Virus record (IMG/VR): IMGVR_UViG_3300050343_000265
Span: 19,954 to 83,953 of that record
Origin: a virus
Direction: 5' to 3' (one strand)
Length of the DNA stretch: 64,000 bases
A model generated the notes under the pieces. It was given only the letters and a program-made list of their open reading frames with translations, searched no databases and was not told where the DNA came from. The translations under genes were made by a program, and so were the position numbers. Positions 1-64,000 of the stretch are shown piece after piece. Each line of letters starts with the position of its first letter. Positions within the stretch are counted from its first letter, which is position 1.

Positions 1-359
1 TTTTCATCAGCACGTTTTGACCATTGAAGATTATCTGCACGGCAATCTTTTTTGTTGCTGTTGATATGTTTAACAACGCTACAACCTTTAAGTCGCCCAT
101 ATGGAGTTGGGGGTAATCCAAGAAAAGCAAATGCAACAAGAGTATGCACAGGAATAGTTATTAACTTACGGCGTCCAATGCGTTGAGTTAAGTTTACGAC
201 TGGGTAACCACCCTTACTTATTTTCTGCTTAAGAATCCTTTCGATCCTTCCCTTAGTACTTTTAATAAGACCTTTTTGGTTTACATAGTACTCAATGCAG
301 CACTCAAAACCCGGCAATGTATGCACAGGGATCCATTCATTATTGTCTATAAAGTCCAT
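1..359 (-). CDS. NUMOD4/HNH-type endonuclease (runs off window edge)
   Basis: Manual translation MDFIDNNEWIPVHTLPGF...YYVNQKGLIKS...VHTLVAFAFLG...KHINSNKKDCRADNLQW matches the NUMOD4+HNH pattern. Confidence 0.75.
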   Translation of the reverse strand, partial: MDFIDNNEWIPVHTLPGFECCIEYYVNQKGLIKSTKGRIERILKQKISKGGYPVVNLTQRIGRRKLITIPVHTLVAFAFLGLPPTPYGRLKGCSVVKHINSNKKDCRADNLQWSKRADE

Positions 360-473
360 ATAACCAAGTATTCTGGGGTATCTAAATAATATTATAGCGG
401 TAACTATTAACATCAGTATATGTGACTAGTCGAAGTCACTTATAAACCTTTTAGCTTACGGAGTTAGAAATCC

Positions 474-1622
474 ATGTGGATTGATAATGACTTTCCTAAG
501 CTCCTTGGTGCAGAGCTTTACCGCCCTCACCCTGCCTACATCATTGAGATGGCAGTTGAGCCGGTAGTTGTCCACGATTTCAGCAAGCAACCCGGCCAGA
601 CCGTACAGCTTGATCGTTATCGTTTCTGGGGCAAGCCTGGCACTAAGGAGTCCCGTGAGCGGACCGCCGATCAAACCCTCGGCACCGCTTCAGCTCGCAA
701 CATCGTCAAGGACAAGGTCCTTGTGACTCTGCGTGAGTACACCGGCCCAGCCGATACCCGCGACACAGCACAGCCTTCTACCTTCAAAGTTGCTCGCGAA
801 ACCCTGATCACCGCTCAGCGTTTGCTGCTTGATACTGGCAACCTGAATGTGTTCCACCAGTCGATCGGTAGCTTGACGCTGCTTGACGACTATCGCCGTT
901 GGCGCGATCGCGTCTTTGCTAACGAACTGCTGAAAGCAGAAGCAAATGGCAAAGCTGACAAAGAGCAAGGTGGCTACTACCTTCCTGGCGACAAAGTCAA
1001 AGGCGCATCTGGCGGCACCTTGGGTGTTACCTATGCAACTGGCGAGTCTGCCAAGTTTGATGTAACTACTGACCTTCTCGAAGTTGTTAAGGACATGCGT
1101 AAGCGCAACGTCCCAACTTTCGCTGATGGTTACTACCGCTGCATCGTGGATCCAACTGCAATGATGCACCTGCGTCAGAACAGCGACTTCCGCGAAATCG
1201 CACGTTATCCAGGCACTGGCATGGTCAACCCCATGTCACCCAACCAGGCACCCAACGCAAACTTCTACCAAGGAATGGGTCCTGCTTACGGCCAAGCTGG
1301 CTTTGTTGCTGGTCAACCCGTAATGCCTACTGGCTTCCTCTTTGAGGGTGTCCGTTGGTTCGAGTCCACCAACCTGCCCGAGACCTCTTACAACCTTGTT
1401 GTTACCGATGCTGCTGCTGGCGCTGCTGATTACACAGCTTCCCAGTTGATCTTCTTCGGTCCTCAAGCTGTGGGTGTGGGTATTGGTGGTAACAATGCGC
1501 AGATTCTGTTGAACAACAACGACGACTTCAGTCGTTTCATCATCATGATCTGGAGCTTGTTCGCCGGTTTTGAAGTACTTAATAAGGACTTCATCACGGT
1601 TGGTTACTCTTTCGTATATTGA
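474..1622 (+). CDS. Major capsid protein (N4-gp56-like)
   Basis: 382 aa, strongly biased codon usage, heads the structural module; PGQTVQL..Y and C-terminal DDFSRF..MIW resemble N4-gp56-family MCPs. Confidence 0.8.
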   Translation: MWIDNDFPKLLGAELYRPHPAYIIEMAVEPVVVHDFSKQPGQTVQLDRYRFWGKPGTKESRERTADQTLGTASARNIVKDKVLVTLREYTGPADTRDTAQPSTFKVARETLITAQRLLLDTGNLNVFHQSIGSLTLLDDYRRWRDRVFANELLKAEANGKADKEQGGYYLPGDKVKGASGGTLGVTYATGESAKFDVTTDLLEVVKDMRKRNVPTFADGYYRCIVDPTAMMHLRQNSDFREIARYPGTGMVNPMSPNQAPNANFYQGMGPAYGQAGFVAGQPVMPTGFLFEGVRWFESTNLPETSYNLVVTDAAAGAADYTASQLIFFGPQAVGVGIGGNNAQILLNNNDDFSRFIIMIWSLFAGFEVLNKDFITVGYSFVY

Positions 1623-1638
1623 TAGGAGCTAACTAACT

Positions 1639-2208
1639 ATGTCCGTAATTTTTCCCGGTAATTATGTCGCACACTTGAACGCTTATCGCGATCAAGGTGT
1701 GTTTGCACTTCCAGGCGTTGAGTTTTATCAGGTCGTCGGTGCTGCAATTGTTGATGCCAACATTGCAAGCTCCGGTACCCTCACGCCTCAAGTCCAGTCA
1801 CCTGACCTCCGTCAGGATGACAAGCCACGCTTGAACAAGTCAGTGACTGTTCCTGCTGGTGCTGTCGTGTATCGCACGGCTATTAACACTGTCAACCTGT
1901 CCTCTACAGGCACCTCTACGGTTGCTGTTGATGGCTTGACAACCGCTGGCCTGGAAGCATCCTTGGCAGCTGTTGGTGGTGTTTATCCCGCCGCTGGTGG
2001 CAAGACAACATTCGATGGTTTCGCAACGACTTCTAGTGAGTCTTCTGCTGCCACGATCACTATCGCTCACTCAGGTGCTTTGAGCCTGATTGATACTGAT
2101 AGCTGCGCCGCTGTGATTGTTGAAGTCTGCTACTACTTGTCTGCAGACGGCCCTGATTCAGACGACCTTTCCCTCCCTTATAAGACGGAAGCTGGACAAG
2201 GTTATTGA
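1639..2208 (+). CDS. Capsid decoration/minor structural protein
   Basis: Directly after MCP, AGGAG RBS, Ala/Thr/Val-rich, followed by terminator. Confidence 0.55.
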   Translation: MSVIFPGNYVAHLNAYRDQGVFALPGVEFYQVVGAAIVDANIASSGTLTPQVQSPDLRQDDKPRLNKSVTVPAGAVVYRTAINTVNLSSTGTSTVAVDGLTTAGLEASLAAVGGVYPAAGGKTTFDGFATTSSESSAATITIAHSGALSLIDTDSCAAVIVEVCYYLSADGPDSDDLSLPYKTEAGQGY

Positions 2209-2227
2209 TAACTTAGTCCGACATTAT

Positions 2228-2254
2228 AAGCGTCTCTTAGGGGGCGCTTTTTTT
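2228..2254 (+). terminator. Rho-independent terminator
   Basis: AAGCGTCTC-TTAG-GGGGCGCTT followed by a T tract. Confidence 0.8.
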
Positions 2255-2288
2255 GTGTCTATAATAATGGGGTACGGTATAAATAGTA

Positions 2289-2720
2289 ATGAGTAATCTT
2301 TTTCAGGATCAAAAAACAGGCAAGCTTGTTGAGTTTATTAATAAGCACGACAAAGAATATGCAATGGTCAGAGACGCTGGAGGCAATATTGCTTATGTAT
2401 GTCTTGATTCATTAGTTCCTTATGACAAGGACAAAGGTCGTCTAACTAAAGTAGCTGCACCACAAATTCAACCTGAGCCTGAAGAAGAGCTGCCAGTGCC
2501 TGTCGTACCTATTGAAGATACACGCTTAAATCTAAACATGGCACCAGCAGAACAGATTGCAAAAAGGTTGCCAGGTGTTGGCTATGCCACAGCAAAACGT
2601 ATTGTCGAACTACGGATGTCACTAAGTGGTGAGCGGTTTAACAACCTTAAGCAGCTAGAAAATATTCCTCGTGTCAACTGGGACCAGCTCATTGAAGAAG
2701 ACTTAATCTTTATTAGTTAA
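2289..2720 (+). CDS. Helix-hairpin-helix (ComEA-like) DNA-binding protein
   Basis: RLNLNMAPAEQIAKRLPGVGYATAKRIVELR...FNNLKQLENIPRV. Confidence 0.7.
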   Translation: MSNLFQDQKTGKLVEFINKHDKEYAMVRDAGGNIAYVCLDSLVPYDKDKGRLTKVAAPQIQPEPEEELPVPVVPIEDTRLNLNMAPAEQIAKRLPGVGYATAKRIVELRMSLSGERFNNLKQLENIPRVNWDQLIEEDLIFIS

Positions 2721-2748
2721 ACTAGGGTTAGTATTATTGAGGAGATAA

Positions 2749-3147
2749 ATGCTAACAGTACAAGAAGCACTTTTGTTCCAAGCTGCTAAAGATGAGCAGG
2801 ATCGAATTGATGCGCAAGGAACTGCTGGTGTTATTGGAGGCATGACCGGTGCTGTTCTTGGAACTACCGGTGGAATGATTCCTCATAGTATTGGCAAACA
2901 GATTAATAAGGCAAGAGGACGTACACCAGCGCGATTTAAAGCGGGTCCACGTATGGCAGGTGGACTGACGGGCCTAATCCTTGGAGGAGTTTTAGGCGCA
3001 GGCACAGCAGCAGTAATGAAGCAAGATAACCCTGCTGCAAACATACTTGCCAAGATTCAAGCTAAAGGTGAACTAACCGAATACGACGAGTACGCTCTTC
3101 AGCAAGTGCTTCGTGACATCTACAGCAATCAATCGAGGATGGCGTAA
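2749..3147 (+). CDS. Hypothetical virion protein with glycine-zipper segments
   Basis: ORF with GGAG RBS; GxxxG-rich hydrophobic stretches. Confidence 0.6.
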   Translation: MLTVQEALLFQAAKDEQDRIDAQGTAGVIGGMTGAVLGTTGGMIPHSIGKQINKARGRTPARFKAGPRMAGGLTGLILGGVLGAGTAAVMKQDNPAANILAKIQAKGELTEYDEYALQQVLRDIYSNQSRMA

Positions 3148-3644
3148 TGGAATTAGATGATTATCTAAAATCTAAAACTAGGTTTCATCTGGGATATAAC
3201 TCAGGTGCACAGCTTCCAGCTGGAGATCGTTCAAGGCTTGAAGAAGCAATGGCGCTTGTGCCAGATGAGCTTTGGTATAACGAGATTGTTTATCACATCA
3301 AACGTTGCGATAACGCTTGGAAGGTAAGTGCATACCTGCCTGATGACATCCTAGATCCAAGTGGTCAAGGCATCGTCAACTTCTCACGTCAAGAAATCAT
3401 TTCAGGAGATGTGCAACGAACCATCTCGCAATCAGATCCATTAAAAGGTGATGAGTATTTCCGTGAAATCTATTTACGAGAATGCGATCGATTGGCTGAA
3501 ACTTTGTATGTAGCTAATTACCGTCGTCCTGAAGTACGGCGCTATGCCTTTGATCGTTCTGGTGCTGAGTTTATTCTGGCTGTACCTGGCCCTGCAGACA
3601 CTGCAGTAGGTTCAAGAATTGTTTTACATAATACTTGGCGATAA
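3147..3644 (+). CDS. Putative head-tail connector/structural protein
   Basis: Coupled ORF in the structural module; function inferred from position and size. Confidence 0.45.
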   Translation: MELDDYLKSKTRFHLGYNSGAQLPAGDRSRLEEAMALVPDELWYNEIVYHIKRCDNAWKVSAYLPDDILDPSGQGIVNFSRQEIISGDVQRTISQSDPLKGDEYFREIYLRECDRLAETLYVANYRRPEVRRYAFDRSGAEFILAVPGPADTAVGSRIVLHNTWR

Positions 3645-3679
3645 AGTAGAATATATCTAGGATATATAGCAAGAAAGTT

Positions 3680-4030
3680 ATGACACAAAAAATCACGATG
3701 GGTCGTGATAGGCGACAAGATGCTATCGATGCTCAAAATGCAATGCGTCAGTACGGTGGATACAATCCTAATGCTGGTGATATCCCCGCAGTGATGCCAT
3801 CTGCACCATCATCAACAGCAAATGCACCTGCTGATGATCCTATGGATCGAACAGGTAGTGTTGCTCTAGGTACATCAGGTACAGAGGAACCTAATCAATC
3901 TTCTGAACAATTCCAATCATCTGCTCTTAATGATCGCCTGGCGAACATTCAAAGAGGTATTGAACGGAGTGAAGGTAATGCATATAACTCTGGCTATAAC
4001 AATCGTTCTGTCACTGGGAGCCTAAGCTAA
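3680..4030 (+). CDS. Hypothetical low-complexity virion protein
   Basis: ORF track; TAGAAT box upstream. Confidence 0.6.
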   Translation: MTQKITMGRDRRQDAIDAQNAMRQYGGYNPNAGDIPAVMPSAPSSTANAPADDPMDRTGSVALGTSGTEEPNQSSEQFQSSALNDRLANIQRGIERSEGNAYNSGYNNRSVTGSLS

Positions 4031-4548
4031 TGAGTAGACGCGCAAACTCTAAAAATCTAGATCCAATGCGCTTTGCACCTGAAGCAAAGTCACTATCCAA
4101 TCTGCCTGGTTCACCGGAGAATACAAATCCAATGAACATGCGAACTGCAGGTCAAGAAGCTACTCCTCCAATTGGTGGAACAAGTATTTATAACGACTCA
4201 AACCAAAATGGTGTCTACCCACAGATGGGATCTGCAGTACTTAATCCAATGCAGTACACGCCAACTCAGATGCATAATATGCCAGTAGGACAAAAGCTGA
4301 ACGCTGGATTTAACTACGGTCTTCAACCACAACCGTCAGCAAATGCTGGTGACCCACTGGAAGGAAAGCGTTTAGGTGAAAATGCATCCATGAAAGGTCT
4401 GATGGCGCATCCTTTTCTAGGAATGACAGGATCACCTGCACTTATTCCTGGAGCATTCCCTGGGAATATGGCCCAAGGTCAACCGTTGATGCAACCCATG
4501 ATCACAGTAGACGGACAAAACAATTCTAAGAAAGGAGCTAAAGCGTAA
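4030..4548 (+). CDS. Hypothetical Pro/Gln/Met-rich protein
   Basis: TAATG coupling on both sides. Confidence 0.6.
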   Translation: MSRRANSKNLDPMRFAPEAKSLSNLPGSPENTNPMNMRTAGQEATPPIGGTSIYNDSNQNGVYPQMGSAVLNPMQYTPTQMHNMPVGQKLNAGFNYGLQPQPSANAGDPLEGKRLGENASMKGLMAHPFLGMTGSPALIPGAFPGNMAQGQPLMQPMITVDGQNNSKKGAKA

Positions 4549-5036
4549 TGGCTACTACAGCAACTAATAAACAACCATTGCTTGTTGATCGGGTATTTCA
4601 TAAAGCGGTCAGTGCTATGTCATTGGCATCTGGTTCGGCAACATCACTAGACATTGAAGGAACTAATCAGTCAGCAGTGCTGGTGGACTGCAGTGCTAAC
4701 GATGGGGCTGTGGTGGAAGATCTATATGTAATCGCACGAACAAGTACATCCACGGCCTATACAGCTCTCTTTTATTTGAGTTCTGCTGTTGATTACTTGC
4801 GTCCCACAGAAGGTGTATATGTAGGTAAGTTGACAAGCTCAACGACTAGCGCTGATAAAACATCATCTGCTGATCTTCCAAAAGTTCTGGCACCTCTTGC
4901 ACATGTTGGATCTAATCCACAAGTACGTGCACTGTATGTTCCCAAAGGAAATGTACTGTGGTGCACACTACAGCTAGCAGGCTCAGTAAACACAACTGAT
5001 ACGCCAATTATTGCAGCACAGGGCGGATTCTATTAA
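4548..5036 (+). CDS. Putative tail structural protein
   Basis: Coupled ORF, beta-rich composition. Confidence 0.5.
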   Translation: MATTATNKQPLLVDRVFHKAVSAMSLASGSATSLDIEGTNQSAVLVDCSANDGAVVEDLYVIARTSTSTAYTALFYLSSAVDYLRPTEGVYVGKLTSSTTSADKTSSADLPKVLAPLAHVGSNPQVRALYVPKGNVLWCTLQLAGSVNTTDTPIIAAQGGFY

Positions 5037-5040
5037 GGCG

Positions 5041-6804
5041 ATGCCTAGGAAGAAGAATGGATATGGAAACTTTAATGTCAATGATATAAAGGGTGTAAAC
5101 AGTTCGTTTGACAAAGGTAAAGGATCAACCTCTGCAGGTAACTACCCTGCAGTACGGTCGTTCGGATCAACCTTAACCAGAAGTGCTATTGAGCAATACG
5201 ACTTAGAAAGCACATGGAGTAGATGGAGACGTGGACTTGAATATTATTATCAAGGTGCATACCTAGACTTCACACAAACAGATGCAGTGCTTTATCAGGG
5301 AACAAATTTTGAAGTTCCTGTGACTTTTATTGGTCAACGCTTTGCAACAAAGAATGCTGACAGTAGAACTCATTACGCAATCCGACGTGAGGTTGATCAA
5401 AATCAACAGCTAGGTGTCATTGTCCAAAGGTATAACGATGAATATGCATATCCAGAATACAGACGTGACAAAGAAATTTGGTTAAAGGTAGACACATCAG
5501 CAGGATATTCAGATGACCTGCTACTGCGTTCAGTAGGTGAGCGAGTAACTGACGGAGTCACTGCTGCAAATATTTCATGGGTACTTACATCTGCTAAGCA
5601 TCCTGCTGTGTACTTAGGTAAATCACAAGCAGAGGGAGTGGTGGCAGTAACAACTGTCTCACTGAGTGAAGTATTAGCAACTGAGTTTATCACTAACAAC
5701 AATGGAGATATTCAGTCCCTAGTTGGCGAAGCAGTCAATATGCCTGACTTCTATCAGAACAGGACGATCAGTGCATTAGATAAATTTACAGATTATCCAC
5801 ATGACTTCCGTGTGAATCTTACAGAAACAATTACTAGTACCACAATTCAAATACTAGATACAAGTACAGGACTACCTCCAACTCTAGGTGAGATAAACAC
5901 TGCAGATCAAATCTTTAGCACGACTACTGCAACCAGTACGTTGGAAGGAGACTTCGTCTACGAGAAAGAACGATACCAGCGGTTTTTTGGACAGCAATAT
6001 CTGACTGCTGATTTGGTTAGATCCGAACTTACACAACTTGCATACGGAATACTACCTTGGAGCATTCAATCAGTAAAAGCAGACGTTACAAATAATGAGC
6101 TGACTATTACTTCAGAACCATTCCAAAGCAGTCTTCAACTATATACACCAAGTGAAACATACCGATATATCATATTCCCTGAAAAAGGATTTACAACTAA
6201 AACACCAGATGTAGATGCAGATGGTAATTACAAGCATGCACCGCCAGTGCCAGGTGAGAAATTATGGGAGAAAATTAATTTAGATATAGACCCATGGATT
6301 GATGAAATATTTTCAAACAACCAGCCATTGTCTATATCAGAGATCTATACCTGTAGTTGCCCTGCGTATCTGCATGCTGTGCTGAGAAACCCAGAATCTA
6401 CAGACGATGATGGTAAAAAAATTAATAGACAACAACGTCTCCCCACACCTACTGCAAAAGGGGCCTCTACATATGAAGCCAATGGTTTGCTTAAAACAGT
6501 AGGCATTGCAGAGTCTTGGGCCACTGATGAATACAAGAAAAGTTTTAAAGTCTGCAAGCACACGATTGCTGCAATGTTTATAGATAAAGTACGAGTAATG
6601 GAACCGAATACTTTTCCGAGTGCTGATGCACGTGAAAAGTTCGAAGAAAAATTAGCCAAAGATATACAAGAAGTTGCTGAGGAATTTACAGCACAGCTTA
6701 GACGTTCAGAAATGACTCAGATAGAAGTTATATATGCGCTAGCAGAAGCTCTTAATCTTGATGATGTTGAAATTGGCTATGTGCTATTAACAAGTAAATT
6801 CTAA
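5041..6804 (+). CDS. Structural-module protein with C-terminal SWIM-like Zn finger
   Basis: YTCSCPAY...KVCKHTIA (CxC...CxH); ATG 5041 preferred over TTG 5011. Confidence 0.6.
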   Translation: MPRKKNGYGNFNVNDIKGVNSSFDKGKGSTSAGNYPAVRSFGSTLTRSAIEQYDLESTWSRWRRGLEYYYQGAYLDFTQTDAVLYQGTNFEVPVTFIGQRFATKNADSRTHYAIRREVDQNQQLGVIVQRYNDEYAYPEYRRDKEIWLKVDTSAGYSDDLLLRSVGERVTDGVTAANISWVLTSAKHPAVYLGKSQAEGVVAVTTVSLSEVLATEFITNNNGDIQSLVGEAVNMPDFYQNRTISALDKFTDYPHDFRVNLTETITSTTIQILDTSTGLPPTLGEINTADQIFSTTTATSTLEGDFVYEKERYQRFFGQQYLTADLVRSELTQLAYGILPWSIQSVKADVTNNELTITSEPFQSSLQLYTPSETYRYIIFPEKGFTTKTPDVDADGNYKHAPPVPGEKLWEKINLDIDPWIDEIFSNNQPLSISEIYTCSCPAYLHAVLRNPESTDDDGKKINRQQRLPTPTAKGASTYEANGLLKTVGIAESWATDEYKKSFKVCKHTIAAMFIDKVRVMEPNTFPSADAREKFEEKLAKDIQEVAEEFTAQLRRSEMTQIEVIYALAEALNLDDVEIGYVLLTSKF

Positions 6805-6829
6805 TCAAATACAATAGATAAAGAAACAT

Positions 6830-8617
6830 GTGAGTGTAGTTGTGACCTCAAGTAATGAAAACTACCAAGGTGTATTGGATGCAATTAATGAATTACGTGC
6901 ACGTAATGGCGAGTCTGCTCAAAACAATCCACCAAACTGGAAAGGTATTATTAACGCCTTACAGTCACTAAACAAATGGGGACAGGTAGAAAACGGAGAT
7001 ACTCCACCAGGTTATACACCTGATTATGATTCAAGTGGCAACATAACTGGCAGTCACTACAATCCACAACCTGATAATGGTCGTCTATGGTTTGATATCC
7101 GATCAGGTCGTTTGCTTATTTGGCAAGACGATGGTTGGTATCAAACAAATGGTGCGGACGGTTTGCCCTTCTTTGCTACGGCAGCTCCAGGATCGGAAGT
7201 CCCAGGCGCACTTTGGTTTAATACGGCAAACTTAAATCTGTATATTTATGATGGTTCAAACTGGATTTTAGTATCAAGTCCTACAGGTGCAACAACGACA
7301 ACAGCACTACCACTAACAAGTGCAGAAAGTAATTTGTTCCCTGTACCAGGCAATGTTCAAACACAAAATCAAGCCAATACTTACTTTATTAACGCTGTCA
7401 CAACACTACAAACTGATGTAACAACGCTGGAAACAGAACAAGCTGCTCCTATTTCAGCTACAGCTCCTAGTGCAGCAACAGCAGGTGAGTTCTGGTTTAA
7501 CAGCACGACGTTAGAACTAAGAGTCTCCTACGGAGGTGCATGGGTACCTGCATCTCTTCCATTGACAGACGACACAGATTTTGTAGCTTTAAGCAATACA
7601 GTTACTAACAACTACACGACAACAACTAACTTAATTACTGCATCTAATGTTCGTATCACGGCACTAGAAAATGCACCACTACGTACGTTGACGCTTGCAG
7701 TAGACACCAATGAAAAGTCAATTGTCCTAAATGATAGTGCTGCAACTAATACTCAAGTAAAGTTTTTGGGTACAAATGGAATTGGTATAGCAGTTACAGC
7801 AACGGACATAACGATCGATGCTGCTGGTGTACTTACCTCTGCTAGTGCCTTAATTGCAGCAACTGGATGGGGAACAGCAATCACGAACCTAACCACTAGG
7901 ACTACAACACTAGAAACGGATGTGACTGCCTTGCAGAACACACCGGTTGTTTCAGTAAGTGCATTCAATACTCTAAGCACTACCGTTAGCGGCTTGCCTA
8001 CAACAGCTGACCTTAACCTGAAGGTTGACAAAAGTAGTCCATCATTCACAACCGACGTTGACTTCAACAACAATCGCCTACTTCAAGTAGGTACAGCTAC
8101 TGCATCTACAGATGGCGTAAACAAAGCGTATGCAGATGCAATTAAAACATATGCAGATAATACTTTTATTACTCAGACGACGAGTACATTAGGCAACTTA
8201 ATCATTAGTCGAACAAATCTCAGTGCCCCTGCTCTTGACTTCTCAGGTTCTCATACTAATAGTTATGAAGCATTGAAGTTTAAAACTTATGGTGGAGCAG
8301 GTAGCGTTACATTTGGTGTAACTACTTATACCAATGAATATGCCTATACATTTACTGGCGATGAAGAGTTCTCTTGGATTGGAGCTAGTGGTAAAACAGC
8401 ATTCATAGATGATACTGGGATTACTACTGAAGCATTAACTATTGCGGACATCAGTAGAAACGCAGGTGGGACACAAGTCTTGTCCAACACAATTGATGTG
8501 AAGGAACGCATTTCTACGTACCAGACTGCATTGATTGGAGTCAGGACTGCATTAAATACCTCTTCTGATTACGCCAGCTTTAAGACAGCTGCACTGACCG
8601 CATTAGCCAACATCTAA
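6830..8617 (+). CDS. Tail fibre protein
   Basis: Repeated G.LWF[DN]...L.IY.G..W modules, coiled-coil segments, DGVNKAYAD. Confidence 0.75.
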   Translation: MSVVVTSSNENYQGVLDAINELRARNGESAQNNPPNWKGIINALQSLNKWGQVENGDTPPGYTPDYDSSGNITGSHYNPQPDNGRLWFDIRSGRLLIWQDDGWYQTNGADGLPFFATAAPGSEVPGALWFNTANLNLYIYDGSNWILVSSPTGATTTTALPLTSAESNLFPVPGNVQTQNQANTYFINAVTTLQTDVTTLETEQAAPISATAPSAATAGEFWFNSTTLELRVSYGGAWVPASLPLTDDTDFVALSNTVTNNYTTTTNLITASNVRITALENAPLRTLTLAVDTNEKSIVLNDSAATNTQVKFLGTNGIGIAVTATDITIDAAGVLTSASALIAATGWGTAITNLTTRTTTLETDVTALQNTPVVSVSAFNTLSTTVSGLPTTADLNLKVDKSSPSFTTDVDFNNNRLLQVGTATASTDGVNKAYADAIKTYADNTFITQTTSTLGNLIISRTNLSAPALDFSGSHTNSYEALKFKTYGGAGSVTFGVTTYTNEYAYTFTGDEEFSWIGASGKTAFIDDTGITTEALTIADISRNAGGTQVLSNTIDVKERISTYQTALIGVRTALNTSSDYASFKTAALTALANI

Positions 8618-8619
8618 TT

Positions 8620-8814
8620 ATGCCTTCATTCAACTTTCCATCAAACCCAACAAATGGGATGATCGTTAAAAACGATACAACAGGGGTTTCGTATTCTTGG
8701 GAAAAGACATCTAATTCATGGAACATTGTACGTACAAACGTGAATGATGCTCTCGATAATGTGACGACAGCGTTAGTATCATTAACAGGTCCGATGGGTA
8801 ATAAAAATGTTTAA
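8620..8814 (+). CDS. Small fibre-associated protein
   Basis: FNFPSNPTNG...YSW resembles the fibre N-terminal motif at 13418. Confidence 0.5.
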   Translation: MPSFNFPSNPTNGMIVKNDTTGVSYSWEKTSNSWNIVRTNVNDALDNVTTALVSLTGPMGNKNV

Positions 8815-9010
8815 GCCAGAAGATTTTCACTTGTCAATGGAGAAAGAACTTAAGAAGCGAGTAATCTTCGATGATATTAATTCTTGCGATAATGTTGAGA
8901 CATTGCAAAATAGTCTTCGTCAAGTTACTGATCAATTGATGAAGTACCAACAGCTACTAGATGCCACACTGCGACAGCTGTTAGACATGGAGCTAACAAA
9001 GTTAGAATAG
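8807..9010 (+). CDS. NblA-like phycobilisome degradation adaptor (divergent)
   Basis: 67 aa two-helix pattern LSMEKELKKR...DINSCDNVETLQNSL...LMKYQQLL. Confidence 0.45.
   Translation: MFKPEDFHLSMEKELKKRVIFDDINSCDNVETLQNSLRQVTDQLMKYQQLLDATLRQLLDMELTKLE
9001..9008 (+). promoter_or_regulatory. Late-type promoter box GTTAGAAT (representative copy)
   Basis: NTA(G/A)AAT recurs shortly upstream of structural genes (10025, 12755, 13161, 13386, 17345, 19283, 21580). Confidence 0.6.
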
Positions 9011-9034
9011 ATAGAGAACGCTACTGGATGACAG

Positions 9035-9577
9035 ATGCCTAATGTTGGAGACACTAAAGCAAGATTTGGTCGTCAGTATATCTATTTAAATCCGGCCCCT
9101 AATGGTACAGGAACAATAGGTGAGTGGCGTTTGCGTATTGATGATAATGGACAACCACCTATCACACCAGGTGGTAGTACTGATTTGGGTTATCAAGCAG
9201 TTGTTGCAACTGGTCAGCCTACTATTGTTGCAGGCAACCTTGTTTACCTAGATTCAGCAGGAGAAGCAAAACTTGCAGATGCCTCAACTATCGCTGAATC
9301 TGTAGTTGTTGGTATGGCAACTACACAGGCAAGTGCTGGTGCTTTGGTTGAATTTACAAGGAATGAAATCAAGACAATCTTTAATGTATCAGCAGTTGTT
9401 GAAGGTGCACCTGCAGCATTGGTACCAGGATCTGTGTATTACTTAAGTACTGTTGCTGGAAAATGGACTACAACTCCAAATGCAACAACAGCTGGTTCAG
9501 TGATTAGATCCTGTGGCACAGCAGTTGATACAGACAAAATGTCCATTGAAATTCAAATTGTTACTTCTGCAATCTAA
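9035..9577 (+). CDS. Virion structural protein
   Basis: GNLVYLDSAGEAKLADA, VYYLSTVAG motifs typical of fibre/cement proteins. Confidence 0.55.
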   Translation: MPNVGDTKARFGRQYIYLNPAPNGTGTIGEWRLRIDDNGQPPITPGGSTDLGYQAVVATGQPTIVAGNLVYLDSAGEAKLADASTIAESVVVGMATTQASAGALVEFTRNEIKTIFNVSAVVEGAPAALVPGSVYYLSTVAGKWTTTPNATTAGSVIRSCGTAVDTDKMSIEIQIVTSAI

Positions 9578-10026
9578 TGGCAAATCGTAAAATCACAGTC
9601 CTTAATCCAACAGGGTATCAAGAGCTATTTCAATCAGGTGACGTCCTGGTTTTAGATGGAAGTGTAGATCTTCAATCAAATGGCATTACAGGCATTCCTG
9701 ATCCAACAGCAAATTTAGATTGCTCTAACAAAAAGTACGTAGATGACACTAAAGCCTTGCTTGACAGTGACATCGCAACAATAAACACTAATATTACCAA
9801 CCTAACAAACAGTATTGGCAACGGTACTGTTAGCTTCAGTGCCTCACAGAACATGACTGTTTCTGGGAGTCTTACCACAAACCAAGCTGGTAATTCCACA
9901 ATTACATTGACAGGTCCTGATCTAACAAACTTATTGCCAAAACCATCTGCTGATGGTGTGTATGTCGTCAATAAAACAGGAGTCAATGTCACTTACGTAG
10001 AAGTGATTGACGGCGGTTCATATTGA
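9577..10026 (+). CDS. Short tail-fibre-like protein
   Basis: ITGIPDPTANLDCSNKKYVD motif; ends IDGGSY. Confidence 0.6.
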   Translation: MANRKITVLNPTGYQELFQSGDVLVLDGSVDLQSNGITGIPDPTANLDCSNKKYVDDTKALLDSDIATINTNITNLTNSIGNGTVSFSASQNMTVSGSLTTNQAGNSTITLTGPDLTNLLPKPSADGVYVVNKTGVNVTYVEVIDGGSY

Positions 10027-10076
10027 TAGAATGAATACAACAGTTATTACTGTTGTTATATTGCTTATTAGTCAAA

Positions 10077-12701
10077 ATGAAGCTACAATTAAAGCGCAGT
10101 AATGTTCTAGTTAGCGGTGGTGCAAAAGAACCAACAGCAGCACAACTAGATTACGGCGAATTAGCAATTAACTACAGTGCTGGAGATGCTGCTATCTTCC
10201 TGAAGGATAGTACAAATAATGTTATTCGAATCGCTGGCGTACATAATATTGCCGATGATGGTCTAACAAACGTTCCTACTACCACAAGTCCTCCAACATC
10301 TCCGACACCAGAAGCTGGAAACCTTTGGTATAACTCTGAAGATGGCCGTTTATATATTTACTACGTAGATGACAATAGCTCACAGTGGGTTGATGCAAGT
10401 CCAGATACTTGGCAAACAACAGTAATTCCAGATACAACTAATCCTGCTCATCAGGCAGGGACGTTAGACGATCGCTACGTCAATATCAATGGCGACACCC
10501 TTACAGGTGCTCTGCTGCTGGATAACGCTGCAACTTCTACAGCACCAGACCTTGCTTTTGATGGTGATACAAATACAGGCATTTACTCCCCTGGTGCTGA
10601 TCAATTATCAATCGCTACTGTTGGAGTACAGCGCGTCACAGTTGATGGATCGGGCAATGTTGGAATTGGGACATCGTCGCCAGCAAAATCCTTAGAGATT
10701 TTTAGAGACAGTTTCCCATGTTTGATGTTAAATGACGGTGGTCAATATAAATCTTATATGCAGCTAGGGGGTAACGATCTAGAGATTCGTGGTAGTTCTG
10801 GCTCAATGGAGTTTTATACAGGTTCAGCTGATGGTTTGTCATCAACCGAGCGGATGCGAATCGACAGCTCGGGCAATGTTGGGATTGGTACGCCGTCGCC
10901 TAGCTCTGCTCTTGACGTTTCTGGTGCTATTTCACTTAGTGCTGTAGCCATACCTTCTGCGGGAAAAGCAAGGATTTATTCACGAAACACTAATAACGCT
11001 CTTTATCTGCAGCCTGAAGGGGACCAAATTGCCTTTTTAGATGGATCTCAAAATACCATGGGGCTTTTTGAGCCAGATAAAATAAGATTTTTTACAAGCA
11101 ATACCGAGAAGCTGCGAATCGACAACTCGGGAAATGTTGCTATTGGTGCAGCAAGCTCTACATCAAGGCTACGTGTTATTGGCAACGAAATTCGGTTTAG
11201 CAATAGTTCCAATGCTTCGTACTACGGAACAATTACACACGATGCAGGTACTACAGGCGCGAACATTTACAACAACGTTGATGGTACAACTGCATCCCAT
11301 ATTTTGCAGCACAACGGCACCGAAACGATGCGACTCGACAGCTCGGGCAATGTCAATATAGGCGGAAAAGGCTTAACTACACATAGCAGCACTATAGATT
11401 CTTTACAGATTGGATATTCATTAAATCTATACGAAGATTCCTACTCAGGCGGTAATAGCAACTATGTAGTTCTTGCACACAACATTAACTACAACGCTGG
11501 CAATCTATATATGCGTAGCGAAGCTGCATCAAGAATAATGCAAAATGGAGGTATCATTACTTTTTCAAATGCACCAGCAGGGACAGCTGGTAGTGCTGTC
11601 GCATTGAATGAGCGGATGCGAATCTACGCCGATGGTGGCGTATCTTTAAAAAAATATCTTGAGTTTAGAGACGGAGGCGACACAACTTGGGCTGGTTACT
11701 TGGGAAGTTCAAATCATCTAATTTCTGGTACCGCTAATACTGATTTTACACTTAGAGCTGAAGCAAACTTACTCTTTGCTTCAGGTGGCAACAACGAGCG
11801 GATGCGAATCTCCAGCGTGGGCAGAGTACATATTGGTACCACAAGCGGTACCTCTAAACTAAATATTTATCCAGGAACTGGTGCTTCATCTAGGGGTTAT
11901 TGGCAACATTGTGGCCTTAGTATTGGCAACTCTACTCTTGTTGGTGACTATTCACAAATTGGTTTAGGGTATTTTAATTTAGGAAATTATGCTCCTAGTT
12001 ACATGGGGTTTCTTTCCACCAGTCAAGCAGCGTATGGGAAAGGAGCTCTTGTATTTGGAACACGCGATGTAACTACTGATGGCCAAGCAGACGAGCGGAT
12101 GCGAATCAACGCTAATGGCAGGGTTGATATTGGAGATGAATTAGGTACAGCTCATGCTGGTGAATTCCAAGTCATTAATACAAGTGGCGGTCAACAAGAC
12201 AATGACGCATTAGCATTCTTTGAAACTAATTCTCCAGACTGGATTATAATGACAAATTATAATGCTAGTGGTACTCATTACCACATGCGTTTTATGCAGC
12301 AAGGTGGTGTGAGAGGGTCAATATCTGGAAGCTCAGGTGCCGGCGTTACTTATACTGGCAGTTCTGACTATAGATTGAAGGAAAATATTGTTGAGATAAC
12401 TGGTCCTCAAGGCATTGATATATGTAAAAAGTTAAAGCCAAGTTATTTCAACTGGATTAATAATAGAATAGAAACAGGAGAGACCAACACAGTCGATGGT
12501 TTTATTGCTCATGAAGTTCAGGAGGCAGGTGTATTAGCGTCTGTTATTGGTGAGAAAGATGCAGTAAATGAAGATGGAAGTATTGCTGAACAAATGATGG
12601 ATTATGGAAAGATGACTCCTGTTCTTTCTGCTGCAATTAAAGGATTAATTGATAAAGTTGAAACTCTAGAAGCCAAAGTTGCAGCACTTGAAGCTGGTTG
12701 A
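10077..12701 (+). CDS. Tail fibre with C-terminal intramolecular chaperone (peptidase S74)
   Basis: LKRSNV..KEP...GELAIN N-terminus; ERMRIDSSGNVGIG repeats; SSDYRLKENI...GFIAHEVQE; ATG 10077. Confidence 0.85.
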   Translation: MKLQLKRSNVLVSGGAKEPTAAQLDYGELAINYSAGDAAIFLKDSTNNVIRIAGVHNIADDGLTNVPTTTSPPTSPTPEAGNLWYNSEDGRLYIYYVDDNSSQWVDASPDTWQTTVIPDTTNPAHQAGTLDDRYVNINGDTLTGALLLDNAATSTAPDLAFDGDTNTGIYSPGADQLSIATVGVQRVTVDGSGNVGIGTSSPAKSLEIFRDSFPCLMLNDGGQYKSYMQLGGNDLEIRGSSGSMEFYTGSADGLSSTERMRIDSSGNVGIGTPSPSSALDVSGAISLSAVAIPSAGKARIYSRNTNNALYLQPEGDQIAFLDGSQNTMGLFEPDKIRFFTSNTEKLRIDNSGNVAIGAASSTSRLRVIGNEIRFSNSSNASYYGTITHDAGTTGANIYNNVDGTTASHILQHNGTETMRLDSSGNVNIGGKGLTTHSSTIDSLQIGYSLNLYEDSYSGGNSNYVVLAHNINYNAGNLYMRSEAASRIMQNGGIITFSNAPAGTAGSAVALNERMRIYADGGVSLKKYLEFRDGGDTTWAGYLGSSNHLISGTANTDFTLRAEANLLFASGGNNERMRISSVGRVHIGTTSGTSKLNIYPGTGASSRGYWQHCGLSIGNSTLVGDYSQIGLGYFNLGNYAPSYMGFLSTSQAAYGKGALVFGTRDVTTDGQADERMRINANGRVDIGDELGTAHAGEFQVINTSGGQQDNDALAFFETNSPDWIIMTNYNASGTHYHMRFMQQGGVRGSISGSSGAGVTYTGSSDYRLKENIVEITGPQGIDICKKLKPSYFNWINNRIETGETNTVDGFIAHEVQEAGVLASVIGEKDAVNEDGSIAEQMMDYGKMTPVLSAAIKGLIDKVETLEAKVAALEAG

Positions 12702-12784
12702 CAGTAAACCGCCCCGTGGCAACGCGGTGTATTAATATCTAATCATCGACAATTGTTAGAATAAATAATATCGACAACAATAAA

Positions 12785-13138
12785 ATGGCCGACACTTATA
12801 GCTGGAAAGTATCAACACTAGATCGCGAGATTTCTAACGGTACTGTATTTACAGTTCACTATACAGTTTCTGCTTCACGGACTAACCCTGGAGAAGGTGA
12901 GAACGATTACACAGCTGGTTCATATGGCACTGTAGGTGTTACTGCAGATCCTACTTCCAAGAGCTTTATTGCTTATGAAGATCTCACGGAAGACAATTGT
13001 ATCGATTGGGTCAAAGCAGATCTTGGTAGTGAATCAGTAGATGCTATTGAAGCTTCTATCTCAAGTGATTTAGATAATCAAGTGAATCCTATTGATGCAG
13101 CTGGTGTACCTTGGGCTACGGAAACTACTACTGATTAA
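12785..13138 (+). CDS. Fibre-associated acidic hypothetical protein
   Basis: FIAYEDLTE..CIDWVK, GVPW motifs common after phage fibre genes. Confidence 0.6.
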   Translation: MADTYSWKVSTLDREISNGTVFTVHYTVSASRTNPGEGENDYTAGSYGTVGVTADPTSKSFIAYEDLTEDNCIDWVKADLGSESVDAIEASISSDLDNQVNPIDAAGVPWATETTTD

Positions 13139-13191
13139 TCTCACAAAATAATAGTTAATAGCTAGAATAAAACCTGAGTCTAATACTTAAT

Positions 13192-13380
13192 ATGGCCTGT
13201 AAAAAATCAGAGTTGGTAGGAGCTATCAACTCGTTTGCGACTGCACGTGTAAGTGGTGATAATGCGCTACAGCAAATGTCAGCACAGTTGTTGCAAAATA
13301 CAATCGAGACACTTGAGTTTGAACCCGAAGAAGTTGCCGAAGACACTACTGAAGCAGAAGAAGAAGAAACTTCTAATTAG
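13192..13380 (+). CDS. Hypothetical protein, acidic tail
   Basis: ORF track; GCTAGAAT box upstream. Confidence 0.55.
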   Translation: MACKKSELVGAINSFATARVSGDNALQQMSAQLLQNTIETLEFEPEEVAEDTTEAEEEETSN

Positions 13381-13417
13381 TAACCGTTAAAATAGGACTA
13401 TTACAAGTCTCTGAATA

Positions 13418-15907
13418 ATGGCTAAGTTAGATTTTCCTGATGCTTCTTACTCTCCTTGGGTTGCTCCAAACAATGTAATCTATACTTACATTGGAACATC
13501 ACCAAACGGGTATTGGGAAGCTAACACTGCCAATGCTGCGACAAACTTAACAGCTGTCTTTGTCGAACGCACAGGCAGTACAATGACTGGTCCGTTGATA
13601 TCTGGACTTTCTGGTGCTGGTTATGGATATCAATTAAACAATGGGAGTACAAACCTAGGAGGATTATATAGAGATACAGGATCCTCAAGACTAATACTAG
13701 GAGATGGTTCTACTACAAAGATTGATCTACAAGGATCATCAGGAGCCGCCGAATTTGCAGCAGGTTCTTTTGTTATTGAAAGCGATGGTGACATCTCTAC
13801 AAATATTAGAGGTCACGGCCATATAGAGCTTGACTCTAGTGGATCTTTTAGTAGCCCTAAGATAAAATTATTTTCTACTACAGGAGCCGCCACATTTGCT
13901 GGTGATATCACAAGCGAACTAAATGCCAATTACAAGTCCGTCATCGCAGCAAACGGTAGCATTGCTCTTTATGGTGCTGGAAATTTAGTAACTTACCTGA
14001 ATAACGATGGATCCGGCTCATTTGCGGCTGATGTAATTATTGGCGAAGGAGGTTATGCTGCTCAAGACAAAACCGGAATATATCTAGCCGCCAGTGCTGG
14101 TTTCGCTAATGTATATCATTCAGCAGCCGCTACAGCAGACTTCTTATCATTCACCAAATATGACCCAAATACTGCTCCTTATTTTAGTGTTAAGGCATCT
14201 ATTACAGACTCAGGAAATGCCACATTTGCGGGTGACGCAACCATTAACGGGCTGACTGTTGGCAAAGGTGCGGGTAATATTTCAACCAATACGACGGCTG
14301 GAGCTTATGCACTTAATAACAACACCTCTGGTAGTGGCAACACAGGTATTGGATCTTATGTTCTTTATAGCAATACTTCTGGGACTCTAAATACAGGATT
14401 AGGGTATCAAGCTCTTTATTCCAACACTACTGGTGTTGAAAACACAGCTATCGGAGTAAACACTCTAGTTTTTAACACTACTGGTCTTCAAAATACGGCT
14501 ACAGGGTATCGAACTTTATACAATAATACCACTGGTTCTTATAACACGGCATCAGGTAAAGATTCTCTTTTTTACAATACTACAGGTAGTAATAATACAG
14601 CTATTGGTTATCAGGCAAGTATATCTAACACTACAGGTGGTGGCAACACAAGTGTTGGACAAGATGCTTTATATAATAACTCTACTGGTAACTCAAACAC
14701 AGCTATGGGCTACCGAGCCCTTACTAGTAATACAACTGCTAATCAAAATACAGCAATTGGTTTTGAGTGTTTGAAAGCTAACACTACAGGCGGCAATAAT
14801 GTAGCGCTTGGGTTGCATTCATCATATGGAAATTCTACAGGTACCAATAACGTCAGCGTAGGCGTTAACGCTAGTAAAAACAATACAAGTGGTGGAGAAA
14901 ATACTGCAGTAGGTTATAAAGCAAGTGAAGGCAATAGTTCAGGTAACTACAACACATCCTTGGGAGCTACTGCCCTTATAAGTTCGACCTCTAGTTACAA
15001 TACGGTCGTCGGTTGGCGAGCTCTTTATGGTCAGACCACTGGTTCGATAAACACAGCCTTTGGTGCCGAGTGTATGTATAGCAATACAGGTGGTAATTAT
15101 AATAGTGCTTTTGGCTATGGAACCTTGAGACAGAGCACTACAGGGGATAGAAATGTAGCTCTAGGGTATCAGGCTTTGTACTCAAATACTGTTGGAGGAT
15201 ATTCCACAGCTGTGGGTATGTACGCTAACTATTACAACACCACTGGTAATGGTAATGACTCTTTCGGCTACACTGCTCTACATTACAACACTACTGGCCT
15301 TTACAATTCAGCAATCGGCTATCAAAGTTTGTATCACAATACTAGTGGCAGCCGCAACACGGCTTGTGGACTAAATACTCTATATTACAACACTACTGGC
15401 ATCCATAATGTTGGGTTAGGACACAATGGCCTCTATAACAACACTACTGGATCTGGGAATATTGGTATAGGTTTTACTACTAGTGCTGGGACATATTCCC
15501 CAGTCTTTAACCCATCAAGCCAGGACAATCGTCTGGTTTTAGGTCATAATTCAATCACAAATGCCTATGTTAGAGTCTCTTGGACTGTCACATCTGACGA
15601 GCGCGATAAGATGAACTTTGCTCCAGTGCCTTATGGTCTGGACTTTGTTAATCAACTCAAGCCAACTGCCTATCAGTTCAAGGTAGATCGTGACACTGAA
15701 ACACCCAATGGTGATGTACGTTATGGCTTCAAAGCGCAAGACATTCTTGCATTAGAAGGTGAGAATCCTGTCATCATTGACATTGAAGATCCAGATCACC
15801 TCAAGTATAAAGGTGAGCATCTCGTTCCTGTTCTAGTCAATGCAGTACAAGAACTAACTACAATGGTTAAAGAACTACAATCTGAACTTAAAACACTTAA
15901 AGGTTAA
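13418..15907 (+). CDS. Second tail fibre with 17-aa NTTG..NTA.G..AL repeats and S74 chaperone
   Basis: Long run of tandem repeats; TSDERDK...GFKAQDI; coiled-coil C-terminus. Confidence 0.85.
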   Translation: MAKLDFPDASYSPWVAPNNVIYTYIGTSPNGYWEANTANAATNLTAVFVERTGSTMTGPLISGLSGAGYGYQLNNGSTNLGGLYRDTGSSRLILGDGSTTKIDLQGSSGAAEFAAGSFVIESDGDISTNIRGHGHIELDSSGSFSSPKIKLFSTTGAATFAGDITSELNANYKSVIAANGSIALYGAGNLVTYLNNDGSGSFAADVIIGEGGYAAQDKTGIYLAASAGFANVYHSAAATADFLSFTKYDPNTAPYFSVKASITDSGNATFAGDATINGLTVGKGAGNISTNTTAGAYALNNNTSGSGNTGIGSYVLYSNTSGTLNTGLGYQALYSNTTGVENTAIGVNTLVFNTTGLQNTATGYRTLYNNTTGSYNTASGKDSLFYNTTGSNNTAIGYQASISNTTGGGNTSVGQDALYNNSTGNSNTAMGYRALTSNTTANQNTAIGFECLKANTTGGNNVALGLHSSYGNSTGTNNVSVGVNASKNNTSGGENTAVGYKASEGNSSGNYNTSLGATALISSTSSYNTVVGWRALYGQTTGSINTAFGAECMYSNTGGNYNSAFGYGTLRQSTTGDRNVALGYQALYSNTVGGYSTAVGMYANYYNTTGNGNDSFGYTALHYNTTGLYNSAIGYQSLYHNTSGSRNTACGLNTLYYNTTGIHNVGLGHNGLYNNTTGSGNIGIGFTTSAGTYSPVFNPSSQDNRLVLGHNSITNAYVRVSWTVTSDERDKMNFAPVPYGLDFVNQLKPTAYQFKVDRDTETPNGDVRYGFKAQDILALEGENPVIIDIEDPDHLKYKGEHLVPVLVNAVQELTTMVKELQSELKTLKG

Positions 15908-15909
15908 TT

Positions 15910-16137
15910 ATGGATATTCTTACTATTACTCCTGAACAAATCGCAAACAACTACACTGCTGCTCTCGATAGCGTCACAGTAATCAATGAGCTAATGGCTC
16001 TAGATTCCCGCGATGACGCTCAGACATATACAGTTGCTCGTAATGTTGAGCACCTTGAGTTGATGGTTGCTAAGGACTACTGGACTACTGAAGACCTGAG
16101 TCCTTTTAATGATGCCATTACAGCTGGTAAGGCATGA
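15910..16137 (+). CDS. Putative fibre assembly chaperone
   Basis: Small ORF after fibre; RNVEHLELMVAKDYWTTEDL. Confidence 0.5.
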   Translation: MDILTITPEQIANNYTAALDSVTVINELMALDSRDDAQTYTVARNVEHLELMVAKDYWTTEDLSPFNDAITAGKA

Positions 16138-16142
16138 TCGTT

Positions 16143-16166
16143 ACCCCGTAGTAACGCGGGGTTTTA
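16143..16166. terminator. Terminator hairpin between convergent genes
   Basis: ACCCCGT-AGTAAC-GCGGGGT then TTT. Confidence 0.65.
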
Positions 16167-16167
16167 C

Positions 16168-16875
16168 TTAAACCATATATTGCTTACAGATCTTGTACTT
16201 AGCAAGTCTGTCGTTATAACCATTCCAGCCACCATTGATACGGAGACAACAGGCATCAAAGCCTTCTGTCAGGCATATATTTAATAGATCATTCTCTTCT
16301 ATCCAGATGCGTGCTGATGTAAATGGGTAGGTGGTAGACACATAGTCAACACCATCCATAACCTTTGGATCATTAATACCTTCGGCTAGACGAGAGTAGT
16401 TGTATTTTCCAGTTAACTGGAGTACTCCTGCCCCTTTCCAAACCTCCCCCTCGTCTGGACCATGGCCTAAGTCAGTCCTACCACGTAAGTACATACCGTC
16501 TGATATCTCTTTCATATAAACAAAATTACAAGTCTCATGCATCATGTTTGCCATGAGCATCTGTGCTGCATCAATGTGCTCTATAAACCCTGTGTCACCA
16601 TACAAGCGATTGCAATCATTTATAAAGACTTTATCAAATGCAGATGATGGATAACCAGTTAACTGCTCCATCAGCAGAGGTGTCACCAGTTTTTTAAACT
16701 TCTTGACGTCAGCTGTTTTTCTATAAGTCTTTACCCAGTTCGCATCTTCATTGAGCTGATCACAGTTGCATTCCTGTAAGCCTTTATATAGCTCTTCTAC
16801 AGCTGCTTGTTGATGAGACTCCCCTCCGTAATACTTAAAGAAATTCTTGAACGATTCTATTGATAACGTACTCAT
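16168..16875 (-). CDS. Glycoside hydrolase family 19 (chitinase-like) endolysin
   Basis: MHET..F.YMKE, WKGAGVLQLTGKYNY, INGGWNGYNDR. Confidence 0.85.
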   Translation of the reverse strand: MSTLSIESFKNFFKYYGGESHQQAAVEELYKGLQECNCDQLNEDANWVKTYRKTADVKKFKKLVTPLLMEQLTGYPSSAFDKVFINDCNRLYGDTGFIEHIDAAQMLMANMMHETCNFVYMKEISDGMYLRGRTDLGHGPDEGEVWKGAGVLQLTGKYNYSRLAEGINDPKVMDGVDYVSTTYPFTSARIWIEENDLLNICLTEGFDACCLRINGGWNGYNDRLAKYKICKQYMV

Positions 16876-16940
16876 AAGAACTTATATTCAATACTGTTAA
16901 TTCTAACTAGTAAAATATAATTAGTCTCATTATTATATGT

Positions 16941-17219
16941 ATGACAATTAAAGAACGTGCAGCTTTTTGGGAGGCTATTGAAAGTGGCAATAGTCCTCTG
17001 TTATCTGTAATGCATACACTCGTTGAGAAGTGGGGATTACCTGCAATCATCATGTGTCTTGGTGATATCGGAAACGTATTATCAGAAGACGCGGAGACAG
17101 CTGCAGACCTTTCACCAAACCAGCGCGGTTTAATCCTTGGTGCATGTGCACAAGTATGCAATTTGAGTGATCAGATGCATGCAGAAATGGATCACCTTGC
17201 GGCTACTGAAAATGGATAA
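16941..17219 (+). CDS. Hypothetical protein
   Basis: ORF track; TAAAAT box upstream. Confidence 0.6.
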   Translation: MTIKERAAFWEAIESGNSPLLSVMHTLVEKWGLPAIIMCLGDIGNVLSEDAETAADLSPNQRGLILGACAQVCNLSDQMHAEMDHLAATENG

Positions 17220-17340
17220 GCAAGAAAAAGAGAACTGGAAAAAAATTAAAGAGGCTTTAGAAGAAGCCGATAAAACTGACTGCTACTTCTACAAAAGAGC
17301 AGTGGCCATCTGTGATGGTAAATCAGATCCCTTAAAATAA
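17212..17340 (+). CDS. Small cyanophage-type protein (42 aa)
   Basis: Manual: MDKQEKENWKKIKEALEEADKTDCYFYKRAVAICDGKSDPLK. Confidence 0.6.
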   Translation: MDKQEKENWKKIKEALEEADKTDCYFYKRAVAICDGKSDPLK

Positions 17341-17374
17341 ATTAGTTAAAATTAATATAGGTCGCATCTAATGT

Positions 17375-17641
17375 ATGTCTATACGAAAGGCTGGTGAAGT
17401 TTTTGCTGGTGAGGACAAACCTAAAAGGACACCAAATCATCCAACAAAATCACATGCTGTTGTGCATGCTGATAAGTTAATTCGTTTTGGTGAGAAAGGA
17501 GCAAAGACTGCTGGCGAACCAAAGGCTGGTGAAAGTGACAAGATGAAAAATAAACGTGCATCTTTCAAGGCACGTCACGGTAAAAATATTGCCAAAGGTA
17601 AAACCAGTGCTGCTTATTGGGCTGACAAGGTGAAATGGTGA
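17375..17641 (+). CDS. Basic hypothetical protein
   Basis: KPKRTPNHPTKSHAV...IRFG...SFKARH...SAAYWADKVKW, a widespread phage motif. Confidence 0.7.
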   Translation: MSIRKAGEVFAGEDKPKRTPNHPTKSHAVVHADKLIRFGEKGAKTAGEPKAGESDKMKNKRASFKARHGKNIAKGKTSAAYWADKVKW

Positions 17642-17796
17642 TGGATAACGATTTTCCGACACGTATGGCAGGTCAAGCGCTACAGCCTTATGTCAACACA
17701 GGCGAAGGGTGCGCAAAAATGCCAGAAAAATATCCTGCCAAACCACGTGGTGGCATGAGTCACGGACCGGCATTATTAGGACAAAGAAATGGCTAA
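17641..17796 (+). CDS. Small hypothetical protein (51 aa)
   Basis: Manual: MDNDFPTRMAGQALQPY...; overlaps both neighbours. Confidence 0.45.
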   Translation: MDNDFPTRMAGQALQPYVNTGEGCAKMPEKYPAKPRGGMSHGPALLGQRNG

Positions 17797-18160
17797 AGGT
17801 ATTGCAACAAAAAAAGATCCCAAGAAATGGGCAGCGTGTAAGTCAAAAGCCAAAGCGCGTATGGGTGGTAAACACAGTGCACGAGCAATGCAGCTAGCAA
17901 CTAAGTGCTACAAAGCTGCAGGTGGTAAGTACGAAGGGAAGAAACCATCAGCAAAAAATAATAAGATGAAACAGTGGACCAAACAAGATTGGGGTACTAA
18001 GTCAGGTAAAAATAGCGTTTTAGGTAAGGATGCTACAGGTGAACGTTATGCACCAAGAAAGAGACGCGAGGCTATGTCAAAAGCGGATTACAAAAAAACC
18101 AGCGATAAGAAACGCCGTGATACAGCTAAAGGAAAACAATATAGTAAGCAGCCTAAGTAG
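17789..18160 (+). CDS. Lys-rich hypothetical protein
   Basis: SARAMQLA..YKAAGGKY, WTKQDWGTKSGK, TGERY, GKQYSKQPK. Confidence 0.7.
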   Translation: MAKGIATKKDPKKWAACKSKAKARMGGKHSARAMQLATKCYKAAGGKYEGKKPSAKNNKMKQWTKQDWGTKSGKNSVLGKDATGERYAPRKRREAMSKADYKKTSDKKRRDTAKGKQYSKQPK

Positions 18161-18189
18161 TTAAACTATTAGTAATTACAGCAATAACT

Positions 18190-18375
18190 ATGGACAGACG
18201 TAAAAAAGGCAAGCGGATTACTCTCAACAATAATATCCCCGGACTGCCTGGTAATGCACCATTTAATCCTACAAATGGTGCAGGTCCTGGACGACTTGAT
18301 CCACGGTCAGCTGGGCATGATGGTCAAGCCTACATAGATCGCAATCGCTTTAACCGTAATGAACCCCTTCGATAG
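18190..18375 (+). CDS. Hypothetical protein
   Basis: ORF track; TAAACT box upstream. Confidence 0.45.
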   Translation: MDRRKKGKRITLNNNIPGLPGNAPFNPTNGAGPGRLDPRSAGHDGQAYIDRNRFNRNEPLR

Positions 18376-18961
18376 AAAAAGACAAGATTTAATTGTTAGT
18401 TATGAAGGATATGACCCTAATGCTTATCAGCTGCATGGTGAAGATTTTCATACCATTGGTTATGGAAGCACTGAGTATGAAGATGGTTCTCCTATCGGAA
18501 GTACCGACACAGTATCTAAAGCTCGTGCTCAAGAGTTACTAAGCCATCATATTGATCGAGCCAGAAGTGAAGTCAGCAAACTTAAGGGTTATCAGCAGTT
18601 ACCAATTAATGCTCAAATTGCTGTTGACTCGTTTGCCTATAACAGTGGTCCTAATTTTATCAACGATCCTATTGGTTATGGAACTATCAATAAGGCTATT
18701 AGAGCAGGAAATGCGGCAGGTGTTGCAAAAGCACTGCCTCTTTATGACAACGGTGGCCTAGCAGGTTTAGTTAGACGTCGAGCCGAAGAAGCAAATTTAG
18801 CCGTCACACCGGCATTTGATCCTATTGATTCGACCTTACGAAATGATCTCTCCCGTACTTTTGGGACAGAAGCTATTTTAAAAGGAGCTCCTGTCAAATG
18901 GGGTGGTAAAAATTATGGATGGCAGTCGCCTGAAAGTTTTAGCTCAATAGTTCCAAATTAA
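18359..18961 (+). CDS. GH24 lysozyme with C-terminal extension
   Basis: SYEGY...HTIGYGST...SFAYNSG...GLVRRRAEEA. Confidence 0.85.
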   Translation: MNPFDRKRQDLIVSYEGYDPNAYQLHGEDFHTIGYGSTEYEDGSPIGSTDTVSKARAQELLSHHIDRARSEVSKLKGYQQLPINAQIAVDSFAYNSGPNFINDPIGYGTINKAIRAGNAAGVAKALPLYDNGGLAGLVRRRAEEANLAVTPAFDPIDSTLRNDLSRTFGTEAILKGAPVKWGGKNYGWQSPESFSSIVPN

Positions 18962-18964
18962 GGA

Positions 18965-19261
18965 ATGAAAACCTTATATCTATATAGAAGTGGTGATAAC
19001 ACCTGTGTGTCCCATGACAGCTATATACAAATGGGTGCGATGTCCCATTCGGTTGAACATCACATCAAACTAAACCCAACGATCAACTGGATAGAAACCT
19101 ACTGGTTGCCTGATGTTTTCATGCATCGTTATAAACGTGCAACATTTCAAGCACACGAACGAGTGTCTGGTGGCAAAGACAGCATCGAAACCCGGCCACG
19201 TGACTTTCCCGACGAAGGAGCATCAAGGGGCTTACTGAGTGGCAAGCCTGTGGGAGAGTAA
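18965..19261 (+). CDS. Hypothetical protein
   Basis: ORF track with AAGGA RBS. Confidence 0.55.
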   Translation: MKTLYLYRSGDNTCVSHDSYIQMGAMSHSVEHHIKLNPTINWIETYWLPDVFMHRYKRATFQAHERVSGGKDSIETRPRDFPDEGASRGLLSGKPVGE

Positions 19262-19315
19262 CATAGGTCGTAGTTTTCGTTAGTTAAAATAGTTATATTG
19301 CCGAGGATAAAGTAA

Positions 19316-20371
19316 ATGCTTAACAATGAAAATAAAAGGCTAGGGTACACCGAAGTTTATTACAATTATAAAGCTGACAAATTTTTCACAGAAGACTTTG
19401 GCAATCAATTCAAAGGATTAGATATTACGTTATCCAATGGCGGTGGTGGAGGAAGTGGTATTCAGGCTGGAGATAATATTAGTCAACTTACAAACGATGC
19501 AAACTATGTTGTTTCAGGAGCAAATATTAGTACTTTAGTAAATAATGTAGGATTTTTGACGTCCTACAGCATTCCATCTGCAGCCAGCCTACCAACTGCA
19601 AATTTAAGCTTTGGTAATCTTGCTGCGTTATCTACAGATAACAATCCATATTTTTATGATGGTACAGCTTGGCGAAGAATCTTCTTAGCAGATGTTCCAC
19701 CTCAAGCAGGAGATCCTGATACTGATTGGGACAAAGTTATTCTTCGAGTACCATTCAATACAAATACTACTGACGTTAAAATTCCTCTCTCATCTAGTAC
19801 TAATGGTTCTCAAGCAGTTATTACTGGTAGTCCAAGAAAATTTGGAGCTGGTGCACTTAAAGTCCAAAACTCAAGCTATATTGTCTACAGTGGTAATAGT
19901 CTTGGCGCATTTTTAGATAACGATTTCACAATAGAATTTTGGCTCTATATAGATTCATTTAATGCCCAAGATCAAGATACAGGTATATTACGCAAAGGCA
20001 CTACTTATTTCTATTTTGATTTCGTTGGAAATAATCAGATGATCTTTAAAATACACCTATCGAATGTAGGTGTAACGACACCCGATCTCGTCTATAACAT
20101 CGTAGGTAACATGCCAACTGGCGGTTGGCATCATATTGCTTACTGTCGAAATGCGACGTCTGGTTTGTGTCAATTGTTTGTTGATGGTACGTCAAAAGGA
20201 ACTGTTAATCTCAACAACATGGTTGATTCAACTAGTTATGATTTATTTATTGGTGACCTAATGAATTCTCAAGCGGATATGGTTATGGATGATTTAAGAA
20301 TATCTAACTTTGAACGATATACGTCTAATTTCACAGCACCAACTGCAGAGCTGCCTACAAGTGGCAGTTAA
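19316..20371 (+). CDS. LamG/concanavalin-A-like domain virion protein
   Basis: DFTIEFWLY, WHHIAYCR, LFVDG, MDDLRIS...RYTSNFTAPT. Confidence 0.8.
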   Translation: MLNNENKRLGYTEVYYNYKADKFFTEDFGNQFKGLDITLSNGGGGGSGIQAGDNISQLTNDANYVVSGANISTLVNNVGFLTSYSIPSAASLPTANLSFGNLAALSTDNNPYFYDGTAWRRIFLADVPPQAGDPDTDWDKVILRVPFNTNTTDVKIPLSSSTNGSQAVITGSPRKFGAGALKVQNSSYIVYSGNSLGAFLDNDFTIEFWLYIDSFNAQDQDTGILRKGTTYFYFDFVGNNQMIFKIHLSNVGVTTPDLVYNIVGNMPTGGWHHIAYCRNATSGLCQLFVDGTSKGTVNLNNMVDSTSYDLFIGDLMNSQADMVMDDLRISNFERYTSNFTAPTAELPTSGS

Positions 20372-20532
20372 AACAGATATGTCATCCTGGCTAGAATCAG
20401 ATATTGAAAAATCCTAGTCAGTGACAGGGTTTTGACCCTGTGGAAAACTTTGGCCTCGATTGATAAGCAGAGCTGATTGGTTTTAGCCATATTTCGTGGG
20501 TATATTTCAGCCAACACCAAATACCGATGGAG

Positions 20533-20550
20533 CGAATCCCTCGCTCTCCG
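20533..20550 (+). other. Putative attP core (3' end of a tRNA-Ser)
   Basis: CGAATCCCTCGCTCTCCG looks like a tRNA T-loop/T-stem/acceptor 3' half, 80 nt upstream of a tyrosine recombinase and followed by a terminator hairpin. Confidence 0.6.
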
Positions 20551-20562
20551 TCACCTAACACT

Positions 20563-20588
20563 TAACCCCTCATCTGGGGGGTTATTTT
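20563..20588 (+). terminator. Terminator hairpin after the att-like core
   Basis: TAACCCCT-CATCT-GGGGGGTTA-TTTT. Confidence 0.6.
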
Positions 20589-20630
20589 GCTAGATATGTA
20601 TTGGTGTTGCTTATAACCCAGAAAGATCAC

Positions 20631-21446
20631 ATGAATTACAAACAACTGATGGAATCAGTCCGCGAAACGCAGGACATTCGAGACAGCACATACAAATGTT
20701 GGTGGCAGGCTATTCGGCCTATCGCTGATGTTCCGGTGTCAGCGACGGACAAAATGTTTGTCACTCGATACTGGAAGTCGCAGCTACAGCCAATTGGCAA
20801 CTGCTCTCCCGAGACACTACGACGTCGGTTGAGCCTGCTGTCAGGCATCTGGGCTATGGCAAATGAGGAGGAGATTCTTAAGGAGCAAGCCAACTACTGG
20901 TATCACTCCAGTAAGAAGATCAAGGTCAATCGTGATCTAAATGCAGAGCGCATGGGAATGGAGTATCCCGTACGACCTTTTGAGTTCTACAAGCCGTATC
21001 ACCAAGATCCGATCTTCCTTGCAATCTGGTATCACGGGTTTCGGATTGGAGAGATCGCAGGGCTACTTAACCGGGAAATCGTTTTTAAAAATGCTATTCC
21101 GTTCTTTCAGATCAAAGATAATGACAACAGGCTCATAAAGCGCCTAGCGACAAGGCAAGTGCCTATTCATCCAGAGTTCTATCCATGGGTAGGAATGCTG
21201 ACGACTGACTTCACTCGCTACCCAGGCAAGAACTGGTCAGAGAAATTTCATGAAGACATGAAGTTGCCACCTAAAGAAGCGGCACACAGCCTTCGTCATA
21301 ACTGGAGCACCCGAGCAAGAGATGCTGGATTACAAGATTCGATGATTTCTAAAATCATGGGACATAAGGTTTCCGGCATGACCGCTCGCTATGGCTCATG
21401 GACCCTTGAAAACAAATTCGAGGCAATTAAAAAGGTCCGTCGTTAG
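20631..21446 (+). CDS. int: Tyrosine recombinase/integrase
   Basis: Catalytic set R (GFRIGE), HxxR (HSLRH), H (MGH), Y (ARYG); ATG 20631 preferred. Confidence 0.9.
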   Translation: MNYKQLMESVRETQDIRDSTYKCWWQAIRPIADVPVSATDKMFVTRYWKSQLQPIGNCSPETLRRRLSLLSGIWAMANEEEILKEQANYWYHSSKKIKVNRDLNAERMGMEYPVRPFEFYKPYHQDPIFLAIWYHGFRIGEIAGLLNREIVFKNAIPFFQIKDNDNRLIKRLATRQVPIHPEFYPWVGMLTTDFTRYPGKNWSEKFHEDMKLPPKEAAHSLRHNWSTRARDAGLQDSMISKIMGHKVSGMTARYGSWTLENKFEAIKKVRR

Positions 21447-21567
21447 CTACAGAAGCTACGTTAACTACCGTAGTTTTCTATATACCTGCTTTTTAATCCC
21501 CTGTGGCTCTTCGCTATAGGGGTATTTTTTTATCAGTATATAGATAGCAGCGTAGTTAGCGTAGCTT
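21445..21567. repeat. Inverted 9-bp-period iterons flanking an AT-rich core (copy A)
   Basis: CTAC at 21447/21456/21465; GTAG at 21552/21561; shares AGCGTAGTTAGCGTAGCTT with 53240-53258. Confidence 0.7.
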
Positions 21568-21615
21568 CAGTGTTAAATAGTTAGAATATATTTAGTTAAG
21601 TAAAATCGGACAACT

Positions 21616-21756
21616 ATGGCTATCTTAGAATCGGCTATCTTCTGGATCGTGCTTGCTGCTGCAAGTGAAATTATTGCGTTGACTCCACTTAAGTCAAACA
21701 GCATGATTCAGCTTGCGTTGTCGGCGCTGAATTCGTTAAAGCCAAAAAAAAGTTGA
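21616..21756 (+). CDS. Small membrane protein (holin-like)
   Basis: Manual: MAILESAIFWIVLAAASEIIALTPLKSNSMIQLALSALNSLKPKKS. Confidence 0.65.
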   Translation: MAILESAIFWIVLAAASEIIALTPLKSNSMIQLALSALNSLKPKKS

Positions 21757-22007
21757 GCAATATTCCCGGTGATGGGAAATGGCTCTGGCAATTTGACACT
21801 CGTTCAGACTTCGAACGAGCTCAACGCTACATTCAAAAAAAGAAGTTCTACACCACCCTTACTAATAAGCTTGACCAGGCTGAGGCAGAGTGGAATCAAA
21901 CGCAGCCAACTGAGGAACCTACGTGGGAGATCTCAGAAAAAGGGACGTTTGGCACAGACGGATGGTCCATTTCAACCCGTTATAAACATCTACGAACAGA
22001 TGATTGA
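21753..22007 (+). CDS. Hypothetical protein, possible -1 frameshift extension of 21616 ORF
   Basis: TTG start only; in the -1 frame directly after A AAA AAA. Confidence 0.55.
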   Translation: MSNIPGDGKWLWQFDTRSDFERAQRYIQKKKFYTTLTNKLDQAEAEWNQTQPTEEPTWEISEKGTFGTDGWSISTRYKHLRTDD

Positions 22008-22239
22008 AGCCGCCATCCCTGTCGTTATTGCTATTGTTACTGGCACAGCCGTGCTTTTTAACAAAGTCAACAATCGAGTTACCACATTAGATACAAGGGT
22101 AGACCGATTGGAGTTAAAACTAGCTGAGTCTTATACATCGAAGCAGGAATTTACAGCGGCCATGGGACGGATGGAAGATCATTTAATTCGCATTGAAGAC
22201 AAGATGGATATGCTGGTTACCATTAATCGCACTACATAA
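22000..22239 (+). CDS. TM + coiled-coil lysis-type protein
   Basis: MIEAAIPVVIAIVTGTAVLF...LIRIEDKMD; ATG 22000. Confidence 0.6.
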   Translation: MIEAAIPVVIAIVTGTAVLFNKVNNRVTTLDTRVDRLELKLAESYTSKQEFTAAMGRMEDHLIRIEDKMDMLVTINRTT

Positions 22240-22293
22240 TTACAGAAGAGACAAGTCTTAAGTAAAGTAAAGGCAGTTGCGAAAAACAACTAC

Positions 22294-22745
22294 ATGGGAA
22301 TTGCTGAAGACTGGAAGGACCTAATGTTCGACCTCACTTGCTTATCTAAGCAGAGTGCCAAGCGCAGATTTAAAAAGTCAATTAAGTATGGATGGGGTGG
22401 CCTCTGCGGATATTGCAGATGCAATCGAGCAACCACACTGGACCACATAAAGCCAAAATCCAAAGGCGGAGATAGCCGAAGAGGGAATCTTCTACCTGCT
22501 GCCTTGAGTGTAATCACTCCAAAGGAAGTGAACCTTGGTTAGTATGGTTTCAAAGGCAGTCTTTTTATAATGAAACTGCGAAAGAACTAATTGAAGAATG
22601 GATCTCAAACAAACGTTTTATAGAGGAAGAGTTAGCTGATGGAAGCACTAACAGTCGAACAACGGTTTGCCTTAACAAGAGCTCGTTACGAGGTATCTCG
22701 GATGAGCCGTCCAGCCTTAGAAAAGACTGCCTTGCGACTGCTTAA
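22294..22745 (+). CDS. HNH endonuclease (one-base frameshift near 22500)
   Basis: CGYC...TLDHIKPKSKGG...NLLPA continues as CLECNHSKG in the -1 frame. Confidence 0.75.
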
Positions 22746-22962
22746 GTCTCGCATGGAGCTTAAGAACGGCACACAAAATACACTACTTAAAGCAGGGATC
22801 ATGTTCAAAATTGATGAGCATCAGGCTGGTTTGCCTGAGATCATTAGTGAAGAAACCTTCATGGAACTCCTGCTAAGAGCAGACAATGATCTTCCTACAA
22901 GTATCGACGATCAAGAATATGAGAATGATGATCTCGATGATGATGGTCTTATGATTGGTTAA
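22639..22962 (+). CDS. nblA: NblA-like protein with acidic C-terminal extension
   Basis: LTVEQRFAL...VSRMSRPALEK..LRLLKSRMELKN matches the NblA LSLEQQF...MS..Q pattern. Confidence 0.6.
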   Translation: MEALTVEQRFALTRARYEVSRMSRPALEKTALRLLKSRMELKNGTQNTLLKAGIMFKIDEHQAGLPEIISEETFMELLLRADNDLPTSIDDQEYENDDLDDDGLMIG

Positions 22963-22996
22963 AGTTAGCTAGACTTCGACTAGTTAATATTTACAT

Positions 22997-23221
22997 ATGG
23001 AATATATTTTAGGGCCAGTATTAGCTGTTGCTTTGAGTATTAAATTTACAGCTGAGAGAAGCAAGCTTATGGAAAAGCGTATTGCTGCTTTGGAAGCCAA
23101 TGTAGAGCTTGTGCAGAGTTCTTCTACAACGATGGAAACAGAAATCCCGAAACGCATGCTTGCAACAATTGTTCCTCTTGCACAGGCAGTAAAGAAATTA
23201 AATGAGCAAGTTGGTATATGA
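22997..23221 (+). CDS. Small TM/coiled-coil protein
   Basis: ORF track; TAGACT box upstream. Confidence 0.55.
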   Translation: MEYILGPVLAVALSIKFTAERSKLMEKRIAALEANVELVQSSSTTMETEIPKRMLATIVPLAQAVKKLNEQVGI

Positions 23222-23415
23222 ACGTAGGGCAAGCTAAAAAGGTTGCATTTGGAAGCCAGCCATCGAATAACTTGCAAGAATATTTTGATGCATGGCAGTG
23301 GCTATATGACAACAAGATCGAGCTAAAAGAACCAGATCATGATTACCTTGACAAACTGATCTGTGATGGCTCAGTGATCCCTAGAGAAGGATACTTCGAT
23401 ATACTAGACAAGTAG
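23218..23415 (+). CDS. Hypothetical protein
   Basis: ATGA overlap with the preceding ORF. Confidence 0.55.
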   Translation: MNVGQAKKVAFGSQPSNNLQEYFDAWQWLYDNKIELKEPDHDYLDKLICDGSVIPREGYFDILDK

Positions 23416-23428
23416 TCGTAAAGATACT

Positions 23429-23761
23429 GTGAAAAGTGCTGGCTTAAGAAATAAACCGCTTGATCGGCGCTACTTACGTGATGACGAACGTGAAGCTTAT
23501 GACGCAAGTGGTGATTATGGTGCACGTGCGCAGGCATTAAAAAGAACAAAGGCATACAAAGGTCAAATGGCCTATGAGCAGAATCGTCCGATCAGGACTG
23601 TTACAACACGTCCTGGTACAGGTGGTCAGAACTCAGGCATTGGTATCCAACGTCAGCGCAAAGTCAATCAAGCAATGGCTAACGAACGCTCAGCTGATTT
23701 ACGTCCAGAAATGGATAGCACACCCAATATTTATAAACAGCTTGATACACGCTACGGATAA
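23429..23761 (+). CDS. Hypothetical protein
   Basis: ORF track. Confidence 0.5.
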   Translation: MKSAGLRNKPLDRRYLRDDEREAYDASGDYGARAQALKRTKAYKGQMAYEQNRPIRTVTTRPGTGGQNSGIGIQRQRKVNQAMANERSADLRPEMDSTPNIYKQLDTRYG

Positions 23762-23766
23762 ACAAT

Positions 23767-23792
23767 AAAAAACCTCCGCGTTAGCGAAGGCT
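23767..23792 (-). terminator. Terminator of the OMP-like gene
   Basis: Minus strand AGCCTTCGC-TAAC-GCGGAGGTT plus T tract. Confidence 0.65.
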
Positions 23793-23821
23793 TAAGACTC
23801 TTCCTTAGATCAGCTTAGCGA

Positions 23822-24193
23822 TCAGAAGCGGTAGGTAGCACCAATCTTGGTACCCAGTGAGAGGGTATCCACGTCAAACTCTTGGTCTTCTGTGATGAAT
23901 GCAACTTCTCCGTAGAGTTCAAATGATTCTGAGACATCGGCAATAACACCAAACTTACCAGACACTTCAGTCTCAAGCTCTTCATCTTCAATGGAGATAA
24001 AAGCAGGACCTGCCTGTACATAAAGGCTAACATTTTCGCTAGCTTCAAACTCATAGCCAGCGTGGACTTCAGTCACTGCACCTTCAAAGTCATTGCCAAC
24101 CCAGCCTGCATTGTTCTCAACGTTGGCGTAGGGTCCAGCAAATGCAGGAGCTGACAGTACAGATAAAGCTGCAATAGTAATAATAGATTTCAT
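23822..24193 (-). CDS. Small outer-membrane beta-barrel-like protein
   Basis: Signal peptide (APAFA), alternating beta pattern, C-terminal GATYRF beta-signal. Confidence 0.7.
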   Translation of the reverse strand: MKSIITIAALSVLSAPAFAGPYANVENNAGWVGNDFEGAVTEVHAGYEFEASENVSLYVQAGPAFISIEDEELETEVSGKFGVIADVSESFELYGEVAFITEDQEFDVDTLSLGTKIGATYRF

Positions 24194-24311
24194 AATTAAA
24201 CTAACTAGTATGGATAGCGATTTATACTTATCGCTCTCAATATTATATGTACTAAATAAACAAAAAAAGACCCCCGCTGTTAAGCGAGGGACAGATAATT
24301 AATTGTATAAA

Positions 24312-24494
24312 TTAGTGGCAGTAACTAACACCACGGTATGTAAAACAACCATGCCGTTCTTTTGTAGCAGTGGCTTTGATAGTTGGGACACCACGGTAGC
24401 GTGTCTCAGACAGGCGATGAACACGTAGTTCGTTCTGTGCACGAAGGTACTCTTTGCGAGCATTTTCGACAGCACGTGCTTGTAATTGGGTCAT
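24312..24494 (-). CDS. DUF4278-family protein
   Basis: Two YRGV motifs; ATG at 24494 after GGAG. Confidence 0.7.
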   Translation of the reverse strand: MTQLQARAVENARKEYLRAQNELRVHRLSETRYRGVPTIKATATKERHGCFTYRGVSYCH

Positions 24495-24495
24495 T

Positions 24496-24582
24496 GGAAA
24501 CTCCATAGTGAGGTGTAGTTTCCCGTTCCTTCCCTCCATTCGTGAGGTACTTGCGTCTGCTAAATGTCAGCAGATGAACGTA
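24496..24582 (-). ncRNA. Glutamine riboswitch (Downstream-peptide/type II-like)
   Basis: CGTTCA-TCTGCT...AGCAGA-CGCAAGT...GAAGGAACGGGA upstream of DUF4278; GGAAACT/AGTTTCC stem covers the RBS. Confidence 0.75.
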
Positions 24583-24590
24583 TTTATATT

Positions 24591-26099
24591 CTAGCGGCCT
24601 TGGAATAGTTCTGTCAATCCAAACTCAAATTTACTAGGATTAAATCTATCTCCAGCTAATCGTAGACGATGTGCTAAATCAGGAAAAGGTGCATCTTTAA
24701 CAAGCCCCCTACGAATTTGTACAGGATTAGTACCAGCACGTTGAATAACAGGTGGGTTATCTACTCGTGCAGCTTCACTAGCAATTTGTTCTTTCAGTGA
24801 ACTACCAGGAGTTGAATATCCAGTGCGTTCTTCAGTACCTATCGCTTGACGTGCTTTGGATAGTAGCGTTTCCCCTGTAGTAGCTCTTGACAACTCATTG
24901 AGAGATCTCGCGCCTTCCGTCAGTAAAAATCCGCCTGCAACACCAGGCATGACAGGAGCGATAGCAGGGACAGCTTGAGTTACTAAACCTGCTCCAGCTG
25001 CTACAGGCAGGCCCATTAAAGCCTCACCAGCAAATTGACGGGCACCTGCACCTATTCCTTCTCTTTCAGTAGCTCGGATAGTTTCTGCAGATGGAATTAA
25101 ATCCGGTAAACCAAGTGATGCGCCTTGAGCAAATGCAGCGCGGGGTGAAATTTTGGGAGGTGTAAGTTTTTGTTGCTTAAAATCTTTTATCAAGCTAGTG
25201 AGTCCGTCTGCATAAATACCTTTTGAAGCTTTTGATTTCCAATCTCTTGGACCTTGTTTAGTTACTACAGTTGCTTCAGCATCAGCACGAGGAATATCTT
25301 GATTACGTTCAGTCCAATTAACTGGATCAATGCGTTGATCAGTCATATCAACTACATCTTCACCCTGTTGTATTAAATCAGTTAAAGCAGTTTGGGATTC
25401 AACTATTGCGTCTACATTACCATTCGCTATTGCAGTGTTTTTCTCTATAAGAAGTCTGTCTGATTCTTCTTGAAAGAGTTCGAGCATGTCAATGTTGCCA
25501 GATGCTTTTAAACCCTGAGCAATATTATTAAGACGAACCGGATTAGTGTTGGCACCAGAATAACGAACCCCCTTATTATCCTTAGCTAAGCCATAATCTA
25601 AAACAACTGTTTTATTAGTTTTAGGATTAAATTTAATATTACCTCCGTGTCGATCATTATGATAAACACCCCCCTTTCTGTATAAGTCAGAAAGAGCTTT
25701 TGATTTTGATAAGCTTCTGGTTCTACTAGGTTCAGTTTCTGCAAAATCTGCTTTATCCATTTCAATAAAGCTTAAGCCTTGTGTATCACCAGCAGGTGCT
25801 TTAACACCAGAATCAGGATTAATCCACCGGTCATTTTCAGGAACAGCTTTGTCTGGGAAGAAACCTGTTTCTCCTAATTTAGGAACTTCAACGTTATCAC
25901 CCGCATCAAGAAACGCACGAAATTGCTTATCAATTTCATTGTCATAAATTGAGTAATCACCTTGTTGAATCTTGACAACTTTGCCGGGATTAAGCGGAGA
26001 TTCGTAAACACCACCAAATGCTGATGGATCTCCAATACGCTTCCAATCTTTATTTTTACCTGACTTAATAGCCTTAAGCTGTTCTTTAGTAAAATTCAC
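24591..26099 (-). CDS. Protein-kinase-like domain fused to an Ala/Gly-rich C-terminal region
   Basis: GDPSAFGGVY, VVK, HNDRHGGNI, LDYGLAK. Confidence 0.7.
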   Translation of the reverse strand: MNFTKEQLKAIKSGKNKDWKRIGDPSAFGGVYESPLNPGKVVKIQQGDYSIYDNEIDKQFRAFLDAGDNVEVPKLGETGFFPDKAVPENDRWINPDSGVKAPAGDTQGLSFIEMDKADFAETEPSRTRSLSKSKALSDLYRKGGVYHNDRHGGNIKFNPKTNKTVVLDYGLAKDNKGVRYSGANTNPVRLNNIAQGLKASGNIDMLELFQEESDRLLIEKNTAIANGNVDAIVESQTALTDLIQQGEDVVDMTDQRIDPVNWTERNQDIPRADAEATVVTKQGPRDWKSKASKGIYADGLTSLIKDFKQQKLTPPKISPRAAFAQGASLGLPDLIPSAETIRATEREGIGAGARQFAGEALMGLPVAAGAGLVTQAVPAIAPVMPGVAGGFLLTEGARSLNELSRATTGETLLSKARQAIGTEERTGYSTPGSSLKEQIASEAARVDNPPVIQRAGTNPVQIRRGLVKDAPFPDLAHRLRLAGDRFNPSKFEFGLTELFQGR

Positions 26100-26157
26100 T
26101 ATAAATATAAACTTGTTATATTTATATGTTATCGATTAATGAATTTAGTTAATTACA

Positions 26158-27027
26158 CTATTTAAATGCCAAGCGCTTTAGAAAATCATATCCTTCGTTT
26201 AACTTTGATAAGCCAGGGCTAATATTGCTGGTCACTCGTTCTTCAAACGAAGCTTCTCTGGGCGTTATATCTTGCCAGTGGTTTGGTGAAATTGTTTTAT
26301 CAATATTGATAGGCTCATAAGTGCCTAAACCCTTGGCAACACTAGCAATGATAGAAGGGATATTTCCACCTTCAACTAAGTCAATTTTACGATCAAAAGT
26401 ATCTTTTGATTTAGAGCTAATTCCTGCACTCTTGTCAGCGGCTACAGTAGCTGCATCATCAATCTTCCATTGATCTTGTATATTCATTCCACCTTCTGGA
26501 GTAGGTCGCATAGATAAACCACCAAAAGTCATTTTTAGATCACGCCCATAACCACTGTGATTAGAGTTGTTTTCAGCGTAGGTAGTTATATAAGGTGAAT
26601 TAAATTTCGCAAGTCTATCGTTATCATGAGCTCGATAGTTTTTATTAAAAAAGTCTATCTCTGCTTTTTGCTGTTCAGGTGAAAGATCATAGAAAGATCC
26701 ACCATCATTTGTTGTAAATCTATCTGGCTCAAACTCTCGAACGATTGGGGTTCGTGTAGGAGCCTTTTGAATAGAATAAGCTTGCTTTAATCTTGCTAGT
26801 TGATCATCATTAAGTTCAATACCTCCAGCTGTAACGGTGTCTCCACCTGTCATAGCTTTAATAAAAGTACGCTCTGGTAAACCAATGCCAGGTGTATTAT
26901 CAACTACCGCATTACGGAGGTTTTGAAACGGTCCAGAACGTACTAATCCACCTAAGACTGCTTTAGAACCTTGAATAAAAGGATTCTGCGCAATAGCATT
27001 GGTTGCAAATCTGGATATATCACTCAT
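26158..27027 (-). CDS. Hypothetical protein
   Basis: 289 aa ORF; GTTAAAAT box upstream. Confidence 0.65.
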   Translation of the reverse strand: MSDISRFATNAIAQNPFIQGSKAVLGGLVRSGPFQNLRNAVVDNTPGIGLPERTFIKAMTGGDTVTAGGIELNDDQLARLKQAYSIQKAPTRTPIVREFEPDRFTTNDGGSFYDLSPEQQKAEIDFFNKNYRAHDNDRLAKFNSPYITTYAENNSNHSGYGRDLKMTFGGLSMRPTPEGGMNIQDQWKIDDAATVAADKSAGISSKSKDTFDRKIDLVEGGNIPSIIASVAKGLGTYEPINIDKTISPNHWQDITPREASFEERVTSNISPGLSKLNEGYDFLKRLAFK

Positions 27028-27067
27028 AACTAAATATCAAGCTTGTAACTATTTTAACTATTTATCA

Positions 27068-27172
27068 AGGGACTTCCCCACAAATCGCAGGGAAGAGTAA
27101 TTACTCAGAGAGAAGCAGCAGAAATCTCTGAAACCTAAAGTGCACCCTGACGCTGCTCTTCTTCAGGTGCAT
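27068..27172 (-). ncRNA. Candidate structured ncRNA with complementary loops
   Basis: Three consecutive stems; loops GAGCAGC and GCTGCTT are complementary; TAGACT box at 27177-27182. Confidence 0.4.
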
Positions 27173-27222
27173 ATTTAGTCTAATAAATTTAATAGAATAG
27201 TAAGAGATTTAGTATTAAACAG

Positions 27223-28983
27223 ATGGGCAAGAAGAACAAAGGTGGAAATAAAGGCGGTGGGAGAAAGGGAGGCTCATCACCTAAGCCATCACCTAAGCCG
27301 TCACGGAGTCCTTCACCTAAGCCGTCACCTAAGCCGTCACGTAGTCCATCACGCAATCCTTCACCGAGTCCTTCACGCAATCCTTCACCAAGCCCAGCAC
27401 CAGCTAGGCAGCAAGCTAAAGCAGTAGCTCAAATGAGCGTTAAAGATCGTAGGGCAGGTGCAAAAGCTGCTGGTGTAACTCTTAAGGACTTTAAACAAGG
27501 CAACACTGGATCAAAGGCTGTAGCAAGAAAAACTGCTCAAGTAAATAAAAATACTGGCGGTGGAAATACTGGCGGTGGAAATACTGGCGGTGGAAATACT
27601 GGCGGTGGATCTAGTATTAATTACAACCCCGCTGCTCGTGGAGGAGCAGCATTTGGCAATGAAGATTATAATCATTTAAAATCTCAAGGCCATAATGATC
27701 AGCAGATTAATAGCTATCTTGGTACATTAAACAACAGTCAAGTATCAAATAAATATAAAGCACAAGGGGGATTTACTCCTAATCCTACGAACACATCTAC
27801 AGGCGGCGGCATAGACTATTCAGATAAATACGACACTAGTAGTCCTAATTTTCACAGTAGTTATAAATCATTGATGGGTAATTATGATCCTGCATCACGT
27901 GGAGGAGCAGCATTTGGCAATGAAGATTATGACTACTTAAGATCTCAAGGACATACTGAAAGCAGTATTAATTCGTATCTTGGCGAATTAGATACTTCAC
28001 AAGTATCTAATAAATATAAAACCAGAGGTGGTCATACACCTAATGCCAGTATAAATAGTGGTAGAGACAGTAGTGATGGTCTGTATCAAGATAGATATTC
28101 CGTAGGTAAAGGCGGCGAAGATGATAAAGGTGATATGTATTTAAGCCAAGGCGCTCTTGGAAATATAAATAGTTATTTTAATATTTCAGGTAATACACAA
28201 GAAGACGTTGTAAATAGTTGGAATGCAAATGATTTTGAAAGGTCATACACTTCTTGGAAAGATACAGGGAATAGTGAAGTAGGAAAAGGGCACGGTGGAT
28301 ATGCTGGCGATGTTTTAAAAATGATTGATCAAAATAATTTTAAAGTTACTGACGAGCAGTATAATCGTCTTGTTAATGACGCTAAAAATCATAACTGGAA
28401 CTCTCAAATGTCGTCGGATGGTACGCAGGCTGGCAGGTCACACGCAGACTTTGATGCAAGTGGTATGTATGACGCCAGACTTGGTGGGACGATGGAAAGT
28501 CAAGGCAATATGAATGATGTAACAGGCGCAAAATATGCTGATTGGACTAACTCAGAATACTATAGTGGTGCATCTGTAGACGCAAGGAACAACAGAAGGC
28601 AGCAAGTTAATGACTCTATGGATGCAGCTGCTTTTCAGAAAAGTCTGCACGGGGGAAACGCAGATGTTTCTCATATGCATCGTGAGATGGAGCAATACAA
28701 ACCAGCAGGTTTTCAGTATGACCCGTGGAGTGGAGCCACAAATCAACAAACAATGGGGGATAATAACTTCCAAAACTTTGGAAGTCAGGAGTCAGACTTT
28801 GAAGCTCCGACTCAAGCTGCTAGTAATTTTGACATGCCTAATGTTCAACAAAGTATGGGGCCACAGTATCAAGGCTGGCAGGAACAGATGGGGAATGCAA
28901 CCCAAAGTCCATATACTTCTAGAAGTAAGTCTAGTAATATGAACTTTAATTTTAACCCCTACAAATTTCAGCAAGGGCAGTAG
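27223..28983 (+). CDS. Low-complexity protein with SP(K/S/R/N) repeats, GGGNT repeats and an internal duplication
   Basis: SPKP/SPSR array 27276-27400; (AATACTGGCGGTGGA)x4 at 27550-27609; two copies of Y.PA.RGGAAFGNEDY. Confidence 0.75.
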   Translation: MGKKNKGGNKGGGRKGGSSPKPSPKPSRSPSPKPSPKPSRSPSRNPSPSPSRNPSPSPAPARQQAKAVAQMSVKDRRAGAKAAGVTLKDFKQGNTGSKAVARKTAQVNKNTGGGNTGGGNTGGGNTGGGSSINYNPAARGGAAFGNEDYNHLKSQGHNDQQINSYLGTLNNSQVSNKYKAQGGFTPNPTNTSTGGGIDYSDKYDTSSPNFHSSYKSLMGNYDPASRGGAAFGNEDYDYLRSQGHTESSINSYLGELDTSQVSNKYKTRGGHTPNASINSGRDSSDGLYQDRYSVGKGGEDDKGDMYLSQGALGNINSYFNISGNTQEDVVNSWNANDFERSYTSWKDTGNSEVGKGHGGYAGDVLKMIDQNNFKVTDEQYNRLVNDAKNHNWNSQMSSDGTQAGRSHADFDASGMYDARLGGTMESQGNMNDVTGAKYADWTNSEYYSGASVDARNNRRQQVNDSMDAAAFQKSLHGGNADVSHMHREMEQYKPAGFQYDPWSGATNQQTMGDNNFQNFGSQESDFEAPTQAASNFDMPNVQQSMGPQYQGWQEQMGNATQSPYTSRSKSSNMNFNFNPYKFQQGQ

Positions 28984-29169
28984 TTATTTAGATTTACGTC
29001 CAAAGTCAAATTCAAATATAGCTCCTTGTAGAAATGGCTTAAGACAGAAGAGTTCTTCTTGATCCATTTCTCCTTGACCAGTCCATTTTTCTAATGTATA
29101 TGACACAGCTGAATGGAGCGCACGAATAGCGCGCTCATCAAATACACATGAGACTGATGGTTCATCCAT
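28984..29169 (-). CDS. Hypothetical protein
   Basis: ORF track. Confidence 0.55.
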   Translation of the reverse strand: MDEPSVSCVFDERAIRALHSAVSYTLEKWTGQGEMDQEELFCLKPFLQGAIFEFDFGRKSK

Positions 29170-29183
29170 AGATAATATTATAT

Positions 29184-30488
29184 CTAGTGAGTAGCAGCCC
29201 AGTTTTCACCATGATCAGCTGATGCAGCCATAGGTACTCGCAGGTTGTAGTACTTACCAGCCTCAGGTGCTGCTGCTTCTAACAACCGTTTCATTCGATC
29301 AACCTCAGCAGGTACTACAGACATCTGAACTTCATCGTGTACGTAAGCGCAGCGAGTGTAGTCACGGTCATAGGTAAGTCCCGCATCGTCTAACATCTGC
29401 TGTCCAATTACCACCCATCGCTTGGAGATGATTGCTCCGGCAGACTGAAGTAAGAAGTTGGGACTACTGTGCTCAGCACGACAGAATATAGGACGCCCAT
29501 CAAGGCCCCTAAGACGACCAGTTGAGCGAACTTTAAGTTTAACTGCATCTACTAATGGCTCCAATCCAGGGATAGCGTCAAGGAATTTGCGGCGGAGTTC
29601 ACCGCCAAGTGTTTTCTTCTGTGCATCTGATAGCTCAGGCTGCAGACTATGGCCAAGCTTTACATCACCTGCTCCATAAATGAATGCGTAGGTCAGCGTC
29701 TTGACTTGTGTACGTGTACATCCCACACGATCAGCATTTTGCTGGTGAATGTCACCGTTGACGACAACTTCAGCGAAGGAGCCCTGGTCAAAGGCGGCCA
29801 AGTAGTGCCCTAATAGGCGTAATTCCAGGCCTTCAAGGTCAGCTCCGACCATTACATGACCAGGGTGAGGTACAAATAGTTCACGTGCCCATGGTGCAGA
29901 TACAACCTGGCCCAAGTTGGGACCACGATGAATATTTCTAGATGTTTGAGTAGCAAGAATGCAGCTGTGGTGGATACAACCATCGTCTTCCATAGAGTTG
30001 AACCATGAATTGGTTCCCTCCGACAGCTGACCTAACCACTTCTGCAAGGTCAACAAACGAATAAACATCTCACATTCGTCATGCAGTTTTTGGTTACCAG
30101 CAGACAATGCAATGTCTCTTACTTCAGAGAGAGTTGCCTCATCAACTTTTGGCTTACCAGTCTCAGTAACTTTAGTGAAGCGTGCACCACGGAATGTTTG
30201 CAAAGCCCAAACAATATTTAGGCGTGACGTAGGGTTAAAGTCAGTCAAGCGCGTCATAGAAGCACCTGCTACATAGCCTTTCTTTTTATCAGCACGCTTT
30301 GGAGTAAATACTTTACCAGGTACGTACAGATAAATTGATTTGATTTTATCTGTTAAATCATCAAACTCTTGCTGCAGTTTCGTACGTACACGTACAGCAG
30401 CCTCAGTGTCAAATCTAAATCCACTTGCTTCCTGCTGAGCCATAAGCTCGGCCATCCGCATTTCAAGAGCAACGTAATCAGGCATCAT
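29184..30488 (-). CDS. polA: DNA polymerase family A, polymerase domain
   Basis: Motif A DLEGLELR, motif B KTLTYAFIYG, motif C VHDE. Confidence 0.95.
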   Translation of the reverse strand: MMPDYVALEMRMAELMAQQEASGFRFDTEAAVRVRTKLQQEFDDLTDKIKSIYLYVPGKVFTPKRADKKKGYVAGASMTRLTDFNPTSRLNIVWALQTFRGARFTKVTETGKPKVDEATLSEVRDIALSAGNQKLHDECEMFIRLLTLQKWLGQLSEGTNSWFNSMEDDGCIHHSCILATQTSRNIHRGPNLGQVVSAPWARELFVPHPGHVMVGADLEGLELRLLGHYLAAFDQGSFAEVVVNGDIHQQNADRVGCTRTQVKTLTYAFIYGAGDVKLGHSLQPELSDAQKKTLGGELRRKFLDAIPGLEPLVDAVKLKVRSTGRLRGLDGRPIFCRAEHSSPNFLLQSAGAIISKRWVVIGQQMLDDAGLTYDRDYTRCAYVHDEVQMSVVPAEVDRMKRLLEAAAPEAGKYYNLRVPMAASADHGENWAATH

Positions 30489-30717
30489 TATTTTTTAGCT
30501 GGTTGAATCCAAAGTTGAGATCTTTCTCTTTAGCCGCCCTGTCTGCTCGATTCTTATGACCAAGCTTTGCTACAGACTCCATAACCTTTAAGCAGTCCTC
30601 TGTAGTAGCTCCTTCTGGCATACGCGAGTGAACGATATTAAATAGCGGAAAGAAAATCTCCGCTGCCTCTGTCATTTCTTCAGAGTTGAGTGGATCTGAT
30701 TTCTTAGGAATAGTCAT
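30478..30717 (-). CDS. Hypothetical protein between the exonuclease and polymerase halves
   Basis: Overlaps both flanking genes. Confidence 0.6.
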   Translation of the reverse strand: MTIPKKSDPLNSEEMTEAAEIFFPLFNIVHSRMPEGATTEDCLKVMESVAKLGHKNRADRAAKEKDLNFGFNQLKNNDA

Positions 30718-31234
30718 TCATTCTCCTTTGCAATAGTTCGTATAGCTTTACTGTTACTTTTGTATCTTGGATGCAATAGTCAAGCATCTCAGGAGTGTAA
30801 GTAGACCAGTCATTACTGGTGTTCTTAGCAAAGTCTCCTTTGAAGCACTTTAATCTATAGCCCCATGCCTCTAGGCTATGTGAGCCGTAGAGCCTTTGTG
30901 GCATTCCAATAGGTCTTCTTTCATAATCTCGCTCACTAATGTGAGGATAATACAAGCGAGACAGAGTAAGTGTGTCAAGGTAAGAACCTCTTGGTGCAAA
31001 CTCTGGAAACTGTTCTTTAAGAAGTGGTACATCGTATCCCAGAATATTGTGGCCAATAAGAACATCAGCACGCTCAAGGGCTTTTACACCTTGAATGACT
31101 GCACGTTCTGGTTTGCAGTCAAAAACTTCTGCTTCTTCTACATTAGCGATATCACGAATCACAATACAGTGAATTGTAGAACCGACACGCAGTAAGCCAG
31201 TACTTTCAATATCAAATAATAGTTCAGTTGTCAT
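30704..31234 (-). CDS. PolA 3'-5' exonuclease domain (stand-alone)
   Basis: ExoI FDIES, ExoII HNILGYD, HSLEAWGYRL, ExoII/III YCIQD. Confidence 0.9.
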   Translation of the reverse strand: MTTELLFDIESTGLLRVGSTIHCIVIRDIANVEEAEVFDCKPERAVIQGVKALERADVLIGHNILGYDVPLLKEQFPEFAPRGSYLDTLTLSRLYYPHISERDYERRPIGMPQRLYGSHSLEAWGYRLKCFKGDFAKNTSNDWSTYTPEMLDYCIQDTKVTVKLYELLQRRMNDYS

Positions 31235-31754
31235 AGATGGTTTCTACCGCTGGTTTGTCTGGGGATGGGTCTGGATATAATTTTTTATCAATTTTACGAT
31301 TGGCATGTTTGTTGACTGAGAGCCTCGGGTCTTCGTCTTCGAAGTGAGGTTCAATAGCAATGTCTAATTCGCGTGCTAGGCGTGCAGCTCTACGGAATTC
31401 ATCCTTGTAGTAGGGCTCCCAGTCAGATGCAAGAACAACAATCTTTCGAATACCCATGATGTGTGCTTGAAAGACAGAGGCAGAAAAGGGATATCGCGTT
31501 GAGTAAATAGTTGCACCAGTCATAGGTGTGCCTCGCTTGCATGCGCCAGCAATGGCATAGCAAACGGGATCAATCTCTACCTGAGAGTCAGTTAGCAACG
31601 AGCGTCCATCGCCCATGATCTCTCGATCACGCACAATTACACACCCGCCAGGGCATGACGGATGAGTTGAGGCAGCTCCAACAGCTTTAGCAATATCAAT
31701 AAAATGTTGCTCCTTATTTTTTATATAAGTGGGATCACCTTTAGGTGCTGTCAT
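31224..31754 (-). CDS. dCMP-deaminase-like protein lacking Zn ligands
   Basis: STH...GCVIVRD, GATIYST.YP, GIRKIV retained; HAE and PCxxC absent. Confidence 0.65.
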   Translation of the reverse strand: MTAPKGDPTYIKNKEQHFIDIAKAVGAASTHPSCPGGCVIVRDREIMGDGRSLLTDSQVEIDPVCYAIAGACKRGTPMTGATIYSTRYPFSASVFQAHIMGIRKIVVLASDWEPYYKDEFRRAARLARELDIAIEPHFEDEDPRLSVNKHANRKIDKKLYPDPSPDKPAVETIYDN

Positions 31755-31812
31755 ATCACATTTGGGAGTGGTTACTCTTATATTAGGTAGTGAAACACAT
31801 GATTGCGGATAC

Positions 31813-32133
31813 ATGGATTACATCAAATTCACTAAAGACATGGAAGAATATAATGATTGGAATCGTCTCGATGGACCGCACTCAGTAAACGATGCGTGGT
31901 TAGATTTTGGTACGACTGATCGTGTGCATAGCCCAAGCCATTACACATCAGGTAAGCAGGAAGTGATTGATGTTATCGAAGACACAATCAAGAATGCACC
32001 TGACGTGACGCAAGGAATGCTTCAAGGACAAGTGATGAAATATCTGATGCGACTATGGCTTAAGGACAACCCAGCTGAAGATGCTAAGAAAGCACGGTGG
32101 TATCTCGATCGCCTGATTAGCAAGATGAGTTAG
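31813..32133 (+). CDS. DUF3310 / T7 gp1.7-like protein
   Basis: VHSPSHYTSG..EVIDVI...KYLMR..K...EDAKKARWYL. Confidence 0.8.
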   Translation: MDYIKFTKDMEEYNDWNRLDGPHSVNDAWLDFGTTDRVHSPSHYTSGKQEVIDVIEDTIKNAPDVTQGMLQGQVMKYLMRLWLKDNPAEDAKKARWYLDRLISKMS

Positions 32134-32543
32134 CACCTTACAAATCTGAATAAACCATTTTCACAAGTAAGAGTCTCATGCTCTTGCTTGTGCTCTAGTA
32201 GTTTGTTGAAGATATGATCAGAAGCAATAGAAGTGTGCTTGAACTCAACTGTAATGCCTTGATCAAACCCTGGCAACTCTGGGTCATACCATTTAACAGG
32301 ACGTAAATATTCCCATGGGTCCAAGCCCTGAGAGACCCATGCATTCAACTCTTCTAATCGTTGTGCAGTCTTAATGATATGAGCTTCGTGAGCAATTTCA
32401 ATAGGCAAGGACTTGAATTCATTATTGCTTAGCAATGCATGCTTCCACATCAATGAACCATCCTTGTGGATCAAACGACATGGATGAACACGACTGCCAG
32501 ATGGCATTGTATAGAAAGCTTCAGGAGATATATGCCTACTCAT
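32130..32543 (-). CDS. Hypothetical protein
   Basis: ORF track, coupled to upstream gene. Confidence 0.6.
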   Translation of the reverse strand: MSRHISPEAFYTMPSGSRVHPCRLIHKDGSLMWKHALLSNNEFKSLPIEIAHEAHIIKTAQRLEELNAWVSQGLDPWEYLRPVKWYDPELPGFDQGITVEFKHTSIASDHIFNKLLEHKQEHETLTCENGLFRFVRC

Positions 32544-33214
32544 TACACGTCTCCCCTGTGCTCTTCGTAATGTTCTAGGTCTTTGAACCAGTTATCACCA
32601 GCATACTCATTGTATATAATCCTACCGATGTCACGGAAGGTGTTATGGAATAAAGTGACCTTATCAATATCACTAATGGTTGCATCCAAAGGTGGGCCAT
32701 AGATTAATACATTCCAGGTTGAAGGGCAAACTGATTCAAAGCCCTTAGAAGTAGCTCGAAGTTGTTTAATGCGACGAAAAGGAATACAAACAGGATAATC
32801 CCATATAACCGGAGTCGCTCTGACGATTTCTGATGCACTAGTAAAAAATACAAAACTGTTTATATGGTTATTGCGATACTCATTAATAGTTTTGTTTAAC
32901 CACACACGAGTGTTTCGCACTGCACCCTTAGGTGCTACCCAGACATTTCCATGCCAGTGTTCCTGGAGTGGGTTTGTCTCCAACGATGGAACAGACGTTG
33001 CATCTACCAATACCTGCTGAACAGGATCAGATGTTGGGTCATAGTCGATAGAGCCCATGACTTGACGAGCTCTTTCGATTAATTGCGGCGTTGGATAAAG
33101 AGGTAGTTTTAAACCACTCTCTTTAAGCTTAGCTTGTAAATTCTGCTGCGAGCGCTCGGAAGCCTTCTTGGCTCCCACCTGCTTCGACTGCAAATGTTCT
33201 TGTTCCAGCATCAC
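32543..33214 (-). CDS. Phage Dam-like adenine methyltransferase homologue with degenerate NPPY
   Basis: ARQVMGSIDYDPTS...WHGNVWVAPKG. Confidence 0.6.
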   Translation of the reverse strand: MMLEQEHLQSKQVGAKKASERSQQNLQAKLKESGLKLPLYPTPQLIERARQVMGSIDYDPTSDPVQQVLVDATSVPSLETNPLQEHWHGNVWVAPKGAVRNTRVWLNKTINEYRNNHINSFVFFTSASEIVRATPVIWDYPVCIPFRRIKQLRATSKGFESVCPSTWNVLIYGPPLDATISDIDKVTLFHNTFRDIGRIIYNEYAGDNWFKDLEHYEEHRGDV

Positions 33215-33551
33215 TGATCAAGGTAATTAGTACATTTTTTGACCAGTCATTCTCATCAATTTCTTCCAGCAGTTTACGCAGGAACTCAACTACATCGGTG
33301 TCTTCATTCGCTTCTGCAGCATTAATATCTGCTTCCAGTGAAGTGCCTGACATAAAAGTAGTAGAGTCGTTGCACAGATTAATTACCAGTGACCCTGCAC
33401 CTTCTGCAAGCACTCCATTTGAAGCGATATTAATTAGATCAGTAAGAATCAGTTCAGCAGTAGCAGCAAGAAACTTTTGCTCTTGCTCCTTCTCTTCTCC
33501 GAATTTGTCTGAATGAATTAATTGCTGAAGTAGATCTGTACGTCTAGACAT
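33129..33551 (-). CDS. Hypothetical protein
   Basis: ORF track. Confidence 0.6.
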   Translation of the reverse strand: MSRRTDLLQQLIHSDKFGEEKEQEQKFLAATAELILTDLINIASNGVLAEGAGSLVINLCNDSTTFMSGTSLEADINAAEANEDTDVVEFLRKLLEEIDENDWSKNVLITLISDAGTRTFAVEAGGSQEGFRALAAEFTS

Positions 33552-33583
33552 AATGTAATGACTCTTTCAATAGGATAAGTTAA

Positions 33584-34399
33584 TTAAAACTCTGATGTGG
33601 GATCTTCATCATTAGTTTCGTGATCTTCTGGTTGTTCAAACAAGCCTGGAGAATCTGGTTTCGTCTGACTGATGTGACGTCCGTTAAGCATATCTACCAT
33701 GACAGCTTCAAAACGTTCATCAAACATTGAGTTTGGATTAAGTATGAGATCTTCCCGTTGATCCAACCCTTCAGACATAGCAATCTTCTCCTGTTCTTTT
33801 ACTGCTTGCTGGATCATATACTCAGCAATCTGTTGCCTTAGTGTATGCAACTCACATGCAAGTTCAAAACTTTCTAGATAGCTATCGTGGTCTACAAATA
33901 CCCCAATATTTTGAGGAATAAGATGGAAGGGATTGCAACAATACTTGTTCCCACAAGTAGTTTTAACACCAGTGAATCCAAGATCACCCCATGTAAACCA
34001 CATCGCAACACGTTGAGGATGGTGCTGTGTCGATGATGAGATGCCATGCCTTCTCCATGCAAATTGAGGTTGCTTAGTTCTTTTATTTATGCATCCGTTC
34101 CATTCCCAGCATTCATCTGGATCAGCCATGTCTACTAATGACCAGAACCTAAGAGCTTTTACTCGATTCTTTTTTAGTAACTTTGATATATCAAAGGACA
34201 TTCGCCCTTCACGTGCACCGGCTACGCAGCGAACACAAGCCTGGTGGCTGTCATAGCGCATGCTGTGGGAAGAGAATCTCCCAAGGGAATGTCCTGAGTA
34301 AAGGCAAAGCTCTCCCTCCTCAGCTGTATTAGACATCTGTTTGACGCGCCTGCCATAAGCATGACCGCCAACTTTTTTAGAAGGTTGAGCCTCAGCCAT
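33584..34399 (-). CDS. His-Me finger/HNH-like Zn-binding protein, degenerate active site
   Basis: DECWEWNG...PQRVAM...VKTTCGNKYCCNPFHL. Confidence 0.6.
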   Translation of the reverse strand: MAEAQPSKKVGGHAYGRRVKQMSNTAEEGELCLYSGHSLGRFSSHSMRYDSHQACVRCVAGAREGRMSFDISKLLKKNRVKALRFWSLVDMADPDECWEWNGCINKRTKQPQFAWRRHGISSSTQHHPQRVAMWFTWGDLGFTGVKTTCGNKYCCNPFHLIPQNIGVFVDHDSYLESFELACELHTLRQQIAEYMIQQAVKEQEKIAMSEGLDQREDLILNPNSMFDERFEAVMVDMLNGRHISQTKPDSPGLFEQPEDHETNDEDPTSEF

Positions 34400-34635
34400 T
34401 AGAAAGATCCCTCAGGTTTTACATATGTCCCACCATGAGGTGGGTATTGATCTTCAGTGTCGAGTGATTCGAGTTGATTATTAATCATGTACTCGTAACG
34501 AGTGGAGTTCTCGTATTTGATTCGAACTAATTTTGAGCTTGGGGTGTAATACTCTGGTCGTCCAACAACCAAAGCATTCATCCCATTAGTTTGCACACGG
34601 ACACGCAGCCCAATTTTGATATCGGAAGCAAGCAT
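34399..34635 (-). CDS. Small SH3/KOW-like protein
   Basis: IKIGLRVRV...ALVVG pattern. Confidence 0.45.
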   Translation of the reverse strand: MLASDIKIGLRVRVQTNGMNALVVGRPEYYTPSSKLVRIKYENSTRYEYMINNQLESLDTEDQYPPHGGTYVKPEGSF

Positions 34636-34664
34636 ATTAATACCTTATATATTGTTTAGTTTAA

Positions 34665-36899
34665 TTAGAAGTCGTTCAAGATATGGGATTCATCTAAAGG
34701 ATCATCCTTTGGACGTTGCCAAATACGAATCGATTTAGATTTACCATTAGCGTCTTTCCTGCTTGTTACCAAACGACGCCACCCCATTGACTGAAGTACA
34801 TCAGCAACACGGCGTCCTTCACGACGTGACTGGTTGCGAGGGTCAAGCTCCAGTGCATGTGTAAGCACATCGGCTGCAGTGACCTCTTGCTTGATTGAAA
34901 CGTAAGCTCCAATCTTGTCTAACCAAGGATCTGGATCACCAAACTCTTGGATGTATTCCGAGATTGCAGCAATCTCACCACTGTTGAATTCATATCCAAC
35001 GCCGCTACGGTAAGCATGTACCGCCGCTGCCCATAGACTATCTCGTTCTTGCTCTAATTGCTTCCAAGGAATCTGAAATCCTCCTGCAATTTCTAGTGGA
35101 ACGAATCGTCTATTGCCAGTACTGTCAACAAGAAATTGATTCCTATTGGTAGTACCAATCATCACAAAGCGACGTGGCAACTTCGATGGGAGTGATGCAT
35201 ATGGATAACGAACCTCATCTACCCGACTTGTGATTAGGTTCTTAAAGTTCTCAATGTTCCTGACATTGAAGTAGTTATCAATCTCAGGTAGCTCAAGCAG
35301 CCATGCCATATGCAGGCGGTACTGCTCTTTCATCAGAGTCTCCAAGGGAATGGTGATCTCTGCGAACAGGGCATCAGGTACCAAGTTCCTTGCGAACATG
35401 GACTTACCTACACCCTGAGCACCCACAAGAATGGGTAGCCAGGACATGGATGCACCTGGGTTGTAGGCACGAGCTACTGCACCAATCATCATGCGTTGCA
35501 TGGCAAGAGTTGCTAGCTGATGCTTGTTACCTAGGAAGACTTCTCCAATACGGTCCCAATCTTTATGTGGGATCGCATGTGCTGCACAACTATCGAGGTA
35601 CCGAGTGATCGGGCAGTAACCGTTTTTACCTGCTGCGTACTGAATAGCTGACTTGATACGCGGCTCAGGAATGAAGACCCCGTACTCACAAGCAAGCTTG
35701 GTAGTCATGATGTCTAGGTCATTACCTTCGAGCTGAACAACTTTCCCGTTGGGGTCGTCATACTCAATGGCATTCGTAAGTCTGTTCTTACGTAGACCAG
35801 TCAAGATTGCTTTGACTTTATCTACGTCAGCCTCACGTTCTTTGGCAGCATCATCACTGCTTTTCTTTGGTCGTCCACGTTTGGCAACCTTTTTGGAATC
35901 CGGTAAGGGTTCCGGTTCAAACTGCATAGTTTCTCCTTTTGCTTGTCGTATAACCTCTTCAAAACTGACCAAAGGATCAGTCTCTGTATAACCAACTGCT
36001 CCACCAGATGCACCAAAGCGCACATCACGGGGAAGCTTACTAGTCCAATTAGGATCTTGCTTTTTTGCAAGCGAATACAGTTTAGTATGCCCAGCATATT
36101 TGCCGAGACCTTTCCACTTAAACGCACGAATGTTTTCTTCTTTGTGACCGTGGTGGCCACGAATGACCCAGTCAACCCAGTCATCAAATAGAACGCCACC
36201 TACGCCAGCACAAGCTGCCATGACAGGCACGTAGTAAGACTCGTACTCATCGTCATCAGATGGACGCAGGAACTCTCGAAGGAGCCACTGACATCGTCTT
36301 ACGTCAATATCCTCACAGTCTGAATGTACAAACTCTGTAGGTTCGTCGTAATCAATGTCAGTCAGTAGGAATTCAGGAACCAATGCACCATCATTAAGAC
36401 GATGACGGGTAGCTGTATTGCCATACCAAAGGCGCTCAGGCTTTTGTCCGCAGTTATCTTTGAGATCATCGAGCTGCAGATCGGCAAGCAAACGGTTAAC
36501 GATTAACCAGTAAGCACCACGATGCTGTCTAGAAGATTCAAGATCAATTTCTAATGCAAAGATTGCACGGAATCTGTGCTCTTCTTCTGTGTGACTTGCA
36601 GAAGTATAAGTAGCAAGGCACCACTCTTTAGCAGTTGTGGTTTCCCAAAACTTATCAAGAGTAGTGTCGCCATCAAAGTCAATGACAATGATGTTGCTAC
36701 CAGCTGCATTATCTGCACGCCTGTGTCGATCAATAAAATGAGTGGCGCACCAGCCGTAGCCATGCTCCACCCATCCAAGTAGCCAGTCAATGCTGACTAA
36801 TACATTTGACCAACCACGAGCAACCAGTTGTGGGTTGCTTTTATTTTGGCAGTTCTTATTGACTGCTATCTTCAGTATCTTTTGCACTCTCCATCTCAT
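34665..36899 (-). CDS. Primase-helicase (AEP/PriCT N-terminus + VirE/VapE ATPase)
   Basis: IDFD, YTSASH, RFR; Walker A GAQGVGKS; GTTN...DSTGNRRF. Confidence 0.85.
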   Translation of the reverse strand: MRWRVQKILKIAVNKNCQNKSNPQLVARGWSNVLVSIDWLLGWVEHGYGWCATHFIDRHRRADNAAGSNIIVIDFDGDTTLDKFWETTTAKEWCLATYTSASHTEEEHRFRAIFALEIDLESSRQHRGAYWLIVNRLLADLQLDDLKDNCGQKPERLWYGNTATRHRLNDGALVPEFLLTDIDYDEPTEFVHSDCEDIDVRRCQWLLREFLRPSDDDEYESYYVPVMAACAGVGGVLFDDWVDWVIRGHHGHKEENIRAFKWKGLGKYAGHTKLYSLAKKQDPNWTSKLPRDVRFGASGGAVGYTETDPLVSFEEVIRQAKGETMQFEPEPLPDSKKVAKRGRPKKSSDDAAKEREADVDKVKAILTGLRKNRLTNAIEYDDPNGKVVQLEGNDLDIMTTKLACEYGVFIPEPRIKSAIQYAAGKNGYCPITRYLDSCAAHAIPHKDWDRIGEVFLGNKHQLATLAMQRMMIGAVARAYNPGASMSWLPILVGAQGVGKSMFARNLVPDALFAEITIPLETLMKEQYRLHMAWLLELPEIDNYFNVRNIENFKNLITSRVDEVRYPYASLPSKLPRRFVMIGTTNRNQFLVDSTGNRRFVPLEIAGGFQIPWKQLEQERDSLWAAAVHAYRSGVGYEFNSGEIAAISEYIQEFGDPDPWLDKIGAYVSIKQEVTAADVLTHALELDPRNQSRREGRRVADVLQSMGWRRLVTSRKDANGKSKSIRIWQRPKDDPLDESHILNDF

Positions 36900-37608
36900 G
36901 AAATTGTTGGGCTCTTTTCAAAAACTTTGCTTCGAATCTGTCCAGCTGATCGGTATCTATAAAGATACCTTGAGAGGTTTCTGGAGTAGAGACAATAATC
37001 AAAGCTACATCACATTTATATCCTGTTCGTTCAGCTAACGCGAGGCGGTAAGCCGCCATTTGCTGAGCGCACTTTTGATACTTCCTAAATCCACCAAAAC
37101 CTAAGCGGTCTCCTTTCTCAGGAAACACAGCAGAGTAAGGAGCGTTACTGGTTTTAAAGTCAGCAATTATCTTTACCCCACCTATCTCTCCGATCAAGTC
37201 AGGACAACCAGCGTACAAATGTTCTGTTGACCAGACATATGCAACTTCGCGGTCATCGCTTCTGAGGTGATTCCAGTCAGGACGCAAAGGACGTTCCGAC
37301 CAATGAAGTGTATCAAACCAATCTAGGTATGGTGTGATTCCATTCCAGAAGTCTTGATATTCTTCAGAAACTCCGGGATCTAATCCACGGAGATAGTTTT
37401 CACAACCAAGGTGAATAGCAGAGCCACGAGTTGAGGCTGCTTCTAATGCACCAGGGTTGTTCTTCTGCCAGTTACGTAAGCCAGCCTTAGCCTTTTCAGT
37501 TTCTGTAGCAGACAGGACTGTTGTAACCGAAGGCATATACAGACCTGAACAAAGGTACTTTCTATAGCCGCTCGGAGTTTGTATCCGATACGGCTTATCA
37601 GTAGTCAC
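36856..37608 (-). CDS. PD-(D/E)xK exonuclease
   Basis: PSVTTVL, RGSAIH, YAGCPD, ADFKTS, QMAAY. Confidence 0.85.
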   Translation of the reverse strand: MTTDKPYRIQTPSGYRKYLCSGLYMPSVTTVLSATETEKAKAGLRNWQKNNPGALEAASTRGSAIHLGCENYLRGLDPGVSEEYQDFWNGITPYLDWFDTLHWSERPLRPDWNHLRSDDREVAYVWSTEHLYAGCPDLIGEIGGVKIIADFKTSNAPYSAVFPEKGDRLGFGGFRKYQKCAQQMAAYRLALAERTGYKCDVALIIVSTPETSQGIFIDTDQLDRFEAKFLKRAQQFHEMESAKDTEDSSQ

Positions 37609-37975
37609 CCTCTTCTACCTGCTCTTGAAAGTTCTGCGAATACGTTGCGCCTGTATCTGTAACAGTGGTTTGCTCCTGAAACATGGCATACAGTTGCCCC
37701 ACTGCGTTACCTACTGCTTCTGTTACCTGTCCAATTGCTTCAACACGCTGAGTCATAAACGAAACTTCGTTCCTCATATCTGCAACTTCTTGACGCAATG
37801 CAATGGTGTGATCCATCAGGGAAGGCACTTTTGGAAGGGGCCTTGTTGCTAGTGGTCGTTGCGGAGCATCGGGTACAACGGGTTCAGCAGGAACGGTTGC
37901 TTGTGCTCCTGCGATGATCTGTGCAATGCGTGCCTGCATTTCAGGTGGCAAGTTATCCATATTTGAATTAGTCAT
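37598..37975 (-). CDS. Coiled-coil hypothetical protein
   Basis: ORF track, coupled. Confidence 0.6.
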   Translation of the reverse strand: MTNSNMDNLPPEMQARIAQIIAGAQATVPAEPVVPDAPQRPLATRPLPKVPSLMDHTIALRQEVADMRNEVSFMTQRVEAIGQVTEAVGNAVGQLYAMFQEQTTVTDTGATYSQNFQEQVEEGDY

Positions 37976-38715
37976 TAGAATTCAGTTTCCTCTTCTACTT
38001 TTTTAGTTGCAGTTGTTGTCCCTACATGGGCTCCACGTTTGTCGGTTCCACCAGCAGGAAGACCTTTCTCATCGACTTGTTTGCCATCGAAAGGATCCTT
38101 GCCTTCAAAGAAATTAGGAAGCCAGATGGTGTCCTTCTCTTTGTCCCAAGTTGACTTAATTTTATCTGGCACCTTACGGACCTTCGGTAGGATGCTGTAT
38201 GTAGTTTCCAGACCGGCTCCCTTGCGGCTAATCTTAATTGAAAAATTAGCAAGTCCGTCTTCTGTCCAAGTGTAGTCTTCAATTTCTTGAAGAATTTCTG
38301 TGAGCTGTTCTCTAAGTGATTTTTGTTCAATGAAAAGTACCTCTAAACGACCGCGAGCTGCACTAGTGCCAACCCAAGCGAGGAATCGCCGGGGCTTGAC
38401 ATAAGTTCCATCGATTTTTGGTCGATCGGGCTTGGACCAATCGGTCTCTCGTGCGATGTCTTCGGGCTGCCCAGGATGAGTGCGAGTAACAACGTAGCCG
38501 TTGAAACGCAAATCACCAGTCTTAGCATCACGGCATTCGGATGCGTACTGCCAACCCACGATTGCGTGACCTGTTTCGTAGCAGCCGAGTAGCCGGAACT
38601 CTTCTGACTCTCCGTCTTTAAGACTGCTTGGTTTCCAATAAGGTTGTGGTTCTCTTGTTTCAATTTTATCTTGGTTTTTCTCCAGCATTTCTGGAGGTAG
38701 GACTTGTAGCGCCAT
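37975..38715 (-). CDS. Putative phage ssDNA-binding protein
   Basis: FRLLG, IKISRKGAGLETTYSILP, acidic tail EEETEF; next to exonuclease. Confidence 0.55.
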   Translation of the reverse strand: MALQVLPPEMLEKNQDKIETREPQPYWKPSSLKDGESEEFRLLGCYETGHAIVGWQYASECRDAKTGDLRFNGYVVTRTHPGQPEDIARETDWSKPDRPKIDGTYVKPRRFLAWVGTSAARGRLEVLFIEQKSLREQLTEILQEIEDYTWTEDGLANFSIKISRKGAGLETTYSILPKVRKVPDKIKSTWDKEKDTIWLPNFFEGKDPFDGKQVDEKGLPAGGTDKRGAHVGTTTATKKVEEETEF

Positions 38716-38768
38716 ATTGATGTTATTTAGACTCTACAAATATAAGTAATACAAAGGATAAATGTGAG

Positions 38769-39434
38769 CTATGAAGCTAATACTTTGTGTCCATACCAGA
38801 CAACTAAACTATACCGATTACCTTCTCTAAGCATATTGACTCGGTGCTCACATTTAGAAGGGAAGACCACGAAGTCTCCGTATTTCATTTTGAATACGCG
38901 GATATTAGAATCACTACCGTCTTTAATAAATAATTCAGCACCGTCATACATCTCAGAAGAACTCAGGCATACACTGATGCTTAGCTCCCTAACAAAATCA
39001 GTAACGTCATCATCATAATAGTCTTGATGCCAGTCATAATGATCGGTGACTTCATCGTAGATAGTAAATTGATATTCCCTAGCTGAGTCGGAGATATTTA
39101 AATTAAAGTATCCTACGTTGATTTCTTGAACCAGCTTGTCAATAAGATCAGTAGCTTCTTGAGATTTTTTTAGCCAATGTAATTTTCCTTTTCTTATAGT
39201 TAGATCAAGATCATCACCAGACTCATCATCTTCAGAGTCGCCTATACAAGCCAGGGACAGTTCGTCAACTTCAATAACTTCTTTAGCAATTATCTCATCA
39301 ATTAGTTGTGCAGTATCAAGAGATAGCCGTCCACTAACAATGTTATCTGTAACTAAATCAATATCAAAGGCAGGGTAATTGGTAAACATAAGTGTCCATT
39401 TTTTAGCATTAAAAAAGGTCTCACGTGAGACCAT
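38769..39434 (-). CDS. 2OG-Fe(II) oxygenase (PKHD type)
   Basis: YDWHQD, LSISVCLS, FPS..EHRV, RYSLVVW; start may be 39389. Confidence 0.85.
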   Translation of the reverse strand: MVSRETFFNAKKWTLMFTNYPAFDIDLVTDNIVSGRLSLDTAQLIDEIIAKEVIEVDELSLACIGDSEDDESGDDLDLTIRKGKLHWLKKSQEATDLIDKLVQEINVGYFNLNISDSAREYQFTIYDEVTDHYDWHQDYYDDDVTDFVRELSISVCLSSSEMYDGAELFIKDGSDSNIRVFKMKYGDFVVFPSKCEHRVNMLREGNRYSLVVWYGHKVLAS

Positions 39435-39454
39435 TTTGGGTATATTCAGTTCGC

Positions 39455-39754
39455 TTAGAAAACGAATGCATTACATACAGCTTGATAGTTAACTTCTCCG
39501 CCAAAGACTTCGTCAATAGCAGTCTTCGATTCACGCTCAAGTTTGCTGTCAACTTTTGACAATGCAAAGCCATAACAAGCTTCTGCAATCTGACCTGCAT
39601 AATTATTTCTGATTTCAATTGCAGCAGCACTGCCTTGCAAATTTTGTGAAGCTGTAGTTGCAGAATTGATGAGACCACTGGTAGAGAAAGCAAGTGGTAC
39701 ACCGACAGCAGCAATAGCAGCGGAGCGGACGAGGTTGTTAATGTCTAGGTTCAT
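39455..39754 (-). CDS. Hypothetical membrane-anchored protein
   Basis: N-terminal hydrophobic segment. Confidence 0.6.
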   Translation of the reverse strand: MNLDINNLVRSAAIAAVGVPLAFSTSGLINSATTASQNLQGSAAAIEIRNNYAGQIAEACYGFALSKVDSKLERESKTAIDEVFGGEVNYQAVCNAFVF

Positions 39755-39789
39755 AATAAAAATAAATAAATGTGTTTGTGTTTAGATAA

Positions 39790-40449
39790 TCAATAGTCAG
39801 GTACAGGGTCTACTTCGCCGTAGCCCTTTGCTTGGCCCGTTGTTCGAGCTTGAGAATTAGATCTCTCCTTTTCTTTGCGAGTAGTGAAGTCGTTTGCAAC
39901 GATTGCACGGTAAGGGCTTGCGTCACCTTCCTTGCGGTATTCACGGAGATAGCCATGGACGCATATGCCACGTCCACTACGGATTCGATCGCTAAGTTTG
40001 GACTTCCTGCTTTCATGGAGTTCCATAAAGAGCCAGGTAGTGACGTCAGCGTTATCCAGGGTAGTCCCAATTTTGGTTGCGATTTGTCCATTCTTGCGTT
40101 CCTTAATGTCGTTAGATCCAAAGAATGCATTACCTAGGACAACCTGATTGCAATACATATCCTGTGGAATGTTGAACTCGACAGTGGTTACCATCAGATC
40201 CAATGGCTGTGCTGTGTCCTCAGAGAAAACAAGATAGCCAGTGATCAGTGCACGATTACCTTTCTTCCATTCGAGGAACGAGTCGAGCTTGGGACCGGAT
40301 CTGTCGTAACAGAGAACTCGGAGTTTGACCTCGTTGTCACCACTGCCAGCGGGGATAACAGCATCAGCCCCGCGATAGTCCAACCCATAAGCATTGATCG
40401 GATCTGAAATAATGGATCTGAGTTCAACTGTGGCTGCGATAAAATTCAT
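39790..40449 (-). CDS. Tandem OB-fold SSB-like protein
   Basis: Two SSB-like halves (KKGNRALITGYL; NQVVLG...GRGICVHGYLRE). Confidence 0.6.
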   Translation of the reverse strand: MNFIAATVELRSIISDPINAYGLDYRGADAVIPAGSGDNEVKLRVLCYDRSGPKLDSFLEWKKGNRALITGYLVFSEDTAQPLDLMVTTVEFNIPQDMYCNQVVLGNAFFGSNDIKERKNGQIATKIGTTLDNADVTTWLFMELHESRKSKLSDRIRSGRGICVHGYLREYRKEGDASPYRAIVANDFTTRKEKERSNSQARTTGQAKGYGEVDPVPDY

Positions 40450-40485
40450 TATTGCCTATATATTTATCAGTCTTTAATATAAGCA

Positions 40486-41109
40486 TTAAGACCACATGGC
40501 GCGAGATATAGTTGGTAATTCTGTGTCAAGAATCTCTCCGATCTGTCTAGCAATTTGTGAGTGCTCGACTTGAGTCCCATGACTGGCTCGCAGATCAATA
40601 TAGTGCAGCCAACTTCGTATAGTGCCTGACATATACATCCTAGTTTTGGTACTTAGAGGAAGGACGTTACGTGCACATTCTTTAGCAACACCATAAGCGA
40701 GCAGCTTTTTGTATAAAGAGTTTGACTTATTGTTATGCAAAGTGATCATATCCTGTAATTCTTCTGATAGCTCTTCAGGAAAATCATCAATAGAATTTTG
40801 GCGATTATCTAAGTCCTGTCTACGAAGTTGGGGTACTTCTATTTCAGTGACTTCTGCATAGCGCTGAGAGAACTCTTGAAATGAGAACGATCTGTGCCTG
40901 AGGATTTGCGCTCCAATAGCTCTTGTAGTCTGAATCTCGACGCACATGGACGCCATTTCGAATGGACTCCAGTGCTTGTGCTTGATGAGATATTTGATGA
41001 GACGTTCGACATTGGGATTATCCTCGTTAGCTGGATTGGATACTCGGGCAAGTTTGCCGATTAATCTTTCGGCATCAGGTGTTACCCATACCAGTTTAGC
41101 TGTGTGCAT
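40486..41109 (-). CDS. thyX: FAD-dependent thymidylate synthase
   Basis: RHRSFSFQEFSQRY; HWSPFE; ARNVLP. Confidence 0.95.
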   Translation of the reverse strand: MHTAKLVWVTPDAERLIGKLARVSNPANEDNPNVERLIKYLIKHKHWSPFEMASMCVEIQTTRAIGAQILRHRSFSFQEFSQRYAEVTEIEVPQLRRQDLDNRQNSIDDFPEELSEELQDMITLHNNKSNSLYKKLLAYGVAKECARNVLPLSTKTRMYMSGTIRSWLHYIDLRASHGTQVEHSQIARQIGEILDTELPTISRAMWS

Positions 41110-41192
41110 GTATTGCTAGGAGTTGACGTAATTGTTTGACAGTTAATTTATTTGCACGCTCTCTGACGTAGAGACAGAGATCGTCTATGTAA

Positions 41193-41480
41193 TCACTCTT
41201 CAGTTTTGATTTTGCCATATAAATTTGGTCGTATCTTTCCGTAGCCAGATTGAATCTTTAGCAATTCACCCTTACCTTTGAGCTTATCGTAATAAGCATC
41301 AAAGATATCGGCCATTGTGTATGCACGAACTACATCATAAGCAAGATTGCCATCAATACTATAAGAAACGATATGGCAATCAGATGGTAAGTGGCTGTCT
41401 GCAAAGGTCTTAGGATTAATCTCTTGGTCTACGATTTGAATTTTAATCTTTTCTTTTACAGTAAATTCAAGGGGAGGCAT
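41193..41480 (-). CDS. Hypothetical protein
   Basis: ORF track. Confidence 0.6.
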   Translation of the reverse strand: MPPLEFTVKEKIKIQIVDQEINPKTFADSHLPSDCHIVSYSIDGNLAYDVVRAYTMADIFDAYYDKLKGKGELLKIQSGYGKIRPNLYGKIKTEE

Positions 41481-42212
41481 TTATGCGTATTGCGGTAGAT
41501 TTTGATTAGCGGTTTCAAAGAAAGCAGGCATACGTGATGCACGAGTATCAATTAATCCCTCTGCTTTACCTCTGGAGTAGAGCGAATCTGAATTCGCCAG
41601 CCAGAAGTTTGACGACAGATGCTTATGCTCTGCTTCCCCTTTGAGGGATTGAAGGCACCAAGCAACCGTAGCTCGCCTAAGGTTATTGAGGGTTTTGTCA
41701 GACTTAAGTCCAAGCGCTTCACACACGAGTGTGTTCGCCGCGACATGGGTCTGTTCGTCTCTTGAGATGTCGGCGGATGTTGTGCGTAATCCTGTATCTC
41801 CCAGTCGTCGGAAGATGGGCAGTAAGACGAAGAAGACTGATCTCTCAAGTACCACAGCTTTGAGAACAGGATGGCGGTCCAACTCAAGCCAGGTTTTACA
41901 AATGTGTGCAGCTTCTTTCTCAAACCGAGGGGAGACTCCGTGTGCAGCAGCTGCGAAATTAAGGGCAATGTCATGTTTCTCTTCATCAACAACGTTAGAA
42001 GCAAGTAGTTCCTTACAGCCTTTAACGTCAGGCAGATCGCCCTTCATAGCGTCAGCAATAAAATCACCAACGGGAATCTCAAGACAACGTAGCGCTAATG
42101 CACGTTGAATGACTTCTTCGCCACCATCAAGTAGCTGACCAGCTGATACTTGAACTGGAGTCCAGGTACGCTTGCGCTGGTGAAGATGAATGTAAGGAGT
42201 TTCTGCTTTCAT
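41481..42212 (-). CDS. nrdB: Ribonucleotide reductase small subunit (ferritin-like)
   Basis: LE...DEEKH...LE...DEQTH di-metal ligands, directly after RNR alpha. Confidence 0.75.
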   Translation of the reverse strand: MKAETPYIHLHQRKRTWTPVQVSAGQLLDGGEEVIQRALALRCLEIPVGDFIADAMKGDLPDVKGCKELLASNVVDEEKHDIALNFAAAAHGVSPRFEKEAAHICKTWLELDRHPVLKAVVLERSVFFVLLPIFRRLGDTGLRTTSADISRDEQTHVAANTLVCEALGLKSDKTLNNLRRATVAWCLQSLKGEAEHKHLSSNFWLANSDSLYSRGKAEGLIDTRASRMPAFFETANQNLPQYA

Positions 42213-42229
42213 TGGATTGGGTATAGGGT

Positions 42230-43654
42230 TTATTCAGCGCAGCCAACACAGGCTGCAGGGTCATTAAAGATGTTGATAATGCCGTCATCATCGTCGTCAC
42301 CGTCGTTGAATCCGAACATAGTTCCAAAATCACCGTCTAGTGCAGCAAGTGCATCATCTTTTGCCTGGGTATTCTGCATAACTTGCAAGCTGTAGTACAG
42401 CGAAGTTTGGGGAGAATCAAGCCAAGCTTCAATAAAGTCATCGTCGTATTGAACAACGTCGCTCCATGAATTGAAACTATAGCCATGCGCCAGGCCGGTG
42501 CGTTTAAGCATTTCCATAATGCCATCGACTACACGTTTGTAGTTGTCCCAGCCAACTGAATCGGCTGTTTCAACTTCTCCGTAATCGAATGTTTCGACAC
42601 CGAATGTAGAGCTGTCCCTATCCACTGTGCGTCCGATTGGCGGTGCAATTTCGGGGGCCGTGGTATAGCCAGCTCGGTCTGTGTAACGGTAACTACATGA
42701 GGCAGTTGGAGCAATAGCAAAGCAGCGATCCATATTGGCCCGTTCTGCAATAGCTGCTGCTGAATCAACACCTAGCTGAAGTTCTTTAACTATCTTACGT
42801 GCTTCTGGAGTCGTAATGTAATCACCTTCGGGATACAAATGCGCAGTAAGTGCTTCGCCAAACTGTTCGTAAGTGACGTTCTCCAGAGCCAATAGATTTG
42901 CTAGTCCAAGCATTCCAAGTCCTACCTGACGATCCTCCTTTTGAGTGAGATACTCACCAGTCTTTTCAACACCAGTTTTTGAATGCAGATCAATAAGCTC
43001 TGACATCCCTGCAATAAATGCGGATGGAATATCTTCAGGACGACAAGCGCCCAAGTTTATATGTTCCAAAAGACAAGTGCCACGGCTCTTGAGAAAAACC
43101 TCAAGGCAAACGTTGGCATAAATACGCTCACCATGCTGATCGCTGCGGATCTTGGCAAGCCAGATGTCACCACGAGCAATGCCTTTGAGGATTGCATCTT
43201 TGACTGCAGGCTTGGCCATGTCCCACATGACGTTAGACAAGTTAATGCAACGCTTAGCCCAAGGGATTTCATGCCTAGGCATGTTTACAAACTCAAGAAT
43301 ATCCCGATGATTGCAATCTAGGTGGAGCACAACAGCGCCGTTCTTGTAGACCCCACCTCTACGTAGTTGCTCATTCAAACAGCTATAGATTTTGCCAAAT
43401 GAGCAAGGCCCCGAACTTACTAGCCCTTTACCGTTGTCATGCCCGGCAGGACGGATCTTAGAAAGATGTACAGCAACGCCTGCTCCAAAACGTAGTCCAT
43501 GACTCACGTAGCGCCAGCTGGCCTCAATTCCATTAGGTCCTTCCATGCTGTCTTCGACAACAAATACTGTGCAGCTGACAGGGAGGCGACTGGCTGGATC
43601 ATCAATCCAATTTTGTACACGACCAGTTCGTGCAATTACCTGATTATTTTCCAT
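42230..43654 (-). CDS. nrdA: Ribonucleotide reductase large subunit (short cyanopodovirus-type)
   Basis: PVSC, NVCLE, TCLL, APTASCS, SLYY, C-terminal CVGC; ATG 43654. Confidence 0.9.
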   Translation of the reverse strand: MENNQVIARTGRVQNWIDDPASRLPVSCTVFVVEDSMEGPNGIEASWRYVSHGLRFGAGVAVHLSKIRPAGHDNGKGLVSSGPCSFGKIYSCLNEQLRRGGVYKNGAVVLHLDCNHRDILEFVNMPRHEIPWAKRCINLSNVMWDMAKPAVKDAILKGIARGDIWLAKIRSDQHGERIYANVCLEVFLKSRGTCLLEHINLGACRPEDIPSAFIAGMSELIDLHSKTGVEKTGEYLTQKEDRQVGLGMLGLANLLALENVTYEQFGEALTAHLYPEGDYITTPEARKIVKELQLGVDSAAAIAERANMDRCFAIAPTASCSYRYTDRAGYTTAPEIAPPIGRTVDRDSSTFGVETFDYGEVETADSVGWDNYKRVVDGIMEMLKRTGLAHGYSFNSWSDVVQYDDDFIEAWLDSPQTSLYYSLQVMQNTQAKDDALAALDGDFGTMFGFNDGDDDDDGIINIFNDPAACVGCAE

Positions 43655-44087
43655 TGGTGTCGTAGTAATTAAGTTGAGGTTTTGGTAAACAGTCAGCCAG
43701 ATCAGGCGGTAAATACGATGGACCTTTAAGGACCTTTCCGTCTTCTCTATAAATTGGCTTTCCTTGTTCATCTAGTTTACTGAGATTAGACTCATAAACG
43801 AGTTGCATAGCCTTATCTAAATCGATGCCATAAGTAGCAGCAAATTGATAGCAAACAAAGACAAGGTCTGATAGTTCCTTTACAAGTTCTTCTCTACGAT
43901 TTGTATTTTCAGGATCAGCAAAGCATTCATCCGCAGCAGTCATAAACTCCTGGCCTTCTTCAGCTATTAATCGTAGCTGCATATCCCATAAATTCTTTTT
44001 AATAAATCCAAACCTAGAGATATTGTCAAGAGTTTCTTGATTAAAGATCTCTCTGAATTTACGTGCTTGATCAAGTAATGTCATCAT
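43644..44087 (-). CDS. MazG-like NTP pyrophosphohydrolase
   Basis: LIAEEGQEF...KELSDLVFV...SNLSKL...REDGKVLKGPSY. Confidence 0.85.
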   Translation of the reverse strand: MMTLLDQARKFREIFNQETLDNISRFGFIKKNLWDMQLRLIAEEGQEFMTAADECFADPENTNRREELVKELSDLVFVCYQFAATYGIDLDKAMQLVYESNLSKLDEQGKPIYREDGKVLKGPSYLPPDLADCLPKPQLNYYDTNGK

Positions 44088-44311
44088 TATTCCCTGAATG
44101 TGATGCGTCCTCTTGTTAAATCAAAAGGACTAAGTTCTACGGTAACTCGATCACCAACCAAGAGCTGGATCTTACGTGTTACCAATTTTCCTGATGCTCT
44201 ACACAAACACTTATGTTCTGCTGGCTCATCTAGTTCAACATTGAAGTATCCGTTGCCGCTCTCCTTAAAGATGACACCTTTCGTTTCAATGACATTTGCT
44301 TTTTTGCTCAT
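44087..44311 (-). CDS. infA: Translation initiation factor IF-1 homologue
   Basis: VIETKGVI...N..F.VELD...SGKL...I.LLVGDRVTVELSPFDLTRGRITFR. Confidence 0.9.
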   Translation of the reverse strand: MSKKANVIETKGVIFKESGNGYFNVELDEPAEHKCLCRASGKLVTRKIQLLVGDRVTVELSPFDLTRGRITFRE

Positions 44312-44459
44312 ATTCTTTTACAGATTTGAAATATAGTTTGTTGTATTTAACGATCATCTCGTTAATTACTTCGCGGTCGTCAAGCTCATCAATAGCAATT
44401 AAGTGCTGAGAGCATCCATGAAGCTCACCAATAAGGAGTAAGTATTGTTCAGGCTGCAT
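44286..44459 (-). CDS. Small hypothetical protein (57 aa)
   Basis: Manual: MQPEQYLLLIGELHGCSQH... Confidence 0.5.
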   Translation of the reverse strand: MQPEQYLLLIGELHGCSQHLIAIDELDDREVINEMIVKYNKLYFKSVKEYEQKSKCH

Positions 44460-44664
44460 TAAAACCTTTTAATTTTTTGTGTTTCTTTTTATCTTTCTTA
44501 TACAGATTATGTGGCCCAATTTTACAAAGCTGCTCATCGCTTTCCTTAGAAAGGATAGAACACATTTGATCTACTGCCATGGCAAATATACCCGCATGAG
44601 ACAGTTTGGCAACCATGTGATGTGACAGATCAAATATAAACTCTTCACGCTCATTTTCTGTCAT
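44449..44664 (-). CDS. Hypothetical protein
   Basis: ORF track. Confidence 0.55.
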   Translation of the reverse strand: MTENEREEFIFDLSHHMVAKLSHAGIFAMAVDQMCSILSKESDEQLCKIGPHNLYKKDKKKHKKLKGFNAA

Positions 44665-45008
44665 TCTGGATGTGCGTATGTGTAGGCATCGAGTGTTGCT
44701 TGGAGGTGCTCAATAATTGAGTTAGCTCCCACGAATCGTTCAACAGATTCTTCTCGATAGTCACAGTCTTCATCGCCGTCTTCATCTAGTCGGCAGGAAA
44801 CCTCCTCATGAACGACGACGAGTGTTGGTGACAGTTCCACCGATAACTCCTCCGCCAACGCTGTAGGGCTGCCTGAGGGTGCTTTAAGAGGGACAAAGTC
44901 CAACTCAGCCGCTTCGTTTTCTGTGAGAGTTTTGACGTGGTCCTTGAGACGATCGCAAGGAGCACACCCGTCTTGGGTAAAAACATAGAGCTTGTAGTTT
45001 TTCATCAT
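44661..45008 (-). CDS. Thioredoxin/glutaredoxin-like protein
   Basis: VFTQDGCAPC, SPTLVV, RFVG. Confidence 0.75.
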   Translation of the reverse strand: MMKNYKLYVFTQDGCAPCDRLKDHVKTLTENEAAELDFVPLKAPSGSPTALAEELSVELSPTLVVVHEEVSCRLDEDGDEDCDYREESVERFVGANSIIEHLQATLDAYTYAHPE

Positions 45009-45012
45009 TGTT

Positions 45013-45321
45013 TTAAGCAGGATTACCATCAGTGAAATAGAAACCACCGATACAGTTCTCGTTATTTGATATTACTAAATGTCGTGCATGTTGATAACAT
45101 CTCATACCCATATGATAGGAAATCATGACGGGATCACCAACATTAACGGTATCGAGTTTGCTGCACATGATTAGACGTACAGCAGGTGGTTTACGTTTGT
45201 ACTGGATCTCTGCTTCATAAGCAAGGTGTGGGTCCTCTTCCATTGTGTTGGGGTTAAAAACTGTTCTGACTTTTGGTGCAGTCACTGGGATTGCTTCCAT
45301 TTCAGACATTAGTTTTTTCAA
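45013..45321 (-). CDS. Hypothetical protein
   Basis: ORF track. Confidence 0.5.
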   Translation of the reverse strand: MKKLMSEMEAIPVTAPKVRTVFNPNTMEEDPHLAYEAEIQYKRKPPAVRLIMCSKLDTVNVGDPVMISYHMGMRCYQHARHLVISNNENCIGGFYFTDGNPA

Positions 45322-45449
45322 GTTCTTCTTCCTCTAAGTAAATACAAAAGTCATCAAAGTCCATTGGTCCAAGCCAGTCATCGTATAGATACTGGGGAGT
45401 GGGGTCGAAGTCGTCGAGGTATTCCTCAAACTTGACCCGCTTCTCTTGT

Positions 45450-45653
45450 TCAGTCATTAGTCCATTGAAATGAAATATTTGAAGCATCTTCTATAAATGC
45501 TTCTTCGAGTTCCTCATATCCCTTGTCAGAAAGGTCATCCTGTAAATGAGGTGAGTTGTCTATATAAACAGGAATGAGTTGTTCTATTTGACGCATGAGT
45601 GAGTTTGCAAGAAATGCTCGAAACCGTGTTTGTTCTTTTGCTGTAAGTGTCAT
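45450..45653 (-). CDS. Hypothetical protein
   Basis: ORF track. Confidence 0.5.
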   Translation of the reverse strand: MTLTAKEQTRFRAFLANSLMRQIEQLIPVYIDNSPHLQDDLSDKGYEELEEAFIEDASNISFQWTND

Positions 45654-45789
45654 TTGTTTGTAATTAGACGGTATGTTGTACGACGCTTACCGTTAGCTAA
45701 ACGTCGATTCAGCAAAGCCAATTCTTTTTTGGCAAGTTCTTCATCCTCAAAGGATTCTTTGGTGACCCAGACTTGTTGTTGAATGTGAA

Positions 45790-46056
45790 TCATGAGTTAG
45801 GCAGGTGCAGTTTTAGCGGAGGTAGATACTTTTTCTCAGCAAGGTACACTTCGACTTCCTGGCGCTGATCGCTAGTGAGATAACCAAACATGATGTTGAG
45901 TATTTGGTTGAGATAATGGTCAGGATGTTCTGGTGAGTCTTGGGCCAATCCTGCGTGACACAGGAGTACGACATCGAGCACGTCATAGTCTGGTAACTTG
46001 TCAACGTTCATTTGTAAATTGGATGTATTCGGTGGGATTTTCTGCAAAATAATCAA
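45790..46056 (-). CDS. Hypothetical protein (true start probably internal MNVDK)
   Basis: ORF track. Confidence 0.5.
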   Translation of the reverse strand: MIILQKIPPNTSNLQMNVDKLPDYDVLDVVLLCHAGLAQDSPEHPDHYLNQILNIMFGYLTSDQRQEVEVYLAEKKYLPPLKLHLPNS

Positions 46057-46167
46057 GTAGTTCTAGAAGCCGACATGCTGTAATGTGCTCCCCATCAATA
46101 GATAATTGGAGGAGCACACTGTTGAGATAACGTCTAGCAGCCAGCAGTTCGGTAACTGCCCGTGATG

Positions 46168-46395
46168 TCATTCCTCTTTTTCTTCCTCTTCTTTCTTCTG
46201 TAGTTGTAACTGTGTTCTGGAATATTCAGATACACAGTCGTCAACAATAATCTCGAGCTCTTGTGAGTCCAGCTCTTCAAGTGCCATTGCACAGACAGAG
46301 CGGCGGATGGTCATTGTCATAGATGGATAGTTGTCGATTAGATATGCGTCAATATCAAAAATGAAATCGCGCTCATAATCAGTTTTTACAGGCAT
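46168..46395 (-). CDS. Hypothetical acidic protein
   Basis: ORF track, coupled. Confidence 0.55.
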   Translation of the reverse strand: MPVKTDYERDFIFDIDAYLIDNYPSMTMTIRRSVCAMALEELDSQELEIIVDDCVSEYSRTQLQLQKKEEEEKEE

Positions 46396-47048
46396 CAGAA
46401 GTCATCCTCTTTATTTACTTCAGTTGTTGGCAAAGCACGAAGTTCATCAAGAACAGCAACTTCAGTAGGAACGCCAGAGATCTCTGCAGAAAGAATTTGT
46501 ACTGCATCTGTAACGCTGGCAATAATTCCTTCTTTATCTCTGTCAGAACGAAGATCGCGGAGCTGCTCATACATATGAGTGTCAGAAACACGCTCGCCAT
46601 CTAGGTAGATGTTGGCGAATGAAGGACGCATGCCTTGATCACCACGCTTGGACCAGAAGGTAAACGGTGTGTTGAAGTCATACATCGTTGACCCCATGAT
46701 GCCCATCAAAGCTGTGACGACAGCTTGTGACCACATGGTTTCTACACCAGAAGTGAAGCAAAGCTTGATACCACCAGGACCACGCAGCTTGAGATTTAGT
46801 TTTGATGCTTTGAATGTACCAATGTCATGAACAATTTCAATGCCATAGCAGACAACATTTTTGAATGATTGTAGTGGCTTGCCGTTTGCTTGATTAAGAA
46901 GAGCAATGGGCTTGGAGTCTTTGTAGAAGAAAAATACAGCGTCAGATTCTTTCATTACGCCAACTCCAATAAGTAGGTCGTAATCAACTGGCGCAGATAG
47001 ACCACCAGTAAACTCAGAAATAATTGAAGCAGGATTAGCGATTGTCAT
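46395..47048 (-). CDS. Hypothetical protein
   Basis: 217 aa ORF preceded by hairpin element at 47091. Confidence 0.65.
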   Translation of the reverse strand: MTIANPASIISEFTGGLSAPVDYDLLIGVGVMKESDAVFFFYKDSKPIALLNQANGKPLQSFKNVVCYGIEIVHDIGTFKASKLNLKLRGPGGIKLCFTSGVETMWSQAVVTALMGIMGSTMYDFNTPFTFWSKRGDQGMRPSFANIYLDGERVSDTHMYEQLRDLRSDRDKEGIIASVTDAVQILSAEISGVPTEVAVLDELRALPTTEVNKEDDF

Positions 47049-47111
47049 AGTAAAAAGTAAGTGAATGCCATATAGGCAATAGGAAATAAAGGACCCATTA
47101 GGGTCCGTATA

Positions 47112-47276
47112 TCAGCGGTTTCGAGCAGGATCTAAAGCCATTAGCCGATTGGCTTGTGCTTGACAACGATCAGCTACTAGTTGATAAACCTCTTGTGGGT
47201 TATCAGCTTCGTGCTCTCGAATTAATTGCAGCAGGAAATGCATGAACAGTCCTGTTAGTTCGCTTGTATTTTTCAT
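47112..47276 (-). CDS. Small hypothetical protein
   Basis: Manual: MKNTSELTGLFMHFLLQL... Confidence 0.45.
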   Translation of the reverse strand: MKNTSELTGLFMHFLLQLIREHEADNPQEVYQLVADRCQAQANRLMALDPARNR

Positions 47277-47279
47277 TCG

Positions 47280-47447
47280 TCAGGCAGGTGCTAGTTCTCC
47301 AGCCATCTCAGCCAACTTGGCTGTAGCGCGGCATTGAAGAACGATCCAGGCAAGCTCACCTGATAGTTGATTTGTGTCGCAGAAATATTCGATTGTGTCG
47401 TCTATCAAACCTTCCAGCTCGGACAGCTGGTCGCGTGACAATTGCAT
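47280..47447 (-). CDS. Small cyanophage-type protein
   Basis: Manual: MQLSRDQLSELEGLIDDTIEYFCDTNQLSGELAW... Confidence 0.55.
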   Translation of the reverse strand: MQLSRDQLSELEGLIDDTIEYFCDTNQLSGELAWIVLQCRATAKLAEMAGELAPA

Positions 47448-47544
47448 TCATGAGAGATATAAGTGTTCAAGCCCATCGCCGGGCACAACATAAATATAGC
47501 GCCCATTAGGGCGCATATGCTTGGTAACTAATACTTATTTAATA

Positions 47545-47886
47545 TCAACGACGACGACGTGCAGCCTTACGATCCGCTTTACGCTTTTCAGCTGCATTGT
47601 ACTGTGCGCTTCCAACTATGTTTCTTTGTGTCACGCGCTTAGATGTCGAACCGTAGGTTTTGCCACCTCGCTTCATGGATTTGATTTTTCCATCAGCACC
47701 TCTACGTGTTGCTGATGTAACTCCACCAGAGGCATTACGTTGACTAGAACGTGTTGAACCGTCGGCATTAGTACGCTTACGTGAAGTAGTACCGTCCCTG
47801 TTAGCTCGTTGCTTAATCGTGGCACCCTTCTTAGTTTTCCTAGTAGCGATTTGCCCCCGGCGTCCAGAGTAAGTAGTAGTAGGCAT
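47545..47886 (-). CDS. Highly basic Arg/Lys/Thr protein
   Basis: Composition; TACAAT box upstream. Confidence 0.6.
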   Translation of the reverse strand: MPTTTYSGRRGQIATRKTKKGATIKQRANRDGTTSRKRTNADGSTRSSQRNASGGVTSATRRGADGKIKSMKRGGKTYGSTSKRVTQRNIVGSAQYNAAEKRKADRKAARRRR

Positions 47887-47935
47887 TAGTTTAAATACAA
47901 TTCTTTTTAAATTGTATCAACTAAATATTGCTTAA

Positions 47936-48127
47936 TTACCAGAGCCCTGGGATCATTTGTCCAGTTACTGCATAACTACCAAGTGCTGCGATAATACCCA
48001 GCATTGCCAAACGGCCATTCAGTTTTTCAGCTTTTGTGTTGTGGTCCATGGTGATCTCCATTACTTGCATTTGTGGTTCTTTGGCGTAGATATTTGTTCT
48101 TCCGCCGTCTTCAATTATTGTAGTCAT
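47936..48127 (-). CDS. hli: High-light-inducible protein
   Basis: AEKLNGRLAMLG and TGQMIPGLW motifs. Confidence 0.95.
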   Translation of the reverse strand: MTTIIEDGGRTNIYAKEPQMQVMEITMDHNTKAEKLNGRLAMLGIIAALGSYAVTGQMIPGLW

Positions 48128-48329
48128 TTCTGTAATGTTTTGTTAAGCATCTTAAGTATAACCTCGAATTCTTGGTAACGAGGGTTGCGAATAGAGATAT
48201 TATTTTGCATGTAGATAACTACAGCAGCGCGAACATCGTTTAATTGTTCTTGAGTCAAGTCAATCATGATATTAAAAAAGGCCCTCGTAATGAGAGCCTA
48301 GCAAATAAATAGTTCGTAAAACAATATTG

Positions 48330-48563
48330 TCAGTGAATGCCATACCGCTTATTGTAATTCTTTTCCTTACGGCGTTCAATATCATTAACTCTTTGGGCAC
48401 GAGCAGCATTATTAGCTTGTGCTCTTTTTCCAGTACCAGAGTTAGCACTGCCTTTATTCAGTTTAGTAATTTTTTTATTGGCTGCTGTTGTGGCCCTGGT
48501 GGGATTTTTTTTAGCAACAGATTTGCGTTGAGTGCTGGTACGTCCGCCACGTCCTGTAGCCAT
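48330..48563 (-). CDS. Highly basic small protein
   Basis: Arg/Lys-rich ORF. Confidence 0.55.
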   Translation of the reverse strand: MATGRGGRTSTQRKSVAKKNPTRATTAANKKITKLNKGSANSGTGKRAQANNAARAQRVNDIERRKEKNYNKRYGIH

Positions 48564-48615
48564 GATAAATATATCGAATTACATATAGTATATCAATAAA
48601 ATTCTAAAAAGTGTG

Positions 48616-48828
48616 TCAATCATTTGACAGTACTAGAAAGAACTTTGTTTGATCTGTTGGTGAGTTTTCATAACACGAAATGTCACCGTATTCTTTATGT
48701 TCTTTGTATCCAACCATCTTTCCTTTTGTATTCATGAGGGCTGGCATGAATGCAATTAAAAGGAATACAGATGGAGCACCAATAAGTAGTGCGCCGCCGA
48801 TTACGTAGTAGGTGAGAAGTTCAATCAT
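48616..48828 (-). CDS. Small membrane protein of picocyanobacterial type
   Basis: MIELLTYYVI...FMPAL.NTKG.MVGYK. Confidence 0.6.
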   Translation of the reverse strand: MIELLTYYVIGGALLIGAPSVFLLIAFMPALMNTKGKMVGYKEHKEYGDISCYENSPTDQTKFFLVLSND

Positions 48829-49252
48829 TATTTATACTTTGGTTATGTTTGCTGTGCTTAAGCACATACTCAGTAAGACGTTGTAAGTGCTTTGGACTAT
48901 CTTCGACAAGTCCTAATACGATGTTGCAATCCTTGCAGAGTAGTTCTCTTACAGTTCCAGTTACATGGTCGTGATCCACACACCATTGGTTGTGCTTTCC
49001 TCTAGGTTCTGAAGTACCGCAGCAGGCGCACTTGGAGCCTTGAGCAAGCACCATCCTATTGAAAGTAGCAAGAGTGATGCCGTAATTACGCTGATAGTGT
49101 AAATCTCTTGCTCGTTCTGGGTCTCGGGTAGCCTTAACCCTTGTTTTAGTACACTCTTTACATTCATATTTATAACCGTTAGGTCGTGAGTTGTCTACAT
49201 AAAACTCTGATATTTCTTTTATTGTTTTACACTTGCAACATTTTCGTTCCAT
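48821..49252 (-). CDS. Endonuclease VII-motif homing endonuclease (F-CphI-like)
   Basis: CxxC pairs, YGITL..F..M...Q...C, VDHDHVTG.VR.LLC..CN; directly downstream of psbA. Confidence 0.8.
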   Translation of the reverse strand: MERKCCKCKTIKEISEFYVDNSRPNGYKYECKECTKTRVKATRDPERARDLHYQRNYGITLATFNRMVLAQGSKCACCGTSEPRGKHNQWCVDHDHVTGTVRELLCKDCNIVLGLVEDSPKHLQRLTEYVLKHSKHNQSINND

Positions 49253-49302
49253 AAAAAAGGCCCACACTTGTGAGCCTATCTAAACTAATTGACGCTTGTG
49301 GA

Positions 49303-50390
<1,088 letters not shown>

Positions 50391-50710
50391 TTAATTAATG
50401 CGGTGTTTTGTTTATTTGGGTTAGTACTCGCGTGTGGTTAACGCTACTTAACAATCATACCTTGAATGTTAAGGAATGAACACAGTATATATACTTAAAG
50501 GTCGAGATCTTGGGTTCTAATTTTATAGTCTCGCTGGAAATCTCGTGATTGCTTACGTTCTTTAAGCTCGTGTTCGAGATGTGAGGAAAATCCTTTTGTA
50601 GTTGGATGCTTAATAGTCTTTGACATTCTTTTCTCCTATTTAGTTTTAGTTAGGAGCAGGGAATGCTCCCAACTATGTTTAATATATCAGCGAATCACAC
50701 ACTGGTGAGA

Positions 50711-51056
50711 TTAAATATAAGTGAAGCTTACATAATCTACACCTGGGTGCGTAAGTCCGATTGCTAATGCTGCTCCGTACGATAAGTCAAGCTCGCGAGC
50801 ACCAATAAAGGGGCCACGATCGTTGATACGTACATCCACGCATCCTTGGTAACAAACACGTAATTTTGTACCGAAAGGTAGCGTCTTATGTGCGGCGGTA
50901 TGTCCGTACATATTGTAAGTTTCGCCGTTGGCTGTGGTCCTGCCGTGGAAATAGCTACCGTACCAGGAAGAAAGCATGGAGCCTCCTGCCTGGACGGATG
51001 TGCCGAGGCTGAAGATTGCAGCAGCAGCGATAGCAGCTAATAGATTTAATAAACAT
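50711..51056 (-). CDS. RlpA-like lytic transglycosylase (signal-peptide part offset by one indel)
   Basis: SWYG..FHGR.TANGE...AAHKTLPFGT...INDRGPF...LDLS. Confidence 0.85.
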
Positions 51057-51120
51057 TTAGTTCATAACATTAAACTAAACCTAGAGTTAACAAATAGGGA
51101 GCACAATTAAGTGCTCCCAA

Positions 51121-52113
51121 TTATATATCTAGCACGACAGGTTCCACTAAGGTCACGTGCGTATAGCAAAGGCTTTGCGATTTGCTGATCTGAGCACCAA
51201 TACCGAATGTGCCACGTGCAAACTGAGCACGAGTTTTGGCAGCAGTCTGATTACGAGTGCTTGTTTCTATTTGGGTAATAGCATTAAAGCCATTCCAAAG
51301 AGAGAATGAGGCATACTCTGAGCCATAGCCAGCACGGAATGCTTGCTCTAGCTTCTGACGTTTACGTAGGACATCACCTTCGTCTACGTTATATACCTCA
51401 TCAACGAACTCGTTGAACTGAGACATATTCATAGCTGTACGTGAGAACTCACGCATCAGGTCACATTCATGAGCAAAGTCTTGACGCGATACATCAATGC
51501 TGTTGATAAGAGCATCGAAGTTTGCGTTGGCAGTGCCCTTGTGAGTGATGCTTGAAGAAGCACCAGTGTCACGCAAGGCAGCAGTCAGTGTGTTCTGACA
51601 GACAACACGGATGTTGGTGAACTTTGCACCACAACCGGTCTTGCCGTCATGACCTAAGTAGCCGACGATGCGTCGTTTGACTGTGTCGCCAGGGACGATG
51701 TCCGTCTCCGCACCACGGAGTGTGGCGGTAAAGCAGACTTTGGCCCCGTCAGATAGAACGATGACGCAGTCCATGTCTGCCTCTTCGCGGATAAACTCCG
51801 CCATGCGAAGCAGCGATTCGTTTTGAACGATTTCGTACTGCTTGGTAACGACACCGAGCAAAGCTTGGGTGTCAGTACGGACAACTCCGAAGACACCTGC
51901 TGGTTCGTATGAAATACGTCCTGGCAAGTATCCATCGGTAGTTCCGTTGTCGTATTGACGGGGAACTTGAAGCTCTCGCTTCTCGACAGTAAATAGTGCG
52001 TCTGCTGTTTCAAACGCCTCTCGCGCTGGAAGCGTGCCAGGGGTGACAACCCCCTGCCCGTGCCATGCACGTTCGCCATTGCCGAGCCAGCCAGATGTGA
52101 AATTTGCGGACAT
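51121..52113 (-). CDS. DUF932-family phage/plasmid protein
   Basis: ERAWHGQG, VRTDT..LGVV...Y..VQN, GHDG, IRVVCQNTL; 3' end possibly frameshifted. Confidence 0.8.
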   Translation of the reverse strand: MSANFTSGWLGNGERAWHGQGVVTPGTLPAREAFETADALFTVEKRELQVPRQYDNGTTDGYLPGRISYEPAGVFGVVRTDTQALLGVVTKQYEIVQNESLLRMAEFIREEADMDCVIVLSDGAKVCFTATLRGAETDIVPGDTVKRRIVGYLGHDGKTGCGAKFTNIRVVCQNTLTAALRDTGASSSITHKGTANANFDALINSIDVSRQDFAHECDLMREFSRTAMNMSQFNEFVDEVYNVDEGDVLRKRQKLEQAFRAGYGSEYASFSLWNGFNAITQIETSTRNQTAAKTRAQFARGTFGIGAQISKSQSLCYTHVTLVEPVVLDI

Positions 52114-52284
52114 TTTGATGTAGCCATGTATTGGACACAAGTTGTAAAAGGCCCCGTTAGGGGTCCTCCAAAGTATGGCGATTAGTTTTTAAGAAACAAT
52201 GTGGTTAAATATACATTTCCTGAGTTACTTATGTCTGCATGTTTATCAGCCTAAGATTTGTTAAGTTAACAATCAAAAAAAAAA

Positions 52285-52602
52285 TTAAGCCTGAAGATCA
52301 ATGAACTGAGATATCTTCTCAGACATTTCCCAACCACCTTTATATTTCCCTGTTTTGCAAGCAACTAGATGCTCACAGGCAAAACATGGATGTCCATAAC
52401 ATTCTTTAGTAAGCCGTTTGTCAGCTTGGATACGTCTGAATGTAAATAATGAATTGATATATCCACAGTTTTCTGAATGTTTGTGCATAAAACAGCGAGT
52501 GGCTTCATACATCACTTCAGACATTGTCATGCCCCAAGCATTCGCGTAGTCCTTTAATACTGCGTGACACGGGTCAGGCATTTGAACTTGAATTTTTTTC
52601 AT
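52285..52602 (-). CDS. RHH-like + Cys-rich protein, paralogue 1
   Basis: KKIQVQM...VLKDYA..WGMTMSE.MYEA; CYG.PC..C.H..AC.TG.YK. Confidence 0.65.
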   Translation of the reverse strand: MKKIQVQMPDPCHAVLKDYANAWGMTMSEVMYEATRCFMHKHSENCGYINSLFTFRRIQADKRLTKECYGHPCFACEHLVACKTGKYKGGWEMSEKISQFIDLQA

Positions 52603-52946
52603 GTCTGACAGGTGTCACAGGAACAATTATTTGGTTGTTCTTTAAGCAAGTGCTTATATTCATCAGCAATTTCCCAGTCGTTTTTGTATAGACCAGTTCT
52701 GCACGCAAGTTGATGCTTGCAGCACCGGCACAGATATCCGTAGCAAGGCTTTGCAGAACGCTTATCTGGGCTGATCCCTTGTTTTCGAAGTATTCCATCT
52801 GCTAACTCGCAGATTTGAGAAGAGGCGTGTATGTGCTGTTTCGCAGCCTCATACATCAGCTCTCCCATGGTCATGCCCCAATAAGCGCAGTACTCTTTGA
52901 GGACAGCAGCAAATTGTTCGTCAACCTTGACGTCGATCCGCTGCAT
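52599..52946 (-). CDS. RHH-like + Cys-rich protein, paralogue 2
   Basis: QRIDVKV...VLKEYC..WGMTMGE.MYEA; CYG..C..C.H..AC.TG.YK. Confidence 0.65.
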   Translation of the reverse strand: MQRIDVKVDEQFAAVLKEYCAYWGMTMGELMYEAAKQHIHASSQICELADGILRKQGISPDKRSAKPCYGYLCRCCKHQLACRTGLYKNDWEIADEYKHLLKEQPNNCSCDTCQT

Positions 52947-53154
52947 AAATGCGAATATGAGAATGATTCCTTCTTGAACATAGGGGCAATGAGCCCGATC
53001 GGACACGATTTGAGCAAATTAGTTCTCGGTAAAGTTTTATTAAGTATTCATTATTAACATAATTCTGTAGCAAGGGTACAACCGTGGTTTTTTGCTTGTA
53101 TTCAGCTGCAAGGGAAGGGAAGTGCTCATAGAGTACCCCAATAGAATTATGGGA

Positions 53155-53258
53155 AAACTACGTTTGCTACGCTTCTCCCTTATATATCTCTTTTTTAATG
53201 CACCTCTCCTCTATTTATTTAATGGTTATATAGAGAATTAGCGTAGTTAGCGTAGCTT
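53155..53258. repeat. Inverted 9-bp-period iterons flanking an AT-rich core (copy B)
   Basis: CTAC at 53158/53167; GTAG at 53243/53252; 19-nt identity with 21549-21567. Confidence 0.7.
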
Positions 53259-53370
53259 TTTATATAGCAGATACTAAAAAACCCAGTACTTGACTGGGCT
53301 TTGGATGCTACGCAATTGTTGGCGTAAATTGAAAAACGTCTTTGACGCCGCCTGTATTTGTAGCCAAATT

Positions 53371-54009
53371 TTATTGAGCAAACTCATTAACGTCGGTAGT
53401 AGCTCGATAAGGATTTGCTTCTGCAGAATCGTATGCCATATCTTGAAAACTACTCTTATAAGGAGATAGATTTCCGCCAGCGCCGTAGCCTTCTTCCCAA
53501 TTAGCAAGAATATCTTCTTGCTTACGGAGTTCAGGTGACTTTTCATATGGTTCGTCAGTTAGATCAGGTGTGATAGAAGTATTAGTTTGTTCGTCATCGT
53601 TAGTAGACAAAGCATCAATTTTATCTTTTAGTAAACGTTGAGCATCGTTAACTAAGTTGTTTGTGACACCAGTAACATCTTTAATGGAAGAGTATTTACC
53701 TCCATTACCTGCTTTCTTGTGAAGCTTGTGAGCGCCACGTTGATAGGCAACATAGTCAGATAGTTTTCCGTCGCCTTCTATATCGTCCATATGCTGAGCA
53801 CTGGTGCGATAGTCAAAGTCATTACGGATTCGATCTTCGACAGCTGCTCTTAAGGCATCATCGTCAAAGTCTTCGTAACGACTGCCACCATGTGCGTCGT
53901 TGGTGAATTGATCTTGATCAATTCCATATGAGTCTGCCAACCCACGAATGTAATTACGCTGGCCCATAAGGCCTAATTTGTCGAACTTCTGTGGCCTGTC
54001 TCTTCCCAT
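53371..54009 (-). CDS. Hypothetical protein
   Basis: 212 aa ORF; TAAAAT box upstream. Confidence 0.65.
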   Translation of the reverse strand: MGRDRPQKFDKLGLMGQRNYIRGLADSYGIDQDQFTNDAHGGSRYEDFDDDALRAAVEDRIRNDFDYRTSAQHMDDIEGDGKLSDYVAYQRGAHKLHKKAGNGGKYSSIKDVTGVTNNLVNDAQRLLKDKIDALSTNDDEQTNTSITPDLTDEPYEKSPELRKQEDILANWEEGYGAGGNLSPYKSSFQDMAYDSAEANPYRATTDVNEFAQ

Positions 54010-54033
54010 GACACAATTAAATAGCTTTTAAAT

Positions 54034-54231
54034 CTATTTTACTTGGTCTGAAGTTGACTTTTTAGGTTTGTAGTAAAGAGGCTCGTCAAGATAATCGCAG
54101 ACAAGTTCTGCTAACTCCCAATAGTGAGTAAACCAGTCGGCTATTAGTCCTGAGTGGGGTAGTGCGTGATATCGATATTCGACATCATCTATTTCGTCAA
54201 GAATTTTGTCGCGTAGTTCCTGCTTGTTCAT
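54034..54231 (-). CDS. Hypothetical protein
   Basis: ORF track. Confidence 0.5.
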   Translation of the reverse strand: MNKQELRDKILDEIDDVEYRYHALPHSGLIADWFTHYWELAELVCDYLDEPLYYKPKKSTSDQVK

Positions 54232-54362
54232 TCATAGAGTCTAAGCATAAATAGTAATTAGTGCTGTCCATTAGCCCTAGTTACTTATACAAATTGCATA
54301 CAATTTATAAAGGAGAAGTTACTTATGTAAAACGTAAATAACACATAGGTATATAGATATGA

Positions 54363-55382
54363 GTGCCATCCGGAAAACCAAGACTTAGATTACATCAGCA
54401 AGCTGGCAGAGAATTTTCCGCTGCGAGTAATTATGAATTAATCAACAAAGCTAAGGCAATATTAGAAAATGAGCTGCAAGGCTATCGGGATGTATCCATT
54501 AATCCTAACGGTCGTCTGCATATAAGTTCAAAAGCAAATGCTCTTGATGAGAGCGAGTCCCAACAAATACTTTCACTATTGCTAGGAGCACATGCTGAAA
54601 CAGAAGCGCTAAAAGGACGTAGTATTCGGCCTAATGCCCCTGTTACGCAAGCTGAGCTTGAAGATAGAGCTGTTCTAGAGGAAATAATAGGTAGAGGGTT
54701 AATATCTGCAGAGGTAATAAATAATTTTGCAGCCAAGGGTTTTAGAGATCCTTCTAAAGTTTCTACAGATGATTTAAGTCAGAAGTTTCAAGATGACCTA
54801 TTTCAAATTGGGGCTGGGTATGAACCTGGAACAGGAGCTGCTTATACGTTGCAGCATAAACAATCAGGACATTTATTAGATGATAATTTATATCCTGAGT
54901 TAGGACATTCTATTGATAATATTGAACAACAATCAAGAAAAGTAAATCAGGTCACGGCTGATTCAGCAAAAGGCAGATCAGTAATTAATCCAAAATATAA
55001 ATCGATCGTAGATCAACGAAAAGCGGCATTAAATATGATTCGTGATCAATATCAGAAAGGGTATAAAGATACTGTTTATAATGATGATGGTGATTCAGAC
55101 ATTTACGGTAGCGCTTTGGATGAATTAATTAACGAAATTAGAATGGCTGACCCTGAAGTGTTAGCTGGTTATAACAAGTTAAAACAGAGTGCATTACAAG
55201 AAATTGATGCCAAGCGTGATGCTCAAGCTGCAGGTGCAGTGGTTGGAGAGAAGCCAACAGTAATCAATGCTGGTGAAGGATCACGTGTCTATGTTGAAGG
55301 CAGTAACGGCAATGGAAACGGACATAAAGTCGATAAAATTAAAGCAGCGATGAAGAATGGAAATGGGAACGGTAAACATTAA
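54363..55382 (+). CDS. Hypothetical protein with possible HNH-like motif
   Basis: SGHLL...YPELGHSIDNI.....VN. Confidence 0.55.
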   Translation: MPSGKPRLRLHQQAGREFSAASNYELINKAKAILENELQGYRDVSINPNGRLHISSKANALDESESQQILSLLLGAHAETEALKGRSIRPNAPVTQAELEDRAVLEEIIGRGLISAEVINNFAAKGFRDPSKVSTDDLSQKFQDDLFQIGAGYEPGTGAAYTLQHKQSGHLLDDNLYPELGHSIDNIEQQSRKVNQVTADSAKGRSVINPKYKSIVDQRKAALNMIRDQYQKGYKDTVYNDDGDSDIYGSALDELINEIRMADPEVLAGYNKLKQSALQEIDAKRDAQAAGAVVGEKPTVINAGEGSRVYVEGSNGNGNGHKVDKIKAAMKNGNGNGKH

Positions 55383-55383
55383 G

Positions 55384-55548
55384 TTAGTTCCAGCAACTTA
55401 GATATTCATCAGTTGAAACTAGGATTGTTTCCGTCAGAGGAAGGCGTGTCATTGATATTTGGTCTACGTCCATATAATCAACAGTCATAACGCCAGGGCT
55501 GGTTTCGATTGCACCGACGATAAACACTGACATAAGTAATGTGCACAT
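55384..55548 (-). CDS. Small hypothetical protein
   Basis: Manual: MCTLLMSVFIVGAIETSPGVMTVDYM...; approximate bounds. Confidence 0.4.
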   Translation of the reverse strand: MCTLLMSVFIVGAIETSPGVMTVDYMDVDQISMTRLPLTETILVSTDEYLSCWN

Positions 55549-55606
55549 ATTTATTGCATGAATAGATCACTAAAAAATAGGCTAGCCAATAGGCCAGCCA
55601 TATGTG

Positions 55607-55840
55607 TCAGTTGACAGGAAGGTTCGATTCGATTGTTTGAATCGCCTCGCGTAATGTTGCACCTGCATAACCAGATGCACCTGAGTAAAACTCAGTAGGC
55701 TCTGCATAGATGTCCTCTTGTGATTGAGGCCAGCTAAGAGGACGTGCCTTGCGACAGTAGCCTTCAGAGAGACGCATCATCGTGAGCAGATGATCAAGTT
55801 GATATCTAGGAATAGAGACCATCTCAAATTCGAAGTTCAT
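55607..55840 (-). CDS. Hypothetical protein
   Basis: ATG 55840 after the hairpin element; the longer track ORF overlaps the tRNA. Confidence 0.55.
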   Translation of the reverse strand: MNFEFEMVSIPRYQLDHLLTMMRLSEGYCRKARPLSWPQSQEDIYAEPTEFYSGASGYAGATLREAIQTIESNLPVN

Positions 55841-55900
55841 GTGTTCCGTATAGGGGACACAAAGAACTAAACCGCCCATTAGGGCGGAAGGTTGTTTAAA

Positions 55901-55972
55901 CGACCCATGCGAGATTTGAACTCGCGATACCACCGTGACAGGGTGGCGTGATAACCGCTTCACTAATGGGTC
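55901..55972 (-). tRNA. tRNA-Asp(GTC), CCA not encoded
   Basis: GACCCAT/ATGGGTC acceptor, GTGA/TCAC D arm, CCACC-CTGTCAC-GGTGG anticodon arm, GCGAG-TTCAAAT-CTCGC T arm. Confidence 0.95.
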
Positions 55973-56011
55973 TAGTAGGGGCATGGGGTTTAAGACCCCA
56001 GTACCTAGTAA

Positions 56012-56494
56012 TCACTCTTGGAAGCAATAAGTAACCATCCAATCCATTACATGGCTGGCTGAACGTAGTTCCATCCAGAATGCTTCTAGTTCGAGGCGTT
56101 TGTGATCACCTCGGTAGCCCTGGAGTGTTGCGTAGTAATGAGGAGCCATTTCTTGCAACTCACGCAAGACACGGGGTACATGTGAATCTGCAATTACAGG
56201 ACCTGCTTGACAGGCTTGCATGACATGAGTGGCTTCATGGGAAACCACTTCCCAGACAGCGTCTGCATCTTGCATATCGACTGCGTTCTTACAGATCGCC
56301 ATTAAGTCAATGCTGTTCTGTGGGTCATAGCTGTAGTAACCCATTACTCCTTCTTGAGAACAATTTTGAATTGAGACGGTAGTACCAGTCTGTTCTACAA
56401 GTTCTACAAGTGAACTCACATCTTGCCAGGATGTTGCACTTGCAGGCAATGCAAGAGCTAGTCCAGCAAGGACAGAAAATATTTGTTTGATCAT
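56012..56494 (-). CDS. Secreted zinc metallopeptidase-like protein
   Basis: Signal peptide; HEATH, downstream ELEA. Confidence 0.7.
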   Translation of the reverse strand: MIKQIFSVLAGLALALPASATSWQDVSSLVELVEQTGTTVSIQNCSQEGVMGYYSYDPQNSIDLMAICKNAVDMQDADAVWEVVSHEATHVMQACQAGPVIADSHVPRVLRELQEMAPHYYATLQGYRGDHKRLELEAFWMELRSASHVMDWMVTYCFQE

Positions 56495-56628
56495 TTTATT
56501 AATTCGCTTTAATGGAGTGTGGGTATAAGGATTCCAAAAATCATGCCTAGGCAGTACATAGCCAGGCCGTAAACAACAGTCGTTTCCTTCATATAAGACT
56601 ATACTCTACGTTATTAATTTAGCGTGAT

Positions 56629-57153
56629 TTATAGTCCATAGGGAAATACTTGTTCAGGATGTGCAGCCCAATATTCATCATTTTTTCTGAGATGCACGGC
56701 GTCGATGCCTTGCATGTGAGCGCCTTGAATGTTGTAAGGGGAGTCATCGAATAGTGTCCCAACTTGGCGGTAGTCTTCTTGTAGTTTTTGAAGCATTGCT
56801 TGCTTAGCAACACCAGATGGTTCCCCACCAGTGCTCAGCATGATTTGATCAAACGGTACGTTGTGCCGTTGAAGCCATTCGATAGTCTCTTGAAGACGTT
56901 CAGCAGGACGTGCTGTAGCGATAGCAATACGGTCGCCCTTGCTTGCAAGTAATTGCGCAAGTTCTACGACTGCTTCGTCAGCAGGAAAGTCCCGTGCAGC
57001 GTCAAAGAACTGATCTTTAGTCAGACCAGTGTTGTCAAAGCCTTCAGGCTTACGAGTAAGAGTGTCATCTACATCAAAAGCATGAACGATTGCCCGTTTA
57101 TCAGCAGGGGTTAGTTCGGCACCCTTAAAAAGATCACCGGCAAACTTTCTCAT
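56629..57153 (-). CDS. HAD-family phosphatase (PNKP phosphatase-like)
   Basis: FDVDDTL, ATARP, K, FDDS. Confidence 0.8.
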   Translation of the reverse strand: MRKFAGDLFKGAELTPADKRAIVHAFDVDDTLTRKPEGFDNTGLTKDQFFDAARDFPADEAVVELAQLLASKGDRIAIATARPAERLQETIEWLQRHNVPFDQIMLSTGGEPSGVAKQAMLQKLQEDYRQVGTLFDDSPYNIQGAHMQGIDAVHLRKNDEYWAAHPEQVFPYGL

Positions 57154-57224
57154 ATCTCTATTCGAGTAGATATTATTTATTGTAGTAATGTTGATAAAAT
57201 TAATAGATATAAGTCATATGTAAT

Positions 57225-58388
57225 ATGTCAAGAATAAGTCTTGCTAAACAGTTAGGAGGAGATCGTTTAGAAGCAGCTGCAGATGCACTACTTAACGACT
57301 TGACGGGGTCTACCCGTTATGGCAAGACAAGGGAAATGGATTATGTATTTCCTGGAGATCGCCTGACTGCAGATAATGTTGATGAGAGCATCACCCGTCT
57401 TGGCGCACGTAATCCTGCACAACTCACGTATGGGCTTGATGGCAGCATCGTGGGAATTGAGGGAGGAGACGTTATACGCAACAAGAAAGGAGGGATCAAC
57501 ATTGATCAAGTGCCGTCCCCCTATGGGAGGGACTACGTCAAGTACAGCCCTTCAGTAGTCGATAGCACTACAAGTGAACTAGTAGAAGCTCAGTTGTATC
57601 CAGAGCGCTTTACAGGCGCTACAGGCCAGCTAGGAGCTGCAAGAGATATGGGCTTGGCCCACAGGTACAACGACTACGAGGGATACAGGGCAATTAATGA
57701 CCGTATGGAGGTCACACCGGAAGCATTGGCGCGGTTTGGTGCAGTAGTCACCAAAGGAAAGGCAGATAAGCCTGTCGCGGCAGCAATGTCAGGTGGAGGT
57801 GCCATCCTCGGAAGCCGTGGAGACACCGTGTTGATTCCAGGGACAGACAAGGTATTCAGTTCATTACCCAGTGATGAGAAGGCTGCTTATTTAGGTGAGA
57901 GGGGAGATGTCTTTCTTAATCAGTGGCTACAGCAAAAGGGTGGTTCGATGGGAACAGCACAGTCAGTGATATTCCCTCCTGGGAGACCTAGCCATATGGA
58001 CCACATCCAATCGCTGTCAAGCAGCATTGATGCGAAAGGTCCGGCAGGGTGGGGTTATAGCGATGATCCAACTAACTTCAGCTATTTAGACGCTGACTAC
58101 AACGTCAATACAAAGCTGAACTACGACTTACAGACGGTGCATCAGCTCGGTCGTTTAGCCGACACCATGCGTCAAGACGGATATGGAGCACGGCTACCTA
58201 AGAACCTCACTGATAAGGAGTTAGGCGATCCAGACCGTAAGCGTCTGTCTCAGAATGAGGCCATTGGTGAGTTGGTCATGAAGACCATTCCACCTACGGC
58301 AGACACAAGGGAGCTGGAGTACGCCTTAGGGATGCTTCGTCAAGCAGAGCGTGAGCAAATGCAGTGGACTGGTGGGTTAGCTAGCTGA
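57225..58388 (+). CDS. Protein with HNH-like motif
   Basis: HMDHIQSLS...DDPTNFSYL...YNVNTK; GATAAAAT box upstream. Confidence 0.55.
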   Translation: MSRISLAKQLGGDRLEAAADALLNDLTGSTRYGKTREMDYVFPGDRLTADNVDESITRLGARNPAQLTYGLDGSIVGIEGGDVIRNKKGGINIDQVPSPYGRDYVKYSPSVVDSTTSELVEAQLYPERFTGATGQLGAARDMGLAHRYNDYEGYRAINDRMEVTPEALARFGAVVTKGKADKPVAAAMSGGGAILGSRGDTVLIPGTDKVFSSLPSDEKAAYLGERGDVFLNQWLQQKGGSMGTAQSVIFPPGRPSHMDHIQSLSSSIDAKGPAGWGYSDDPTNFSYLDADYNVNTKLNYDLQTVHQLGRLADTMRQDGYGARLPKNLTDKELGDPDRKRLSQNEAIGELVMKTIPPTADTRELEYALGMLRQAEREQMQWTGGLAS

Positions 58389-58593
58389 ACTCATCCATCC
58401 CTTGCATAAATTGGAGGGTAGGGCCGTATGCGGCCTGAATCTCGCGTGTTAGTGCTTTGAGCTTTAAAGCGTTGTGCACAGAACGAACAGTAGATATTGC
58501 AGATATGTCGCGAGCTTTGGCAGCAGAATTTACAGTTTGTTGAATAGAAGCTAGATCAGATAAACGTTCTCTATTGAAATTCATGATCGTCAA
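58381..58593 (-). CDS. Small protein, possible paralogue of next
   Basis: Shares R...AAYG.T..F. Confidence 0.5.
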   Translation of the reverse strand: MTIMNFNRERLSDLASIQQTVNSAAKARDISAISTVRSVHNALKLKALTREIQAAYGPTLQFMQGMDEFS

Positions 58594-58784
58594 ATTGATG
58601 GAAAGTCAGCAGCAGTAAACGGAACAGTTTGTCCGTATGCAGCTGCCATGTCACGTTGGGTCTGACGAGCAATGATTCGTTGAGCTTCGTCTTGACGTGC
58701 TTTCATAAGTTGCTCATTTCTCAGCATTGTTTGTGACATTGCTTGGAAAATACGATTGTTTCCAGCAAAGCGTTCAATATTCAT
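58590..58784 (-). CDS. Small protein
   Basis: ORF track; TAGAAT box upstream. Confidence 0.55.
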   Translation of the reverse strand: MNIERFAGNNRIFQAMSQTMLRNEQLMKARQDEAQRIIARQTQRDMAAAYGQTVPFTAADFPSI

Positions 58785-58809
58785 AGCTAAAACACACAGT
58801 ATTTATATT

Positions 58810-59028
58810 CTAAAGTTTTCCCTCAACTACAGAATTATGTGGAATTGATGTATATCCGTCAAATTCACCCTTGAGGACAGGGATGTGGATATTTTCTGTG
58901 ACCCATCGGCAGTCGTCTTCTGTTGGTCCAGTGACCATGCGGTCGCCAGACTTAAGCACAGAAGTATAAAGGCCAAACCTTGACTTTTGGATTGAAAACT
59001 CATATGTCTCCTTAGTTTTTCTAGGCAT
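58810..59028 (-). CDS. Hypothetical protein
   Basis: KSRFGLYTS, VEGKL motifs of cyanophage type. Confidence 0.6.
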   Translation of the reverse strand: MPRKTKETYEFSIQKSRFGLYTSVLKSGDRMVTGPTEDDCRWVTENIHIPVLKGEFDGYTSIPHNSVVEGKL

Positions 59029-59102
59029 TTGTATATTTAAGCTCTGTCCAGTTTAGTTAGAAACGTAAAAAAGTGGCCCTCATTAGAGGACCACATTGAT
59101 CA

Positions 59103-59528
59103 TTAAGCAACAGGTTCGAGAGCAGGAGCTTTGTCGATAACGACGTCACCTGCGTCATCTTTCTTGTAAGCACCGTAGCCACCACTCAACACAACAGCGT
59201 TGGTGAGTTTGAGCTCAGGGCGACGACGATACTCTGTTTTACCTGTCTTTTTGTCGAAGTAGGTTTCAGAGAAACCAGACAGATGACCGGTGACAGTAAT
59301 CGTACGTCCTGTCCAATCGCGATTGGATTTGATGAAGGTGTCAAGCAAACCGTTGTTGCTGTTGATCTTGACGGCAATAGCTTGTCCATCACTGACAAGA
59401 TCAGAAAGAACGGTCATGGAGAGAAACTCTCCATACTGACCGACAACGAGCTCTGCGAAGGACACTCGACCAGTGATGGTGAGAGCGTTGAAGTCCGCAA
59501 AGGTCTTCTTGTCGTTGGAAGTTGTCAT
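59103..59528 (-). CDS. OB-fold SSB-like protein
   Basis: NALTITGRV...GRTITVTGHL...Y.DK.TG. Confidence 0.6.
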   Translation of the reverse strand: MTTSNDKKTFADFNALTITGRVSFAELVVGQYGEFLSMTVLSDLVSDGQAIAVKINSNNGLLDTFIKSNRDWTGRTITVTGHLSGFSETYFDKKTGKTEYRRRPELKLTNAVVLSGGYGAYKKDDAGDVVIDKAPALEPVA

Positions 59529-59588
59529 GAGAAAAAACTCATATAAAGAACACGAGAAAAAAGAGGACCCATTAGGGTCCGTAGGTTG

Positions 59589-59981
59589 TTACTCACAACA
59601 AGGTGCGGGTATGACAGTGAAATCGTCATCGCACACACTGATTGTCGTCAGGATGTTCATGACTGCCTGTAATTTACCGGCATCTTTTGCCCATCCGACT
59701 GCTACAACTGTGTCATTGCTTTCAGCAAGACGTTCTGCTGCTTTTGTGTGCCATTCCATAAGGCTATGGATGATCTCACAGGCAGCAAGCTTGTGCACAA
59801 TCGGATGATTGATCTCGTCAGTCATATCAGAGAGCTTGTCACGGACAACTTCTGAGACTTCGTCTGCAGTACGTCCGTCATAGGGAGCTGCTTCTTTATC
59901 TACAGGCTCCACTTCTTGTTGAGCATTGACCATCAGATCCGCAAGATCTTCGAAGGAAATGCTGTCAGGAGTTGCGCTCAT
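59589..59981 (-). CDS. Hypothetical acidic protein
   Basis: ORF track; hairpin element upstream. Confidence 0.6.
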   Translation of the reverse strand: MSATPDSISFEDLADLMVNAQQEVEPVDKEAAPYDGRTADEVSEVVRDKLSDMTDEINHPIVHKLAACEIIHSLMEWHTKAAERLAESNDTVVAVGWAKDAGKLQAVMNILTTISVCDDDFTVIPAPCCE

Positions 59982-60170
59982 ATTTTATGCGTAAAGAACA
60001 TTAGAAACTTAAGGACCCATTAGGGTCCAAAGTTCTACCTGTGAGCTACTTGCTTAGCGATACGGATGTATTGTTTGCGTTTGTTAGCAAGATAATTAGC
60101 CACAATGATGTTCATGGTCTCCATGTGTAGTACATGAGTAAAAAGAGACCCCATTAGGGGCCTCGTGTTC

Positions 60171-60317
60171 TTAGTGATGAGGTCGGCGGCATAGCCACTC
60201 ATCTGATTCCATCATCGCTTCACGGATGATGTATGCACGACGTGCCGCTTCTTCGGAAAGCTCTTGATATTCAAGAGTACCGGGGCAGTCATGTGGATCC
60301 AGAGGTAATTCAGTCAT
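60171..60317 (-). CDS. Small hypothetical protein
   Basis: Manual: MTELPLDPHDCPG...; hairpin element upstream. Confidence 0.4.
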   Translation of the reverse strand: MTELPLDPHDCPGTLEYQELSEEAARRAYIIREAMMESDEWLCRRPHH

Positions 60318-60377
60318 ACCTATATTGTTATGGACAATGGAGTCAAAACCCCCTATTAGGGGGGTCTTATGTGTTAC

Positions 60378-60590
60378 TCAGACGAGCGCAGCACAGAAGT
60401 GTGCATGCTCAGCGTCAGAAATGAAATCACCGATTGCTTCGTTGACAAGAGGTACAGAACCATCATTTAGATGGGTGTACTCCTCTTCTTTCGTGAGGTA
60501 GCTGAAGGCGTCTTCGTTCTGAGCAACTACAAGACTGATGCCAGGTACCAGTGTGTCACTGATGATCTGGAAGTCGTAAGTAGTCGCCAT
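60378..60590 (-). CDS. Hypothetical protein (MATTYDFQII...)
   Basis: ATG 60590 after hairpin element; track ORF 60378-60893 looks like an artefactual fusion. Confidence 0.55.
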   Translation of the reverse strand: MATTYDFQIISDTLVPGISLVVAQNEDAFSYLTKEEEYTHLNDGSVPLVNEAIGDFISDAEHAHFCAALV

Positions 60591-60639
60591 AAAGACAGAA
60601 TGATGAAGAACATCAATTCTTAGAGGACCCATTAGGGTC

Positions 60640-60893
60640 CTAGGCTGTCCATTCTTCGGAAGCTTCGGCAACAAATCGTGCTCTATTTGGAGCTCGTTGA
60701 TTGTTTCCTTAAGCTTGTCGGCAGCACGTTCATATGAGAGTAATCTATTTTGTAGGACAGCGATTTCATCCGCTGCTTGTTTCTGTCTGAGCTCTGCATA
60801 TTTGGCATCTGAGATGACATAGACATCTCCGCCAAAGGGGATTTGAGCCATATCGTTTATTAAATGGAAGGGTGAGAGGTTATAGAAGGACAT
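60640..60893 (-). CDS. Coiled-coil protein (one-base deletion near 3' end)
   Basis: DVYVISD..YAEL...EI; ends EASEEWTA* in the shifted frame. Confidence 0.45.
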
Positions 60894-60921
60894 CCTGCTT
60901 CTTTATATATACCGGACTTCT

Positions 60922-61188
60922 CTAAGATAGACTGTCCAGGTCTCTACGTTGGTGTGTAGAACCGTCCTGGTTCTTGGTAATTTCCCGAACCATATCGTCG
61001 TAGAAGTCGTCGCCAAACTGTCGTCGTACCTTCTTCTCTAGGTCTACTCCACCAAGTACAGATACATCGTTATAGATGATCTGATAAAGGTAGGATAGTG
61101 CCTTCTGGTGAGACATACTTTCGACTACTGCGGAAGCGTATTCTTCCTTAGCTCTCATGAGCTCTCGTCCTGTTAATGCAGTCATCAC
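60922..61188 (-). CDS. Hypothetical protein
   Basis: ORF track. Confidence 0.55.
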   Translation of the reverse strand: MMTALTGRELMRAKEEYASAVVESMSHQKALSYLYQIIYNDVSVLGGVDLEKKVRRQFGDDFYDDMVREITKNQDGSTHQRRDLDSLS

Positions 61189-61310
61189 TGATATCGTCCG
61201 TTAGATGTACGGTTGCGCTTGAAGCTATAAGTTGCAACTGTAGCTGTAGCAAACAGTCCCAACATACCAATGATAGCCAGGATGATTGTAGATGAGTCGT
61301 ATGTAATCAT
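61185..61310 (-). CDS. Small single-TM protein
   Basis: Manual: MITYDSSTIILAIIGMLGLFATATVATYSFKRNR... Confidence 0.5.
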   Translation of the reverse strand: MITYDSSTIILAIIGMLGLFATATVATYSFKRNRTSNGRYQ

Positions 61311-61712
61311 TAGATGATGATATAAAGAACATGTATAAATAGACCACCCATTAGGGTGGATATTCTTATGGTGTAACCACTGCTATATCTTCCTTAGGGA
61401 AGATGAATGGCAGTAGAACCATAGGGAATGCTAGCACTTCCATGTGGAGACCCACGGTAATTGCTGCATAGATTGGTAGTAGAACTTTCATAGTCTGTGT
61501 ATAGATAACACAGAAGAAAAGAGAGCTTGTTAATGCTCTAGTTCATGGCAGGAGGAGAGAATCTCCACTGCTTCTTTATTAGTGATTGTTCCTTGTTGTG
61601 TGGCATATGCCAACTCCACTGCCACCTCAGTGCACATAAGTGAACTATTAGGTGGTACGGCAGTGAACAATAGGGTAGTTATAAGTATCGTCTTAATCAT
61701 TTCTTAATAAGC

Positions 61713-62270
61713 CTAAACGTCCTCGTCGATAATGTTGCCAAGGGAGTTGCCAAGTACGGCAGCAGTAATAGGTGCGGCAAGGTAGGAAAGATATCCACCT
61801 GCCAACCGTCCTTGCTGTCCTAACCGTGCAGGACGTCCCGCATCTTCCATAAGAGCAAGTGCATTCTTACTGGCAAGAGCTTCATCAAGAAGAACAGGGG
61901 AGGCTAATGCAATAGTTCCGAGCATAGCTTCGTCAAGATCGTCATCGCCAGGGGTCATAGCAGCAGCTGCAATAGGAGTAATTCCAGTAGCAGCACCCAA
62001 GGCGACAGCGAGCTTAGGATTGCTAGAAACTAAGTCACGAAGGCGTCGAATCTTATCCCCAACAGGGGAGTTAAGAGAGGTCTGATGTCCTAATTCGTGA
62101 GCAAGATAAATCTCGTCAGCATTAGGGTTGTATTGAATAGTGCTAGGCAGACGTTGTCCTTTAGCAATATCCATTTGTCCATCAGGACCAGGTGCATACC
62201 TTGAACCATGGGAGGCATACCGCATTGCATTCAATGCATCCAATAATTCAGGATCATTAGATTCAATCAT
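61713..62270 (-). CDS. Zinc metallopeptidase (YugP-like); may join 62309-62491 through an indel
   Basis: AHELGH...EALASKNAL...YLSYLAA. Confidence 0.65.
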   Translation of the reverse strand: MIESNDPELLDALNAMRYASHGSRYAPGPDGQMDIAKGQRLPSTIQYNPNADEIYLAHELGHQTSLNSPVGDKIRRLRDLVSSNPKLAVALGAATGITPIAAAAMTPGDDDLDEAMLGTIALASPVLLDEALASKNALALMEDAGRPARLGQQGRLAGGYLSYLAAPITAAVLGNSLGNIIDEDV

Positions 62271-62558
62271 CTCCCTCAGTTTTGCACCAGTGGGAGCTTC
62301 ATTAGCGTTTAAACCAAGACTTGAATTGGATTAGAACCAGCAGCTTTCTCTGCCCGTTCACCATATGCTTTAAGCAGACTGTCACGTGCACCAGGTCCAG
62401 CAGCACGTTTGTGAGGCTTGGCCCGCATCAAGTCTCGTTGAGCAACAGCACCGGGAATTTGTGCAGCTAGTAATGTAAGTAAAGGATGCACGGTATGATA
62501 TTAATGCAGTAATTCAATTGTAGAAGAAAACAAAAACCCCCCGTAAGGGGGGGGAGAC

Positions 62559-62723
62559 TCAGAGCTCAGGGTCACAGAGATCGGCAGGCCACTGAACGTA
62601 GACCTGGGCTGGAGTACCGCAAGAGCGGTAGAACTCAGCCATGTTCTGTGCTTCTTCATAAGAAGAGAACTCTTGAGTCCGAATGTCATCCGTATAAGGA
62701 GGACGGTATTGAACAAAGTTCAT
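62559..62723 (-). CDS. Small putative early protein
   Basis: MNFVQYRPPY...FSSYEEAQNMAEFYRSCG. Confidence 0.6.
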   Translation of the reverse strand: MNFVQYRPPYTDDIRTQEFSSYEEAQNMAEFYRSCGTPAQVYVQWPADLCDPEL

Positions 62724-62781
62724 AATAATGTAAATGAGAAAGAACACAGTGAAATAAACCCCGCGTTAGCGGGGTAATATG

Positions 62782-62955
62782 TCAGAAGTGAAGGTTGTTA
62801 ATTTGCTCTGTGGAGGGGACGTAGTCAAGACGAACGTCGTCCCAGTCTTCGAAAGACTTAGCAAATGACTTTGCTTCTTGATACGAGTCGAAGCATTCAC
62901 GAACAGCATCAAAGCTGTCGTTACCGCAGATCTCGTAATGAGTGACTGTGTACAT
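62782..62955 (-). CDS. Small putative early protein
   Basis: Manual: MYTVTHYEICGNDSFDAVRECFDSYQEAKSFA... Confidence 0.55.
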   Translation of the reverse strand: MYTVTHYEICGNDSFDAVRECFDSYQEAKSFAKSFEDWDDVRLDYVPSTEQINNLHF

Positions 62956-63009
62956 CGTGAAGATGTGAAGAACACAGTGAAATAAACCCCCCGTAAGGGG
63001 GGAGTGAGC

Positions 63010-63333
63010 TCAAGCCGCAGCGGCGGGAGCGGGAGCAGAAGCTTCAGCAGCAGGAGCAACCTGTGCTTTGTCATCTGACTTTGCAGTGAAAGGGTTGATA
63101 GACAAGCCCTTTGATTGACGATCACCTGCGTAGATCAGTCCAGCCGAGATGCCGGAGGCAGCAAGAACTTGAGCAGGAAGCACAGCGGTAACGAGTGCAA
63201 CACCTGCGACACCGGTACCAGCGGCTACAAGCACGCCAGCGGTTGTCAGAGTGTTCTTGTCGAGCATGCCTTTAGATCCAGCAAGAAGTGCAGGACCGTC
63301 AGCTTGATCGACGAGGAAGTCAAAGTTTGACAT
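63010..63333 (-). CDS. Two-TM Ala-rich membrane protein
   Basis: ORF track; biased codon usage; hairpin element upstream. Confidence 0.65.
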   Translation of the reverse strand: MSNFDFLVDQADGPALLAGSKGMLDKNTLTTAGVLVAAGTGVAGVALVTAVLPAQVLAASGISAGLIYAGDRQSKGLSINPFTAKSDDKAQVAPAAEASAPAPAAAA

Positions 63334-63411
63334 GTTAGGAATGAAATGTAGAACATGAATAAATAAAGAGCGCGTTAGCGCTCAGCAGTTGTATGTACTG
63401 GAAAGCTGTGT

Positions 63412-63579
63412 CTAGAAAGGGATGTCGTCGAACTCAGCTTTCTCCATAGGCTGATCAAGGAAGAGTGGATACTCTTCATCGGGAGCATTACAGTCAAAGT
63501 TGTAGACAACGCCAACGTAGTTGCCGTCCTCATTTATGTACGTGTAACCGGAGTTACCGAACTGTTGAAGGAAGATCAT
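63412..63579 (-). CDS. 55-aa peptide ending in EFDDIPF (SSB-tail-like)
   Basis: Manual translation; hairpin element upstream. Confidence 0.6.
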   Translation of the reverse strand: MIFLQQFGNSGYTYINEDGNYVGVVYNFDCNAPDEEYPLFLDQPMEKAEFDDIPF

Positions 63580-64000
63580 GATTTAATTATGTAAAGAACA
63601 TACATAATTAGAGAGCGCCTTAGCGCTCAATAACCCTCACGAGTTCCCTTAGTGGTAGGTGTGGTAGGTTCACACAACACAGAGGCCGAGAGACATCTAA
63701 TGTTACGCACAAGTTCTAACGTAAGTTATGAACGACAGTTATCCAACTGAAGTAACTGGTGCTTACAAATGTGAACGCAAGACGAGAACGAACACAACAC
63801 AATAGTTAACATTAAGTGTTGAACTAAAGATATTGTGTGAGTTCTACTTGCGTGAACAGAAGAATAAACGTGAGCTCAATTGCGTAAGCAATTACGAGCG
63901 AACTACAGTAGTAATGAGCGAGCGAAGCGAGCGGGTGAAACCCTTGTGCTCTACTAGTTTATTTTTTTTGTTCCACCGGCCGATCGGGAACAGAGGGTAT

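Follow-up and report, generated by a model that had tools for sequence, protein, structure and literature searches.

The right arm of an uncultured marine cyanophage genome carries 15–16 copies of one element, all on the coding (-) strand between positions 47,074 and 63,628, in which a short GC-rich hairpin is followed at a fixed distance by a conserved box and then by a start codon. We infer, tentatively and with a probability of about 0.4, that the element is the gene-end/gene-start junction of a cassette array: it would end one message, start the next, and serve as a site of reshuffling, the hairpin having terminator function and the downstream RNA having its 5′ end at the box by initiation rather than cleavage. 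The signal fits no standard promoter. The initial annotation, which took the hairpins for promoters read by a phage polymerase or activator, is partly supported.

Structure and Distribution of the Element

The window (the whole stretch of 64,000 nucleotides analysed) covers the right-hand 64 kb of a complete genome of 83,953 bp that belongs to a marine picocyanobacterial phage lineage and includes psbA and a gene for a cyanobacterial group-2 sigma factor. The genome ends in a 304-bp direct terminal repeat (Table 1), and the block of elements begins 69 nt inward of its right copy. The genes linked to the elements are small and may be early, judging from their position only.

In each copy a 6-bp GC stem with a loop of 3–4 nt is followed by 12 T-rich nt and the box TGYYC; the ATG comes 14–19 nt after the box, so that 19–24 nt separate the box start from the ATG. 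Ten copies have perfect 6-bp/4-nt hairpins with a GC of at least 4 (elements 1–6, 9–11, and 15). Perfect hairpins with TGYYC at +12 occur nine times on the - strand and never on the + strand, and 100 block shuffles gave a mean of 0.000 and a maximum of 0. Across the entire 84-kb genome, a covariance model (R1) matches 18 sites; none of them is on the + strand, and 17 fall inside 47,065–63,634. Every copy initially listed exists on this strand where it had been placed, the one at 61523–38 being weak; the copy at 47499–47514, described as one base off, does have its box shifted by one base.

Table 1. Copies of the element and neighbouring features, in window positions
Feature	Position	Strand	Hairpin	Sequence and start codon	Score	Remarks
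Element 1	63596..63628	-	63613-28	GAGCGC-taag-GCGCTC, 12 nt, TGTTC; ATG 63579	38.3 bits; -12.3 kcal/mol	Adjoins terminal repeat; no ORF upstream; U tract interrupted
Element 2	63351..63383	-	63368-83	GAGCGC-taac-GCGCTC, 12 nt, TGTTC; ATG 63333	40.2 bits	
Element 3	62970..63002	-	62987-63002	CCCCCC-ttac-GGGGGG, 12 nt, TGTTC; ATG 62955	44.5 bits	
Element 4	62742..62774	-	62759-74	CCCCGC-taac-GCGGGG, 12 nt, TGTTC	45.8 bits	
Element 5	61327..61359	-	61344-59	CCACCC-taat-GGGTGG, 12 nt, TGTTC; ATG 61310	44.8 bits	
Element 6	60608..60640	-	60625-40	GGACCC-taat-GGGTCC, 12 nt, TGTTC	33.7 bits	12 nt without U tract (tctaagaattga)
Element 7	60332..60363	-	60349-63	CCCCCT-aat-AGGGGG, 12 nt, TGTCC	23.7 bits	3-nt loop
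Element 8	60130..60164	-	60145-64	8-bp stem, TGTAC	23.5 bits	One G.U pair; inner 6 bp (60147-60162) keep 12-nt spacing
Element 9	59996..60028	-	60013-28	GGACCC-taat-GGGTCC, 12 nt, TGTTC; ATG 59981	43.2 bits	
Element 10	59548..59580	-	59565-80	GGACCC-taat-GGGTCC, 12 nt, TGTTC; ATG 59528	45.6 bits	
Element 11	55855..55887	-	55872-87	CCGCCC-taat-GGGCGG, 12 nt, TGTCC	42 bits	Begins 13 nt past tRNA-Asp gene
Element 12 (weak)	55565..55599	-	55580-99	8-bp stem, TGATC	17.3 bits, E 0.16	G.U pair; inner 6 bp retain 12-nt spacing
Element 13	52133..52165	-	52150-65	GACCCC-taac-GGGGCC, 12 nt, TGTCC	29.4 bits	One A.C mismatch; upstream of DUF932 gene, in-frame ATG 19 nt past box; element present here in all relatives examined
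Variant element	47482..47514	-	47499-514	Hairpin, then TATATT, 6 nt, purine at position 28		Second hairpin starts at position 30; box off by one base
Element 15	47074..47106	-	47091-106	GGACCC-taat-GGGTCC, 12 nt, TGCCT	32.5 bits	Box is 5′ arm of second small hairpin (TGCC-tatat-GGCA)
Doubtful copy	61506..61539	-	61522-39	5-bp stem, 8-nt loop, TGTTA	13.7 bits, E = 0.94	
Hairpin for contrast	62537..62552	-	62537..62552	Same hairpin type, no box		Long U tract; canonical -10-like TACAAT 14 nt on: ordinary terminator-plus-promoter arrangement
tRNA-Asp(GTC) gene	55901..55972	-			65.4 bits	Embedded in cassette block
Terminal repeat, right copy	63697..64000	.				304-bp direct repeat, exact match to genome 1-304

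Conservation of Box, Spacing, and Pairing

Among 146 copies, picked without regard to their box, TGTTC occurs 44 times, TGTCC 23, TGCCC 18, and TGCCT 7; the original form of the box, TGTYC, is better written TGYYC. The fixed spacing is borne out, with 12 nt between stem end and box in 81 copies, 11 in 23 (mostly with 7-bp stems), and 13 in 6; there is no such peak on the opposite strand, and the 12 nt are also kept in a lineage with 3-nt loops. Spacing and box are maintained across about 24 related contigs, and in 24 related loci the box lies at +12 in 111 of 210 plus-strand hairpins; on the opposite strand 2 of 210 have it there. A covariance-model scan of related genomes, the check first suggested for the element, finds the element 12–23 times per genome in five complete relatives; the 86 matches are all on one strand and within one block of 17–20 kb.

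Pairing rather than stem sequence is conserved, as initially proposed. Both-side changes occur at all six stem pairs; doubly changed cells number 174, compared with 45 in shuffles, in an alignment that had been selected for perfect pairing. Stems are perfectly Watson–Crick on both strands, and G.U pairs are nearly absent (4 in about 650). Loop sequences vary by lineage (TAAT, TAAC, TATC, TCTC, and the 3-nt TCC).

The hairpins have predicted RNA folding energies of -10.7 to -16.5 kcal/mol; their 5′ flank (-10 to -6) is A-rich and in several copies pairs with the T tract, and within the linker T16 is conserved at 97% and T18 at 95%. The A-rich flank and its pairing, the two T residues, and the folding energy are terminator-like and count for a junction, as do the terminator-like sites, which number 39 against 12.7 expected. 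The T tract is interrupted (T-n-T-A/C-T-T-T) and, as the initial annotation noted, is missing in several copies, such as element 6; the interruption counts against a junction in that it also fits a NusG-type TTNTTT pause motif or an AU-rich RNase E site. The same phage also has ordinary terminators, with 8–9-bp stems and T5–6 runs. The element is nevertheless more than a plain terminator: element 1 has no upstream gene and an interrupted U tract, and spacing and box are conserved.

Cassette Shuffling

Between genomes that are 92%–97% identical, cassettes are reordered and blocks of homology begin at the box. In metatranscriptome contigs, variant joints likewise coincide with elements. Both observations favour a junction. 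As the hairpin is common to all copies, these would also act as crossover points at which units of box, leader, and ORF are gained, lost, or reordered. One might go further and regard the element as a dedicated recombination site, similar to an integron attC acting as folded single-stranded DNA, with no role in expression. Cassette boundaries do fall on elements, a structure-defined hairpin and a conserved GTT-containing box are separated by a constant interval, an outer inverted repeat (GAACAC...GTGTTC) is present in some copies, and the phage may encode an integrase-like recombinase. The outer repeat is, however, found in only about 12–21 of 95 copies, all of a single sub-lineage; the tight distance from box to ATG and the position before the first gene suggest expression; and homologous recombination between repeated 16-nt hairpins suffices for the shuffling. 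We give this reading very little credence.

The covariance model has no match in the host genomes, nor in S-EIVl, the nearest cultured phage. Five elements are crossed by contigs from RNA libraries; this counts against a junction, although read-through would have the same effect, as would carry-over of DNA.

Promoter-like Features and Candidate Readers

The proposed junction would be a portable one, in a phage lineage dependent on the host RNA polymerase. Its hairpin would be a weak or leaky intrinsic terminator, or an RNA 3′-end protector, for the upstream cassette, and the 12 nt and the box would mark the start of the downstream one. In size and at most conserved positions the 12 nt resemble a promoter core without -35 element: T-n-T-A-n-T (TATAAT lacking A-11) and then a discriminator of 6 nt, which would put the T-G of the box at -1/+1. 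The hexamer most often seen in the linker is TnTAnT; only 4 of 106 copies have A at position 17. Just as had been claimed, there is no conserved sigma70 -10 box between hairpin and ATG. At one locus, kept in 16 genomes, TATATT or TATAGT occupies positions 16–21 with a purine at 28, so that the 12 nt there read as a -10 hexamer and its discriminator. This variant form recurs in 15 relatives; the copies with a canonical hexamer are a single orthologous locus and hence one independent case.

Given this geometry and a T-G at -1/+1, the downstream mRNA would most likely begin at the box, with a leader of about 20 nt ahead of the ATG, through a non-canonical initiation requiring the adjoining hairpin or a putative phage factor. 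The distance from box start to ATG matches the leaders of the ordinary TAGAAT promoters of this phage (~15–30 nt as implied by these promoters). Element 1 comes right after the terminal repeat and has no ORF ahead of it, so the hairpin would also be part of the start signal. Second hairpins start at position 28–30 in 40 of 50 cases, independently of the box sequence, as would be explained by a 5′-terminal hairpin just after the RNA 5′ end. Against such initiation, a -10-like hexamer without A-11 would be expected to show almost no activity with a sigma70-family factor, given what is established about -10 recognition. The only sigma factor of the phage has a region 2 identical to that of the host and should therefore read ordinary -10 boxes. 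The element is also missing from host genomes, so that a signal read by the host alone would not be the obvious expectation. It counts against the junction, too, that no factor able to read box or hairpin was identified.

In the reading first suggested, the element would be a DNA hairpin or cruciform promoter for an RNA polymerase that is encoded by the phage or brought in with the virion, on the model of coliphage N4. The element is structure-defined, with stems Watson–Crick on both strands; the template-strand loops are mostly G-N-N-A or G-N-A, of the type that forms stable DNA hairpins; the block begins at the genome end; and hosts lack the signal. But the complete 84-kb genome has no T7/N4-type, multisubunit, or double-psi-barrel RNA polymerase domain, and its largest ORFs without family match (586–597 aa) are shorter than any single-subunit polymerase known to us. 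The geometry also departs from that of N4 promoters, the loop centre lying about 20 nt before the box. Reading by a phage polymerase is not supported, and we regard a cruciform promoter as highly improbable.

Possible RNA Processing and Other Candidate Signals in RNA

The initial annotation had offered as an alternative an RNA processing or terminator-restart signal, and this is a live rival. Its processing form is the main competitor of the junction, though we consider it unlikely on balance. A long polycistronic RNA of the right arm would arise from few promoters, and hairpin and box would be a processing/stability module: an endonuclease (host RNase E or a phage enzyme) would cut in or just after the 12-nt AU-rich linker, leaving the hairpin as 3′ protector of the upstream RNA and providing the downstream mRNA with a 5′ end some 20 nt ahead of its ATG. 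Such a scheme would resemble the RNase III sites of phage T7 early RNA, the first of which precedes the first gene, as element 1 does. The element has no promoter motif, one copy lies directly 3′ of a tRNA gene that needs excision from a longer RNA, and RNA-library contigs span five elements. When a second hairpin starts at 28–30, a fixed single-stranded window is left between the two hairpins, and the linker UUUAUUUnUU suits the cyanobacterial RNase E, which prefers A at -4/-3, U at +2/+3, and single-stranded RNA (PMC8682795). On the other hand, the low specificity of RNase E leaves the near-invariant T-G...C, T16, and T18 unexplained, and in about 25 copies the box is paired inside the second hairpin, which is awkward for single-strand recognition. 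No convincing promoter was found in the terminal repeat upstream of element 1. The near absence of G.U pairs sets the stems apart from three long ordinary terminators of the phage, each with one such pair, and host genomes make no use of the element.

Box pairing in a later-formed hairpin would not affect recognition at the polymerase itself. The hairpin, 12–13 nt behind the active site, and the T-rich non-template tract might stall the host polymerase at U28/G29, or the polymerase might terminate in the T tract and the same molecule restart at the box, so that every junction would be a stop followed by a restart. The distance from hairpin to T-G is near that of hairpin-dependent pauses (11–12 nt), the T-G conforms to the rule that pause sites have a pyrimidine at -1 and G at +1, and T17-T18-N-T-T-T agrees with the NusG pause motif TTNTTT. 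Still, a pause 15–20 nt ahead of an untranscribed ATG has no obvious use, the consensus G at -10 of pauses is absent (position 19 is A or C), and the copy without an upstream transcription unit would be unexplained unless the terminal repeat holds a promoter. As for restart, we know of no demonstration of promoterless restart by a terminated bacterial polymerase as a mechanism of gene expression. This makes a polymerase signal doubtful.

Less plausible again is an operator at which a phage RNA-binding protein (a RegA-like repressor of translation acting on this entire class of genes, or an N/boxB-like antiterminator) reads loop and box. Lineage-specific loops are what one would expect under co-evolution with a phage protein, the box is within ribosome reach of the ATG, and the signal is phage-specific. 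Yet recombination between copies can by itself make loops uniform within a genome, the box is paired where a second hairpin is present and resembles the E. coli rrn boxA rather than the boxA-like leader sequence of the host, and no candidate protein was found.

Comparison with Known Systems

Intrinsic terminators, including NusG-assisted ones with interrupted U tracts, share with the element an A-rich flank, a GC-rich hairpin (-11 to -16 kcal/mol), and a T in both the first and the third place after the stem. The element differs from them in that several copies lack a U tract or have an interrupted one, a conserved box stands at +12, the distance to the next ATG is fixed, and one copy has no upstream gene. 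RNase III sites of T7 early RNA likewise punctuate a block of small genes beside a terminal repeat, with a site before the first gene and a hairpin that would remain at mRNA 3′ ends. In T7 the cut falls inside the stem of a long, irregular duplex with some 20 bp or more, whereas the 6-bp stem of the element is too short for RNase III and its conserved box is outside the stem. In lambda nut and rrn boxB-boxA, a hairpin is followed by a U-rich box, and TGTTCTTTA is one base off the E. coli rrn boxA; unlike these, the element has about 16 copies per phage genome and a box that is often base-paired, and host rrn leaders have GCACTCTTAAGAACCC.

Early promoters of N4 are also short structure-defined GC hairpins at a fixed distance from the presumed start, with genes at a genome end. 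They have 3-nt loops centred about 12 nt before +1, occur in three copies, and are read by the virion RNA polymerase. Here loops are of 4 nt, the hairpin is set back from the presumed start by about 8 nt more, the copies number about 16, and a virion or phage polymerase gene is lacking.

The closest known analogue is the promoter-early stem-loop (PeSL) cassette of T4-type phages (Arbiol et al. 2010, PMC2839356; Comeau et al. 2014, PMC4122927). In PeSLs the stem-loop is followed by a sigma70 promoter (-35, 17 nt, -10), whereas here only 12 + 5 + 14–19 nt separate hairpin and ATG, with no -35, no A-containing -10 box, and a hairpin–box distance fixed to the nucleotide. In both systems, stem-loops with start signals are repeated between small ORFan genes of a plastic region, the stem sequence is lineage-specific, and the repeats lie where closely related genomes break apart through insertion, deletion, or a change of order.

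Distribution of the Element

The element consists of a GC-rich hairpin, a 12-nt spacer, the pentamer TGYYC (the box), and a start codon; its positions are counted from the first stem base (position 0). All the copies listed in the initial annotation were found on the minus strand. Ten are perfect hairpins with a 6-bp stem and a 4-nt loop, and the imperfect ones depart from this by a loop of 3 nt, by a stem of 8 bp that includes one G.U pair, or by a single mismatch; the copy at 61522-39 is doubtful. On the minus strand, TGYYC lies exactly 12 nt after nine of the perfect hairpins; the plus strand has no such case, nor did any arise in 100 shuffles. A covariance model built on 91 distinct copies matches the whole genome 18 times, always on the minus strand, and 17 of these matches fall within 47,065-63,634. 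The copies are confined to the 17-kb block of small ORFs.

Both the element and its 12-nt spacing are conserved in related genomes, a scan of which had been proposed. Relatives of the DUF932 protein encoded in the block (61-93% identity) are found in 24 IMG/VR loci in which the element is present, and there the box is found at +12 of 111 of the 210 coding-strand hairpins and of 2 of the 210 hairpins on the opposite strand. In each of five complete relatives (78-82 kb) the model has 12-23 matches, and all 86 are on one strand in one cluster of 17-20 kb. The distance between hairpin and box is 12 nt in 81 copies, 11 nt in 23 (mostly with 7-bp stems), and 13 nt in 6, and a lineage with 3-nt loops retains the 12 nt from the stem end. 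The covariation of the stems reported initially extends to all six pairs, each of which shows changes on both sides. At the single orthologous site preceding the DUF932 gene, stems are wholly different between lineages and pairing is retained; loops and stems are uniform within one genome and differ between lineages. An operator for a phage RNA-binding protein seems very improbable.

A wider pattern scan of IMG/VR gave matches in this lineage and in four further candidate contigs only, and the GGACCCTAATGGGTCC hairpin of other marine phages is a plain terminator with no box. A GenBank nucleotide search for close phage relatives returned no match. The closest cultured phage, the polar freshwater Synechococcus phage S-EIVl (54% identity in TerL), has no copy of the element, and hence there is no laboratory model for it; five host genomes have no copy either. 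S-EIVl (KJ410740.1) has its own repeated unit between small minus-strand genes, at 43480 and 43774 (minus strand): gtcaaagcgggt, then a stem of 7 bp with tgcaaac between its two arms, and finally cag.

The Phage and Its Sigma Factor

The IMG/VR record is a complete phage genome of 83,953 bp, of which the window covers 19,954-83,953. It codes for a terminase, a portal-like virion protein, a major head protein, tail fibres, a primase-helicase, a split family-A DNA polymerase, a ribonucleotide reductase, and PsbA. It has two arms, with structural genes on the plus strand and a minus-strand arm that runs from the right terminal repeat, first through about 17 kb of small ORFs and then through replication genes. 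The genes linked to the element would be early, judging from this position. From shared features, not direct sequence comparison, the lineage appears to be the widespread group of uncultured marine cyanophages of Flores-Uribe et al. (bioRxiv 10.1101/325100), whose work makes no mention of promoters, terminators, or hairpins.

The phage codes for a sigma factor of 312 aa that exceeds the NCBIfam threshold set for cyanobacterial RpoD/SigA proteins and is 58-63% identical to group-2 sigmas of Prochlorococcus and marine Synechococcus. Its host is thus a marine picocyanobacterium. Region 2 is identical to that of the host sigma, so the phage factor should read ordinary -10 boxes. Its gene is placed within the structural arm, with the portal and major head genes on either side, and has its own TAGAAT box. 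Many structural genes, and others besides, likewise have TAGAAT(A) 22-44 nt upstream of their ATG, with no evident -35; it is probably the ordinary promoter class of the phage.

Among the small genes, an element begins 13 nt past the 3' end of the tRNA-Asp(GTC) gene, and a Pfam search of the 185-aa protein with the HELGH motif gave no match. Shine-Dalgarno sequences are generally missing across the phage's genes; hence their absence at the elements is not element-specific. The gene upstream of psbA (around 50626) has a clear GGAGAA, in which it differs from most phage genes. The terminal repeat opens with a block, CCGGTGGAACAAAAAAAATA, kept across relatives (it starts loci L035, L038, and L039), for which packaging or end recognition are possible roles. 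This phage's repeat also contains several GTTC...GAAC inverted repeats.

Coordinates of features of the phage genome
Feature	Coordinates	Strand	Remark
Right copy of direct terminal repeat	window 63,697-64,000		exact 304-bp repeat
Group-2 sigma gene	genome 17,806-18,744 (outside window)	+	regions 1.2, 2, 3 and 4
tRNA-Asp(GTC) gene	window 55901-55972	-	among small genes
psbA (D1) gene	window 49443-50390	-	inside the small-gene block
Gene for 185-aa protein	window 61713-62270	-	in the small-gene block; HELGH (HExxH) zinc-peptidase-like motif, then hydrophobic Gly/Ala-rich segments
TAGAAT(A) sites	genome 610, 8311, 17435, 17765, 23600, 28956, 29980, 32710, 33116, 41535	+	
TAGAAT(A) sites	window 58812 and 48606	-	

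Anatomy of the Element

An A-rich stretch precedes the stem at positions -10 to -6, and in several copies RNA folding pairs this flank with the T tract. The hairpins themselves fold at -10.7 to -16.5 kcal/mol, around a loop that reads T-A-(A/T)-(C/T). In the spacer, T16 is conserved in 97% and T18 in 95% of copies; at position 17 the base is T, C, or G, with 4 of 106 copies having A. A or C occupies position 19, a T-rich stretch covers 20-22, and a purine is found at 27. T28, G29, and C32 of the box are conserved at 74-80% in copies selected independently of it. TTTA follows the box, and the ATG lies 14-19 nt 3' of it, seeming distances of 5-7 nt being out-of-frame ATGs in a TAYATG motif.

Where a second hairpin follows downstream, it starts at position 28-30 in 40 of 50 cases, irrespective of sequence; in copies with TGCCC or TGCCT, the box itself supplies the 5' arm of such a hairpin. 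The copy at 47074-47106 and its orthologues form a subclass of this kind (TGCC(C)-loop-GGGCA) with a conserved TTCACTTAC motif downstream, preceding a 217-aa gene at 46395-47048. Upstream of the DUF932 gene, some lineages have a second hairpin at the box position (L027 250, L029 7412, L032 9950, L041 150, L024 9979), and TGTTC/TGTTG plus TATAYATG is repeated 3' of the inserted hairpin, so that the box is in effect duplicated. In loci L023, L035, L038, and L039, the first five elements after the repeat are extended upstream as (TCAATTCAATTAC)TGAACAC(A), whose GAACAC, complementary to the box GTGTTC, might enclose the hairpin in an outer stem. Such a stem was rejected as a general feature, being restricted to this sub-lineage.

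The locus at 47499-47514 takes a form common to its orthologues in 15 relatives, with the hexamer TATATT or TATAGT occupying positions 16-21, position 28 being a purine, and a second hairpin starting at 30. Here the 12 nt simply amount to a -10 hexamer and a discriminator of 6 nt, and the hairpin directly adjoins the -10 box. The common class has the geometry of this locus and the T, T, A, and T of TATAAT at the equivalents of -12, -10, -9, and -7, and avoids A at the equivalent of -11 (hexamer TnTAnT).

Cassettes Are Reshuffled at the Elements

When the window is compared with its close relative L005 (92-97% identical), the first 2.3 kb past the repeat contain the same cassettes in permuted order. 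The homology blocks begin at the box (in window orientation, 401 with L005 616, and 1026 with 385). A relative about 95% identical is present as assembled contigs in four metatranscriptome runs of one sample, and variant joints in these contigs also lie at elements (62552, 62774, 63002/3, 63357, 63612). Hence the mobile unit is box, leader, and ORF, with hairpin and spacer as the shared linker. Some contigs bridge the elements of 59031-61413 and others break at the repeated hairpins, which demonstrates neither transcript ends nor transcription.

Joints at the element could be taken to mean a dedicated recombination site, a reading to which we give very little weight. Integron attC sites have paired outer R''/R' boxes around an inner stem in every copy, whereas here an outer complement of at least 6 nt occurs in 12 of 95 copies, versus 5.5 in permutations, and in one sub-lineage only. 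Our conclusion is that, in an array of cassettes, the element forms the junction between the end of one gene and the start of the next (gene-end/gene-start). Its roles as a cassette boundary and as the carrier of a signal for expression are well supported.

Terminator, Promoter, or Processing Site

In an intrinsic terminator, a GC-rich hairpin leads straight into a U tract, and RNA 3' ends would be expected 7-9 nt past the stem. Here the hairpins are stable and T16 and T18 are conserved, but A or C is found at 19 and, as initially noted, several copies have no U tract (e.g., tctaagaattga). A plain terminator was rejected, given that no gene lies upstream of the first copy and that the T tract is not continuous; ordinary terminators of the phage differ in having longer stems, G.U pairs, and T5-6 runs. 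A signal at which the polymerase pauses or restarts is considered improbable. The asymmetry between G.U and A.C pairs, which bears on RNA versus DNA structure, comes to 3-4 G.T versus 1 A.C, the imperfect stems being too few to separate the two. An Rfam search of 46,500-64,000 gave only the tRNA above threshold. Two readings of the box were also rejected. As a host boxA or nut site it is a poor match, the leaders of five picocyanobacterial rrn operons having GCACTCT(T/C)(AA)GAACCC and not TGTTCTTTA. Its pairing with 16S rRNA is limited to one 7-nt complement (AAGAACA, near position 655), about chance level, and is incompatible with the TGTCC and TGCCC variants.

The initial annotation found no conserved sigma70 -10 box, and indeed no TAnnnT is fixed relative to hairpin, box, or ATG. 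Sigma70-like sites number 22 in the region versus 31 expected, TAnnnT about 7 nt upstream of the start exists only at the 47499 locus and its orthologues, and the terminal repeat upstream of the first copy has no convincing or conserved promoter. A cyanobacterial-type -10 promoter without -35 does not fit the general class, where the second base of TnTAnT is not A. Two placements of a -10 hexamer were rejected. A hexamer at positions 18-23 would have T at 23 in only 9 of the 48 copies with A19. A leaderless-mRNA promoter with TAYAT after the box as -10 has no hexamer in the ATG register: of 57 copies, 36 lack TAnnnT in the stretch from box to ATG, and no motif lines up with the ATG.

We infer termination or protection of RNA by the hairpin, and an RNA 5' end at the box. 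A fixed boundary at 28-30 is what one would expect from a 5' end followed by a 5'-terminal protective hairpin. Initiation at the box is the favoured origin of this end, with a probability of about 0.4. A pyrimidine at -1 and a purine at +1 are the usual start pair, which T28 and G29 would provide; a start at G29 would leave a leader of about 20 nt, resembling those implied by the TAGAAT promoters. The other source of such an end, a long RNA cut endonucleolytically at each element, is the less likely of the two and still deserves consideration; initiation is preferred to it because of the canonical-hexamer copy, the promoter-like dimensions, and a box that may be base-paired. There are serious gaps on the side of initiation: A-11 is missing, no recognition factor was found, and the element is absent from host genomes. 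The initial annotation had postulated a phage RNA polymerase or activator reading the element. As regards the polymerase, the complete genome did not bear this out, with no match to PF00623 in a search whose controls were positive, nor to PF00940, for which the controls were likewise silent. Neither a second sigma factor nor an RNA polymerase (sought by Pfam domains) was found in the genome, whose longest ORF has at most 882 aa, the largest being tail proteins. It is conceivable, if rather doubtful, that each cassette junction makes the host RNA polymerase start, or stop and restart, through nucleic-acid structure instead of an A-11-containing -10 box. Sigma-driven melting would then be replaced by the hairpin next to its AT-rich 12-bp segment, alone or with a postulated small phage protein.

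The element provides a compact searchable signature of the lineage, with 12-23 copies per genome, and delimits mobile cassettes precisely. To our knowledge, A-11 is needed by every sigma70-family promoter; transcription starting at the box would mean that a class of genes is driven from sites lacking this base, in a phage that has no polymerase of its own. Were the box cut instead, the element would be a ruler-type RNA processing signal in cyanobacteria, where mRNA processing rules are, as far as we know, poorly known. Either way, it would be a small natural insulator-plus-start module of about 33 nt.

Comparison with Known Systems

The closest known analogue is the promoter-early stem-loop (PeSL) of T4-type phages, in which a sigma70-type early promoter (-35, about 17 nt, -10) comes after a stem-loop (PMC2839356, PMC4122927). 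Like PeSLs, the element lies between small variable ORFs in a plastic region and marks rearrangement breakpoints between close relatives; unlike them, it lacks the sigma70 promoter and its distances are fixed to the nucleotide. Coliphage N4, whose phage-encoded, single-subunit virion RNA polymerase uses hairpin promoters, was the parallel drawn initially. N4-type promoters start transcription at a fixed distance from the hairpin and have a 5-7-bp stem whose 3-nt loop has its centre about 12 nt before +1, whereas the loops here are mostly of 4 nt and centred 20 nt before the box. With this different geometry, and no RNA polymerase domain detectable in the complete genome, an N4-like promoter is highly unlikely. 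Starts, or stops and restarts, of the host polymerase at each junction would give a DNA phage a gene-end/gene-start logic resembling the junction signals of negative-strand RNA viruses.
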